Shown here piece after piece: positions 1 to 64,000 of a stretch of DNA of 64,000 nucleotides (its first letter is position 1; every line of letters starts with the position of its first letter). The DNA is taken from the NCBI GenBank assembly GCA_024137785.1, contig JAHRHZ010000115.1, positions 1,246,428 through 1,310,427 of the forward strand. Direction: 5' to 3'. Made by a program: the position numbers and the translations under genes. The notes beneath the pieces are model-generated. The model made no database searches. It was not told the origin of the DNA and saw only the letters and a list, made by a program, of their open reading frames with translations. This stretch comes from Ginglymostoma cirratum. Lineage: Eukaryota.

Positions 1-558
1 TTGAGTTCTCGTCCTTGCGCAATTGTGTGGTAAAGTGTTGTTTCCGACAAAAAGAAACCATAGGAGAATGTGAAATCGACGCTTCTCATTATGGTTTAGA
101 TTTAAATTTTAGACTTAGATTTTATTGTCTCTTGTACTCGAGCACAGGAATTACAGGAGTACAGTGACAATTGTAAAAAATGGCCATTTTCAGGCGCCAT
201 CTTAACCGAAATGAAAGATGATAAACAGAAACAGAAATATAAGAAATAATCAAAAGAACATGAATCGTCCAGATCACTGTCCCGCCTCTGCCATGAGACC
301 TTGCAGCCAGAAATACAAAGCCCCAAAGTCCTTCCCTCAGGATGCGAACACTCAGGTGTCTGCACATCGCTGAGGCCAGAACGCCACCGCCTCTGTCTCA
401 GTCATGGCCTGGAAAATCAAAGCTGCTGCTGCCGGAACCGCGTTGCCTTTCCTGCTACATTATCCTAAGTTCTTCAGCAGTCAATTGTACGTCAACAAGA
501 TATCTTTGTAGTCTTCCACGAGAGAAAAAAAAAACAGCATTCTGCTGTTGAGTGTTAT

Positions 559-1010
559 ATGCTGAGTTCTGAGTTCCAGACTTCTAAGGAGGCAGCGTAC
601 AACTTTGATCCAGTAAGTATGTTTACTAGTTTTTTTTTTCCATCTGGGTTTAATCTTTTATGACGTTTTTCTTCAGCTAGTCCAGGAAAGACAAGATCCT
701 ACACAGAATCACTCTCAAATATCTATGGCTGGCGTTATGATTTAGTCTTTGACAATCGATGTTGATACACAATACATTTACAGCACAGGAATTTCACAGG
801 CAGAATACAATGCACTTGGTTTCAAAGGAGCCCGATTAGGTGACATCACTTGTGGCAGCATGACACACAACGCTTCAAAGTCTTTGTTAAGGACCCTGAT
901 CAGTGTGTTCCAAGATACTGCCACCACGGAGTCTCGTGGAGAACATTGGCCAGCCTTCACATCAAGATTCAAACTCTTAACAACTGCCTTCATTTCTGTC
1001 CGAAAGTTTC
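559..1010 (+). pseudogene. Highly decayed TCR-type V segment relic
   Basis: GTAAGT donor at 613, pyrimidine tract and CAG acceptor ending 678, then a ~330 nt stretch with frameshifted V-like motifs (SLTID..., H-WFQRSP, ASLHIK...TAF-FC). No clear RSS. Confidence 0.4.
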
Positions 1011-1888
1011 AAACCAAAACTGCATAAAATAGACTAATTATCTTCATGTAAGCTTCAACGCACCTCACAATCAAGTTTACCAATTTATCAGATCCTCCTT
1101 AGTGTGTTGGTTTTATATTAATTCCTGTAAAGCTTTAGACTGAAGTGCAATTCCCTTCCGGGGTTGAGTTGTTATCCAAATGGAGGTCCGCCCTTAAAAG
1201 AAAATGCTAGTTTGGATTTGAGCACATCAACTTTAAGCCAAGCTAGAGATAACTTGCTGCAGAGTGCATGTGGCCATGCAAGAATTAATGTGGTTCTTGG
1301 TGGACAAAACTATGCTGATATGAAATTGTACATACACGTTGTACCAGTTTTTATTCTAACATATATTGACAGATGTGATTGTGTAAAATTGGACGTGTTT
1401 ATTCTACGGCTAACATTACGGAACTGTCACATTGGATGTTTCGGCACACACCTGGCCAAATAAGTTTTTGGTTAATCGGTGAAGACTGGGTTCATGCAGC
1501 CTAAGTGTAATACTTCGAGGGCCCTATCGAAGATTTTGATTCAAAAATTGATTTACTGGTTCTCAATAACACACCACACTTGGCAAGTGATCAAACAGAC
1601 GTAATTGTTGTCTGGAGTTAGAAGATAGTTAGAAGAAAATTTATATTGCTCAGACTGGCCAAAAATCCAGTTAACTACATTTCTTTAATGTGAAGATATT
1701 CAGCAAGGGAACTTCTACACCTGGCCACTTCATATTGGAGCAATGTCTTAGCACATATTAAACAATCCATTCCATCTCATTAGGAATGTCAGTCGAATAG
1801 CAGCTGCACTGATCTGTTTTGCTTCAAGAAGTGTAGTCGATGTAAACTTTCAGAAATCTAGTTATCTCCCTGCAGACTTACCACCAGC

Positions 1889-1895
1889 TATAAAG
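1889..1895 (+). promoter_or_regulatory. Candidate TATA box of GPCR gene 1
   Basis: TATAAAG about 50 nt upstream of the ATG at 1945. Confidence 0.4.
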
Positions 1896-1944
1896 GTAAT
1901 CATTTAGCCGTGAAGTGAATAATAAACTGCAGTTCGAGCTAGAA

Positions 1945-2014
1945 ATGCATGGAATACCGAAAGGTCTGGTGTTTTCAATTTACTATCCCATCCTTGCAAT
2001 AATCGGAGTGCCAG
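1945..2014 (+). CDS. GPR139/GPR142-like class A GPCR (gene 1), coding exon 1
   Basis: 70 nt encoding MHGIPKGLVFSIYYPILAIIGVP+G, followed by a GTGAAG donor at 2015. The phase-1 join to 3404 gives ...GVPANL, the TM1 motif. Confidence 0.88.
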
Positions 2015-3403
2015 GTGAAGTATAGAACTTCAGTCGTAGCTGCTTGGATCGTGTGTCAACTGCATCAGTTCTTCACTTTGTCACGAGCGCATCTCCATGA
2101 TATAGATCCTTTCTGCTCTTAACTAGCTACTACTATCACTTCAACGGTACAAATTGTTCACCTGATGTGATATTATTTCTGCTTTTTATTTGCACCGTCA
2201 TGATTTTTCTTTAACCGTCTTATCTCGCCAGCTAACTTAATAATTTATGATATTGACTGAGATGATTTCTCTCTATGTATATATTTTAATTTGTCTTATT
2301 TGACGTGTTGTTTCACCAGCTTTCCCATGTCGTTTCTTTCTCATGAACTGCCTAATTTACCCCTTTAATGTTCATGTGCCTGGGTGTGACGTGTATCACT
2401 TCAAATTTTTATTAGACCCCGCCCCGCCATTTATCATTATCATCTCAAGATATAAACATGGATAGATTGCTTTGTTCCCAATCACTGCGGAGGACTTATG
2501 ATATTGTTAGCTAGGTTAGTGCAATTGTGCTGTATTAATAACAATGTTTTCAAGGACCAAATACCACAAAAATACTGCAGTGTAGTGTGTAGCATTTCTT
2601 CATTGCTACTAGAAAATGATAGAAATTGCTGTTTATTATGAGAGACGCTGAATTCAAATCTAGTGCAGCTATGTTTAAGTTTCGTGGGCGTAATAAGATC
2701 ACATGCAAACTACTACCAAAAACACTGGTTTTCTTTTTAAAGGATTGCTGTTAGTGATTTGGAAGTAACTCAGAGAAGGCAAGATTCGCAGCATTGCAAG
2801 ACTGCACACCAAAGGTCCTTGCAATTATCACTTGAAGAAGTCAATACTAAAATTCAGTGCTGTCCACATTTCTTTCCAAACGTGGAGAAATGAAATTGGC
2901 CACACACTTCGTTCTGTTTCCACATTTATATCAGCATATAGTTTCTGTGAGTCGATGCAACTCATTTCCTTAAAACGAACTGTATTTGATCCTGAATGAA
3001 GTGTAACCCGTGTTCCAACCAGCTTCCACACTCGTTGTTGATCACTTACTACTTGCCCACTGCAGCATTTTTCTAAAGTATTTTGCTGTTATTATTTATC
3101 TAGATCATTTAATGGATCAATGTTTTCTAGATATGACTTATCCTTGGTGCAGATATCTGCTAAAAATCCAAGCATATTTTTAAGCTGGATGTTTATTTTT
3201 AATGCAATAACTATGGCGCCTGGTGCAAGGTATAATTTTCGTAGTTATATGCTTCACAGTTTATCCAGTGAAATAGAGAATTTTACTGAAAATTGAACAA
3301 GTATTTTGACTGTTCTTCTACCTTATGAAACACAAATTCTCTCCCACTGTCTCTCCGCCACCCCGTATCTCCCACTGTCCTTCTTTCTCACTGTGTTTTA
3401 CAG

Positions 3404-4302
3404 CTAATTTGACTGTGATTGCGATCTTGTCTCAGAGAAGATGTGGTCTGTCTGCGTGTGTGATTCTTTACCTGCTGTCCATTGCGGTGTCAGATCTCCT
3501 GGTGCTGGTTACCGCTGTAGTATTAAACCGGATTGCTGGGATTTACTTTCCATACAGTTTCCTGTCTATCACTCCAGTTTGCAGTCTCCGTACTGTCTTA
3601 ATTTCCACTGTTGTAGACAGTTCTACTTGGCTAACTGTCACTTTCACCTTTGATCGATTTGTGATGATTTCTTGTCAGGAGCTGAAAACAAAATATTGCA
3701 CTAAAAAGACAGCAGCAAGGGCCATAGGAGTTGTATCTGCATTGTGTTGTATTAAAAGTGCATTTTTATATTTTATATATGAACCTCTGTACACGTTTAA
3801 AAATGTATCCTGGTTCTGCAACCCAAAGTTAATATTTTATATTTCACCTGCATGGGCAGCATATGACTTAATTCGTAGCATTTTCAATCCTCTTCTACCA
3901 TCCATTCTGATTTTCCTACTCAATGCTCTGACTGTTCGATACATGCTCGTGGCCGTGAGGGCCCGCAGGAGACTTCGGGTCCAGAGTCACGGACAGCATC
4001 AGAGTGACCCAGAGATGGAGAGGCGGAAAAAGTCCATCGTTTTACTCTTTGCAATTTCAGGTAGTTTCCTATTGTTATATCTGTTACCTTTTATAACGGT
4101 CCTGTATGTCCGAATTGCTAAAGTTGCCTATTTCTCAGGTTCAGGTTTCAGTAAATCGACATTTATCCTTGAGGAAAATGGAGCCATGCTGTTATTTTTG
4201 TGTTCCTGCATTAACCCATTTATTTATGCTGGAACACAAAATAAATTTAGAGTCGAATTGAAGAATTGGCTGAAATATCCATTGCTCCAATTTCTTAAAT
4301 GA
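3404..4302 (+). CDS. GPR139/GPR142-like class A GPCR (gene 1), coding exon 2; spliced product 322 aa
   Basis: TTTTACAG acceptor ending 3403; open frame with 7TM motifs (AVSDLL, FTFDRF, KYCT, PLLP, KSIVLLFAIS, INPFIY); stop at 4300-4302. The ORF-track start at 3325 is intronic. Confidence 0.92.
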
Positions 4303-4813
4303 TTCGAAGTTTTACTAATGAGTGTATCCAATGTCAACAGTGTGCAATGTTCCAAAAGTGCCATGTTACAACTCTCAGATGGGAAATATGCAATTTAAAC
4401 AGGCAGAATTTGAAGTAAAAATCAGTGGTATTAGGACATCCTATGTTTTGTTCACTGATGAGTTTTAATGTCAACAGAGAAAAAAAAAACACCATTTGTT
4501 GTCCCCCATAATTGCGGGCATATTATACACTGATACGGTGACTGCATATGAAATAAATAGAAGCACATTGTCCTGTAAAACCGATTGAAGAAATGTTTCA
4601 TTATTCAAATATGTTTAATGTTCTATCATGCAACTGACTGAGTTATTGCCCAGAGTGACATAAATCGAGACAAAGCCTAATATTTTATGATGAAAAATAT
4701 GAGCTATTGCAGTGACAAATCAGACAACATCCAGTGTCAGATAAGAATGAATGGCCAGTTGTGATTGCACATTGAAAAAAAAAGCAGCACAACAGAATTT
4801 GAGACATTAATTT

Positions 4814-5278
4814 TTTTTTTGTCGTCCGTACTAGAAGTTTTCCAACACTGAGCCTGAGTGCTTAGTAACTCACCAGAGAGCCAGTCAGCTTCAGACACGA
4901 GATAGTTCAACTGGTTCATTCATTCACACTCTGCAGGAAACAGTTTTCAACAAAGTCTGCTTCATATTCAGAACCACTTGAATGCCTTTACAGAATAAAC
5001 TCAGACTGTGAGTCTGGATGTTGTCAGTACCAGAATAAATAATAGTAACTCCAGGCCAGGTGATAGGAACAGATTAATATCCGTCCTTGACCTTCTGTCT
5101 AAACATATAAGGACAGCGGCTGAGTGATATAATCTCTATAATCCATTTTTAAAACATAATGTTCAATGAGGAAACGATCAGAGCGGTGGAGATTAAAAAT
5201 TCAGAGAAGTGATGGAATGTGTTTAGTCACAATTCAAAGTAGCAGAAATGCCCCCCAAACAACCCAGGCCCAGCAGCT
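4814..5278 (-). pseudogene. TCR alpha/delta-type V pseudogene with 23-RSS
   Basis: Translates DYITQPLSLYV*TEGQGRILICSY...YLFWY*QHPDSQSEFIL*RHSSGSEYEADF...TISCLKLTGS..Y*ALR. RSS CTCAGTG (4846-4852), 23 nt, ACAAAAAAA (4814-4822). Degenerate leader ~5231-5278. Confidence 0.85.
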
Positions 5279-5639
5279 GTGCTGATTTGCCCGGTCTATG
5301 CCAGGTGAGTTGGATATTTGAAGACATTCGTTCTAATCGTTATCCTCAACAGTCTTCTGTCAGGTCTCATTTCACAGTTTGTGCGCTCAGAATACAATGG
5401 AACGAATAGGGAGTATGTTAGCTCTGACTGAATAGAAGCATTTCGAAATGGGTTAGCACCAGCGATCACATCGGAGAGAATCTTCCACTTTACAGGCATG
5501 GAGCTGGGTTGAAACACATGCCTGCTATTATTTTATAGAACACGAATGCCGTTGGCTTGGTCACTATTTGTTTCATATCCCTAATTTCCCAAAGGGTGTC
5601 GTGGAGATCTGCAATCTTCTATCTACATTCACATACACC

Positions 5640-7550
5640 TTGTTAATACACATAGCAAATAGCAGGGGTATCCGCACTGAACACTGCGGAATGCCCATGG
5701 TCAGAGACTTCCAATCACAAAAACAATGTTTCACAATCGCCTCTGCCTCCTATTTCCAGGATAATTTTAGATTTACTTTGGATCACACGAGGTCTTATCA
5801 TGTGGATCAGCATTCCATGGAGCAACCTCGCCAAAGGCATTACTGAAGACCATATGAGCCACATAGACTGCATTACCTCCACCAATATATTTCGTCCACT
5901 TTGCAAAACAAAACTCGACTAACCTAATCAGACATGAACCACTGCTAACAAATCCATTCTGTCTATCCCTTTTAATCCTTGCCTTTTCAAATGCAGATTA
6001 ATCTTATCATTCAGAAGTATCTTTTTCTAATACTTCTCTCACATCTGACGTCGGAGGAACTGCCCTGTAATAATCTGTCTATCCCTGCTTCCCAACTTGA
6101 ACAAAGGAACTATGTTAGCTCACGACTAGCTATCCAACACTTCTCCTGTGGGCAGTGAAATATTGAGTACATCTGCCAGGCTCTCAACAATATCTTCCCT
6201 TGGCATCCATAGCAACCTGGGTGCATTTCATCAGAGCTTGGGAATCTATGTATCCTTACTAACGCTAATACAAATCTCATTCATCTTCCTTATAAATCCC
6301 AAAATGCTCTAGCAACTCATCATCCTAACTGAAATTGCCAGCAATAACGTGTTTCTCCACTGTGCGTACAGATGAGAAGTAATGGTTTAAGACCACGTTA
6401 TTGTGTTCAATTCTGGTCGCCACACGACCAGAAGTTAGTGATGGCTTTGGAAAGGGTACAGAAAAGATTTACCAGGATGTGACCTGTTCTGGAGGGGATT
6501 AGCCATGTGGAGAGATTGGAGAAACTTGCGTTGTTCACACTGGAACTGGAGGTTGAAGGAGACCTGATAGACGTCTACAAGATTATGAAGGGCATGGACA
6601 GATCGGACAATCAGAAGCATTTTCCCAGGATGGAAGAGTCAGTAACTGGGGACTTTTGGTTTATGGTGCAAGGGCAACGTTTAATTTTGATGTACGAGGC
6701 AAGTCTTTTTTTACACAAAGGGTGTTGTGTGGCTGGAACTCTCTGCTTAGGGGAGGTCCTGGAAGCAGATATCTTGACAAATACCTGAATAGAAAGGGAA
6801 TGGATGAATAAGTTCCCGGGGAGGGAAGGGGGTTTTCGTTGTGACCGGCAGCATGTCGGTGCAGGCTTTTGGAGGGCCGAAGGCCTGTTCCAGTGCTATA
6901 ATTTTATTTTTTCTTTGTTCTTTTGTACCTCACCCAAGTTCACTGGCTTCATGCACACATTTCCACATTGAGCTCTAATAGGCGTTATCCATTCCCAAGA
7001 ATTCCTCTTACTCTCAATATAATTGTAAAATGACTTGGGATATATTGATCCCATCTGCCAAAGACGTTTCATGGACAAGATTTGCCCTTCAAACATCTTT
7101 TTTAAGGTGCCCATCACACTCTACACTTCAAAAGGCACTTCCTGTATTTTTTTTTGGGAAGTAAATTTCCCTGTGCTTCCTTCCTTTTCTTTACTAGACA
7201 ATTACATCCCTTGACATCCAGGGTTCTCTAAACTTCTGGCCCTTACCCTTCATTCTTAGCGGAACGCACTGGGCCTGATTGTCATTCTCATTAAACTACT
7301 TATAAACGGATTCCGACTTTCCAAATGTCGACTTACCTACAAGTCACTGTTACCAGACGTTTGCCAGAAAGTGTCTAATGATATTGAATTTTACTTTTCT
7401 CCAAATTAGATGGATAACTTCTGCACTTTTCTTGTCCGTTTCCATCATGACTTAAGAATTTGCAGAATCATGGGCAATATTCCCAAAATTCTCGCCAACT
7501 GGCGCTTCAACCACTCGACTTCGTTCCCTACAATTAGGACTGGCGTTGCC
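5640..7550 (-). mobile_element. Decayed CR1-type LINE (ORF2 fragments), interrupted by an opposite-strand CR1 3' fragment
   Basis: Minus-strand ORF2-like peptides (e.g. PKSFYNYIESKR) and CR1-like RT nucleotide motifs at 5650-5950. Confidence 0.65.
6398..6900 (+). mobile_element. CR1 LINE 3' end
   Basis: CVQFWSP..., LERVQKRFTRM, ERLEKLALFTLE...GDLIDVYKIMKG, and a 3' tail ending GGGCCGAAGGCCTGTT. Confidence 0.85.
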
Positions 7551-8149
7551 CCATCAACTGAGTATTAAGAGCCTTTTAACTGTCAGACGGATTACAAAAT
7601 TATATGGGCAGGAAAAATCGAAATGGTTTGGTCCTCCTTTACCTCCCACTTTCTTTGACCACCATGGTTAGTACGGGAAATGTCTTCAGAAATAACATCC
7701 CAGAATGTGTCTCATATTTCCATGGTGACATTCCCATTCCATCTTCTATATCTTCCGTTAGCTTTACTGTACAAATTCTATTATCAGATGGTAATCCTTT
7801 AATATGTGGATGTCGTTGCTCGATGATGTTTCTTTCCCTAAAAATATAAGTCATTCATGACGTTTGTAAAAGTGTGATACAAACAAGTTCATATTGAAAA
7901 ATACAGAATTTTCAATAAAAATTCAACTTGTCTCTACTCATCTCCATCTTTTTTCTGCTTAATAAAATCGCATCATTTTTAACTTATTTATCTCTGCATG
8001 ATTATTCCCAAGAGACCAAACTAGACTAACATTCATTCCATTATTTGCACATTTGACACAACTGACTAGCACTGTGAACGCGGAGTTGGTGTTTCAGTTC
8101 ACCAGTCCGAGACACCCATCTATTGGACACTCCTGGAATTCACAAGCTA

Positions 8150-8590
8150 AATGTTTTTATTGGTCTGCTCTATCTCTGCATCAGTGTGAGGGCTTCAGGG
8201 CACGCACGTCTTGGCTCTTTAGGTTTATTTCCTTTGTACAAGTTGACAGAGAAACTTTCTTGTATTTCTAGAGATTTGTAAACATCCCTCATATATCTTC
8301 AGTAAATGCCTTAACAGTTTCCCGGGGATCGTCGACGTACCTGATTAGGGTTCCACCAGCGTATGTTGTCAACTGACAGTAGTCATGTTTCATGTGCTCT
8401 CCCTTCCGGACGTGAATTCAGATGGAGTTTGTCATACGTAAGCATTGCCACTAGTGCATGTGTCACAAACATAAAATGTTTCATTGTTGACGGAATAAAA
8501 TCACCCCTTTGAAAACACACTCGTAATTAACAATTAAAACTCACTTTTCAGATATATCATTATTTTTGGTCAGGAATATACAAAGCACAT
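8150..8590 (-). pseudogene. TCR alpha-type V pseudogene with 23-RSS
   Basis: 46-nt leader 8545-8590 (in-frame TGA) with GTGAGT donor; V exon TSGNAYV*QTPSEF..YCQLTTYAGGTLI(R)YV..PGKLLRHLLKIY..FSVNLYKGNK..ALKP with frameshifts and a deletion. RSS CACACTG (8182-8188), 23 nt, AAAAACATT. Confidence 0.8.
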
Positions 8591-9384
8591 GGTGTCCGGT
8601 TTAGGTTTTGAAAGAAAATATGAAAATATTGCAACTGTTTTGACCCTCCCCGTCTGATATTAAAGTAGAAAATGGATCGGGATTCATTTACTGGTAGGCT
8701 TTAAAGGAGTTTTCCAAATACAGGACTGAATGCTCTGTTAGAGCAGATGACCGTTGCGCATCAAGACGTGAGATCTGGAGACGTTAACTTCCTCTGAACA
8801 TTTACATTTCTTCTTTCACTTCTCAGTCTGACTTTTCCTATGTCTCTTTGCATTGATCTCGACCTCTCCCTGATGAGACCATACTACTTGAAATAGACAT
8901 GCTCTCTGCTGTAAAATGCATGACAATGGGTACCATGTAAATAATGCAATAATCTACTGTTCTTAGGGAAGGAAATTACTCACCTCATCTGTTCTGGACG
9001 ACACGTGACCCCTACCCACAGCAATAAAGTTGCTTCTTAACTGACTGGCTTGCTTTAAGGGATGGACAAGAAATGTCGTAATATCCATTGGTGCTCACAT
9101 CCCTTCAATGAATAAACCAGAATCATGAGAATGAACAGATAGTTTACCGGGTGGATAAATGCAATTACAAACCCCAAAATGGCCAGCATGTGGTTTGAAT
9201 GTAAATGTGGAATTTTCACTTTGATACTGAGCTGAAAATGAAACGATAAATGTTGTTTCTGTTTGTCTACATTCAATGCAGCCATAAATCAGATTCAATG
9301 AATCCAAAATCACAAATAGTATTGCAATTGAAATTATTACCGAAATCATATCTTCAGCAAGCACTCAATCATCCGCTACACGTT

Positions 9385-9540
9385 GAGAGACAGAGGGATA
9401 GAGAAAGGGAGAGAGAAGAAAGGGAGAGAGGGGTAGAGGGACGGAAATAGAGAGACAGGCAGAGATAGAGAGAGAGCGAGATGGAGACAGTGATAGAGTG
9501 ACAGAGAGCGATCAGGAATGACAGAAATTGTGAGAGAAAG
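9385..9540. repeat. GA-rich low-complexity/microsatellite tract
   Basis: (GA)n/(GAGAGAC)-like runs; a CT-rich tract follows at ~9670-9740. Confidence 0.85.
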
Positions 9541-9859
9541 AGTTATCACTGTCTGTTGTGTTTTCAACAAGCCTATGGCTGGAGACAGGTAATCTCTGAA
9601 TATGACTTGTATGAGGTCTAGTGTCAACATCCTAAAATAACTTATTTGTTGAGAATGCCGCCGAACAGACTCTCTGTCTGCCTCTCTGCCTGTCTATCTG
9701 TCTCTCTCTCTCGCTCTCTTTCTCTCTCGCTCTCTCTCTGTGCCAGGAAGAATTTAAAGTTCTCTCCCATCAGCATCATTGACAGTCTTTATCTCGATAG
9801 TTAAGCCTGTTTGATCTGTCTCCTCCCAGTCTTCATCATTATGATCAGAAAGACCTGCA

Positions 9860-10295
9860 ATGACCGGTTTCCAGTTGGAACTCTGATGTTATTCGTTTTG
9901 CGTAAGTTTACATCTGTATTTAGGCAACTTGCTTTCCCCATACCTCGTTGTGTTTGTGTCATGATTCTTTTGTTACAGCCGTTCTGTGCGAGGATGAGAG
10001 CTCACAGGCTAACCAGGTGCTGTCTCTGGAAGGGGAACCAATTGAACATGACTTTCGGCTTCCCATTGGTTCTGGTGATAATGTAGCCTGCAATAGACAA
10101 ACGCTGGCAGGGGCTCCGACATTTGTCGGCTACATATAACAGAGCAATATAACAGTTGGATGCGATGCACTTTCATTTGAGTGAGCAAAGAATACGAAAT
10201 CTATTTCTATATATCACAATGTGGTCGAGGACACAGGTATTATTGTGTGGTCCAGGCACACTGAGACAAACAGTAGACTTGGCCATACAATATCT
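9860..10295 (+). pseudogene. TCR alpha/delta-type V pseudogene with 23-RSS
   Basis: Frameshifted leader 9860-9901 (RFPVGTLMLFVL) with GTAAGT donor; exon from 9979 AVLCEDESSQANQVLSLEGEP...NRQTLAGAPTFVGYI*...VEDTG-YCVVQ. RSS CACACTG (10257-10263), 23 nt, ACAATATCT (10287-10295). Confidence 0.82.
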
Positions 10296-10547
10296 TGAAT
10301 TGTGTTGTGTCTTCACTTCCTGTAAACTTTCGCCAAAACAAGCATTTTACAGATACCAGTAACTTCAGAAACCTTATTTTTTAAAGCACAATCTTTGGGG
10401 TGGATTAAATTACAAAATTTTACGACCATGATAAATTATAGAGAATCACATTAAATGAGGCTTTCTGTGCGTGCAATATTAAAAGTAAATGATGGACAGA
10501 AAAAGAGCGGTGCCTTTTTAAGGATGGACAGGTATATAGTTAGTTAG

Positions 10548-10582
10548 TTAGATAAATAGATAGAAAGATAGATAGATAGATG

Positions 10583-10616
<34 letters not shown>

Positions 10617-10634
10617 CAGATAGATAGATAGATA
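10548..10634. repeat. (GATA)n microsatellite
   Basis: Tandem GATA/TAGA units. Confidence 0.95.
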
Positions 10635-11917
10635 ATGTGCACTTCACCTGTGTCCCGAGGCATTTTATTTATTATTTTTCTTGTAAGTTGCATTTGTTCA
10701 TACTTGGTTGTGTTTTTCAGTTACTTATTCTAAACCTGAGGCATTTTTCAATATCAGTTTATCACGGAACTGCTGGACAAATTATTTTTCCTTCAAGACA
10801 ATGCTACTGTGGACCCTAATGACTTTGTATGCTGCTTTTATTACATTCTCGAATGCCTCTTCTCCATATTCAGAGATGAAAGAGTTGCTGAAGTATATAG
10901 GGGTGCTACTTTGAATAAGAGTGCTATGAGACACTTTGCAATATTGAGGATGAACCTGCGTAAAACTTCACTCTTCCTGGTGATTGAGGAGGCAAAAAGA
11001 TAGTGGTCAGTAGAAGAGAGCGCTGCAGGAAAAATATGTTTATACTTATCACCCAAAAGTGATATTTAGGAAGGTACATGAGCAGGAAAGGTTTAGAGGG
11101 ATATGGGCCAAACACAGGCATATGGGATAAGTGTAGTTTAGGAAAATCAGTCGGTTGGACGAATTGGGCTAAAGGGCCCGTTTCCATGCTATATGATGCT
11201 CTGGCTCTATGATATAACCACAAGTTACTTTAGTGTGAAATTCACACATAATCAGCCTTGACTAAACCCAGTTTCTCTGCATTTTGACCGGAGCTGTATT
11301 TGTCTGGAAGTCTTTCGCGTTACCTTGTGGAAAGAAATTAATCAGGTAGAGGTTTCCTGCTTTATATTATCTGGAAAAATACAAGGGGAGGTGTTTTCTG
11401 TCTTTAATAAATGTATACGGACCTTTGGGGAACTGTGATTGCGAAGGCAGATTTATTTCCTGTCGTTCCTGCATTGATTCTGTCAATGTATGGTAGGACT
11501 TACAGAAAGTATAAAGGTAGGTTCTGACAGTATCTTCTTTCTGCTTTGGTCTTTGTTGTGATCAATGTTGATACTAAGACGAAAGTGTATACTCTGAAGT
11601 GATCTTAAATCTGTGTGAAGGAAATGGTTACACTTACAGGTGAAGAGCGGAGTCGGGTTTTTCAAAATGTTCAAATAGGGATAAGAATTTAAAGCCAAAA
11701 TTTATCACAGAATAATTTACGAAGATAAGTGGTAGTATGAATACAATTTGTCAAGATAAGCTAACAGTAAAGAGAACCTCGTCAGTTCCTGTTCAATGTG
11801 GTGCGTTCCATGATCTTTCAAATGAATTTGTGATTCTCTCACAGTTGGGACTAAATTGCTTCAGCTGATTGTTGTGATAGCGCCCTTTGGTGAGCACTGA
11901 GTTGAAATCTCAGGATG

Positions 11918-12015
11918 GAGTTTTGTATGGGATTCACTATATCAATGCATCACTGTGGTTTGCATGGAACACAGGTACATGACACTGTTGAAAATGAGGG
12001 TATCGACAATAGATT
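11918..12015 (-). pseudogene. 3' remnant of a TCR alpha-type V segment with RSS
   Basis: SIVDTLIFNSVMYLCSMQ, then perfect heptamer CACAGTG (11951-11957), 24 nt, ACAAAACTC (11918-11926). The upstream part is degraded or replaced by (TAA)n. Confidence 0.7.
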
Positions 12016-12184
12016 ATTATTATTATTATTATTTATTCATTTGTAGGAGTTGTTCAGAAGAGTTGAGCAGTAGAAACTCGATAACTCCACCATTTTATTG
12101 GAGAAACTCGTGGTTGGTGAACGTGAATTAATTAAAGTCAAAAAACAGTATCATTTCTAAAATATACTCACATCTGTCTTGTTT

Positions 12185-12256
12185 GCCCTGGTGCGACAAT
12201 GGCTAGGATTCAACACTTTCACTGCCATGTCCTGGCTTCGTCACCTGGTTAGGAAA
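12185..12256 (+). pseudogene. tRNA-Glu(TTC) pseudogene
   Basis: GCCCTGGTGCGACAATGGCTAGGATTCAACACTTTCACTGCCATGTCCTGGCTTCGTCACCTGGTTAGGAAA is colinear with vertebrate tRNA-Glu, anticodon TTC retained, many stem mismatches. Confidence 0.75.
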
Positions 12257-12364
12257 TGCTGGCTTATTGTTCATATGCAACCTCTTCATGTGTCGATGAA
12301 TTTCTGGCATTGCAATCAGCAAAGACAGGGCGAATCTGTCAGAACAAATGAAGGTTGTGTCCTT

Positions 12365-12800
12365 TAAAAAACACTTATTCAGTAACTTCGCACCTTCAGA
12401 CTTCTTTAGCAGAGAATTCCTCAGCTTCTGCACTCTGTGAGTGAACACTATTTTCCTCATTTCAGTCTGAAATGGCCTACTGTTTAGACTGAGACCATGG
12501 CCACTTAATTTAGAAGTGCTAGCCAGTGGAAACATCCCTGTATTATCATTGCCCCATTCAGAAAGCTGTCATGTCTGGAATCAATCTGTTGATTCTTTGC
12601 AGCACTGTGTCCATGGAATGTACATGTTTCCTTCGGGAATGCGACAATAAATTGCACACAGCACTCCAGGCGTGGCCTCTTCAATGCCCAAGCCAACTGC
12701 AGTGAATTCATTGTTCCTTTACCATGTCGACTTGCAATGAAGGCAGACTTGGAATTATTATAGGGGATTTCCTCATCCAAGTTGTTGATATGGATGATAA
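12365..12800 (-). mobile_element. CR1 LINE fragment
   Basis: Minus-strand peptides ALKRPRLECCVQF and RPFQTEMRKIVFTHRV...LRNSL. Confidence 0.75.
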
Positions 12801-13666
12801 GTAAATGTGACTGGCCAACTGCTGCATTAAAAAAATTACCTAACATTTTACACCGCTTCATGGGAGAAGGCAAACATAGACAGAGTTTGCACTGTTAAAC
12901 GAACGTGAAATCATGGGGAAGTGGGGGTGGAGAGAGAGTGAAATTGAAGATTTTCAGATCAGCCATGATCTCACCTAATGGTGGAGCAGATTCGACAGAT
13001 GGAACGGTCTTATTCTGCAGTTATTTCTTGATAATCTTAGTGTCCAGTACACGACAGGCTCAGCCGATTCGTCGGTGCTAATTACCTCACTTTGATTAGT
13101 AAAACGGTTTTGTTGGAAGTTTATTGTTATCAAAAAACAACTTTCCCATTGCATTTTTTTTGTAAAAGAAGCAGGGTATTATTGTTATTAACTCAAATCA
13201 TATAATTTCTCTGTCATAACTTTTCCATTCACGTATCGTTACATTTGGGGAACTAGACAAATGCAAAACTGGGGTAATTTGCATTCTCTACAGATGTATT
13301 ATCCTGGGATATTTTTGAAGAAGAGACGTTCCAAGATGTCGGTGGAGGGGCTGGGGTTGAGATTCAGACATCCCTAAGAACCTAGCACCAGACAATGGTG
13401 GAGATTAAGAGAGAAGGTGAGACACAGAGAAAGACTGCCAAGAAGCGACAGAAAAGTAGACAGATGAAGTAGAAAGTCAGATAATTTTGATGCCTAACAT
13501 TTGTCAGATTTGAGGGGGAAACGAATGCTCCATCTTGGAGAATGCCCCTCCTATTCCCGTTAAGTGATGCCAGTTGCTGATCTGAGTTTGCTCTTTTACA
13601 TCAGCTTGGAAGTATCAAAACATTGAATCAATTCTATTATTTCTCTGAAGGTTTAAAACAGACTTC

Positions 13667-14133
13667 GTGTTTCAATTTTTTTTCACTAATCATATCGGTC
13701 ATGCTGCTTGATAAGTCAATGCTTTAATTACCAGCATTTTTGCTATGAATTATGTTCATGGAAATTATTCGATCAATTCTGCATTTTGTTACAGGGGTAA
13801 TGGCAAAGGTGAGGTGTCCCAGGATCGTTCAGAATTAGTGGTTCTGAAGGACAGATCTCAATGCCATACTGGAGTTACTCAGCAACCCGCTGCCAAACTG
13901 AAATCCGGTACGTCCCCTTTCTTGTGGAATATCCAAGATATGAATTCAAGATGTACATCACGACAATAATGACGGAAAGAATTACAGACAGATTTTCTGC
14001 TGTTTTGAGCAGAGAACACAAATTAGTTCATTTGAAAGGAAACTTTTGATATATTCCCCCCAAAAGCGTTGCAAACTTCTGTGCTATGGAGCACTCAGTG
14101 TTGCAGAGAAACAGCGGAGCCTGTGCAAAGTCC
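13667..14133 (+). pseudogene. TCR alpha-type V pseudogene
   Basis: Degenerate leader (GTG start, donor mutated to ATAAGT); exon from ~13795 GNGKGEVSQDRSELVVLK...ITDRFSAVLSREHKLVHLK...NFCAME. RSS CTCAGTG (14094-14100), 24 nt, GCAAAGTCC. Confidence 0.8.
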
Positions 14134-15198
14134 ATCCTGAGAATTCTAGGTAGGATCCACCAGAGAGCGACATCACACTCACAAACAGAAACAGAAATTC
14201 AGACAACAGAATGAAGATCATAGTGTTTCCAGTAAAATATCAAAATAAAGCACAACATTCTACAGGAAGAGCTGAGGACAATATGGGATTTATTTTCTTT
14301 CATTTTAAATTACAATAAGATTAGTTCACACAATAATTTGTGGTGCATTACCATGCAGTCAGTCGTTTGATAAACTTTCTGCAGTCACGTAAATTATTGG
14401 GATCTCTTCGTGTATATTTGTGATCACAAACCCCTTAGGCATTGGCCTGGCGGCTTCATTGTACCTGGCGCATGGCTGAGGTAGACATGCAAAAACCCCT
14501 TTTCCAGTGGTTTTAGTGGCTTGAATTTCCTGGCAGTTACTTCAGAGAAAACGATTGCATCTCACAAAAATCTGCGATCACTTCAGTAATTTTTGCCTCA
14601 TTTTCTTCCTCTTCCCTCTGTGTGAATCTCGTTACTATTTTTGACAAGAATTTAAAAATACATAAATGTGTATCATATGTTATAATACATATTGTATATT
14701 ATATACTATACATAATATGTTATGTTCTGTTTAATACCTTCAATCATATTTTACCGTTGGATATTACACTCTTTTATTTTTCATTCTTGTATATCTACAG
14801 GATTTTAAAGTGCAACTGATAGTGAGGAAGTATCTAAATCTTCGGAATCTATGCTTGTTACAGAGATAGAAGCTGCACCATTGATCCGTGCCATTGCAGT
14901 CGCATGAGAAACCCTGCAATGATAGATACAACGTCCTGAGTAACTAAATATCACAGAGATAATGTTACCAGCCATCGGGATTGGGTCATGCCTCAGTTCA
15001 GTTTAGAAGTAAAGAGCAGCACTCCAGAAATTACATTTGAGTGAAAGAAATTTCACCAATTTCTGACCAGGAGGGGCACCGTGTTGTGAAAAACAGTAAG
15101 CACAAACGATTCTGCCAAACTTTGTTCTGCACTCAGCTGAGATGATATCAACCATGCTGATTAAAACACAAATTTAAACAAATGCGAATACTTGTGGA

Positions 15199-15629
15199 GG
15201 TTTTGGTATTGGCTCTTGACTTCAAACCGATGACGGGCCTCACTGCACTGAATAGATTGTCCCGCTCTGCATATCCTGGCTTCTTACATTACAGTAACCA
15301 AGCTTTCTAGATGTGTCTGTAGATGAAAATATCGTCCTGAGATTTTTGATTTCTCCAGATCTACCTTGGTAATCTTCCAGCTTGGAGGCCAATCCGTTTT
15401 CCATCGGTCCCATTGCTTGATGCCAACATTCAGAACAGTATATTCACAATAGAAATCATCGACCCCTCTTCTGACAGTTGTTATCACTACAGACTGAGTT
15501 CCACTCTCTGTGCATAGTCCATCTTTGATGGCCGAGGAATTAAAGAGTGAGTGGTTAAATGGAAATTATCTAAATATGTGTCTAATGGTAAAAAAGCCAA
15601 TCATAAAACTCCATGTAGTGTATGCACAT
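15199..15629 (-). pseudogene. TCR-type V pseudogene
   Basis: Exon from 15522 DGLCTESGTQSVV...FYCEYTVLNVGIKQWDRWKTDWPP...DTSRKLGY...IY-SAVR; degenerate heptamer 15231-15237, 23 nt, nonamer ACCAAAACC (15199-15207). Leader-like ATG at 15629. Confidence 0.72.
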
Positions 15630-15909
15630 CTGACGGCGACCTACACCAGATTCCATTGGCAACGTTGCAACACTTGCCTAGACTGTGCTGATATAAATTA
15701 AATTACATATAAATGAACACAGTCCAGTGCCTGTTCGCCAACACACCAAGCAGTAATGTCAGAAACATGTCAGAGAGAATTCCTGACATCGAATTGCCCG
15801 ATTTGAGGTTGCAGATTGAGAAAGAAGAATTGGATATCTCTTTCGAGACTGTGTAAGTGGAAAAGGTCAAAGGTCCTCCATGTAGGAGATTCGATGATCC
15901 ACTCGTAGA

Positions 15910-16200
15910 TTCATAGAGTTGGCCAGCACAGAAACATACTCTTCAGTCCAGCTCGTCTATACCGACCAGATATCCTAAAATGATCTAGTGCAGTTTGCCA
16001 GCATTCGAACAATATCCTGCTAAAACTACCCATGTATCGATCCACATGCCTTTTAATTTCGGAACTGTGTCCACTTTCACCATTTCCTACGGCAGCTGTT
16101 TCCATAGAAATAACTCCATGTGCATGAAAAAGCTGCCCGTCAGGCCTCGATTAACTATTTTCCCTCTCACCTTCAACACATACCCTTCAAATCTGTTCCA
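15910..16200 (-). mobile_element. CR1 LINE 3' fragment
   Basis: Reverse complement of the CR1 3' tail also seen at 6700-6900 and 11060-11200. Confidence 0.6.
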
Positions 16201-17589
16201 TTCCGACTTTTCCGAGTCACTTGAATAGTAAGCAGAGGCTTGGCAGTCACAGACTTCAAGATTCAATCCTATTCTTTCTGCTCCTTTTGCTGCAATCGCA
16301 ACTGACAGTTGGCACAGAATTCATTGACCTTTGTGTCTGCAGTATTCCCAACCACAGCATTCGTTTGTTTCTTCCCTTCTGAAGCGTTCTGGGGACATTC
16401 CTCCTGGATTTGCACAGCTATTATTGTTTGGGAGACCAATGCAGGGGAAATAAGAATCCAAAAGAGCATTTCCCGCCTTTTTGTATAAAAACAAACAAAA
16501 AAATTCACAAGTTGCCTCGAGATGTTCATAATTTCACTCTAGGCCTCATTGAAGTAACCACATTGACCAGGATTGTTTCAAAATGTCAGCTCTTTCTGTG
16601 TAAACAATAATCTTATCATAAGTGTTAAATCCAAGCTCGCAGACCAGAACAAACTTCATTTACCTTTGGAAATTATTGATGATAATTCATCTGATCATGG
16701 TGCCTTGCCAATCAGAACGATGTTCTGGAATTTTATTCCACAGCAATGACGTATTGTTGATATCGTTGCAAAGCAGAATGAATGAATAAAAAAAAATCTA
16801 AGTTTGCAACATAAATAGACAATAGCAGCCTGGGTGTAAAATGAATTGCGAATGTCACCCAGAAATAAATTTTAAAAAAAAGAAGTACGGCAGAAAATTT
16901 AATTAAGGAAATAATCTGCTACGAGGTGAATATGTTAAAAATGTTGAATTACAGCAAAACTATAAAGTACTGAGAAGAGTGATTTTTTTTTGTTCTCAAA
17001 TTGCTTGGCAACTGAAAACAGTGGGGTGGTGTTTTCACTGTTCATTTAGGTCCGTGGAATGTTCACTTTTGAATTCAATAGTTCAGGAAATTTGTTAATT
17101 AAACAAGTCATTTAGGTGCTATAACCGTTAACTTAAAATTTGTAGCACTGATTTATTGTCAATTATGCAATTGTAATTAAGTTGTCAATAGTGATATTCG
17201 TGTCTATTTACATTTTTCCACTGGGGAAGTTGCCAACAATGACCTCTGGGAGACGTGGCAGAAATTGTCAACCATCTCTTTAGAGCCACAATTGGTCAAA
17301 TCTCTCCCTGTAAAATTTCACACAGGATTGAAAATGGCCCCTTTACGATAACTGTTGGGTGGAGTGAATGAGAAAATAAAAACAGAGGAAACAATGGTTT
17401 GCAATTGGCATGAAATGAAACGACTTCAAAACAGAAGCGTAGCAATCGGAAGTCAAATCAGCAACCCAAAAAAAAGGAAGATAGAGAGAAGAAGAGGACA
17501 GCAAATAAAGCAGCTAGAGGAATGGGCATGAGAAACCTTTGAATAAAAATAAAAGAATGTGACAAACATTTGATGAAGACAAATTGAAT

Positions 17590-17905
17590 CCAAGATTATA
17601 GGGAGTCTAGGACGAAAGGGCATGATTTCAGAACAAAGGCTGGCACATTTAGAACAGGGATGAGAAGGTTTTTCTTCTCTTTGGGGACCTGTGGAATTCT
17701 TTATTACAGACTTTTGGCGAGGCTGGCTCGTTTATACTGTCTAAGGATAAAATAAACAGAGTTTTAATCAATATGGGAACCAGGAATTATGGGGAAAACT
17801 CAGAAACGTGGAGTTGAGGAACAATGGATAAGCCATGATCTCGTTAAATGGCAGTGTAGGCTCGATGAGATGGATCTCCTGCCTCTGCTGCTACGTCTTA
17901 TGCTC
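17590..17905 (+). mobile_element. CR1 LINE 3' fragment
   Basis: ESRTKGHDFRTK..FRTGMRRFFFS-like peptide and tail AGCCATGATCTCGTTAAATGGC...CTCCTGCCTCTGCT. Confidence 0.7.
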
Positions 17906-18619
17906 TTAATATGAAGCTGTATAACTAACCTGTTCGGTTTATGAATTTAAGAAACTATGTCTATCCCTTCCAGGAACTGAAATTTGGGTTTATCTGCTCG
18001 GGTTCGAGGCTGATTATGACTTAATCTGAGGTTTGAATATGGATGAACAGGAACCATTACCCATTGTGCAGGTAATGTTTAGAGTTTAGAGGAAATGTGA
18101 GAGACAATATGTCACAGATATGTTATTGAGAATCCGGAAATAACTGTCTGTCTGTGTTGCAGAAGCAGTAACCTTCAAAATACTTAGTTACTTAGATATG
18201 CATTTACAGTACAAGGGTGTTCTAAACCAAGCAGTAAGTGCGGGAAAATGGGATTCGAATAATCAGGTGGTTGCTTTTGACCAAAGTGTCCAAACGGGCT
18301 GAAAGGCTTTTTCAACCTGGACTTCTCTGATTCCATAACCAGCTGTGCTTCAGTCAATTTGCGAAGTGACAACTCAACATTAGCAAAATGCATCTGATCG
18401 AGATTGGAATCAAAGCCACCTTCGCGGGGCTTGTAGTCAGACCCATTAGCCATTACATCACTGGTCTCGTTTATGATCTGGTATTTACCTCAGATCCCGG
18501 ACAGTTGTGGTAATAAAAGAGATATGACTGGCAATGGCAATAGTCACAAGAACTGCAGCCAAAAGTAAACACCATCACGAAATGAAAACCCAAAGAACTG
18601 TAGATGCTGTAAATCAGGA

Positions 18620-18817
18620 ACAAAAACAGAAGTTGTTGGAAAATCTCAGCAGGTCTGAAAGTATCTGTGAAGAAAAGAATCAGAGTTACCGTTTTACTTC
18701 CAGAAACTCTTCCTCAGTTATGAGGAAACGTCACCAGATCCGAAACGTTAACTCTGAATTGTTATTCCCAGATGCTGTCAGACCTTCTGAGCTTTCCCAA
18801 CAACTTCTGTTTTTGTA
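18620..18817. repeat. Palindromic (hairpin) repeat of the type bordering Penelope-like elements
   Basis: Arm AAAAACAGAAGTTGTTGGAAAATCTCAG...CAGAGTTACCGTTT is the near reverse complement of AAACGTTAACTCTG...CTGAGCTTTCCCAACAACTTCTGTTTTT. Confidence 0.85.
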
Positions 18818-19929
18818 CATGCCATCTCTGCCTCACTTCAATTTTCCTGACTTTGAAAAACAGTGAAGAAATAAATTTCCCTATAAAAAGGAAACACGTT
18901 TCTCTTCAGGTGCTGACTTCAGTATTGCTTCATTCTTGCAAGAACTTTCCATCATTTTATTTACATTCACTCTGCTATTTTACGACTGACTCCAGTGAAA
19001 TGCGTTTTCATGCTTCGAATCATCGTCATTTCGAGTCAAGACCATGAACGAATTCTGCTAGAAGCAATTGATCATTTCTTTCCGGAAGTCTAGAATCAGA
19101 GGAATTGAATGGCACAATAATTGTTGCCGTTCCTTCATTGCAGCTGAGTGCCTCAAAGCAGGCTCCTGTTACCATCAGCCTGCTGCTTACCTACCTGCAG
19201 TACATTGGTTGAAAAACATCAGATTATCACAGTTCTGCTTTCTTCATATTGAAACCAATGGCGACAATACGAACTGTTTCAAGGATTAACATCTGCAGAA
19301 TACAGAAGGAGACTGTGACTGCTTCTCCTCTGCCTTGCCTCCGGCTGTCTCTGACCATTCAGTTCCCATGTCCAATGAGCTGCTTGGTACAAACACTGGA
19401 AGATGGTGAACCCAATCTTTACCTGGAAACTTGGTAGGGTATGTGAGGAGCAACACACTGAAATGAGTTTGATCACAGCTGCGGAAATAGTTATTAAGAT
19501 CTCATGTTTATAATTGCGGACTAAGGAAGCGAGCTACTTGCTGCAGTAGTCCTAGCCTCTGGCCTGCTCTTTTAGCCACTGTATTTATTCTGCGAATTCC
19601 GTTTCTAGCCAATGAAAATCCCCATGGTGTTGATAACGGGGGATCAGTGTTGGTGACTTTATTGAGTGGCCCAAGTGGAAGGAACGTATAATGAGCATTC
19701 TTATTCAGGTTAATGCTGAGGAAGTGACGCTGATTTCAATGTCAGCAAACTCTTCCATTAGTTATGAATAACCAAGAGTAAGTGGATGGGACAGTAACCG
19801 TGAAGTTGAAATGGCCTGAATGTTGTATACAGACCGATCTGTGCATTTTGCCACATTGCTGTGCCGTTGACATTTTCACAGTTGTACTGACATTGATTGG
19901 TTGAAAGCACAATTTCTGGGTCACATTTG

Positions 19930-20106
19930 GAGGTGCCGGTGTTAAACTGGTATGTACAAATTCAGAAGTCACAAGACTCCAGGTTATAATCCAGGAGGAA
20001 TATTTGAAATCACAAGCTTTCATCTGACGAAGTAGCAGTGCTCCCAAAGCATGTGATTTCAAATAAACACGTTGGACTAAAACCTGGTGTCATGTGACTT
20101 CTGAAT
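19930..20106. repeat. Second-type palindromic repeat
   Basis: TTCAGAAGTCACAAGACTCCAGGTT...TTTGAAATCACAAGCTTT pairs with AAAGCATGTGATTTCAAA...AACCTGGTGTCATGTGACTTCTGAA. A half copy lies at ~52755-52880. Confidence 0.85.
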
Positions 20107-21378
20107 CTGGAGCAGAGGTCTTCAGTGTCAGTGGTGAAATTTTGTTAGGGCACATAGCGTTTTAAGTTTTTGATGCCAAGTAGGAACATTCAATTTCACC
20201 GAAAATGTGAATAAAATGAGAATGTTGGCGAAACTCTTGGATTTCGCATCATCTGTGGAGTCAAAAGTAGATCTAACGTTGCAATATCCAATAGGACTCT
20301 TCTTGAGAAAGGAAGGGAACTGAAAAGTGATTACTTTTATGTGTTGGCAGAAACTGGTCTGGCGAGGAAGGTAAAGGCTCTTGCTGCACTTTTCAGCCAA
20401 GTCTAACCATTGTGTTCAATGACTTCACAGCATGACCTCTGTTCAGCAATTTGATGAGAACCTAGAAACCCTAACCAACCAGGTCTTTCATGTGTCTGGA
20501 AATAGAATCAAAACAGTGAGCATGTCGTTCTGCAGAAGAATCATTATGGACCCAAAACCTTAAATCTACTTCTCTCGCCCCATATGTTACCTGACTTGCT
20601 ATGTTTCTCCAGCATTCGCTTTTTTAAAATAATTCTTAAAGGGGTGCCTTCAATTCTTAAAGAAACTTCTTTAATTTTTTACGCCATTGTGCCTTTGCTC
20701 AGAAGAGCTGGAGATTTGGTCAATTTTGTAGCTATAATTAAAATATAGTTTGCATCTCTATTTCCCATTTATCATCATCCGCACTCTCTTTTTCATGTGC
20801 TCTGGGCACCCTCACCATGTGTTCCATTTCGTCTTATTACTATTATGGCGGTAACTTAGGGGAAATAAATAAATAACTTTATACATAAACAAGAAATATA
20901 TAAAAATGATTGTTGCAACATCTTTCACAATTTCAGCATATTGCAAACTATATTCGGCACAATTGAATAACTTTTCATTTGTAGTGCTGGAAATGCAATC
21001 TCAAAGATGAACAAAGCAAGATTCCGCAGTGAAAATCGACAGAGCCAAGCAGAAAACTGGTTTCAGAGCTAATATGTGGTGGCGAAATGTTGGTCAAATA
21101 CGACAGGGATAAAATTTCTGGTCCTTCTTGGCATATCAACAGTGAAATATTATACACTCCACCTGAGAGAGTGGACACATCCAATGGTTTAGCATCTCAT
21201 CAGCACGGTGGATACCTCAGTATTCCTTCAGCATTCCCAACGGGGAAGCGTTGAAGCTGGCTTATCGGCCTAAAACGTCTCAAGTCTGGCTTGGTGGGAC
21301 AACGACGTCTTATTCCAGGGAGAATGAGGAAGAGAGTACCGATCATTGAGTCATACTAATATATATAATTCTCTTCTG

Positions 21379-22280
21379 TCACTGTTTAAGGCAAGAAATG
21401 ACCCCAGTGAAAGGAAAAATCATTACTTTCTGAAGTTCCTTTCTGAACTTGGTCTGGGATACTGTGTATATGAAGACGTTGTTGCAAGAACTGAGTAGCT
21501 GGAGCATGTTCGTCGTCTCTTGAAAGATATACTGCAAGTCCTTGATATCCAGGCCGATGAAGTAACCCTTACCCGTAACCTGGACATAGAGGAAACGTCC
21601 AACATGCGTGGCCCACAAGCATAGGAAGCTGAGAGAGATTGTGAAGAGAAGAACAATAGACTTTTTGCGGTTGGCCATCTCTGCGTCTCTGCCATTCTCG
21701 ATGCCCCGGAGTCTCTTACGGGCTCGGCTAGCCATTAGAATGTGTCTTACGGTCATGGCGTTAAGCAGAAAAATGAGGACAAATGGTAGAAATGGGGTTA
21801 AGACGTGGTCCAGCCAATCGTAGGCCTGCCAGACAGGTAAGGCATAAAAAGTCGATTTGATGTCACAGAACCAGGGTACACCATCCAACACATATAGTGG
21901 CTGATAGATGAAATAGAAAGGGATGTTCTTAATGCAACTTAAAGCACAGACTATTTCTATGACCAGCGATGCAGTTTTCTCAGTACAATATCTGATCTTG
22001 AGACTTTGACAGCAGATGGCCACAAAGCGGTCGATGGTGAAGGTCACTGTCAGCCAAACTGAGCAATCCTGGGTAACATAAACTAGCACAGTGCTGAATC
22101 TGCACCCGGGTGTGGTAGAAAGCAGACTATACCTAAAATAGAGGCGGCTGATCCTGTTTAGGATGACTGCAAAGATGATGACAAGGAAATCTGACACTGC
22201 TATCGCCACGAGATAGTAGGTGATACACGACGAAAGTCCACACTGTCTTCGGCATAGGATTATGATCGCCACCAAGTTGG
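21379..22280 (-). CDS. GPR139/GPR142-like class A GPCR (gene 2), coding exon 2; spliced product 323 aa
   Basis: Acceptor CCCACACAG ending at 22281; open frame ANLVAIIILCRRQCGLS...AVSDFL...FTIDRFVAICC...RYCTEKTA...PFLP...KSIVLLFTIS...NNVFIY; stop at 21379-21381. Confidence 0.92.
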
Positions 22281-23852
22281 CTGTGTGGGATCAAAACAGA
22301 GAGATATTTTACAAAGCAGTCTCAATCCACTAACTATTGCCTGCTCCAATATATTAATAAAACTATCCCATTGTGTCTATTTGCGACCTCCAAATTTAAT
22401 GATTATTTATCCGCATCCAATGCTGATTTGAAAATTTCACAGAATAAGTATCATTGAAAACGCTGATTAGTGCAATGGCCGCTCTGTGAGTAATCAGTCA
22501 TTCCTCCTGGAGTGCTGCACAGCCTCAACTCTATTAACATTTATTTTTAAAATCTGACACAGAAAAATCTAAGGCAATTTCATCTGATAAAGAATTTCAT
22601 ATCGATCAAATCATGGCCTTTTAGTAAAATGGGACAAGAATACAGAGACTAAGACTTTGATAGGATAGTTTAGATGTAAACCATCTACTTTGAAATTTCC
22701 AATTTCATATGAAGTAGAAAGAGAAAGCTTGATCCACCTGAGATGAAGCTTTTTAAATAGTTATGTTTGCATATTAACGTAGGCACATATTCGTACAAAA
22801 TTAGAAGTTTAAATTGATTAGATATTGGGGAAGTTCATTAGATATTTATTGGCATTTAACCTTGGGCGCAGAGATTACTTTTGACAAACATCCTGGGAAG
22901 AACGTTTCTTTGGTCTGTAATGCAACAGAAAAGTATGAACAAGATAACGTCGTAACAGTACCAAAAGACAAACAACGTAAAAAGAACGGCAGAAACAATT
23001 TTAAAACAGGATCACTGTGGCCTCGAGAGAATCAAAAACCGCTGCTTCGAACCGAACAACCAACCTAAAGAATCCAAATAGGCTTATATTAGTGATTTGT
23101 TGAAAATATATCAAAGTGATTTGAATAAGTGCTGTTTGAAAAGTATTTTAAATTAATGACAACAAACTCCACGCTGTTATTAAATTTCTGTTTTAAACAA
23201 TCTTACAGCATGAAAAATCGAGGAAATTGTAAAAGGTAGCTGCCAGACAGAGACACTGGGTTTGTTTAACTTTTCCACATCGGATAAGAGGGAGAGACTG
23301 AATGGCATATTGTTGCATTATGTGCAATAATACAAATTGTTCGTGCGATATTGTTCATTACACTTCATAGTCCATCAATCCATTTGACCATATTTCTAAT
23401 AATTTACAGACTTAAAATTCAAATAATATCCTCGAATGCTTCATTATACAAGAACATGTGATGCACCATATTCCACCAGAAGACAGCAAAATAACAAAAA
23501 AAAAAGCGCTTTCATAGAATTTGATCACCGCTGGAAAGGTCAGCATTTCTTGATCTTCTCTCACTTCCTTTGAAGTATAAAGCATTCTCGGACGTTTCAC
23601 AGGCTAGCCAAAATGTGTAACAGTGCAGTGGGTCTGGAGTCTGAAATAGACAAGACCAGGGAAGGATAGCATAATCGCTTCCCCTAAAGATCAAAAGAGA
23701 ACCAGGTGTGGTTTTACAGTAAACGATGATATTTTCAATGTCATTATCACTGAGACTAGCTTTCAGCTGCGGGCTATTACTGACAAAAAAGGAAGAGAGA
23801 AGTGTTCTTTTGTTCTACAAAAACAGAAACATCTTTGGGATTTATGACTCAC

Positions 23853-23922
23853 CAGGGATACCAACAACAGCGAGAATGGGATAGCAAATTGCAAATATCG
23901 GACCAATAGCAGGTTCATGCAT
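23853..23922 (-). CDS. GPR139/GPR142-like class A GPCR (gene 2), coding exon 1
   Basis: 70 nt encoding MHEPAIGPIFAICYPILAVVGIP+G with GTGAGT donor; same length and phase as exon 1 of gene 1. Confidence 0.88.
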
Positions 23923-24827
23923 CGTCCTTCAAAAATATGAGAAATGACTGAAACTTCAGATCTTAACTGTACGAAACGTTGAGATTGTTCCTCTTTTATT
24001 CCAAGTCAGAGTGTCTGGAGGGGCAATTAAGTTGCAGCATGCGCAATAATTACAGTTGAGTGAACAAACAGATCAACTTGAAATTACATGCCTTTAGTCT
24101 GTACCACTGGCAAAATAAATTATTGCTGAGTAACAATGTGAGAACTGCTGTTTATGGATTGTGAGCTTCCTTCCTCTCCACAAACCTTGCTTTCTGTTTC
24201 CGTCAATGGAGGTGCTGATGGTTGATTTCCTATCTCTAAAATCGTCGACATTACCTCTTCAATTATTTGTTTTTTCTTCGCATGACAGATTAGTTCAAGT
24301 ATCTGGGTTATTTGTAGGAATACTAATGTTATTTCCATCAGACCTAGCTAAACTTTTCAAGACGTTTATTGCTGATTGATATGAAATTACTGTTAGCTAA
24401 TGGAGAAAGGCATTGAGATTGTGGCCATCCAAGTTTCTCTACTACGCTGAAACTATAGTAGGCTTCTATTTTCGAGATGAGCCACAACTGCTGGGAGGGC
24501 TATCAAATGGTCTAATGTAATACAAGTATACGTATCGTCAGGTAAAGTAACAATCATATTTGGCTTAAAAAAATAAGACACTAACGGTGGCACAATTAGT
24601 GTCACTTACAAAAATATCTGCCCTGGTATGCTAAGAACTGAGAAAGAGCTAGTAGTAATGTGAACACCGACAGGAGTACTGCAATATTGGTTTAAAAGAA
24701 CAGTCATTTATGTGGTAGCAATCAAGATAGATTTACTGCAAGGTATACTTGGTCATGGTCGAATGCTGCATTTAAGGTTTTGTCTCATAGACAAGGCTGT
24801 GTTATTTTGATTGAGAAAGGTTCAAGT

Positions 24828-25100
24828 GCAGTTGAGGAGCACAGCAGTTAACATTGCAGCCTGATAGCAGCAGGGACCGGGCTCGATTCTACCCTGCTAC
24901 GACGGCCTATGTGGAGTTTGTACATTCTCCCTGCTCATCCCTGCGTTAACTCACAGGCCAACTATATGCAAATTTTTGTTTTGGTATCCGACTTGCAGAG
25001 GGATAAGGTTGGGGGAAGGTGGTATGGATGAAATGCTGCTTGGAATGTCGGTGTGGACTCGATGGGCCGACTGGCCCGCCGTCACTTTGCTTTGATTTTG
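24828..25100 (+). mobile_element. Decayed tRNA-derived HE1-like SINE
   Basis: Colinear with the well-preserved copy at 58667-58994 (B-box-like GGCTCGATT, TGTGGAGTTTGTACATTCTCCC, tail GATGGGCCGA). Confidence 0.7.
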
Positions 25101-26229
25101 GTGTAATTCAGATGATTAAACAGTCATGCATACTAATTACTATACATGACTTACAACAGTGCACCAAAGTTAGGAAGTGATTGGATTCAAACTAACCAAC
25201 CAATAATTCGTTCTCCCTCAGCTCACAGTTAAGGAGAACAGGAAAATCAATGCAGTGAGATATTGCCCGTTCGCTAAACCTCCAAACGTATTCACACAAT
25301 TACCGAATGAATGAGTCACAAATGAAAGTCACACCGAAGCCTTAAACCTTTTCCCAGCAAGGTTCCTTCATTTGGTTGAAGAGTTAACTGTTTCGAATTA
25401 TTATGCCAGTCCTCATTAATCTAAGACAGAAAACATCAACATTGTCTTTTCATAGTGTAACTTAGATTATTCTGTCACAATGAGAACTGGATGCTATTGG
25501 AACGCATTTTCTCTAAGAATTCTAATATCTGAGATTGCTATTTATATTTCTGCTTGCAATCCACTTTGGTGCAGGAAGAGATGCAAAATGCCTTAATTAC
25601 ATGTTTAACAAGGGATATGTCTTGAAATTACAGCTAAATTACAGCTAATCCCCAGAGTGCAACTGCCATATGGAAGAATGCATTTTGTTGCAGTCTTAGT
25701 CTAGATATTCTTCACAGATGCTGCCAGTAGCGCAGAGGGCTTCCATTGTCCTGAGTCAGTGATTGCTACCTACGTGGAGAAATCGAACTTTTGAGCTTTT
25801 CCACCAGAACAGTTAAATGTTCTCTGATTCATTAATAGAAGTTCTAAGGTTTCTTGTCGCACCTAGGCAGCATCTCTGACACTGATTCGGGGAGCTTGCA
25901 TTCAACTAGCAGTTTACTTTTTGGGTGCGTGACAAGGTCTCTAAAATGGTTGTTTAAAAAGTGCTGACAATGACTGTCGTGCCCAAAGAGCAGTACCAGT
26001 GATTAGGGACGTACTGTGAGTCTGGTCAAATCAGCAGAAAGCTGTCTGTCGAGTCCTGAATATCTTGTACAAGAATCGGACTATTCAGAATATTGCCTAA
26101 CTGAGCACAGAATTAAAGTCGCCACCTGCCAGCCAGTGAAATCTGTCCCTCTTCTAGATTACAATTTAATGTCAGTCAAGTGTGAATATACATGTAAAAC
26201 GTTTATGAGGTGTTGTGATTCAGAGCCGC

Positions 26230-26636
26230 AGTTTCCAGGGCTTTAGCTTTTATCTATGCTTGTCTCACAGCACAATAATAGACCACAATACTCTCCAGAC
26301 TCAGATAGTATTTACTGAGCTAACAGTACGCATTATAGTTACCAGCAGGTGGTATGTACGTGGTCCTGAATGTTTCTTAACCTCTAAAATTATTAATTTG
26401 GAAAAATTCTGTATTGGGTGCTGTACCGGTTTCAACAGATGTCACTGGATATAACTTGTGTCCAGGTTGTTCCTGTTCTAATACAAATTCACAGATCTGA
26501 CTTCAGCCGCGACTGTGAACTCCAGAGACTGCGTTACAAATAGGCCAATTGAGGGTACAGAGGAGTAAAGTATCACTAAGTTTGCAGTACCCATCCAAGC
26601 ATGTCTGTACAAGAGCAATTATGTGGAGTCTCTAAT
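26230..26636 (-). pseudogene. TCR-type V pseudogene (paralog of 58200-58615)
   Basis: VTQSLEFTVAAEVRSVNLY*NRNNLDTSYIQ*HLLKP...LSLESIVVYYCAVR; heptamer damaged (CAAGCAT); leader-like RLHIIALVQTCLD at ~26592-26636. Confidence 0.75.
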
Positions 26637-26904
26637 CTTCCGAGATGCCCTGAATATGGAAATTTTCCTCGTAATTATATAAAACACAGTATCAAACTTT
26701 GAAGAATTAACGTAAAACTTTCCGTAATGAACATAAAAAAAGACAGACTCTCTTAAAGTAAAGACAAGAATGATCAAAAAACATTTCGGAGTGCATCTCT
26801 GTCATCAAATTTAAATGGATTGAGAGCGGGTTGTGAAGAAGAGAGCGAACCCGGACTCAGTTAAAATGAGTTCGACTGAAATTGTTCACGGTTAAGAGCT
26901 CACC

Positions 26905-27150
26905 ATCACAGTGCAGTGGCCATGCCCATTGTCACAGAACATCCTGCAGTGACACTGGCCCATTGTCATCTCACTGACTTCCGGATGCCTGGCCCATTGT
27001 GACCTCAAAGACTGCAAAGAGACGGGTCAGCTGTACCCTCACTTACTGCAGCTGTACAGACTCATTGTGAACTCACTCACTAAAGAGAGACAGGGTCATT
27101 GTGAACTCACCTATTTATGAATATCAGGCTTATCGTGACCTCAGTCATCT
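26905..27150. repeat. Degenerate 34-nt minisatellite, ~7 units
   Basis: Units resemble CTGCAGNNNNACTGGCCCATTGTGACCTCACTNA; the paralogous array is at ~59215-59440. Confidence 0.75.
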
Positions 27151-27439
27151 CAAGATGCCTCTTGTTTCTGGTCCTCCCGTCTCATTAGGCACTGGTGATG
27201 CACTCTTCCCGGCTGAATCCATATTTATAAAAGTTGAATCCATCAATGAACTTTTTCAGAATTTATTGTTGGTCATAACAAGGCGGAAACATGACAAAAA
27301 GGTTTTCCCAGAAATTTAGTTTGACGCTGCGTAGACTGAGTTTATTACTCGTGTTCTTTATGTCTGATTGTCATTATGTTACATTTTGAAATACTGACTA
27401 TCAGCTAACGGTCAGTTCCCAATCCAGAACAAGACGAAA

Positions 27440-27760
27440 TGAGGTTGCCTCGTAGCATTAATCGCTGAACTGTTTATCCAGAGACCTAAGTTACGGATTT
27501 GAATCTCACAATTCGAATCAGTAAAATCTTGTATTAGGAGTCCAATAATTACCATGAATTCATCGTCGATTTTCAGAAAAATCCACCTGGTTCATTCATG
27601 TCATTAAGGGAAGGAAACTGCTGTTCTTACCTTGTCTTGTGTACACATGACTCCAGACCCACAGCAATATACCTGACTTTCAACGACCCTCTGGGCAATT
27701 AGAGATGGCCAATAAATACAGGTCTTGCTATCGATGTCCACATCCCAAGAATATATATAA
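27440..27760 (+). mobile_element. SINE with Deu-like core and L2-type tail (SacSINE1-like); paralog at ~59740-60030
   Basis: CTGGTTCATTCATGTCATTAAGGGAAGGAAACTGC...TGACTCCAGACCCACAGCAAT...GGGCAATTAGAGATGG...CACATCCC. Related pieces at ~8960-9115 and ~23600-23765 (minus). Confidence 0.6.
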
Positions 27761-29099
27761 AAAAGGTCAATGCATGTTCGTTGATTGGGGAAAGCACGAG
27801 TAGGACAGAAGGCCTGGATTCAAGTTCAGGTGAGATTAATAACTCTGGGAATGTTGTTTAGAAAATAGCGATAGCAGCAATAACGGTGGGATGGTCGTGT
27901 GCGGACCTGTAAGCCAAGAAATTTCACTTTTTCCAAAGATGTGTAATACCATATCTGTTTAATTTGTTTACAAAAGATTCAGACCAGCATTGAACGTGAA
28001 GTGAACAACTTTAATGTGAGCTCGGAAAAGAAATGAGGTTATCCTCATTTTGGAAAAAAAAGTATGATCGGGTTATGGTTTTGTATGTTGAAAGCCATAC
28101 GCTTTTGATTGGCCGATTGCACCTGATGGGGTTCAACAAAATCAACGATATTTGAACCAAGTGTATCGCAGTGAAAGATAAATTTTATTTATGACAATAT
28201 AAGCTTCAAACTATCTGAAATAAAGTGTCTATAATAGATTAAAAAAAACTGATTCCATTGTAAATCATGGGAGGAAACTGTCACCAGTTGAAAAGTGAAA
28301 GGACTATAGAACATATAGGAGTGAAGAACGATAGGAATCGACGTTTCAAATAGATGCAGGCATTATAATTTAAATTATTACTGTGCTCGCTGATTCTGTA
28401 TTACTCCAGTCACTTTCTGCCTCCTCTTCATCCATACTCCTGCATCAGTTGGTCTTCAGCAGTTAACAGTGCACAAGTGCAAACTGGGGACAGACTTCCC
28501 GAGATTTACGCATCACAATCACACACCTTCTCTCTTCCGATACTGCAGTTGGCCTGCCCACTGTTCTCATATGTTGTGTAAAATCTGTTCTGAATTGTTC
28601 AATACAGAGACTGCTGCTGCTTGTCTATTCGTGTCATTGGTTAGATCAGCTATAAAATGAAAGAGGGATCTGTAATTTTGCTTCAACTGAATGTTTCCAG
28701 CTCTAAAGATTGATAGACCTAAGAAGTAACAAGCGGAACGATCTCTTAACCCCCCTCATCATTAGCTCACAACCCAGTGGGCAGTTCTTCGCTTCAATTC
28801 AACCAATGCATGATGTAAAGTCTGTAAGAATGGTAAAGATAATTTTAATGATCTAAGTTACGCTATTTCCGATTGTTGCTGTCTTTATTAGTTTTGGTTA
28901 GTTGATGTATAATAAATAGTGTAAAATCCAATTGTTGCTATGACTGTTAAAGAGGTAATTGACGACACCATGAAATAAACCTTGAATACAATTATCACAC
29001 TAGTTCTGATAGAGTTCGCATCGATGCAGTTTGGCACTTTGGAGACAATGGAGATCAGGAATTTTGGAATTGTGAAATGGTTTTCCCTCTATGTTTAAT

Positions 29100-30100
29100 A
29101 CTACTGCAAAAAGTCACCAAATTAACAATAGGTGCTACTCTGGACACTGACATTGATATCACGAGAAGCATTGAATGCCACAAACATCGCGACTCGAACG
29201 CCACTATAAGATGTCCATGAATTGTTTCGCAGGGAGTGCGATTGTGCAGTAAACCATTTGAAATAGCAGAAAATATACAGTTTAAGGAAAAGGGAGGTCT
29301 CCCTCAAACTGAATGAAATGTTCAACATTATATGGTCACTGGCTCCCATGGGTGTCTTCGTTATGAGGTCATTATTTAGTTCGATAGTGTTGCACATCGC
29401 TATGTCTGTTGAAGCCTCTGTTTGGTCGACTCCACAAAAAGCTTTTCTAAGAAATCATCCTGAAAAAAAAACTATGATCTCCTTATCTAGACGATCTTTG
29501 GCCGGCTGGCATAACATAAGTGTGGATTAAAATATTTCATGATTATCTACAATTTCTGAAATGTGAGCAGTATTTCTTACTTTATGCTGCACCCAGTTCC
29601 TCTGGAGAGATGGGGGACGGGTGCTGCACAACAACCGCAATTCTTTCTGTCATAATTGAATGTCTCTACCCAAACGTGTTCCATATCCTACTGTCTTTTA
29701 ATTAGATCATTCCTCCCACTGTGTTTATGGCATAATTAACTGACATTGCTACCATCCACCATTTCTTATACACCTGTCCGTCTGAAATCTGCTGTAACAG
29801 TCCATCTATGGGTATCATTCCATTTTTTTCCAGCTATTTTTATATAACAGCTGTGAGATTGTACTTAATCATTTTTATTTGTGCGTTTAGTTTACCTGTT
29901 CCATTGTAATATAATGGAAATTCGGATCCGGGGCACTGAACACTTTATAATTTGTGTTTATCCTCTTGTCTTATAACTTGACTTTTTTTTCTTCGACTTG
30001 TCCTCACTACACCCTGATGTGAAGGCCGCATTTGTCACCTTGTCATTTTAAAACGTATTTTCTTCGATTCTTTGATTTGCCGCATATTCTAAGCTTTCAT
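29100..30100 (-). mobile_element. Old CR1-type LINE fragment (endonuclease region), shared with duplication copy 2 (~61230-62230)
   Basis: Minus-strand PMGASDHIMLNISF matches the APE-endonuclease SDH motif. Confidence 0.55.
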
Positions 30101-31045
30101 TAATTGTCACAGGTCATTTAGTTACAAATCTTCTCTACTTTCCTCATCATGTCGTTCACCTTTGCAAAGGTTCTTGCACCATTCATATTCATGTTGTCTC
30201 ATCGTTGAAAATCTAACATTCCCAAGTGCCAGTGCCAGTGCTCGACTTCTCCCATACCAATCGCTCAGCAAAGCACATATCACTTCAACTTGTTTTTTTT
30301 TTTTTTGCCTATTCCATTCAGTTCAGGAATAAACCAAAGGTTCGATATGACCATTGACATTCTGCTTCATAATTGTCTGCCTGGCAACTCTGATATATTG
30401 CGCAAAATCTCTTTCTTTTATCCACCTGTGCCGTTCATATATTTGTGCTCACAAAGATGGGATCCTCCCCCTCTGGATTCTCTTGATCCCACTTTAAGTT
30501 CTTCTCCCTCAGAAGATATACCAAAACCTGACACCAGACTGTTAGCATATAAGATTCTGAGACGGATTGAGAAGACAGATAATGATCAGGCGTCTATCCT
30601 TGTTATGGAATCTCGAACGTGGTAAGGTATTATTATGAGGGAGTCTCATTCAAGAGGGATTTGTGGAGGAACTTATCTTCTTTCAGTATTATCCTTATTT
30701 GGGTTATCTCTCACGGATGGCAAATTCTTCCTATTTATGATTTCTTGTTAAAGGGAGAACGGGATTGAACGTCTGAATATGTGAGGGAAAGCAAGATGGC
30801 GAGGAAGAATAACAAATAACAAGGAAGTACATTGCAGAGATCCAACTGTATTGAATAATTACCTAACTGTGATTGGTCCTCAGTTAACGTCAGAAAGGAG
30901 AAACCAGCCAATTGCGACTGGGAAAAATGCCACTGAGTTTCTCAGCAAGTAAAGACTGGCTCTGGTCTGAGCTCAGTCACCGGTATAAGACTTTAAGATT
31001 CAACATTTTAAACCATGCTTTGTTTACTGTCAATCTACACGATCA

Positions 31046-31512
31046 CCGTGTGATTTCCTGATAACCATAGTCACGCTGCCCAGTGAGTGTGAGCTGAAAC
31101 CGCCATTATATGTTTCCTTGCTTTTTTGCAAACACATTTTACTTATATACACATTGTAATGTTTGTTGCAGGAATGTGTGGCTAAGGTTCAGTTTCCCAA
31201 GATTTGCTTCAATTGAATGTTCATGATGGACAGTCGCCAAAACTGAACCGTTGCAACACAACAAACTACAGTGGACTCCCTGGTAAATTCTACATCCCGG
31301 GGTGACTCTGAGATATTTAGTAAGGAGTTTCGGAAAGGGAAATGGAAATATGTTTATAAGGTTCTTGTGGCCGGTTTTCCGTTAATTTAGACTAAGACAA
31401 GTCAACAGCTCCATTAAATACCAACGGCGCACTTGTCTTTGACTCTACCATATATTACTGCACACTGATGTCCACACTATAACAGAGGCGCAGTCAGTCG
31501 CCGAGAAAAATT
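31046..31512 (+). pseudogene. TCR alpha-type V pseudogene
   Basis: Leader lacking ATG (CDFLITIVTLP, GTGAGT donor at 31083); exon from 31172 GMCG*GSVSQDLLQLNVHDGQSPKLN...W*ILHPGVTLRYLVR...GRFSVNLD*DKSTAPLNTNGALVFDSTIYYCTLM. RSS CACACTA (31473-31479), 24 nt, AGAAAAATT. Confidence 0.85.
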
Positions 31513-32226
31513 AAAAGGGAGTCTTAACACATCCCCTCAGTGGTTTGGAGATGCGATCTCCATTGTGAATTGTTAATATTGTCAAACCATAGAACGGTCA
31601 GCTTTTCCACAATTTTTTTTCTGTGTTGCTTTCTATACAAAATCCTTCTCTATAGTGGTTGTATCTATTGTTTATGATACAATTCCTTTCATGCAGACTC
31701 TGGCATCCAAACCACCACAACGTTCACTAATATCTATCGCTGGCCAAACAAATGGATTGACGATTTAAAGAACGCGCGTTGGCGTTAATGCCCATCTCGT
31801 TCTTCTGCTATATCATACAAAGCAGTTATTTTCAATATATTTCAGACAATGTCGACAGAGTTGTGATCTTAATAGAAAAAGGATTCCGAGATCATGCAGG
31901 ACGGTGGACGCATCAGAAATCAAGAAGTGTCCCATTTAACGGCAGAGCAGGTTTAAAGGGCTAAATGGCTTTCTGAACCTCCCATTGTGTGTTTCTGCTA
32001 CCAGTTCTCTGACGTGATTGATTTCAGAACAAGAGGTGTTTTGAACTGCTTGGGTGTTACGAGGTGTCACTGTCAGAAAGGAAACAAACAGCAATGATTC
32101 GGGATATGACTCAGCATCTTCCCAAAACTGAGATGAAACAGTTTACTTTCAAGCCACCATTAGCTGTCAGCTGAGACTATTCAGCTTTAGCCACCTGTTT
32201 TTAAAACTTCGATTCGCTTTGTAAAC

Positions 32227-32781
32227 ATGACAGCTGTTATAGTCTGCTCATTGCTAACAGTTGCAGTTCTCTTAACTGGTAAGTTTCTGAGTCGCAAAAT
32301 GTTCTTTTGTATGCTTATATGGGTAGAGCAAACTTCCCTTTGACTGTGTTGCTCTGCACTAAAATATATGCACTTAATAGAGTGACAGTGAGAATATTTA
32401 TCCTTTCAATTTCATTGTCTTCTAATTTTCTGCAGGTGTTAGTTGTGCAGATTCAGTCTCACAACAACCGGTAACAGCAATACAGAATGAAAGAACTTCA
32501 GTAACCATTCATTTCCGCTATTTGACGAGAGCTGATTCATTTTCCTTGTAACTATATCGTCAGGACCCAGGTAAAACTCCAAAAATCGTGATCTACATCC
32601 CGAAATACGGAAAGGTTGTCAGAGAAAATGGCATTGGAGTTCGATACTCTGCATCTCTGGAGGCTTCGAAAACTGAAGGGAATTTCACCATTGATGAACT
32701 GGAGTTGTCTGACAGTGCGTTGTATTACTGTGGGCTGAGATACACAGTACCTGGATCCAGAAAGCAACCCATACAAAAACA
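32227..32781 (+). pseudogene. TCR alpha/delta-type V pseudogene with intact leader and good 23-RSS
   Basis: Leader 32227-32278 MTAVIVCSLLTVAVLLT(G) with GTAAGT; exon 32436-32742 VSCADSVSQQP...SVTIHF(Cys lost)...SL*LYRQDPGKTPK...FTIDELELSDSALYYCGLR, TAA at 32549-32551. RSS CACAGTA (32743-32749), 23 nt, ACAAAAACA (32773-32781). Confidence 0.93.
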
Positions 32782-33479
32782 CTGTCCCTGGTCGACTGGG
32801 GAGTAACATTTACTTTCTAAATTTATACCAGAATGCTCTGATTTCAAATAAAACAATGTGCTTACCACGTCGACAGCCACAGGTGCAGCATTGGCCAAGG
32901 TTTCCGACCCTCACTTATGTTGAATACATCATGAAAAAAAATGCAAATATGTGATTCGAGAATTTATAGCATCTACATTAAAGTCATTGCAATCCAAATC
33001 CTGTCGAATCTACAATATCTGACATTGTGTTCCACTCAGTAAAGAGGTTACACAAAGCAACAGCTACAGATCACTGCCGGACAGATCTGTAATGAGTGTA
33101 TTACAATTATTAGAACGTTCATTGGGAAGATTTCAGCGTCTACTGTAAATTGTTATTTTAATTAAAAACTACTTGTTCCTTTGCAGAGATGTATTTCAGA
33201 AACTGCCGCTGAGAATGTCTCACTTTCCATCCAAAGAATTTGCTTTCTTCATAGCAGTTGTGAATTCGCAGAGATCCCTAACTAAGCAGCATTCGTTAGC
33301 TACTTTACAGTTTCAGTATTAACGCCAGAATCATTAATTCATGTGAACGATTTTAAATTATGTTTGTGTGGATTATGCTCGAATGTTTCTGGCACAGGGA
33401 TGTACAGAAGTGTCAGTTCCTGAAACCCAGTTATAAACATCCTTCAACAGGCAGCAGATGTGAACCAGAACCCTGCAGC

Positions 33480-34629
33480 AGTTATTGTACGAGGCTGTCG
33501 CTCGTTCCCATCACTGTGAACCTCACTGCACAGTAATAAATAGCGGTGTCAGACTGCTGCAGATGGTCAATCGGTACAATTTATCTGACCATTGAACTGT
33601 ATCAGAAAATCGCTTCTGAGCAAAATCCGCCTTAAATTCAGCATCGCCGCTCTCCAAATGCCAAACTGCGAGCTCGGGCTTTCTGTCAGGGTACTGGCGG
33701 TACCAGAACAAATAATCAACATCACCGGTGTACGTACAGGTTAATGAGACATCTCCTCCCTCTATTTGCTTGAGTGAGGGCTCCCGCTGAATAACAGAAA
33801 CTCCATCACTCCAATCTGGAAGATAAGGTTACAGAAAGCAGGAATAATTCAGTAAATGTTGAGCTGAAAGGTCGAACTGACAGTTAAATAAAAGCGCACA
33901 TTTGCTGCGACCTGAAATTAGACAGGTCTCTGAACACAAAATATTAGAAAAAAAATAAAGAGTTCTCTTTGCCAACGAAATAAGTTCTAAAGATGCCATA
34001 TAGGACCAAAACATGTTTTAATTCTATTTTTGTTCATGATGCAACCAGACGTGAGGAGTTTTCCTGGCAATTTTTTTTTTGTTTTGTTTTCATTTGAACA
34101 TAAAACAATTAAGAAACACTGTCCAATACTAGTGTTAGCAATCCACACCAGAATCCACTTTACCCCTTGTTCTCATTTTAGCTGCGCATCCATCTTTCCA
34201 TCTCGTCATCATCTATTTATCCGACGTACCCTTCATGACGTTCTGATTCAAACACTCCTTGAGCCAATGAGTTCATTATTCGAAATCAAAAACAGGATTC
34301 CCTTAAGTTTTCTTTCGGATCATTATTCTGACTCTTATGCACCTTCACAGGGTGAATTGTACATTTCGAAATCTATTATATCTTACTATTGGGATCATCA
34401 CTCTAATTGCTCTTTCTATGCTTTGCGTCCCTTTATTTTTCTTGCAAGATGTAGAGCTAATCGGTTCACAATAGCCCAATCTCAATGCAGTCAAGGTCTA
34501 ATACGTATTGAAAAGAATACTTGTTTCGGTCATGCTAAGTGATAGAGAAACTGAACCCTTTCAATCCATGTAAAACTTCTTACCGACAATGAATGTTACC
34601 AAGATCAGCGTGAAAATGGAGATCTGCAT
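33480..34629 (-). pseudogene. TCR delta/alpha-type V pseudogene (single frameshift)
   Basis: Leader 34584-34629 MQISIFTLILVTFIV with GTAAGA; exon 33815-33519 DWSDGVSVIQREPSLKQIEGGDVSLTCTYTGDVDYLFWYRQYPDRKPE...YRLTI / frameshift ~33560 / QQSDTAIYYCAVR. RSS CACAGTG (33512-33518), 23 nt, ACAATAACT (33480-33488). Confidence 0.93.
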
Positions 34630-35906
34630 TGATGCTGCTCTGATTCCTGGCGATTTTTTTCCGTCACATAGATCTGCAAAGAATCGAATAAGAAAGAGAA
34701 CAAACCCTGAGATCATTGGCTGAGAGATTCCAGATATCAGTTCCTTCACAGCCAGCGCCTTCTGACACTGCTTACGCTTGATTGAGTGTCACTTTAGCTT
34801 CAAAAGTCGATGTTATTGACATTAAATTTACATCCTGGGGATCGGATAAATAAAGGATAAATATAGACAGCCTGATATTTAATAATTCTGACAGCGTGGT
34901 CGTTAATCTGAAATATGTATTTCAAAGAAGTAAAGATGCAACAGCGACGGATGTGCTCAGTTAAATTCTTCAAAGTGACTAATCAGACCGAATTTGTTTA
35001 TGGAATTGGCATTGGTTGTCTTCCCGCCAGTGACACACAAAGTGATTTTTATCACTTTCTGCAGAGACACACAGCTCTGGAATAGACTGCATTTGTGAAC
35101 CTGAAGCCCGAAATGGAGTCGACATACTAAAGAGACCATAGCCAGTTGAGATTGTTCACTTGCAATGTATCGGAGTATTTTTGATGGTAGCTTGGAATGA
35201 TTGTACCGGATTATTCCTATGAACAGAACACATAGCAATGTTGAACGAATATCCTGAAGTGCAATTCACACTTGGGTGTTCTACGTTTCGGTCTTGTTTT
35301 AAAGATTAGAGACAATCCTTTGAGAAGTACGCCCATCATGCATTCACAGCGGCTGAATTAGCAAGACTCTCACTTCAAATAAACCTGATAAACAGACCAT
35401 AATGCAACGTTCCAGGAACCTGACAGTGGAGATGTGGAAAGGTTGATCAGTATAACACACATGCAGAGAAACTGATCCAATGACAAAAAAAAAACCAAAA
35501 AGAAGTGATCCAATATGTATGGAGTTTAGATATTCATCCCTTGTCTGATTTCGTTTCTCCCAGGTGTGCAAGTTTCCTCCAAAGTCCAAAGATGTACGGG
35601 TTCGGTCAATTGGTCATGCTAAATTGCCCCGTGATGTCCTGGGTTTTGGAGGCTAGGCGGACAAGCCATTGGAAAATGCAAGGTGACAAGGATGGGGTTG
35701 TCTCTTGGTTGTATACTCTTCAGAGAGGTGGTGTGGAAATGATGGACCGAATGGCCTTCTTCAACACTACAGGCAATCTATGCCATCTATTTTTGAATAA
35801 ATTTACAAATGTTAGTTTCAGTGAACATACAAGTTGGAATAAAATAATGTTAGTCCATCAGGCATCATCAACTCTCCTTGTCAGATGTTGTGGTTTGTTA
35901 TGCTCG

Positions 35907-36226
35907 TAGAGTGGTTTGGTAACTCAGTGACGCCTCACAATGCTAGGAGACCAGGTACGATTCCAGCCTAGATTGGCTGTCTGTGTGAAGTTGGCTCTTC
36001 CCACGGTTTTCTATGGGTGTTCCTGTTACTTCCATGAGTTCAAAGGTGTGCGGATGAGGTGTCTGGCTGTTCGAAATTCCCCATAGTGATCAAGGATTAA
36101 CAGGCTATCTGGATTTGCCTGGAAAACACGGGGAAATGGTGCGTTTTATTAGGATACTCTTTGGAGGGTTTGTGAGGACTCGATGGACTGAATGCCCTGC
36201 ATCCACGCTGCAGGGATTCTATGATT
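35907..36226 (+). mobile_element. Decayed HE1-like SINE; a 5'-truncated copy also lies at ~35510-35785
   Basis: GCCTCACAATGCTAGGAGACCAGGTACGATTCCAGCC head and GGGATTCTATGA tail, as in 58667-58994. Confidence 0.75.
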
Positions 36227-36330
36227 TTTGGGCAGAAGTTCTCTGTGGGGGTGATGTTATCGTTTCTGAATATTAGGGTGAGTGTACCCTCTGCTGGACC
36301 CTCCTGGAACTCTCAGGGTAAGGAGAGGGA

Positions 36331-36795
36331 AGTGTTTGAAAATGATCGACATAGTTCTGCATCAACTTGTTCTTCATGTCACAGAAATACGATACACTGT
36401 CAAACATAAGGGTTCTGAAGATATGGACAGGAACAGTTTATCTTTTTTTGTTTGTTTAACTCAGCAGAGAATCTGTTTGCTACATTTGAACATTTTTCTT
36501 CAACTCCCTTGTCAAGCATCTTCAGGCAGTATCTTGGAGTTTTCCCGGTATACTTTGTGTACCAGAACAGAACCACAGAAAGAACAGTTGTGTTTAATAA
36601 CACTCGATAATCATGCTGTGAGCTTCCTGAATCATGAATTCAGATGAATCCTAAGATCCCGAATCCTGCCCACCCAATCCTGTGACACAAATTCTGAACG
36701 ATCGAAAACTGAGGAAGATATACTAAGTATTTTACGACTGACTCAGCAGACAGAAAGACAGTTAATAAGAATGAATGTTGGGAAGAGAGTTTAAT
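36331..36795 (-). pseudogene. TCR alpha-type V pseudogene
   Basis: Exon from 36679 GLGGQDSGS*DSSEFMIQEAHSMIIEC..VLFWYTKYTGKTPRYCLKM...NRFSAELNK..FDSVSYFCDMK; degenerate RSS CAAGTTG (36363-36369), 23 nt, TCAAACACT; degenerate leader ~36747-36795. Confidence 0.82.
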
Positions 36796-37439
36796 AGAAA
36801 AATAAGCCAAAAGGCTTTTTATATGTTAATCCAGCTTAGGTCAGATATTGCCTATTCAGAAATTGACTCGAGTTTTTCAGGAACAAGATTAGCTGCTCTG
36901 TCAGAACCAATAACAGTTACGCTCCAATAAATGACAGTTGCAGAAAACGACTTTCCCTTATTCTTTCTCTTTCTCAGTGAGTTTATAGGGCATTCGGTTC
37001 TTTTTATCAAGGCTTGGTGTCTTTCACTGCCTGTACCTCTCTCTGCCAACTGTTCCAGACATTTTTTTTGTGATGATGGGAGTTCTGGGAAAAAAAAACA
37101 AAACAAGAAAAGAAAAACAACAACGAGTGTATCACACTTTTGATGAATAACACCACATCAGGTAGAATTCAAACAAACAACTGCACATACTGTAAATCTG
37201 AAACAATACAACAAGTCTGGCCGCACCTGTGGAGTGAAATCCGAGGCAAAGTTTAGAGTGCAGTGAAACATCTTCAGAAACAAGGAGAAAGCAGCATTAG
37301 TGCAAAAGGTTTCAATGCAGGATAGAGCACTCCAGCCAGAACTCATTAGCTTCGCCAGTTCCTTTTCATTTTTGTTTCATTTTTCCTCTCCTTGCTGCAA
37401 TTTTTTCATCCCCTCTCCCCCATCAACTTTTAATTTCTT

Positions 37440-38175
37440 AAAATGTAACCACAGTGAAAGCAGAAAGGAACAAGTGAGCCTGACGCCAGAGCAGCGCAGG
37501 AGACCAGTCAAAGATCGTTACAGTGTGGAAGGAGAATCCCGGAGGCGAGTTGCGGGCAGAGCCTGGCGCAGAAAGAAGTCCGAGCCTCGGCTGGCCCAAG
37601 AAACATGCCCTGTAAGCGAGGCACGGACCGGAGCCTGGGACGGGAATCAATCCGAGTCCAGCGAGACTGACAGACAAGTCCTGGTGGCGAGTTGAGTGCC
37701 AGAGTCCAACAAGGGAGGTAGTCTGAGCCTGGAGTGGTCTTGGAGACAATTCCGAGAGGCGAGTCTGGTTGCGAAATCGCGGGCGGGGACATGGCGCGGG
37801 AGGGAGCCCTAATCCAGTCCAGCCCGAGGAGATGAGTTTTGGTAGTGGAGCTTTGACTGTAGGCCATGGCAATGAGGCAGCAAGGCCTCGATTTCTGAAA
37901 CCTGTTTGGCACAGACTCAAACTAAAGGACCACAATTTGAGTACGTTTTAAAGACTTTTTTTTCTTTTTTAGGGACTTAGAGTATTTTGGGTACCTTGTA
38001 AAACTTCGTATTCTTGTGCTAGATTTTTGTTTACTCGTTCAATTCCGTAATAGACATCTACGTTTCTGTACCGAGGTATCCTCTACCTGAGATGCCACCA
38101 CAGCAGTGACATTGTAATGTTTTCACTGTACTTATTCGGGTGCACGTGACAATATAGTCTACTCTGTTCTATTTT
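37440..38175 (+). mobile_element. GC-rich non-autonomous retroelement with L2-type 3' tail
   Basis: GC/CpG-rich body against AT-rich flanks; ends TTTCACTGTACTTATTCGGGTGCACGTGACAATA, resembling an L2/MIR-type terminus. Confidence 0.5.
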
Positions 38176-38949
38176 GACTCTTTCTATTTCTCTCCTGCAA
38201 AGACAATGGCATTTCTGTAATTGGTAGAATTTAAAATGAAAAGTCCCGAGTGCTTCTCACGGACATTCTGGAAGTTAGGCAGACACTGAACTACACACTA
38301 GGGAAAGTAAGAAACAACTCAGAGAAAGTCTTTGGGCTTTTAGAACTGTCTTCAACGGGGAAAATATGGATTTTATGTTCCAACGAGCACCTACAGTTCC
38401 TATCATTTTTTGATGGAACTTTTCTGTCTTCCACTGTAAACCCCAAAAAATGGAAGAACTATTCAGATGAGCAATTTATATGTCGCTATTTATACAACGC
38501 TATGGGCCAAATGCTGGAAACTGAAATTAGAATAGGTAGATGTTGATGACTGGCACATAAAAGATGGGCTGAATGATCTTGTCCGTGCTGTAAAAACACG
38601 ACAACTAGATCAATCTATAGAAGAAACATGTCTCCAGTGAAAGTAATTTAGTTAAAGAGGTTAAAATCAGTGTCATTAAAGAAGGAAAAAAGTCTGGCAT
38701 GTGCCTTCCATAGCGGTCTACTGGTTTGGATTATCGAATTTCAATGCAACTGACTAGCTTTGATTACCAGACACGTCAGGTCGATTTGTTATGCTTGTAT
38801 GTACCTTTAAAATGACTGCGAAATCCTAACAGTGAAAACATCAAAAACGGAACAGCTGTGTCGGAATTGCTGATGGTTTTAGATGAGAAACGAAAGAGTA
38901 ACACGGGAATGGGACCAAATTGCATATTCTTCTGCAACAAAAACAAACA

Positions 38950-41175
38950 AAAAAAATGGAAAAAACGTAGCAGATCCGACAGTATCTGAGAAGAAAAATC
39001 AGAATTAATGTTTTGGCTTCAATGACCCTTCTTCAGAACTGACAGCAGCGACGAAATAGTTAGCTTTAAGCAGAAGATAGCAACCAACTCAAGGTTGATA
39101 CGGAGCCGAAAGAGAGACAAGCACATTTAGAGAAAAAATGAGTGGAAACTCCTCAGCCAGGAGAATAAATAGCTACTAATGGTAACTGTTAGGACTTTGC
39201 AGTAGAAGTGGTAGATGTGAGCACAATTACAACGTTTTGAAGGTATTGAGACGAATAAATGAACAAGGATGTATATGGGCCTGGAGCAGACACATGAAAC
39301 TAATTTAGACTAGGATAATGTTTGGCATGGACTGGTTAGAGGAAACGTTTTGTTTTAGTGATGTATGAATCTTTTATTCATTGTAACATGGCATGATTTG
39401 GGAGCTGTTGAAAAGCGTTGGGAAAGAGCTGAAGCCCAAAAATTGTTTGAGTCGATAAAAGATTCTCAAACAGAAAATCAGGGGCCGTTCTCCGAGCTTG
39501 CACCGAGCATCACTGAAGCACTACACCAAGCCTGAGACAGAGGTGTTGGCCAATGATCAAGGTGGTGTGTTGAAGTGGCAGACATCGGCAAGCTCGGGGC
39601 CTTTTTGCAGACAGAACTTAGGTATACTGTGAAGCAGTCTCTCCATCTACATTTGGTCTCCGTAAAGTGGGGAGCAGCGACTGCAGTAGAGTATTTTGAG
39701 TGAAATACAGGCAAAGTGCTGCTTCACCAGGAAATTCTGTTTAGCCACTTGGATATTGAGAAACGAATAGGAAAACGGAAAGGTGTTACTCCTTTCGCAG
39801 TTGCATGGGAAGGTGCAATGGTACTGTGGTGAGCGATGGGAGTGGAGGAGAAGTGGACCGTGGTGTAGCAGAGAGAACCGCTCTTGCAAAAAGCAGGCAA
39901 AAGAGGGGAGTGGAATATGTCTCTGGTGGTGTCATCCCACTGGATGTGGTAGAAATAGCAAATAATATTTCTCTGGATGTGGCTGCAAGTAGGATTTTTA
40001 GTGAGGGCAAGGGAAAACATTTTCGCTTTTCTGGGAGCAGATAGAGGGATTGAGAGCTGAACTGCAGGAGATTTCTCGGACATAACTACATGCAGTGTCA
40101 AGTACAGTGCTAGGAAAACCTTGGTTGTGGATGAAGGTGGATATTTCGTACGCATTATTCTCGAAGTTGCCATTATCAGAACAGATGCAAAGAAGACGGA
40201 GGCACTGGGAGAATGGAATAGAATCTTTCCAGGTATTAAGGTGTGACGATGTACCGTCAAGGAAATTTTGGATGCTAATTCGTTTGTTGTGGGTGCTGGT
40301 GGACAACCTACCCCACGAAATGGAAACAGAGATTTCGAGAAAGGGAAGGGACGAGTACGATATCAACCAGGTGAATGTGAGAGTAGGGTGTAAATTGGAA
40401 GCTAAATTGATAAACTTTCTCAATTCTGGACGACAGGGGAAAGCCGCAGTGATGACAAAATAGACATACTGGAGGAAGAGCTGTGGGTGTCGGATGAATA
40501 AGACTGTAACAAGGAATCTTCCACTTATCCCACAAACACACAGGCATATCTGAGCCCCTTGCGGGTAATCATGGCCACATTTTTACCTGAAGAAAATTAG
40601 GTAAGTTTAAATAGAAGACGTTCAGAATTAATGTGTAGCTCTGCCAGACAGAAGATGGTGATGTTTGATGGGGCCGTTTCAGACCCTTTTCTGCAAAAAA
40701 AGCAGAGAGCTGTGATACGACCATGACGGGAAATTGACGTGTACATTGATTGTAATTCAATAGTAAAGCGTTGGATCAAGATATCTCGAAGTTTTGAAAC
40801 TAACATAAAACGTTGCATGATCCGCTTTTGTAACTGGGAAGGAACTGGACAAAGGGAGAGAAAAGACGAGTCGACGGAGGAAGAGATACGTTATGTGAGA
40901 CTGGAGCAGATGGAACCAATGCATCTGCCCAGGCAGCCTATTTGTTGATTTTGGTAATGAGGTAGAAGTGAGGTGTGTTTGATTGGGAGACTCTGATATT
41001 GAAGCAGTGGTGGGAAGGTCATCAGATGAAATGTGGTTCGTGACGGTGGCCTGATGTTGCATTCTGGGGTCATGGTCCTCGACGAAATAAGAGAAGGCAT
41101 CTGAGAGCTGGCAATTGGCCTGGGCAATGTAGAGGTCAGTTGGCCAGAACGCAACAGCACCAACCTTGTTAACAA
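38950..41175 (-). mobile_element. Penelope-like retroelement (RT plus GIY-YIG), decayed; CR1 fragment nested at ~39190-39380
   Basis: Minus-strand peptides FINLASNLHPTLTFTW..SLPFLEI, KDSIPFSQCLRLLCICSD, and GIY-YIG-like ILYCSRCSPLY-ETKCRWRDCF. Confidence 0.85.
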
Positions 41176-41294
41176 CTTGAATACAAATATAAGGAACAGG
41201 TCAAATACAGGAAAAAGGCCAAAAGCATGTTCGCCTGCTCCTGTCTATGCTGTTGCTCCTAATTACAGGACTCAGTACTACATAAACACCGCAC

Positions 41295-41665
41295 CTCATC
41301 TAAACACACAGGATTCTTCGGGGGCTTGACATATGTGATGTCAAAATATTGTTTCCTCTTCTGAGATAGTCTTAGACTAGAAGGCAGATTCTCAGTGTAA
41401 GGTCGCATAGTTATGATAGAAATGAGGTGGAATTTATTCTCTCACACTGTTGTTGCATCTGGGGAAATCAGAGGTTTGTAGATGCTGGGTCGTTAATTAT
41501 ATACAATGTTGTAATAGACAGATTTTTAAATCAGTTATGAACTGAAGTGTTAAGGGAGAAGTCAATATAGTAGAGTTGAGTATTATCAGATCATCCACGT
41601 TCATATTGCAAGGTAGAGCAGGCTCGAAGTGTTGAATGGACTACTTTATCTCCCAAGACTTAAAG
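41295..41665 (+). mobile_element. CR1 LINE 3' fragment
   Basis: Same tail family as 17590-17905. Confidence 0.6.
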
Positions 41666-44600
41666 TTTCAATACGAAGCTGTAAACTAACCTGTAACAAG
41701 TTAAACCTATCTTTCTCCCCGAACAAAACTCAACAAGAGAAAGACATTTTGGCTGAAATATTCAGAGTGATCTGAGTGCCATAGTAAACAGTGAAAACCG
41801 GTCTTGAGCACTCATATTGACAGAGGCTGCACTAGGTCTGAAGTTACCTCTCATAAATCACTATCGCCCTTTACTTTTCCTGATTCCTTGTCTGGTTTTG
41901 TTTTAATCCGATTGCACACCAGGCAATTGCAGTTGATCTCCTGATGTGGAACTGGAACACTTACTGAAATAATTCTTACATTTTATGACGTATTTCTACT
42001 TTTAAAAGCCAAGCAGTATTTATGTTAAAGAACAAGAACTGCCTAATAAAGATTAACGATTAACAGGGTCATCTAAACTTCCCTTCCCTGACCGAGAGAG
42101 CACTGAATCCTATCACTATACCGGCATGGAAGCAGATAACAATGGTTTCAGGTAGCCACATGCGCCAGGTATTCACGTCAGCTCCACGTCCCAAGATTTA
42201 AGTTATTTTTTCTGACAAAGGGCAGCTTTTACTAGAACACAAGATACATTCCCAAAAACTGAATTGCTGCAGAGAGCTGAGACATGAAACGGATGGTGAT
42301 CTAAAATAAACCCAAAAGCTGCTCGTATGAAACATTGAAATCATCCTCGTTCCTCCACACCCGGAAATCAAACCTCATCTCGCCTTCAGGACAATGAAGA
42401 AATTTAACTTAGAAGGATAGCAAAGCTGTGAACTGCAAGCGAGATAAGGAGGAGTTGACCCTGCACTCCTCTGGTCATACATATTATCAATTATGCTACT
42501 GAGCCAGCCCATGCCTAACCCCCACTTTTCTGTGGAGTTGTGTTGTGAGCAGCTACTTACGGACTGGAAAAAAAGAAGTGAAAGACAGTGATGACTGGAA
42601 TGCTTGAGGCACGTGGTGAGCGTGGAGCTTGTGCTCGAAGGCTCATGTAGGTACTGGTGGGTCAGATTTAAATGTCAGCTGTTTAGGCTGGCTCACACAT
42701 CGCACTTGGTCAATTAACCACAATGAACCTCTTCCTCTTGTGAAGCTCCTTCTGTGTGCAGTGACACAGTTAGTGGGCTCTGGGAAGATCTATGCATCCC
42801 CTTTATCCACTTAGTTTAACAGGTGAAAATGTCCCCTTTAAACCAATGCAAGCGGAGATGGTCTCTTTCTGTGAACTTTCAGTGGGGACTGCTCAGTTCC
42901 TTAATTGTCCATTTATACAAAAGCAGTAGGTAATGGGAATTCTCACTGAGCAACAATGAAACAGAAAGATACCGAGTTATTGTGATCGAATGGCTAAGAC
43001 AATGGGTATATTGTTGGGCAGAAGTAGTCCAACAGGAGCTACCGTGCCTTTCCCTGCGCTGTGCAGTTGACAGGCGAAGCTAGTTTCAAATCCCTCTTTC
43101 TCTGCTGTGACCTATCCTTAATTTCACACCACCAGTAAAGATGTAATTATATAACCTCTAATTATGATGGAATTAGTTTGGTGATGGATTAGAAATTTCA
43201 TTTAGGCATCTAACCATTCTCGCCTCACCTCAGTCCTTACAACAAACATATTACCTAGAAATTGTGAACCCAGATTTAGACATACCAGCTAGGGTAAAAA
43301 TATATCAGCAGCGCCATTGTCAAACTCTATTTGAATTTCAGACATTTCGAAGAGCAGTAATGTGACATGACAAAAGTGGACAGAGAGGGGAACTGAGAGA
43401 GTGAAAGAGGATAAAGTTGATGCACGGAGACAAAGAGAAACAGGCACAAGCATGTGTTGAGGTAGTTACTGAAAGGACCAATTCTCAATTCGGTATGATT
43501 GGTAACTGACAGAAATAAAACAAAAACAAGCGTTTTAGAAAAGACTTTCATCACAGAAGGGCAATGGGAGGAAAATTAGAGCTGACGAATTTCTTTCAAT
43601 ATTGTTGATGGTTGCAATCTGATTAAAAAAAACAGATAGAGAGAGAGTGATAAAACTGCTGATTCAGAATCAAAACTGATATTTGACTCCAGAGATGCTG
43701 CCAGACCTGCCGAGTTTAGCCAAAAAAGAATGTTTTTGTATTGTTTCTAATCCAGACAGAAAAATAGGAAAGAAAAAGCAGTGCGGGTCATGGGTCGTCA
43801 GTCAGACTGCAGGACAGTGGATGTGATGTCCCTTCGGGATTGGAGTCACTGCTATTTCATCAGTGACCAAAATGGCCCAGATATATAGTTTCCACATTCG
43901 TGTATGACAGTAACGTTGGAGGGTATTGGTTATCACGAACAGTGAGGTTTTGGTGACAAAATACAAGATTCTCAGAAGTACTTTTTCTAAGAAGATCCAT
44001 TAGTTTCCTTGTGCGCAAGTTTGTCATGGAGTAACTGGGCGGGGAAGAGGGACAGGCTAACAGCCAAAAGGAAAATTAAAGAAAAGACGATGGAAATTTA
44101 CAAAGAGGGCTAATTCTTAATTCAATATAAAGGAGCAACTCTGGTCATTCAGGGAAATGCAGCAACGTGTTGAAAGAATGAGTGACTATTAGGAAACCAG
44201 GTTTTACAAATTTAGGTTTCATCCATGCATTTCAGCAGCACTAGTGTTACCTGAACATTCCGTCACTACTTGTGGTAAAATCTGTGAATACATCGCATGA
44301 ACAAAAGATTCTGAAGAAGAATCATATCAGATCACAAAACGTTAACTATATTTCCCTCTCCATAGATGCTGCCTCGTTTGCTGAAGTTTTCTGGCGTATG
44401 CCATTTTCACTTCACATTTCGCTAACGACGACATTACTTTAGCATACCTTCTGGGTGGTAACATTATCTGATTTTCATTCATGACTTTTTCTTTGCAGAG
44501 TACGAAACAGGCTCTGCAGAGATCATCAAAAATTGCTATGACTGATTAGATTGCAAATCAGCACAGCAAGATATAGGGTAATGTTTTCAATAAGCAATAA

Positions 44601-44869
44601 CCGTGCCTTGGTTAAACCTCATAAGCTACAATACAGCCACTGTGCAAAACTGTTACTTCCGTGGAGAGCTGCTCCATCAGATTCACACCGTCCACACTTA
44701 TGTTGGGCAGACATACATCGGTATGCTTCCATTTTGCTTGATTATCTGTGGTGAAGTTGATCAATTATTAATGTATGTTGACATTCGGTGAGAGGATTGA
44801 AACATTATTTCGCAGATAGAATGATGAAATGGAAGGATTTATTCCGGGATGTAATTATATCAGTACTAC

Positions 44870-45237
44870 TGGAGCCACCAATGGAATCAGTGTCTGCAGG
44901 GAGCAGTTCTCCGATCTCCCAATGTTCAATAATGATGTTCACCTGCTCTGGCTACCCTTACATTCGCGCTGACTTAGCTAGGAAAAGGGGAAAGTTTTGC
45001 TGCAACTTTAAACAGTCCTAATTAGTTCTCACTGGCAGGTCGGGGTACAGACTGTTCCTTTTGTTCTGCTGACGTTGAGCTCCTGTTAATGGGAACTATT
45101 CAAAACTCATACTGGAATGCTTGAATTCCCTGAAGTCAGTCTGTTCCAGGGCGCAGTGAACGAATAAATCATAAATGTTGATACCGCACTCTCTGTTCTC
45201 TCTTACTGCAGTTCCAAATTATGAAGTTTAAATGTAT
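44870..45237 (-). pseudogene. Faint V segment relic
   Basis: Leader-like HLNFIIWNC with GTAAGA, acceptor AACAG, exon start D*LQGIQAFQYE (compare DWSDGVSVIQRE), YPDLP, EIGELLPADT. No RSS recognised. Confidence 0.35.
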
Positions 45238-47574
45238 TCCTCTCAGGCAGAATGAAGGGAAGATTCGAGCAGTTAGAAGTGAAATAACATTTTAGATACA
45301 AGGCTTATTCGGATCCGTGTTCGAAATTTGATTACCATTATTGGGAGAGTTGATTCGCTACAATTATTTGTTCAGTAACAACAGATTTAATTATTATAAA
45401 ATGACGGATCTGTGGATGACTTTAGGGAAAAGAAATACAAGTGTCAGTTCGTTATTTCATAGACCAACAAAGGAAACTTCGCTGCAGTCACGAATAAAAT
45501 GTCTCAATGTTCGGAAGAGTGGAATTCAGTAGGAGAAATTGATCAAGGAATAAAGCAAATCAAGTGGAAAATCCACAGGTTTGGGATTACCATATCAATG
45601 GTAAGTTTCCCTCTAAATGAGTAACTATGCTGTCTTTCAACAGTCTCAGTGCCACTGGGTCATAATCCTGAGATTCCCTTGTTGCGTGCACGTTTGAGTG
45701 TCCTTACAGCCCCAAGGAGCTCAGCATTTCAAAAGGAAAATCACTTTCACCTTCTCCAGGGCAACTTGAGATCACAGTAAGATTCGGTTTCTCTCAAACA
45801 TCACCAGAGCGAGGAGAGGAATCCGCTGATCTTTATACTATTTACACACCGAAATGTGAACCACCAGCAAAGACTCAATAAACTTTCATTACGGGCGAAG
45901 AAAGTTCATTTCCAGACATCCCAGCAAGCCGAAACCATATGTGACAGAACCTTACGGTGATGACTTTGACTCATTCATCAGCTGTTATTGAATCGGTTCG
46001 TTTATTTCATCTTCTTCACGTCTGACTTACATCTCACTTTCTGGTTGATATTTTAAAGGAAGCCTGCATTATCCTGGAACAGCGAACCTATCAATCGCCA
46101 TTCTGGATCTGGCAACGTGCCGCTGCAGGGGCAGTGCTAAATACTCACAAATGTTTGATATTGTTCAGATTACTCCAATGTTGCATCATTAGATTCACTT
46201 AACAGTTTATTGTTTCTCGAACCGAATGAAAAACATCTAGCTGGTTGTAACCGGCTGCTACATTTTCCACAACATCTTTTCACTGTAACAGTGAAGCAAT
46301 TTGAGACATCTCAAAGGGCACGGAAAAAATATTTGTTTCTCATTTACTGAACTGCAAGTTTTAGTTTATTTCAAGAATATATTTATAATGAATAAAGTTA
46401 CGTGTCCATATGAAAGGTATCAGATATCACCACGAATTTGGGAACCTTTTCAGATCCACTCCTGATCTCAGTGCTTGCCTGGCACACTGTCATATTCAGT
46501 AACGTTTGATTGGTTTCGTAAAGATCTGTTTGCAGGACAATTACAGTGAATGTCAGCAGAATTGGCCGAAGGTGAAATTGCTTTAGTCAAGAATTGGGAC
46601 GAGTTTGAATAATTTTAGAATCGCTGTACATTGGTTTCGGTTGGCATAGACATCGGGGACAGCCAATATGCTTTAAGCTCCTTTTCTCTTCAATTCAAAC
46701 AATGAGATTCAAGCTCCTTTGAGCTCTAATGCATGGGGACGGGATGGTAGTAGGGGAATAACAATGCGAAATTCTTCACTTGACAAAAGGTTATTGGAGA
46801 AAAATAAACTAAACTAACAGTTATTTTTTGCATATTCAAATCCAGAGAAGTAAAATAATTCATTTTGTTCAAGCTCCCCCGTGAGCAGAGCTATTCTCTG
46901 ACTATCATAGCTCCTTGCAGCTGATACAGGGGGTAGTGTCCATGTTATGAATTTGATCGACTAATGAGGTAAAGAAACAATCACATTTCCAATTATTCAA
47001 AACGTAAATGGGGATATTATCTTAGCTGAATTTACAGGCATAATTCATTGCAAGCAGACTTGTTACGTGTACTTTGTACCATATGCCTTCCATCTCGGTA
47101 AAACGGTTTCATGCAAGGATACTGTGCATCACAGCTCTATTTGCAGTGTCCAATAATTCAGGCATTATTCCTTTTCCATTGTAGGTGAAACTTCCATAGT
47201 ATAATCCTTCGCAGTATAACAAGAGAAATGTCTCAACATTAATCCTAAAATTTCAATTTTCACTTTCAAAACGTGCGTTTACTCGCATTGTTGCGATGTG
47301 TATGTTAATTTATCTTCATATATCAACAGGAACAGCAACATTAAAAGCTCACTACAGTAACACAATTTTGCATTGGCGTAGTTCCATGTCTCTTAATTCC
47401 GTCACTGGTTCAAAACCTAACACAATGCCCCCAAGCTTTGTAGACATGGAACACAGGATCGGACGTTGCAGTACATGATGGCAATTTGAATGACGGTTGT
47501 GCACAAGTATTTGCAAAGTTTATCACTACCCGTGTTTTCGACATGCCTGTTCCTTTTCTCTTTAATTTTGGACA

Positions 47575-47974
47575 NNNNNNNNNNNNNNNNNNNNNNNNNN
47601 NNNNNNNNNNNNNNNNNNNNNNNNNNNNNNNNNNNNNNNNNNNNNNNNNNNNNNNNNNNNNNNNNNNNNNNNNNNNNNNNNNNNNNNNNNNNNNNNNNNN
47701 NNNNNNNNNNNNNNNNNNNNNNNNNNNNNNNNNNNNNNNNNNNNNNNNNNNNNNNNNNNNNNNNNNNNNNNNNNNNNNNNNNNNNNNNNNNNNNNNNNNN
47801 NNNNNNNNNNNNNNNNNNNNNNNNNNNNNNNNNNNNNNNNNNNNNNNNNNNNNNNNNNNNNNNNNNNNNNNNNNNNNNNNNNNNNNNNNNNNNNNNNNNN
47901 NNNNNNNNNNNNNNNNNNNNNNNNNNNNNNNNNNNNNNNNNNNNNNNNNNNNNNNNNNNNNNNNNNNNNNNNNN
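47575..47974. other. Assembly gap (400 N)
   Basis: Run of n characters. Confidence 1.
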
Positions 47975-50530
47975 ACCTTGTTATCTCAGATTCTCCAGCA
48001 TCTGCAGCTCCTACTATCTCTGAATCAGTTGACAACGATCTGGCTAGGATGGTGTTAATTGATATATGAAGAGAATTTAACAAGGTGTTCACCCACCTCG
48101 ACACCTTGTTATCTCAGATTCTCCAGAATCTGCAGTTCCTACTACCTCTGAAGCAGTTGACAACGATCTGGCTCGGACGGTAAATTGCTTTTAATGGGGA
48201 CTGTTCGTGACTACCAATAAGTAGTGTGTAATGGCAGTTTGTGATAACAAGTCCTGGTGTGTGGGATAGGGAGCTAGGACATGGGAGAGCGTAGGTCCGA
48301 AAGTTATTGAACTTGAGAATGAGTCCGGGGTCCTGCAGGTTCCTGAGCTGAAAATGACGTGTTGTTTCTTCCAGCTGGAGGTTGAGCTTCGCTGGAACAC
48401 TGCAGGAAGCCAGAGACAGTAATGTTTGCCAGGGAAGTGGTTGGTGTCTTAAGGTAATCGGCAACTGGAAGGTCAGAGTCTTTTGTGCGAGCGGAAAGCA
48501 GATGTTATGCAAAACAATCACATCGTCTCCGCTTCATTTCCCCAACGTTGATGAAAACACTTTGTGAGCATCAAATGCAGTAGACTGAATTCTAGAAGTG
48601 CAAATCAAGTGTTGTTTCATCTGGAAAGTGTGTTTGGGCTCCTGGATAGTAGGAAGAGATGAGGTAAATCAGCAGCTATCATACCCTTGGCCTTAGCAGG
48701 GCAAGGTTTTGCGGGGCTGTGTGGGGTGTGTTGGGAGCGAAGGAAGAGTTTGCCAGGGTATCCAAAAGGGAACGGTCCATGTGGAAGGTGGAAAAGGGAA
48801 GGGAGGGGGACATTTGACTAATGGTGGCATCTCACTGGAGTTGGAGGAACTGGCATCTGATGATCTCCTGGATGTGGATGCTGGTTGGATGTTAGATAAG
48901 GACAAGAGGAAACCTATCGCTGTTTTAGGAGGGAAGAGATGGTATTGAGGGCGGATGTGCGGGAGATGGGTCGGACCCAGTTGAGGGTCTTGTTAACAAA
49001 TGTGCTGGGGATTCCTTGATTGAGGAAGAAGGAAGAGAATGGGATGGAGTCTTGACAGGAAGCAGGGAGTGAAGACATATAGTTCAGGTAGCTGTGCGAG
49101 CTTGTGGCTTTCTTGTGGATATTAGTGGGCAGCCTATCCCCAGAAATGTAAGCGAATATGTCTAGTAAGTGAAGAGAAGCATCAGAGATAGACCAGATGA
49201 AAGTGAGGGCAGGGTGAAATTTGGAAGCGAAATCCGTGAACTTTTCCAATTCCAGACTCGAAAGAGAAGCTGCTCCGATGATATAATCGATTTATCAGAG
49301 AAGGATGTGTGGGTGAGGTCTCGAATAGGACTGGGACAAGGAATGTTCCACCTAATCCACGAAGAGATGATTATACCTGGGGCCCATGTGGATACCCATG
49401 GTCGCACCTCTGACCTGAAGAAAAAGAAAGAAGTTAAAAGAGAAGTTGTTGAGTGCGAGGACTAGTTCAGCCAAGTGGAACAGGGTGGTTGTAAATGGGG
49501 ATGATTCAGGCCTTTTCTCCAGGGAGAAGTGGAGAGCCCTGAGACCCTCCTGGTGGGGGAAGGGCGTGTTAAGCGATTGTACTTTCCATGGTAAAGAGGA
49601 GACACCTAGAATCTACAACCTGGAAATTTTCAAACCAGCGCAAAGCATCAATGGAACCATGGATGTAAGTGGGCAGGGATTGGACCAGGACACAGAAGAT
49701 TGAGTCAAATAAGGAATAGATGAGTTCTGTATGGTAGGAGCAACCTGAAACAATGTCTCCGTCTGGACAGTCCTGTTTGAGCATTTTTTGGAGAGGGTAG
49801 AAGCGAGCTGTGCGGGGCTGGGGTATTTCCATCTTGGAGACAATGGAGGGGGAAGATGACCAGATGAAATAAGATCAGTTACTATAGTTGATACAAATGC
49901 CTGATGTGTCATGGTCGGGTCATGGTGCAGGGGATGATAGGTGGAGGTATCTGAGAGCTGTCGCTGAGCCTCTGCAGTCTAGAGGTCAGTACACCAGACT
50001 ACAACAGTACCACCCTTATCGGCAAGCTTAATAATAAATTCAAAGTTAGATGTTAGCACAAGGAGTGGAGCCAGTTCGCAAGAAGATAGGTTCGATTTCG
50101 TGAAGAGGCAGAGAAATTGAGACGACTAATATCTCGTCAGAAGTTCTCAATGAACAGATCGAGTGCAGATAAAAGGCCAGAAGGAAGATCCAGGTGAAGG
50201 TAGAATTTTGGAAAAGGGCGAAGGCACCTGGGGAACAGTGCGAGGACTCTTATCTAAATAAATGGTCATGGAGGCGAAGACCGCAGAAGAAGAGTTAGAC
50301 GTCATGCCGTGCCAAAAAATTGCAAAAGTGGGTGCGCAGAGGATTAAAACTGAGGTCTTCACTGAGTACAGAACATTGGTCATTGGAGAATTAAAGGTTA
50401 GGAGGGATGGTGGATAATTAACAAGAGCTGGGGTTGGGGACGGTATCAAGTCAAAGGGAAGGGGAGGAGACCAAGGTTACAGAGGACCATGGGCATCTCC
50501 AAATTTTTGCATCTTCTGGGCCTTGATTCC
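47975..50530 (-). mobile_element. Penelope-like retroelement, decayed
   Basis: Minus-strand MTHQAFVSTIVTDLISSGHLP, PQPRTARFYPLQKM, FTDFASKFHPALTFIWSISD, CQDSIPFS and a KLEE-HVIF-LG-like GIY-YIG tail. Confidence 0.88.
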
Positions 50531-50571
50531 TGAAAGGAAAAGGAAAAGCACTGAGATTTAAACATGATAAC

Positions 50572-50740
50572 ACAGTGTAGAGCTGGAGGAACACAGCAGG
50601 TCAAGTAACATCAGAAGAAAAGGAAGGTTGATGTTTTGGGTCAGGACGCTTCTTCAGAAAAAAAGGGTCACGCCCCGAAATGTCAACATTCATGGTCTTC
50701 TGACGCTGCCTGGTCTGCTGTGCTCCTCCAGCTCCACGCT
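50572..50740. repeat. Palindromic hairpin between two Penelope-like copies
   Basis: GAGCTGGAGGAACACAGCAGGTCAAG...GTTGATGTTTTGGG pairs with CCCGAAATGTCAAC...CCTGGTCTGCTGTGCTCCTCCAGCTC. Confidence 0.85.
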
Positions 50741-50784
50741 TTTATTTCTGACTCCAGCATCTGCAGTTCTTTCTGCCTGTGAGA

Positions 50785-52365
50785 TCCAGCCGTGACTTTA
50801 TTATTAATCCTGCCAATAAGGCTGGTGCTGTTGTAGTTTGGCATACTGACCTCTACATTGCAGAGGCTTAGCGCCAGCTTTCACATACCTCCTCCTCCCT
50901 TCTCCAGACCATGAACCCACCATGACACATCAAGCCTTTGTATTAATTATGGTAACTGATCTCATTTCATCTGGTTACCTCCTGGCCACAGCCACTCAGC
51001 TGATAGTCCCCCGGGCTCATACAGCTCGCTTCTACTTCCTCCCAAAAATCGACAAACAGGACTGTACAGGCAGACCCAATGTTTCAGCCTGGTCGTGCCC
51101 CACAGAACTCATTTCTTCCTATCTTCACTCAGTCTTCTCTCCCCTGGTCCAAAACGTACACACGTATATCTGTGATTCCTCCGATGCTTCTTGTTGGTTT
51201 CAAAATTTCCAGTTTGCTAGTTCCAGCCACATCCTCTTTAACATGGAAGTGCAATCTCTTTACATGTTCAATCTCCACGAGGAGGGATTTTTGGTTCTCC
51301 GCTTATTCGTGGAGCAAAGATATGAACCGACACCAGCCATCACCACACTGTTCCGCTTTTCTGCGCTCGTCCTTACCCTCAACAATTTCTCTTTTAAAGC
51401 CTTTGATTTTATTCAAGTCAGAGGGGTGACCGTGTACACCTGCATTCACCCCAGTCATGCCTGCCTCTTCATTGGTTATGTGGGACATTCATTATTCCAG
51501 TCCAATTCCAGCTTCACCCATAAATCTTTCTCGGATATATCGATCATATCATCAGTGCTGCTTCTGAATTTAATTTGGAATTGGAAAAGTTACTCGATTT
51601 TGCTTCCAATTTCTCCTATAACTTCACATTAATCTGCTTTATATCTGCCTCTTCCCTTCCCATCCTCGAATCGGTGTTTCCATTTCTGGGGACAAAATGA
51701 CCATTAATATTCAATATAACCCCACAGACTGGCACAACTATATCGACTATACATCCACATATTCTGCTTCCTGTAAAAACTCAATCTCATACTCTGAGTT
51801 CCTCCATCTCCATTGCATACGTTCAGATGAGGCCAACATCGACAAGAGAGCCTTCGTAACATCCACCTTCTTCCTCAGCTGGGAATTGCTCAGCCCTGTT
51901 GTCGACAGAGCCCTCAACTGGGACTGACACATCTCTCGTACTTCCACCCTCAAACCCTCTCATACCTCCCGCAGCCTCCCTTGTCCTTAGCTACCATCCC
52001 ACCTACATCCACACCTAGAAGATCATCAGACGTAATTTCGCCACCTCCAGCGAGATGCCACCTCCAGACACACTATCCCCTCCCCTCCCTTATCTGCGTT
52101 GCACAGGGAACATTCCCTCTGGGAATCTCTGGTCCTCTCCTCCTTCATTCCCAACCACCACCACAGCCTCACAGTATGATCACCTGCCACCGCCGAATTG
52201 GTAACTCCTGTCCATTTACGATCTCTTGCCCTACTATCCAAGGGCCCAATGCAAAACTTCACCAGCACTTCTCAGAATCTAATCTACTGTATTTGATGCT
52301 CACAATGTGGTTTCCTCTACATGGAGAAAAAAATAAAGCGTGGACTGGGTGACCGCTTCACAGAC
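50785..52365 (+). mobile_element. Penelope-like retroelement, decayed
   Basis: IINPANKAGAVVVW (PADKG motif); ORF 50922-51632 with TARFYFLPKIDKQDCTGRPNVS, FNMEVQSLY, LVLTLNNFSF, QVRGV; CKNSISYSEFLHLHCIRSD; NLLYLM..CGFLYMEK-type GIY-YIG start. Confidence 0.9.
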
Positions 52366-52985
52366 TCTGAATATAAAGCATATTTTACCAAAATCCATCA
52401 ATTTGCTTTCTTTGCAAACTCTGCTATTGATAATGTCCATTACGTTAACTCATTCTGAGCAGCAGCTGATGCACGTTATTGTTTATCCGTATACCTGGAA
52501 TACGCAGTTGAAAATAGCCTGCAACACATACACTAGCTGCTCTGTGAATCAAAGTTTCCTTCACTGAAGTTATTCATAACTCAGGCCAGAAGGACCAACT
52601 CAAATTAATTATATCGAAAAGTTATTACATCTTAAATTACTAGAAATGAAATGTCTGTCATCACACAGAGTATAGTTCTCTGAGCCGCCCACATCATCTG
52701 AACTTAGTTGGAAAAGCTTTGGCAACTTCCAAAACTAGAGGGCAATAGTGACGATGTGGAGGTGCCGGTGTTGGATTGGGTGGACAAAGTCATAAATTAC
52801 ATGACACCTGGTTGTCGTCCAACCGTTATTTTTGGAATCACACAAGCTTTTGGACAGCAGTCCCTTTTTCAGGTGCAGTAGGCCCACTGCCTGATCAATG
52901 TTGTAGGCGAAATTAAGCCTTGTTACACTTAGAATCAATTTGTTTCAATCCTGGTTGCGAGTAAGAGTAATGAAAGACTTGCAGT

Positions 52986-53546
52986 CATTTGTGAGCTCGC
53001 TGGTGTCTCACGAAATGGAATGACTGAGTATCCACTTTGGAAAAAGGGAGCTGGTGAAATGTCCCCTACAGTGTAAAAGTATTGGCTTGTCATAATTGCA
53101 TTTCTGCCTGTAAATCTGTGCTGTAGTCAGAACACTTGAAATGTCTTTTAATAGTTAACATTCTGGCAGGTTAGCTGATACTACCCTTCCTCTCACTCGG
53201 AGCAGTTGACTCCTCACTTCCCAATATAGATTCGCGGGTGTCTCATCAAGTGGCATGCCTGAGTGAATGCTTTTCCACACTCAGAGTACGTCAACAGTCT
53301 CTCACTTTTGTTATTTCTTCTTATGCTTCAGTAATTTGAACGAATTACCGACCCGTTTCTACAATCAGTTGAAGTCAATGGTCTCTCTCCGTGTATGTTG
53401 GTGTATCAGAAAGTTGGATGATCAAGTGAATCCCGTTGCAGAAATAGAATAGATAAATGTCTCTCCGCAGTGAGATTGTGTCAGTCGTTTGCCAGCAGGG
53501 ATCGCTTCCCAGATTCCTTCGATTTCCACACTGAGCTTGTGGTGTG

Positions 53547-53582
<36 letters not shown>

Positions 53583-53640
53583 AGAGAGAGAGCGAGATTG
53601 CCCCTCTGCAGGTTGGACGATCAGTGGATCTACTCACTCA
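52986..53640 (-). pseudogene. Decayed C2H2 zinc-finger gene (last exon), interrupted by a GT/GA microsatellite at 53542-53592
   Basis: Minus-strand SSNLQR, GFT*SSNFLIHQHT-GERP, SECGKAFTQACHLMRHPRIYIGK, RHFKCSDY, TQSFHFVRHQRAHK*. Confidence 0.8.
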
Positions 53641-55204
53641 CTGCTCTGAATAGGGTGTTAATTTTATCAGACTATGTAACTGGTTTATTTCGTTTCTCTT
53701 TGGCTTCATGACTCTTTGGCTCCTAAGTAAAAACTAATTTTCACACAGTTTTCTAACTCTCTTTGGATCATATGGGTTACTGATTTTTATACCAGTCTCC
53801 CATGTAGTACACTGTTTAAGGACTTACTGAAGTCCACGTGAATAATGTCAATGGCGCTGCCCCATGAAGTAATATTAAGTCAGCTTTTCAAAAAAAAATC
53901 TCAATTTAATTAAATTAGTCAAGCAACATCTCCCTCCTTATTCTGAATGTGGTATGCTTTTGGCCATCCACTTGTAACAACTGCGACAATTGGTACAGTC
54001 TCTTTAAACCATGCACACTTTCTTTCGTTAGCGAGCTTCAGCTCACATGAAACAATTGCTACCGATGTTCCAACTCAAGCCTAAGAAATGCTTTTCGTCA
54101 TAGAATCAATAAGTACCGTTTGCGCACGTTTTCAATTCAGTGTAGTTTTTGCGCGGTTAATGCACTCTGTTTAGGTCTCAAAGAAGTTGCTGCCAATATG
54201 TCAAATCTTATCACCTGTGTTAGTTTCTACCAATGACTTAAAAGATGCTCCAGCAGAATCACCCAGAGTTCACAGGAACATAAAATTGAATTCGTTTTCC
54301 CGTTTCAAATCATTCTCAAGCATCAAACATTTGAGGGAGTATAGGGAGCAAAATCTTTGCCAGATAGGGGATATCGTTCCTCTCTGGATATCTGTTACTC
54401 ATCAGACCCTTCTCACTCTCGTGGCATTTCTATATGTTTTAATTTTCGGGTGTCAAGAAGTTTTCAATGTACTTTAGCGTGGACTTTCATTTTAAGATTT
54501 GAAGAGAAAATTGAACAAAAGTCCAAAGAAACCAATATGATTCTTGCGGACAGATAGAATGCTTTTTTTTTTGACTCCCTTCCGCTAGCTTCCTCCCGAC
54601 CCAGTGTGATGCTTTAATCTCTGATATGAAAGCTTTCCTGATTTTTGCAGAGCTACTCTGTCTTTGTTGCTTTTAAAGTCAGGAAGTCACTTTAACAGTT
54701 GGCAGAAGAATAATAAATCCCTATTTCCTGAACAGGAATCAAAACGAGGCCATGTTGGTGACGATCAAATTCATCATTATGAAAGCAGGTGAGTTATTGA
54801 TTTCAAAGAGCACGCATAAACACAATTGACCAAATAGCTTCAATTTATTTTATACAAATATTGATAATTTATTCCCTCCCACTCTATTTGTTCCTCAGTG
54901 ATTTTGTTGCTCAGGCAGCAGGGTTGTCACAGGCTTCACAACATCCATCAGTTCCAGATGCAGCTGAGTGGATTTGTTTAACTTCTGTTCTCACACGGAG
55001 CAGCGAGTTCACTGAGAGCCGTATCGGCGGCGGATCCGCCTTCAACTTATGTTTAATGCTCTGACTCTGACATGCCTTCCCTTTCCTGTGATACTTGAGA
55101 GATCGCTGCACCCGTCACTGTTAGTCAATGAGTCGAACAGCTTTGAACAAGGATCTCGGACAGCTATTTTTGCAGACTGCAGAATTACGAACAAGGAATG
55201 CACC

Positions 55205-55720
55205 ACGACGAATCTTCTTGAAGCGCTTCTCGTCATTATCACTTCAGTAAGTGTTTATTTCTCAGTAACATTCCATTTCCCACAGACCCAAATGTTTACA
55301 ACCCAGGTGTTATTATTAGTAAAGCGATACTGGTAATGATCGTGACTTGTTTTTTTTTATTTTTTTTTATTAGAATGGAGTCAGCAAGGCACAGCGGAAC
55401 AGCCAGATCCTGAAATGACGGTTAAGGAGAGAGTCAATGTCACACTAGCTTGCAACTTGAAGACAAGTGATTCCAACATTTATGTTTACTGGTACAGTCA
55501 GCTTCCAGGGCAGCCTCCACAATACATGGTTAATACGATTGTAGCAAAAGTTGTGAACAGGAATCCTGATTTGTCTGACAGATGCTATTTCACATTTACT
55601 AAATCCACGAAGATTACTCAGACAGAAATCAAAAAGGCTATCTTCTCTGACTGCGCCATGTACTTTTGTGTGATGAAGGCCAAACTGATGCAGAGTAATG
55701 GCAGAGCCTCTACAAAAACT
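55205..55720 (+). pseudogene. TCR alpha-type V segment with open V exon but defective start and RSS (ORF/pseudogene)
   Basis: Exon 55374-55680 is open with both Cys and the Trp (VTLAC...VYWYSQLPGQPPQY...FSDCAMYFCVMK). The 46-nt leader 55205-55250 starts ACG instead of ATG. RSS CAAACTG (55681-55687), 24 nt, ACAAAAACT (55712-55720). Confidence 0.9.
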
Positions 55721-58199
55721 TAGCCTGACAGTGTCAGTTACAGCACACCAGAAGGCGCTTGCAATCTTGAAAGAACAAATCAGCAGTGAAGGATCAGTCG
55801 CACAGTAAAAGTGAGAAAATCAGTTCATATATTTCTTTTGTTTTTTTTCACGAAAAACTGGTTCAATATTTTCTCTTCTCATCGCTCCAGAGAATGATCT
55901 TTATCCACAGCCATGGAAATTTCATTTCACCAGCGAACTTTTAACAACGTGGCAATGCAAAATTTACTGTTCGGTCCGTTAATTCTGAAATAACGGCTTC
56001 CCATTAACAGGAGTGGCAGATTGAGTAGCAAAAATTAGTGAAATGCTTCACTCCACTGTCTGCAATTTTAAATAATTCATCTGAACAGGCATCACAAACA
56101 ACCAGCTTACAGATTTCTGCCTTAACATTCGCTCCTGGGCGGTGAATTAAATGTTTCTTCAACATTCGTGTGAAATGTTGAATGAATGGAAGTTTCACAT
56201 TTGAAAGCCACAATACTTTGTGTGAGATATTCATCGATAATCATTAAACACAATCAAATAGGTGAGAGGCAGTTGTAAAGTGGCTCCTCAGCGTAGAACA
56301 TGATTTGCAGAGACAAGTTGAATATTATTACACTATATCTTACAAATCAAGATGTTTTGCCACACACATTTACAAATATCATGACTAAACATACGTTTTG
56401 GAAAAAAAATGCAACTGTTGTCACATTATTCACTGCTGCAATTGGACAGCGCATCATATGATTCATTCAAATTGTTTTAATGAACGTCGAGAGCGTTGCG
56501 ATGGAATTAGATCTTTACTTGCACCTGCTGTAGTGAAGGGGAACATCTTCGGATTATCAGTAGGTTTATGAGTCCTGTGTCTTTTAAATTAAGTAATTGA
56601 AATCAGTGTGCTAGGCTCAGAATCGAACTTTTTGTCTAAATATTCGCCGGATGTGTGCTTTCAACTACCTTAAGGGTTTTGTCTTATATAGAAAACAAAA
56701 GTAATCAAAATTTAAGCAGAAGACATCCAAAGAGGTTCCTTCACTTCAAATCAATATGTCGACATTGCATGTTTCCTACTAAACAGAATACATGCGACAG
56801 CTTACTTTTGGAATTTACCAGATAACACCGCTGAAGTGTTGACGATTAAGTAAAACGTATCGAAAAATATAACGTTGGAAATCATAGAGTTCAGACTGGA
56901 TTCGTGTACAAGCTTATATTTCATGTCAAGGTGACTCTTCACCAGAGCTGGTAAGAGGCAAAAAGTAAACCCCGACATGTTTTCTCAGAGAGATTTAATG
57001 AGATACTGATTACACCCGAAGTAGGTATTCGGTAAGTGAAACAAAGATATAAGTGATATCATTGTTTCTGCTGGCAGTGTGTTCTGGACAGAGACACAAA
57101 GCAAGATACAATTCGGCAACTTCTTCCTTTTTCTATGATTTAACACGTCAGCAAAAGATGGCGAGAAATAAAGCGAAGTTGAAATCCGCAATGTCCTGCA
57201 GTTGAAATTGCTACTGAACTTGAAATTTCGAATTATTGTGCCTATTCTCCTCTATGTAAGGAGGAAATCATCAACATTGCCATTTCAGCGCATAGCGTAG
57301 ATTATTCATTCACAACGACAACTTGCTGCAACTGAAACGGATTTCCTTCGAGAAATTGGAGCTGTCAATGTCTGTGATTGGCATTCATATTACTGTTTGC
57401 AATGCGACGAGTTGCAGGAAGAGGTATAAAATGCATTCACTGCATGTTCAATAAGGCATTGTCTTGTAATTATAAATGAAAATGAGAATGAAGAGAAGAT
57501 CATGAGACTAACCTACCATATGGAAGAGCGCATTTTCTTACACTATTTCTGGAGATATTCTTGGCAAATGGTACTGGTAGCGCAGAGGGCTCCCATCGTC
57601 TTAATTCAATGATTGCTACCTGTATGGCCAAATCATACTTTTGAATTTTTCCATCAGGGCAGTTAAATATGCTCTGATTCGTTAATAAAAGTCCCAGTCC
57701 CAGTGCTCTTATTGCTCATAGGCAGCATCTCTGATCTGGATGCAGGGAGCTTGCACTCAAGTCTCACCTACTCTAAGGCTGTGTGACAAGGCCTCTGAAA
57801 AGGTTGTTTAGAAAATTCCTTCAAAAAATATAGCGCCCGATGAGCAGTATCAGTGAGCAGGGACGACTGTCGATCTGTTAATTTTTGCGGAGAAATTGTC
57901 GTATCGTCTCCTCTCCTACTGTTGGTGACAGTCGAGGATAGGGCATTGTCTCGTTTCAACTGAGTACTTAGACAGTGCGTCGTAGATTCGTAGCAACTTT
58001 GAAAGTTAGAACAATGTATTGTTCGGGCCATTTGTGTCTTGTATAAACACCTGAACTTTCTGAATATTATCAAACTAAGGACAGAATTAATGTCGCCAGC
58101 TGCCAATCAGTGAAGCCTGTCCCTGTTCTGGATTATTACTTGATGTCAGTTCATTCTGAATAAACATGTAAGATATTTTTGAGGTGTTGTGATTCAGAG

Positions 58200-58615
58200 A
58201 AGTTGTTGGCCAGGGTTTTAATTTTTATCTGTGCTGTGCCTCACAGCACAGGAATAGACCATCATACCTTCCACACCCCGAATGCTTATCCTGAGATAAC
58301 AGTACTTATTACAGTTGTCAGCTACTGCTCTGTCTGTCGACCTGAAACGTCCTTATCCTCTGATGTTACTGCTTCGGTAAAATTCTTTATTGGATGACGT
58401 ACCAGTTTCTGCAGATATCACTCCATGTAGCTGGAATCCAGGTTGCTCTTGTTGTAATCAAAATTCACAGATACGCTTCAGCCAAGACTGTGATCTCCAG
58501 AGATTGCGTTACTTGATCTGCAGATAGTCCAATTGTGTGTTCAGAAGTCTAAAGTATCACTTATTTGGCAATATCCTTCCAAGCATGTTTGCACAAGAGC
58601 AATTATGTGGAGTTT
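58200..58615 (-). pseudogene. TCR-type V pseudogene (paralog of 26230-26636)
   Basis: GLSADQVTQSLEITVLAE-VSVNFDYNKSNLDSSYME*YLQKL...KYCYLRISIRGVEGMMVYSCAVR; heptamer CACAGCA (58232-58238), degenerate nonamer; leader-like KLHIIALVQTCLE. Confidence 0.8.
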
Positions 58616-58666
58616 GTAGCCTTCAGAGCAACCGCTTATGTGAAAATTATTTCTCGGCAATTATAT

Positions 58667-58994
58667 TTGCGGGCAGCACGGTAGATCAGTGGTTAGCACT
58701 GCTGCCTCACAGTGCCAGGGACCCGGGTTCGATTCCAGCCTCGGGGGTCTGTCTGTGTGGAGTTTGCACATTCTCCCCGTGTCTGCGTGGGTTTCCTCCG
58801 GGCGCTCCAGTTTCCTCCCACAGTCCAAAGATGTGCAGGTTAGGTGGATTGGCCATGCTAAATTGACTGTAGTGTTCAGGGCGGTGTAGGTTAGGTGGGT
58901 TGTTGGGGGGGGGTGGGTCTGGGTGGGATGCTCCGAGGTTCGGTGTGGACTTGTTGGGCTGAAGAGCCTGTTTCCACACTGTAGGGATTCTGTG
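58667..58994 (+). mobile_element. Young, near full-length tRNA-derived HE1-like SINE
   Basis: A box GGTAGATCAGTGG, B box GGTTCGATTCC, body TGTGTGGAGTTTGCACATTCTCCCCGTGTCTGCGTGGGTTTCCTCCGGG, CR1-like tail; ATAT on both sides; absent from the paralogous site at 26677-26681. Confidence 0.92.
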
Positions 58995-61900
58995 ATATAA
59001 AACACAATATCAAACTTTGAAGAATTAATTTAATACATGTCCTTTATAAAAACAATCTATGACAGACTGTCTTAACGCAAAGACAAATATGATCAAAAAC
59101 CTTTCGGATTGCATCCCTGTTAGTACTTCAAAATAGAATGTGAACAAGTTGCAACGACGAAACTGAACCCCCACTCTGTTCAACTCATTCTTCACTGTGA
59201 TCAGCTCACCAAGACAGCGCACGGGCCATGCCCATAGTCACGCAAAATCCTGCAGGGACACAAGCTCATTGTGACTTTACCCACTGTAGGATCCCTCAAA
59301 CGCTGCATAGGGTAAGGTCAGCTGTGCCCTCACTTACTGCAGCGGTCCAGCCCAATTGAGAGTTCACTCACTGAAGTAAGGCAGCCACATTGTGAAGTCA
59401 GGCAGGTACGTATATCAGGGTTTTTGTGACCTCACGCAACTCAAGATGCCTCTTGGTTGTGGTGCTCCCATCAGATTAGACACTGGTGAGGCACTGTCAG
59501 CGGTTGTGTCCAGTTGAAAAAAGTTTACATGTATCAACGAATGTGTTCTAGATTTATTGATGGTCATAACAGGGCAGACACATGACAAGACTGCTTTACC
59601 AGGAATTTATTTTGGAGCTGAGGCGACTGTGAGTTTATTATTCTTGCTGTTTATGTCTGATTGTCATTACGTTACATTTCAAATCATTCACTTTCAGCTA
59701 ACACTCCCGAGAAGTGGGGACTGTGATTGCATCGTCGAATTATCACTGGGCTGTTAACGCAGAAACCTAGGTAATGGATTAAAATCCCACAACTCAATAA
59801 AAAACAAACTTGAATTAGGAGTACAATGAATACCATGAATCCATTTTCTGATTGTCATCTGATTCACTCATGTTATTTCGGGAATGAAGCTGTCATTCTT
59901 ACCTGATCTTGTCTACATGTGACACCAGACCCACAGCAGTATGAATGACTTTTAACAGCCTTCTGGGGAAATAGAGATGGGCAATAAGTATTGGTCTAGC
60001 TAGCGATGTTCTCGCCCTATGAATGTATAAAAAATAACAACAAAGGAGAATATATGTACGGTAGTTGCGGAAAGCACAATTAGGTCAGAAGGCCCGGGTT
60101 TAAATAAAGGTGTGAGTAATAGCTCTAGGAAGGGTGTTCAGAAAAAAATGAGACAGCTGTAACAGTGGGGTGGGTCGTTTCTGGACCAGTCAGCCAGGAA
60201 GTCTCACCTGGACCAACGATGATAAATCCTACATCTGAAGGTTGTTTCGAAAATATGTAGACCAGTTTTGCACCTGTCATGAATGACTTACAGCTAGAAA
60301 AGAAAATAAGGTCACCCATGTTTTGTTTTCTAACAAAGGTCGCAGTAAGGCTCTCTGTGTTCAAAGCTATGGCCTTTTGCTCGTCCGATTGCACCTGATG
60401 GAGTACAATCAAACTAACAATATTATATACAAGGATCATTGCAGTGAATGATTTCGTTTTAAAATTTATCCCAATGTAACCGTTAAAATATCTGAAACAC
60501 AGTGTCTGAAATAAGAGGTGAAAAGATTCCAGGCTAAATTGCGAAAGGAAACTGTCATCAGTTGAAAAGTAAATGAGCTACAGAAAATGCGGGAGTGAAA
60601 ACCGATGGACTATTTCCATTCCATAATTCTGGCTGCAATTAACAGCCATCGCACTCGTCTCTTTTGATACTGCATTTGGTCTGCCCACTGTTCTCATTTG
60701 CTGTGTGCAATCTGTTCTGAATTATTCCAGAGATAGACAGCTGCTGCTGGTCCATTCCTGTCATTGACTAGACAAGCAACAATGCGAAACAGGTATCTGG
60801 AATTCTGCTCTGACTGGACGTTTCCTGCTCTAAAGAATGATAGTCTCAAGAAGTATCAATCAGAACCACCTCTTAACCCTTGCTTATCATTAACTCACGA
60901 CCTCTAGGTATTTTTTACTTGTAAAAATCCATTGTCCACATGCCTAATATAAAGTCTGTAAGAATGATAAAGATGATTATAATGATCTCAATGAAACTAG
61001 TTCTAATTTTTGGTGTCACTATTACATTTGGTTGCTGGAGCTTGGGAAACAGTTTAACATCCAATTGTTGGTATGACTATGAACGTTGAAATTGATGACA
61101 CGATAAACTAAACCTAAAACACGAATATTCACATTAGTTCTGATATCGTCCGCATCGATGCAGTTTGGATAGAGTGAATGAGATAAATAATTTCGGATTT
61201 GCGAAAAGGTTTTCCTTCCAAGTTTAATAGCACCGCAAAAAAATTACCAAATTTAACAATCGGTACTACCCTGAACTCTGGCACTGATATCATGAAAAAC
61301 ACCGAGTGCCACAAAGATCCTGACCAAAACTCCACAACGAGATTTCCATGTATTGCCTGGCAGACAGGGCGATGCTGCCATAAATCAGGTGAAATAGCTC
61401 AAAACCCATGGTTTAAGATAAAGAGACGTAGTTTCACCTTGAATGTAACGTTAATATCCTATGGTCACTGGTATCCATGGGTGTTTTCATTACAGGTGAC
61501 TGTTTGGTGAGATAGGGTTGCAAATTGTCATATCTACTGAAGTCTCTGTCCGGTTGACTCCACAACAAACTTTTCTAAGGAACTATACTGAAAAAAAACT
61601 ATGTGCTTCTTATCTAGATTATCTTTGGCTGTCTGACGCAGTAATAGTGTGGGTTAAATTATCACGTGATTACCTCGAATTTCACAAATGTGAAAAGCAT
61701 TTGTTACTTTATGCTGCACCTACTTCCTGTGGAGAGGTGGGGGCAGATGCTACGCAACACCCACATTTCTCTTTTTTCCTTTATAATTCAATTTCTCTAC
61801 CGAATTGTGTTCTACATCTTTGTTTGTTCTCATTAGATCATTCCATCTATTGTGCTTACGGTATAACTAAATGACATAGCTATCCACCACCAATTCTTAT

Positions 61901-63185
61901 GTTCCTGACCTTCCGAAATTTGTTGTATCCTTCTACATTCGGGAACCATTCCATTTTCAAAAAAAAGATGTTTCTATAACAGTTTTAGATTGTGCATATT
62001 CATTTTTGTTTGCATATATAGTTTACCTGTTCCATTGTGCATATACTGGGCATTCGAATCCAGAGCACTAAACACTTTATAGTTTCTGTTTATCCTCAAC
62101 TCTTATCTCTTGACCTTTTTTTGTTACATTTGTATTCTCTCCATCCTAATGTCAAGGCCAGGTTGTTATTTTCTCATTTAAAACGATTTTTTCAACTCTT
62201 TCTTTCGCTGCGTTTTCTAAAATTTCATTAATTTTCCTACAATATTTAATTTCAAATCTCCTCTACTTTCCTATTTATGTCATTCGCATTTGCAAAAGTC
62301 CCAGCACCATTCAGAAGAATGAAAATCACACATTCCCCAGTTTTCATCATGGCCATTGACAGTTCCCATACCAATCTTTCAGCAAAGTACACATCTCTCC
62401 AACTTGATTTTTTTTGTGTGTTCCATGCGGTTCAGGAATGAACCAAAGATTCGATATAACAGTTGACATTCTGCTTCATAATTTTCTTCCTGGTAGCTTC
62501 GATAGATTGTGCAGAACCTTTTTTCTTTTACCCACCTGTGCCATTCGTACATATGTGGCCCACAAAGATGGGATCCTCTCCATCTCTATGCTCTCGATTC
62601 AACGTCAAGTTCCTCTCCCGTAGAAGATGTATCAAAATATGGCACCAGACTGTCAGCATGTAAGGTTCTGAGGGGGATCGAACAGGCAGATATTGAGCAG
62701 GCTGTCTATCCTTTTTGAGGAATCTAGAACCGGCTGGGGGTTATCAATGACGAGGGAGTCTCCTTCAATAGGGATTTGTTGACTTTACTTTATTTTAGAA
62801 TCATCATTATTTGGAATTCTTTTTCCCTGATAACCGATCCTTCCAGTTAATAATGTCTACTTAAATGGAGAACAAGACTGAATGTCTGAAAATGTGAGAT
62901 AGAGCAAGATGGTGATGAAGACTCACAAATGCACAGTATATGCACAATGGAACAGGTAAACAACCAGGGAATGGATTGCAGATAGCCAACTGTCTTAATT
63001 ATTTAACTATAAGTGAGTGGTCCACAGTTAACATCAGATCTGCGAAACCAGCCAATTGTGACTGGGGGAAATGCCACTGAGTTTCCCTGTAATTAAAGCC
63101 TGCCTCTGACAGCTCAGTCACTGGTATAAGATGATAAGATCCAACGCATTAAACCATGCGTTGTTTATTGTCAATCTAAGTATTC

Positions 63186-63222
63186 ATGTGTGCTTTCCTC
63201 ATAACCGTGATCATGCTGTCCC
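63186..63222 (+). pseudogene. Orphan V leader exon (V exon deleted)
   Basis: ATG TGT GCT TTC CTC ATA ACC GTG ATC ATG CTG TCC C|GTGAGT; paralog of the leader at 31046-31082. Confidence 0.75.
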
Positions 63223-63665
63223 GTGAGTGCGATATGAAACCACAATTATGTGTTTCATTGCTTTTTTACACACATTTATTTCATACAATGTCATCAGAGT
63301 TGTGATCTTAACGGGAAAGGGATTCAGAAATTATGCAGGAGGGTGGATGCATCAGAACTCACAAAGAGTCCCGTTAAATGTCCGAGCAGGTTTCTCGGGC
63401 CAGATAGCCTTCTGAACCTTTCATTCTATGCCTCTGGTTCTAGTTTTCTTACCTCAGTAACTTCATAACAAGAGGTGTTATGAGCTGATTGGGTGTTGTG
63501 TCTTGTCCCGGTCAGAAACGAACCAATTAGCAGTGCTTTAGGATATGAACTGAACATCTTCCCAAAATGAGCTGAAACAATTTAGCTTCAAGCCACTGTC
63601 AGCGCTCAGTTAAGACTATTCAACTTTAGATCCCTCTTTTAAGACCCACAATTCGTTTTGTAAAC

Positions 63666-63717
63666 ATGATGGATCTTCCCATCTACTCATTTCTGAGTGC
63701 TGAAATTCTCTCAACTG
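63666..63717 (+). pseudogene. Orphan V leader exon (V exon deleted)
   Basis: MMDLPIYSFLSAEILST(G) followed by GCAAGT; paralog of the leader at 32227-32278. Confidence 0.8.
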
Positions 63718-64000
63718 GCAAGTTTGCGATTCGCAAAATGCTCACTTGTATAAAGTATGGGTAGGGCAAAGTTCCCTTTCCATGTGTTGCTCTGAATTAA
63801 AATATGTGAACATAATTTGATAGCATTGATTATAATTATTCTTTTAATAACATTTTCTTTCCATCCATCCGACAAAGCTGTTGCACAAAGAAACAACTAC
63901 AGATCACTACGGGACACATTCTAAATTGGCAACAGCACTAATAGCCTTAAGTGGTACATCTAGATTTTAAAAAAAGACAATCCTTCAATCTTTCTGATAT

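Follow-up and report, generated by a model that had tools for sequence, protein, structure and literature searches.

The window analysed here, a 64-kb stretch of nurse-shark DNA, carries two intact GPCR genes (gene 1 and gene 2), whose lineages separated long ago. They probably belong to a diversified set of receptors sensing peptides or small polar molecules, lie in a duplication-prone antigen-receptor region and stand outside V(D)J recombination. The ligand class and the tissue of both genes are those which we infer from the evidence below. The coding exons and the candidate signals flanking gene 1 are located as follows:

1889..1894, plus strand: TATA-like box TATAAA, a candidate from the sequence, 56 nt 5' of the gene 1 ATG
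1945-2014, plus strand: gene 1 coding exon 1, 70 nt, ATG at 1945, short N-terminus and first part of TM1
3404-4302, plus strand: gene 1 coding exon 2, rest of the 7TM domain, stop codon included
4552..4557, plus strand: AATAAA, candidate polyadenylation signal, 249 nt 3' of the gene 1 stop
23922-23853, minus strand: gene 2 coding exon 1, 70 nt, donor GTGAGT, matching the N-terminus of XP_048475026
22280-21379, minus strand: gene 2 coding exon 2, stop codon included, 95% identical to XP_048475026

Both genes are two-exon class A GPCRs with open frames and GT-AG phase-1 introns, located in TM1 one codon ahead of N1.50. The intron of gene 1 spans 2015-3403 (1389 nt, donor GTGAAG, 3' end TTTTACAG), its exon 1 is matched by the N-termini of relatives in tblastn, and the encoded protein of 322 aa is free of internal stops. 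For gene 2 (intron 23852-22281, protein of 323 aa) five acceptor offsets were tried, and an open frame resulted from the AG one only. The model agrees with the independently annotated whale-shark RefSeq protein XP_048475026 (323 aa), 285 of 299 residues being identical in exon 2. Two intact GPCR genes of 322 and 323 aa with a 70-nt exon 1, a phase-1 intron and canonical splice sites, as proposed in the original prediction, are thereby confirmed. Both proteins passed the Pfam 7tm_1 cut-off of 30.5 bits (61.7 and 72.8 bits), and an AlphaFold model (pLDDT 70.9) matched class A receptors with a probability of 1.00 in a fold search. D2.50, D-R-F, C3.25, N7.49 and Y7.53 are kept in both genes, P6.50 is missing from both, and P7.50 is found in gene 1 only. 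Over exon 2 the two proteins are identical at 152 of 289 positions (53%).

A homologue search yielded 1,339 match clusters at E ≤ 0.001; of the best 120 relatives 117 were named, all of them from sharks or rays (19 species), which bears out the prediction of an expanded orphan GPCR family in cartilaginous fish. A short N-terminus like that of genes 1 and 2 was found in 79 of these 120. The nearest named relatives of gene 1 are Heptranchias proteins (best identity 68-70%). In the trees, which were built without any true GPR139 or GPR142 protein, the shark family forms a clade (100/99) with an amphibian/sterlet gene, the closest bony-vertebrate relative found. Furthermore, each of the two gene lineages is joined by ray proteins (98/91 and 100/98), and monophyly of the sharks was rejected (p-AU 7.9e-5). 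By these trees, the gene 1 and gene 2 lineages are older than the shark-ray split. A literature search, with subscription journals outside its coverage, found no paper describing the family, and a term search within PMC11979771, PMC8455134, PMC7677710, PMC10620051 and PMC12227049 did not find it either.

The genes had been described as GPR139-like, which is fair as a family label. Human GPR139 was the best sequence match among solved structures for gene 2 (E 1e-11) and for the family profile (E 1e-17), with 47.8 bits for gene 2, barely over neuromedin U receptor 2 (43.7), and 67.4 bits for the profile, compared with 45.1 for the next receptor. The top ESM Atlas clusters were named probable GPR139, followed by FMRFamide-receptor-like. 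Judged by sequence, GPR139 is the nearest characterised relative, and a broad GPR139/GPR142/GPR210-related clade fits. In analogy to GPR139 and GPR142, both genes have two coding exons and a short N-terminus, NPxxY is degenerate, and most family members are without the P6.50-type CWxP motif. The intron of human GPR139 presumably lies at the same TM1 codon and in the same phase. The GPR139 matches and the two-exon structure, together with W6.48 and the residue matching N271 retained in gene 2, would speak for true co-orthologues of GPR139/GPR142, i.e. brain receptors for Trp/Phe or neuropeptides. We consider this highly improbable, since identity to GPR139 is about 25% in the structural alignment, compared with 70-96% identity to human among its orthologues across vertebrates (PMC7318219), and GPR139 ranked 28th in the fold search, among peptide receptors. 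GPR139 and GPR142 are described as class A orphans activated by L-Trp and L-Phe (PMC7318219). At the GPR139 Trp/Phe pocket positions E3.32, F3.33, H5x43, W6.48, R6.51 and N7x38, gene 2 carries V, Y, D, W, H and N and gene 1 carries I, S, R, Y, P and A (read from alignments); unlike in GPR139, E3.32, H5x43 and R6.51 are not kept in either gene. GPR139 orthology was rejected on the low identity and the loss of this pocket. The family is also multi-copy and fast-evolving, whereas GPR139 and GPR142 are single-copy and conserved. Like GPR210A, GPR210B and a third set, reported from coelacanth, gar and fishes as orphans adjacent to GPR139/142 (PMC6504862), it consists of GPR139-related orphans without human orthologues; the word shark is absent from the main text of that paper. 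Proteins of this sort from coelacanth and teleosts share 28-36% identity with gene 2 and fall outside the clade of the shark family with the amphibian/sterlet gene.

Selection was evaluated for gene 2. The 21 listed differences between its exon 2 and the contigs of runs X1 and X2 comprise 13 synonymous and 8 non-synonymous ones, corresponding to a pN/pS of 0.20 (p 3e-4), and a second estimate against the non-coding rate gave 0.30-0.38. Across estimates, which cover gene 2 only and 40 of the 182 rows, dN/dS is about 0.2-0.4 with p from 3e-4 to 3e-9. Purifying selection acts on gene 2, and the prediction, made for both genes, thus stands for the one that was tested. The end branch of gene 1 in the tree is 0.43, compared with 0.04-0.09 in its Heptranchias relatives, and its residues W6.48Y and V3.40T each occur in 1 of the 121 rows of the near clade; branch and residues could be due to relaxed selection. 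The long branch and odd pocket residues of gene 1, as well as the many distant family representatives that are partial, would suit mostly neutral passengers, i.e. gene copies of low importance which multiply and die in a recombination-rich microchromosome, genes 1 and 2 being younger or luckier than the V remnants. With respect to the dN/dS of gene 2 and to lineages which predate the shark-ray split and still keep open frames in many species, this explanation is quite improbable.

The window contains eight V candidates of TCR-alpha/delta type:

4814..5140, minus strand: V1, V pseudogene with several stops, RSS heptamer CTCAGTG and 23-nt spacer, tblastn E 3e-6 to V6
9980..10295, plus strand: V2, heavily decayed probable V remnant, RSS CACACTG-23-ACAATATCT
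13795..14133, plus strand: V3, decayed V remnant, degenerate RSS, nhmmer E 1.3e-4
31171..31512, plus strand: V4, V pseudogene with stops and frameshifts, degenerate RSS
32227..32781, plus strand: V5, leader exon 32227-32278, V exon 32436-32742, near-consensus 23-RSS
33480..33825, minus strand: V6, V pseudogene with a frameshift near the end, near-consensus 23-RSS
36331..36672, minus strand: V7, V pseudogene with frameshifts, degenerate RSS
54752..55720, plus strand: V8, candidate leader 54752-54788, V exon 55374-55680, V-set above cut-off

V1, V2 and V3 lie between the two GPCR genes. The RSS of V1 ends at 4814, 512 nt past the gene 1 stop (about 510 had been predicted), and since V1 is on the minus strand, the two stand tail to tail. 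V2 was recognised by eye in the three-frame translation and by an RSS scan, tblastn and nhmmer giving no match. The prediction that all V segments have decayed applies to V1-V7, which carry stops or frameshifts (in V5 the V exon has one stop and has lost the first Cys). V8, which lies outside 1945..23922, has an open leader and V frame with both cysteines kept, but its RSS is defective (CAAACTG, 24-nt spacer), so that an open frame together with a CAC heptamer was found in none of the eight candidates. Among solved structures V8 matched TCR alpha chains best, and V6 gave mixed Ig-V matches including TCR alpha; a homologue search with V8 returned no candidate. The TRAV/TRDV type of the array is borne out by the TCR alpha matches, leader exons and 23-nt spacers. 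No D, J or C segments were recognised in the 64-kb window, and consequently its status as an active locus does not follow.

Close relatives of the GPCR genes tend to share a single chromosome or scaffold: this holds for 10 of 11 in whale shark, where the sequence measures 11.73 Mb, for 5 of 7 in zebra shark and 8 of 11 in horn shark, and for all 5 in basking shark and all 3 in white shark. In epaulette shark, a scaffold of 5,136,515 bp carries two members, and the last V of the published TCR-alpha/delta scaffold ends at 5,118,634; in these species the link to the TCR scaffold is drawn from sequence length and accession neighbourhood, not coordinates, and for the epaulette shark from length only. 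Gene 2 has its closest epaulette-shark relatives on a 120.5-Mb chromosome, and members from Heterodontus occupy at least six large scaffolds. Of the proposed residence of the family in the TCR V niche, one subclade apparently concentrated on the antigen-receptor chromosome is retained, while other members reside elsewhere. In bamboo shark, IgNAR and TCR alpha V are carried by chr44, and this name cannot be given to the 15.33-Mb or the 13.66-Mb sequence. The Xenopus tropicalis gene of the amphibian relative lies on a 164.03-Mb sequence, which we take to be a different chromosome from chromosome 1. The latter is reported to carry TRA/TRD (PMC12529555), and linkage of the amphibian relative to that locus is not supported.

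According to PMC12227049, the IgH clusters of the elasmobranch antigen receptor complex (AgRC) have V exons of TCR-alpha/delta type between them. Like the AgRC, which spans megabases (PMC12227049), the window shows scattered V exons of this type in both orientations, and we infer that it belongs to this complex. UrIg2 and PSMB5 are given as its non-rearranging residents, and UrIg2, unlike typical Ig/TCR genes, is expressed mainly in gill and liver (PMC12227049); GPCRs are not mentioned in the main text of that paper. The mammalian precedent invoked earlier is backed by human, mouse and sheep, in which olfactory receptor genes lie scattered among TRAV1/TRAV2 (PMC4574546). There, too, the genes between the TCR-alpha V segments are small, intact GPCR genes whose family evolves by birth and death, whereas the V neighbours in the shark are broken and of mixed orientation. 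Since the receptor families are unrelated, the shark arrangement is analogous to the mammalian one and not inherited. We know of no T-cell role of the olfactory genes among mammalian TRAV segments.

The near-consensus 23-RSSs of V5 and V6 in opposite orientations and the CAC heptamer kept by V2 imply that rearrangements could cross the GPCR genes, and close relatives cluster on the probable antigen-receptor chromosome. Both would accord with a lymphocyte-linked role, in which the genes share the enhancers of T cells and the opening of their chromatin, are transcribed in thymocytes or T cells, and form clone-specific receptor sets by V(D)J deletion or inversion. Such a role is improbable, however, as the window is without D, J, C and functional V, the family occurs on many other chromosomes, UrIg2 is active mainly in gill and liver within the same complex (PMC12227049), and mammalian olfactory genes are likewise found among TRAV segments (PMC4574546).

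Growth of the family as a by-product of V-array expansion, with a V+GPCR cassette copied as a unit, would agree with the short distance of V1 to gene 1 and, if the scaffold match holds, with the density of the family on the V-segment chromosome. We regard it as unlikely, too, and the predicted co-duplication with V genes is not supported, because the divergence of gene 1 from gene 2 predates the shark-ray split (AU p 8e-5) and a 7-kb duplication (25391-32421 / 57226-63859) carries the V5 leader without a GPCR. Similarity of introns and flanks was looked for between gene 1 and gene 2, and none was found; the 64-kb window holds no further convincing GPCR remnant (other tblastn matches were weak, E 0.016 and 0.049), and eight V candidates face two GPCRs. 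In the preferred reading of a sensor repertoire outside V(D)J recombination, receptors would come to lie among V segments because their family resides in a duplication-prone antigen-receptor region. The V segments would duplicate, scatter through the region, lose function and decay, selection meanwhile keeping the receptor frames open.

With pocket positions placed by offset from motif anchors (generic list), entropy in 68 distant representatives, mostly unnamed gene models possibly including pseudogenes, was 2.51 bits in the pocket and 2.03 bits at other extracellular-half positions (p 0.007); their intracellular half gave 1.27 bits. For comparison, the near clade (121 rows) showed 1.04 vs 1.23 bits at other extracellular positions (p 0.24). 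Its pocket is polar (N2.61, R3.36, D3.37, D5.39, D5.42, E7.36, N7.39, Q7.42), which points to charged ligands, and the variation of pockets in the family as a whole suggests that many ligands are bound. As there is almost no N-terminus, binding would take place within the helical bundle. The conserved D-R-F, N7.49 and Y7.53 suggest ordinary G-protein signalling, by analogy to GPR139 possibly through Gq. For the expressing cells we lean slightly towards sensory or barrier epithelia; leukocytes are possible, if rather unlikely.

Many paralogues, tandem clusters, a short N-terminus and, as far as the distant representatives show, a variable pocket are shared with vertebrate sensor repertoires such as OR, TAAR, V1R/ORA, V2R/OlfC and the formyl-peptide and Mas-related receptors, from which the shark family differs by its branch of class A. 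The literature portrays sharks as poor in GPCRs and in odorant receptors (PMC8455134; PMC10116579), with OR, TAAR and V1R genes very scarce and a reliance on V2R/OlfC (PMC10116579); the present family is not among the four chemoreceptor families named in the latter source. That it constitutes an unrecognised fifth chemoreceptor repertoire of cartilaginous fish, with tens to hundreds of genes per genome and a main cluster interleaved with TCR-alpha/delta V since before the shark-ray split, converging on the mammalian OR/TRAV linkage, is a doubtful extension. Whatever the tissue, a large, selected and apparently pocket-diversified family labelled 'probable GPR139' in databases would revise the GPCR-poor picture. 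Its apparent residence in the antigen-receptor complex would give an independent example of sensors next to TCR V segments, from which one can ask whether such linkage serves a function or arises simply because the DNA is prone to duplication. The question of tissue is directly testable with the nurse-shark RNA-seq panel of 20 tissues, olfactory epithelium, thymus, spleen and leukocytes among them (PMC12227049).

Two minor observations concern the surroundings of gene 2. The possible-RNA runs X3 and X4 matched only short repeat pieces in its intron, which carries no weight either way. A repeat was found upstream:

26885..27156, strand not assigned: degenerate 34-bp tandem array, about 3 kb upstream of gene 2

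Its lag-34 identity was 0.54, compared with a maximum of 0.41 in 1000 shuffles, and a second copy lies at about 59185-59440.

Both GPCR genes lie where the original prediction had placed them, and the 70-nt first coding exon, the phase-1 intron and the protein lengths were re-derived for both. The observation is real and well described, and its interpretation is supported in part.

Features of the window (window coordinates)
exon 1 1945-2014, exon 2 3404-4302, plus strand: gene 1, 322 aa
exon 1 23922-23853, exon 2 22280-21379, minus strand: gene 2, 323 aa
54752-55720: V8, a TCR-alpha/delta-type V segment including leader and recombination signal (RSS)

The intron is of the GT-AG type and interrupts TM1 one codon upstream of N1.50, and both genes exceed the Pfam 7tm_1 cut-off. 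Exon 2 of gene 1 is 53% identical to that of gene 2 (152/289); sequence comparison found no similarity of introns or flanks. The gene 2 model agrees with XP_048475026, a whale-shark protein annotated independently (285/299 identical), which places the source among orectolobiform sharks near the whale shark. The AlphaFold model of the gene 2 exon-2 product revealed a class A fold with peptide receptors as nearest structures (pLDDT 70.9).

The expanded orphan-GPCR family proposed for this cartilaginous fish was recovered. A search with gene 2 returned 1,339 clusters (90% identity, E≤0.001) among 2,007 candidates. The species make-up is based on the best 120 of these 1,339 clusters, of which 117 were named, originating from 19 shark and ray species and mostly labelled 'probable GPR139'; no chimaera protein was among the named rows of these 120, and 79 of them share the short N-terminus. 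When 50%-identity representatives were searched with a profile, 135 matches fell below 1e-30, and proteins of newt, axolotl, coelacanth and teleosts are among the distant named matches. The family is present in database annotation, and no paper on it was found in the open literature (subscription journals lie outside this coverage).

Among solved structures, human GPR139 is closest in sequence, scoring 47.8 bits with gene 2 and 67.4 bits with the family profile. The identity amounts to only ~25%, compared with 70–96% for the true orthologues reported in PMC7318219. Of the six residues of the Trp/Phe pocket, gene 2 has retained W6.48 and the residue equivalent to N271, carries Y in place of F3.33 and has lost E3.32, H5x43 and R6.51, while gene 1 keeps none; an identity of either gene as GPR139 itself was rejected on both grounds. 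A search with the newt protein gave 25 matches, one cluster each in 20 amphibian species, one from sterlet and four from elasmobranchs, and no amniote or teleost protein was among them. This conserved GPR139-related gene (proteins P0217 and P0309–P0328) occurs in frogs, salamanders, a caecilian and the sterlet with one cluster per species; among the bony-vertebrate relatives found, it stands closest to the shark expansion. In trees that do not include true GPR139 and GPR142, this gene and the shark family are sisters (100/99), and the coelacanth and teleost proteins branch outside them. The latter may correspond to the GPR210 sets described in PMC6504862.

Selection on gene 2 was estimated in two ways. 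One 4,867-nt contig from X1, a sequencing run matching gene 2, covers the gene with 172 differences per ~2,900 letters. Among 40 of the 182 difference rows, 21 lie in exon 2, 13 synonymous and 8 non-synonymous, corresponding to a pN/pS of 0.20 (p = 3e-4), and all eight non-synonymous differences agree with changes in XP_048475026. The second estimate, in which all 14 amino-acid differences to XP_048475026 (at least 15 nt) were compared with the non-coding rate, resulted in 0.30–0.38 (p = 5e-6 to 3e-9). Gene 2 is therefore under purifying selection, and the predicted constraint is corroborated for this gene. Gene 1 shows an end branch of 0.43 versus 0.04–0.09 in its Heptranchias relatives, and its rare changes W6.48Y and V3.40T each occur in one of the 121 rows of the near clade (the set of close relatives). 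Long branch and rare residues could reflect either a new specificity or relaxation.

Because only ~24 residues precede N1.50, the ligand would have to bind inside the helical bundle, where the near clade exhibits a polar pocket (N2.61, R3.36, D3.37, D5.39, D5.42, E7.36, N7.39, Q7.42). With pocket positions taken from a generic list and set by motif offsets, variability among 68 of 77 distant representatives was 2.51 bits in the pocket versus 2.03 bits at other extracellular-half positions (p = 0.007) and 1.27 bits in the intracellular half. Within the near clade the pocket did not exceed other extracellular positions (1.04 vs 1.23 bits, p = 0.24). The family is probably a repertoire of subfamilies that differ in their peptide or small polar ligands and have a G-protein face in common.

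Eight V candidates in both orientations were found in the window, with V1–V3 positioned between the two genes. The V pseudogene expected ~510 nt after the gene 1 stop is V1, whose RSS ends 512 nt past it on the opposite strand; V2 was recognized by eye and RSS only. The claim that every V segment around the GPCR genes has decayed holds for V1–V7, which carry stops or frameshifts, but not fully for V8 (55374-55680), which retains an open leader and V frame and both cysteines, though its RSS is defective (heptamer CAAACTG, 24-nt spacer). The heptamer of V7 (36331-36672, minus strand) likewise begins with CAA. A near-consensus 23-RSS is retained in V5 and V6. Among solved structures, V8 matched TCR alpha chains best, V6 a mixture of Ig-V and TCR alpha, and the V5 fragment antibody V domains. 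None of the eight candidates has a CAC heptamer together with an open frame, and D, J or C segments were not recognized within the 64-kb window, which is therefore a V graveyard. This fits the picture in section 6 of PMC12227049, in which TCR-alpha/delta-type V exons lie between the IgH clusters of the elasmobranch antigen receptor complex (AgRC). The geometry would let T cells delete or invert DNA somatically via the signals of V2, V5 or V6, which would be relevant to the GPCR genes only if T cells express them.

The suggested co-duplication of GPCR genes with V segments finds no support in the trees, where ray proteins group with each of the two gene lineages (98/91 and 100/98); constraining the 13 shark rows to one group was rejected (p-AU 7.9e-5). 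Also against it, an old direct segmental duplication of ~7 kb (25391-32421 / 57226-63859, 70–75% identity) carries the V5 leader and a 34-bp array and no GPCR, its second copy ending before the V exon, and no further convincing GPCR remnant was found in the window. The degenerate tandem array (26885-27156 / 59185-59440), missed by Tandem Repeats Finder, lies with its first copy ~3 kb upstream of gene 2; in several units the minus strand has a heptamer-like motif, CACAATG or GACAATG, and a fitting nonamer was not seen.

The best explanation of the arrangement is that receptors and V segments share a duplication-prone region, where stray copies of V would decay and selected receptors persist. 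It is of an already known kind: as anticipated, mammalian olfactory genes lie between TRAV1 and TRAV2 (PMC4574546), the same arrangement with a different receptor family. The window contributes evidence of selection for one gene, an age for the two lineages and a probable tie of the family to the AgRC.

This tie was followed in other species by using the length of the longest sequence as a chromosome tag and counting close relatives per tag. Concentration on one sequence was observed for whale shark (10/11), zebra shark (5/7), horn shark (8/11), brownbanded bamboo shark (7/11), basking shark (5/5) and white shark (3/3), with a wider spread in whitespotted bamboo shark (4/9), Mustelus (3/8) and sevengill (3/13). 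The 20.36-Mb white-shark sequence is compatible with the complex on chromosome 27, which reaches at least 17.12 Mb (PMC12227049). In the epaulette shark, 18 close relatives are distributed over 10 sequences. Two family members lie on a 5,136,515-bp scaffold; on the TCR-alpha/delta scaffold the last V ends at 5,118,634 (PMC12227049 table S1). Two scaffolds neighbouring in accession number hold eight more of the 18. Strict linkage is opposed by the relatives closest to gene 2 in the epaulette shark, located on a 120.5-Mb chromosome, by their cluster mates in two bamboo sharks on 51.7-Mb and 62.1-Mb chromosomes (proteins P0004, P0005, P0306 and P0307), and by the spread of horn-shark members over at least six large sequences. 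The large-chromosome relatives suggest that a gene was transposed into the V-rich region or out of it. Judged by sequence lengths, linkage to the TCR-alpha/delta region in other species is suggestive. The main text of the AgRC paper leaves GPCRs unmentioned.

Three related, decayed retroelement copies (39600-41250, 48100-50300 and 50780-52350; 63–73% mutual identity by self-comparison) contain GIY-YIG/reverse-transcriptase-like fragments seen by eye and are presumably Penelope-like. Short, imperfect inverted-repeat elements at 18620-18816, 19957-20109 and 50574-50740 (72–77% self-complementary) are probably MITE-like repeats. An assembly gap of 400 N (47575-47974) is followed by a 79-nt near-duplicate (47975-48053 / 48103-48181).
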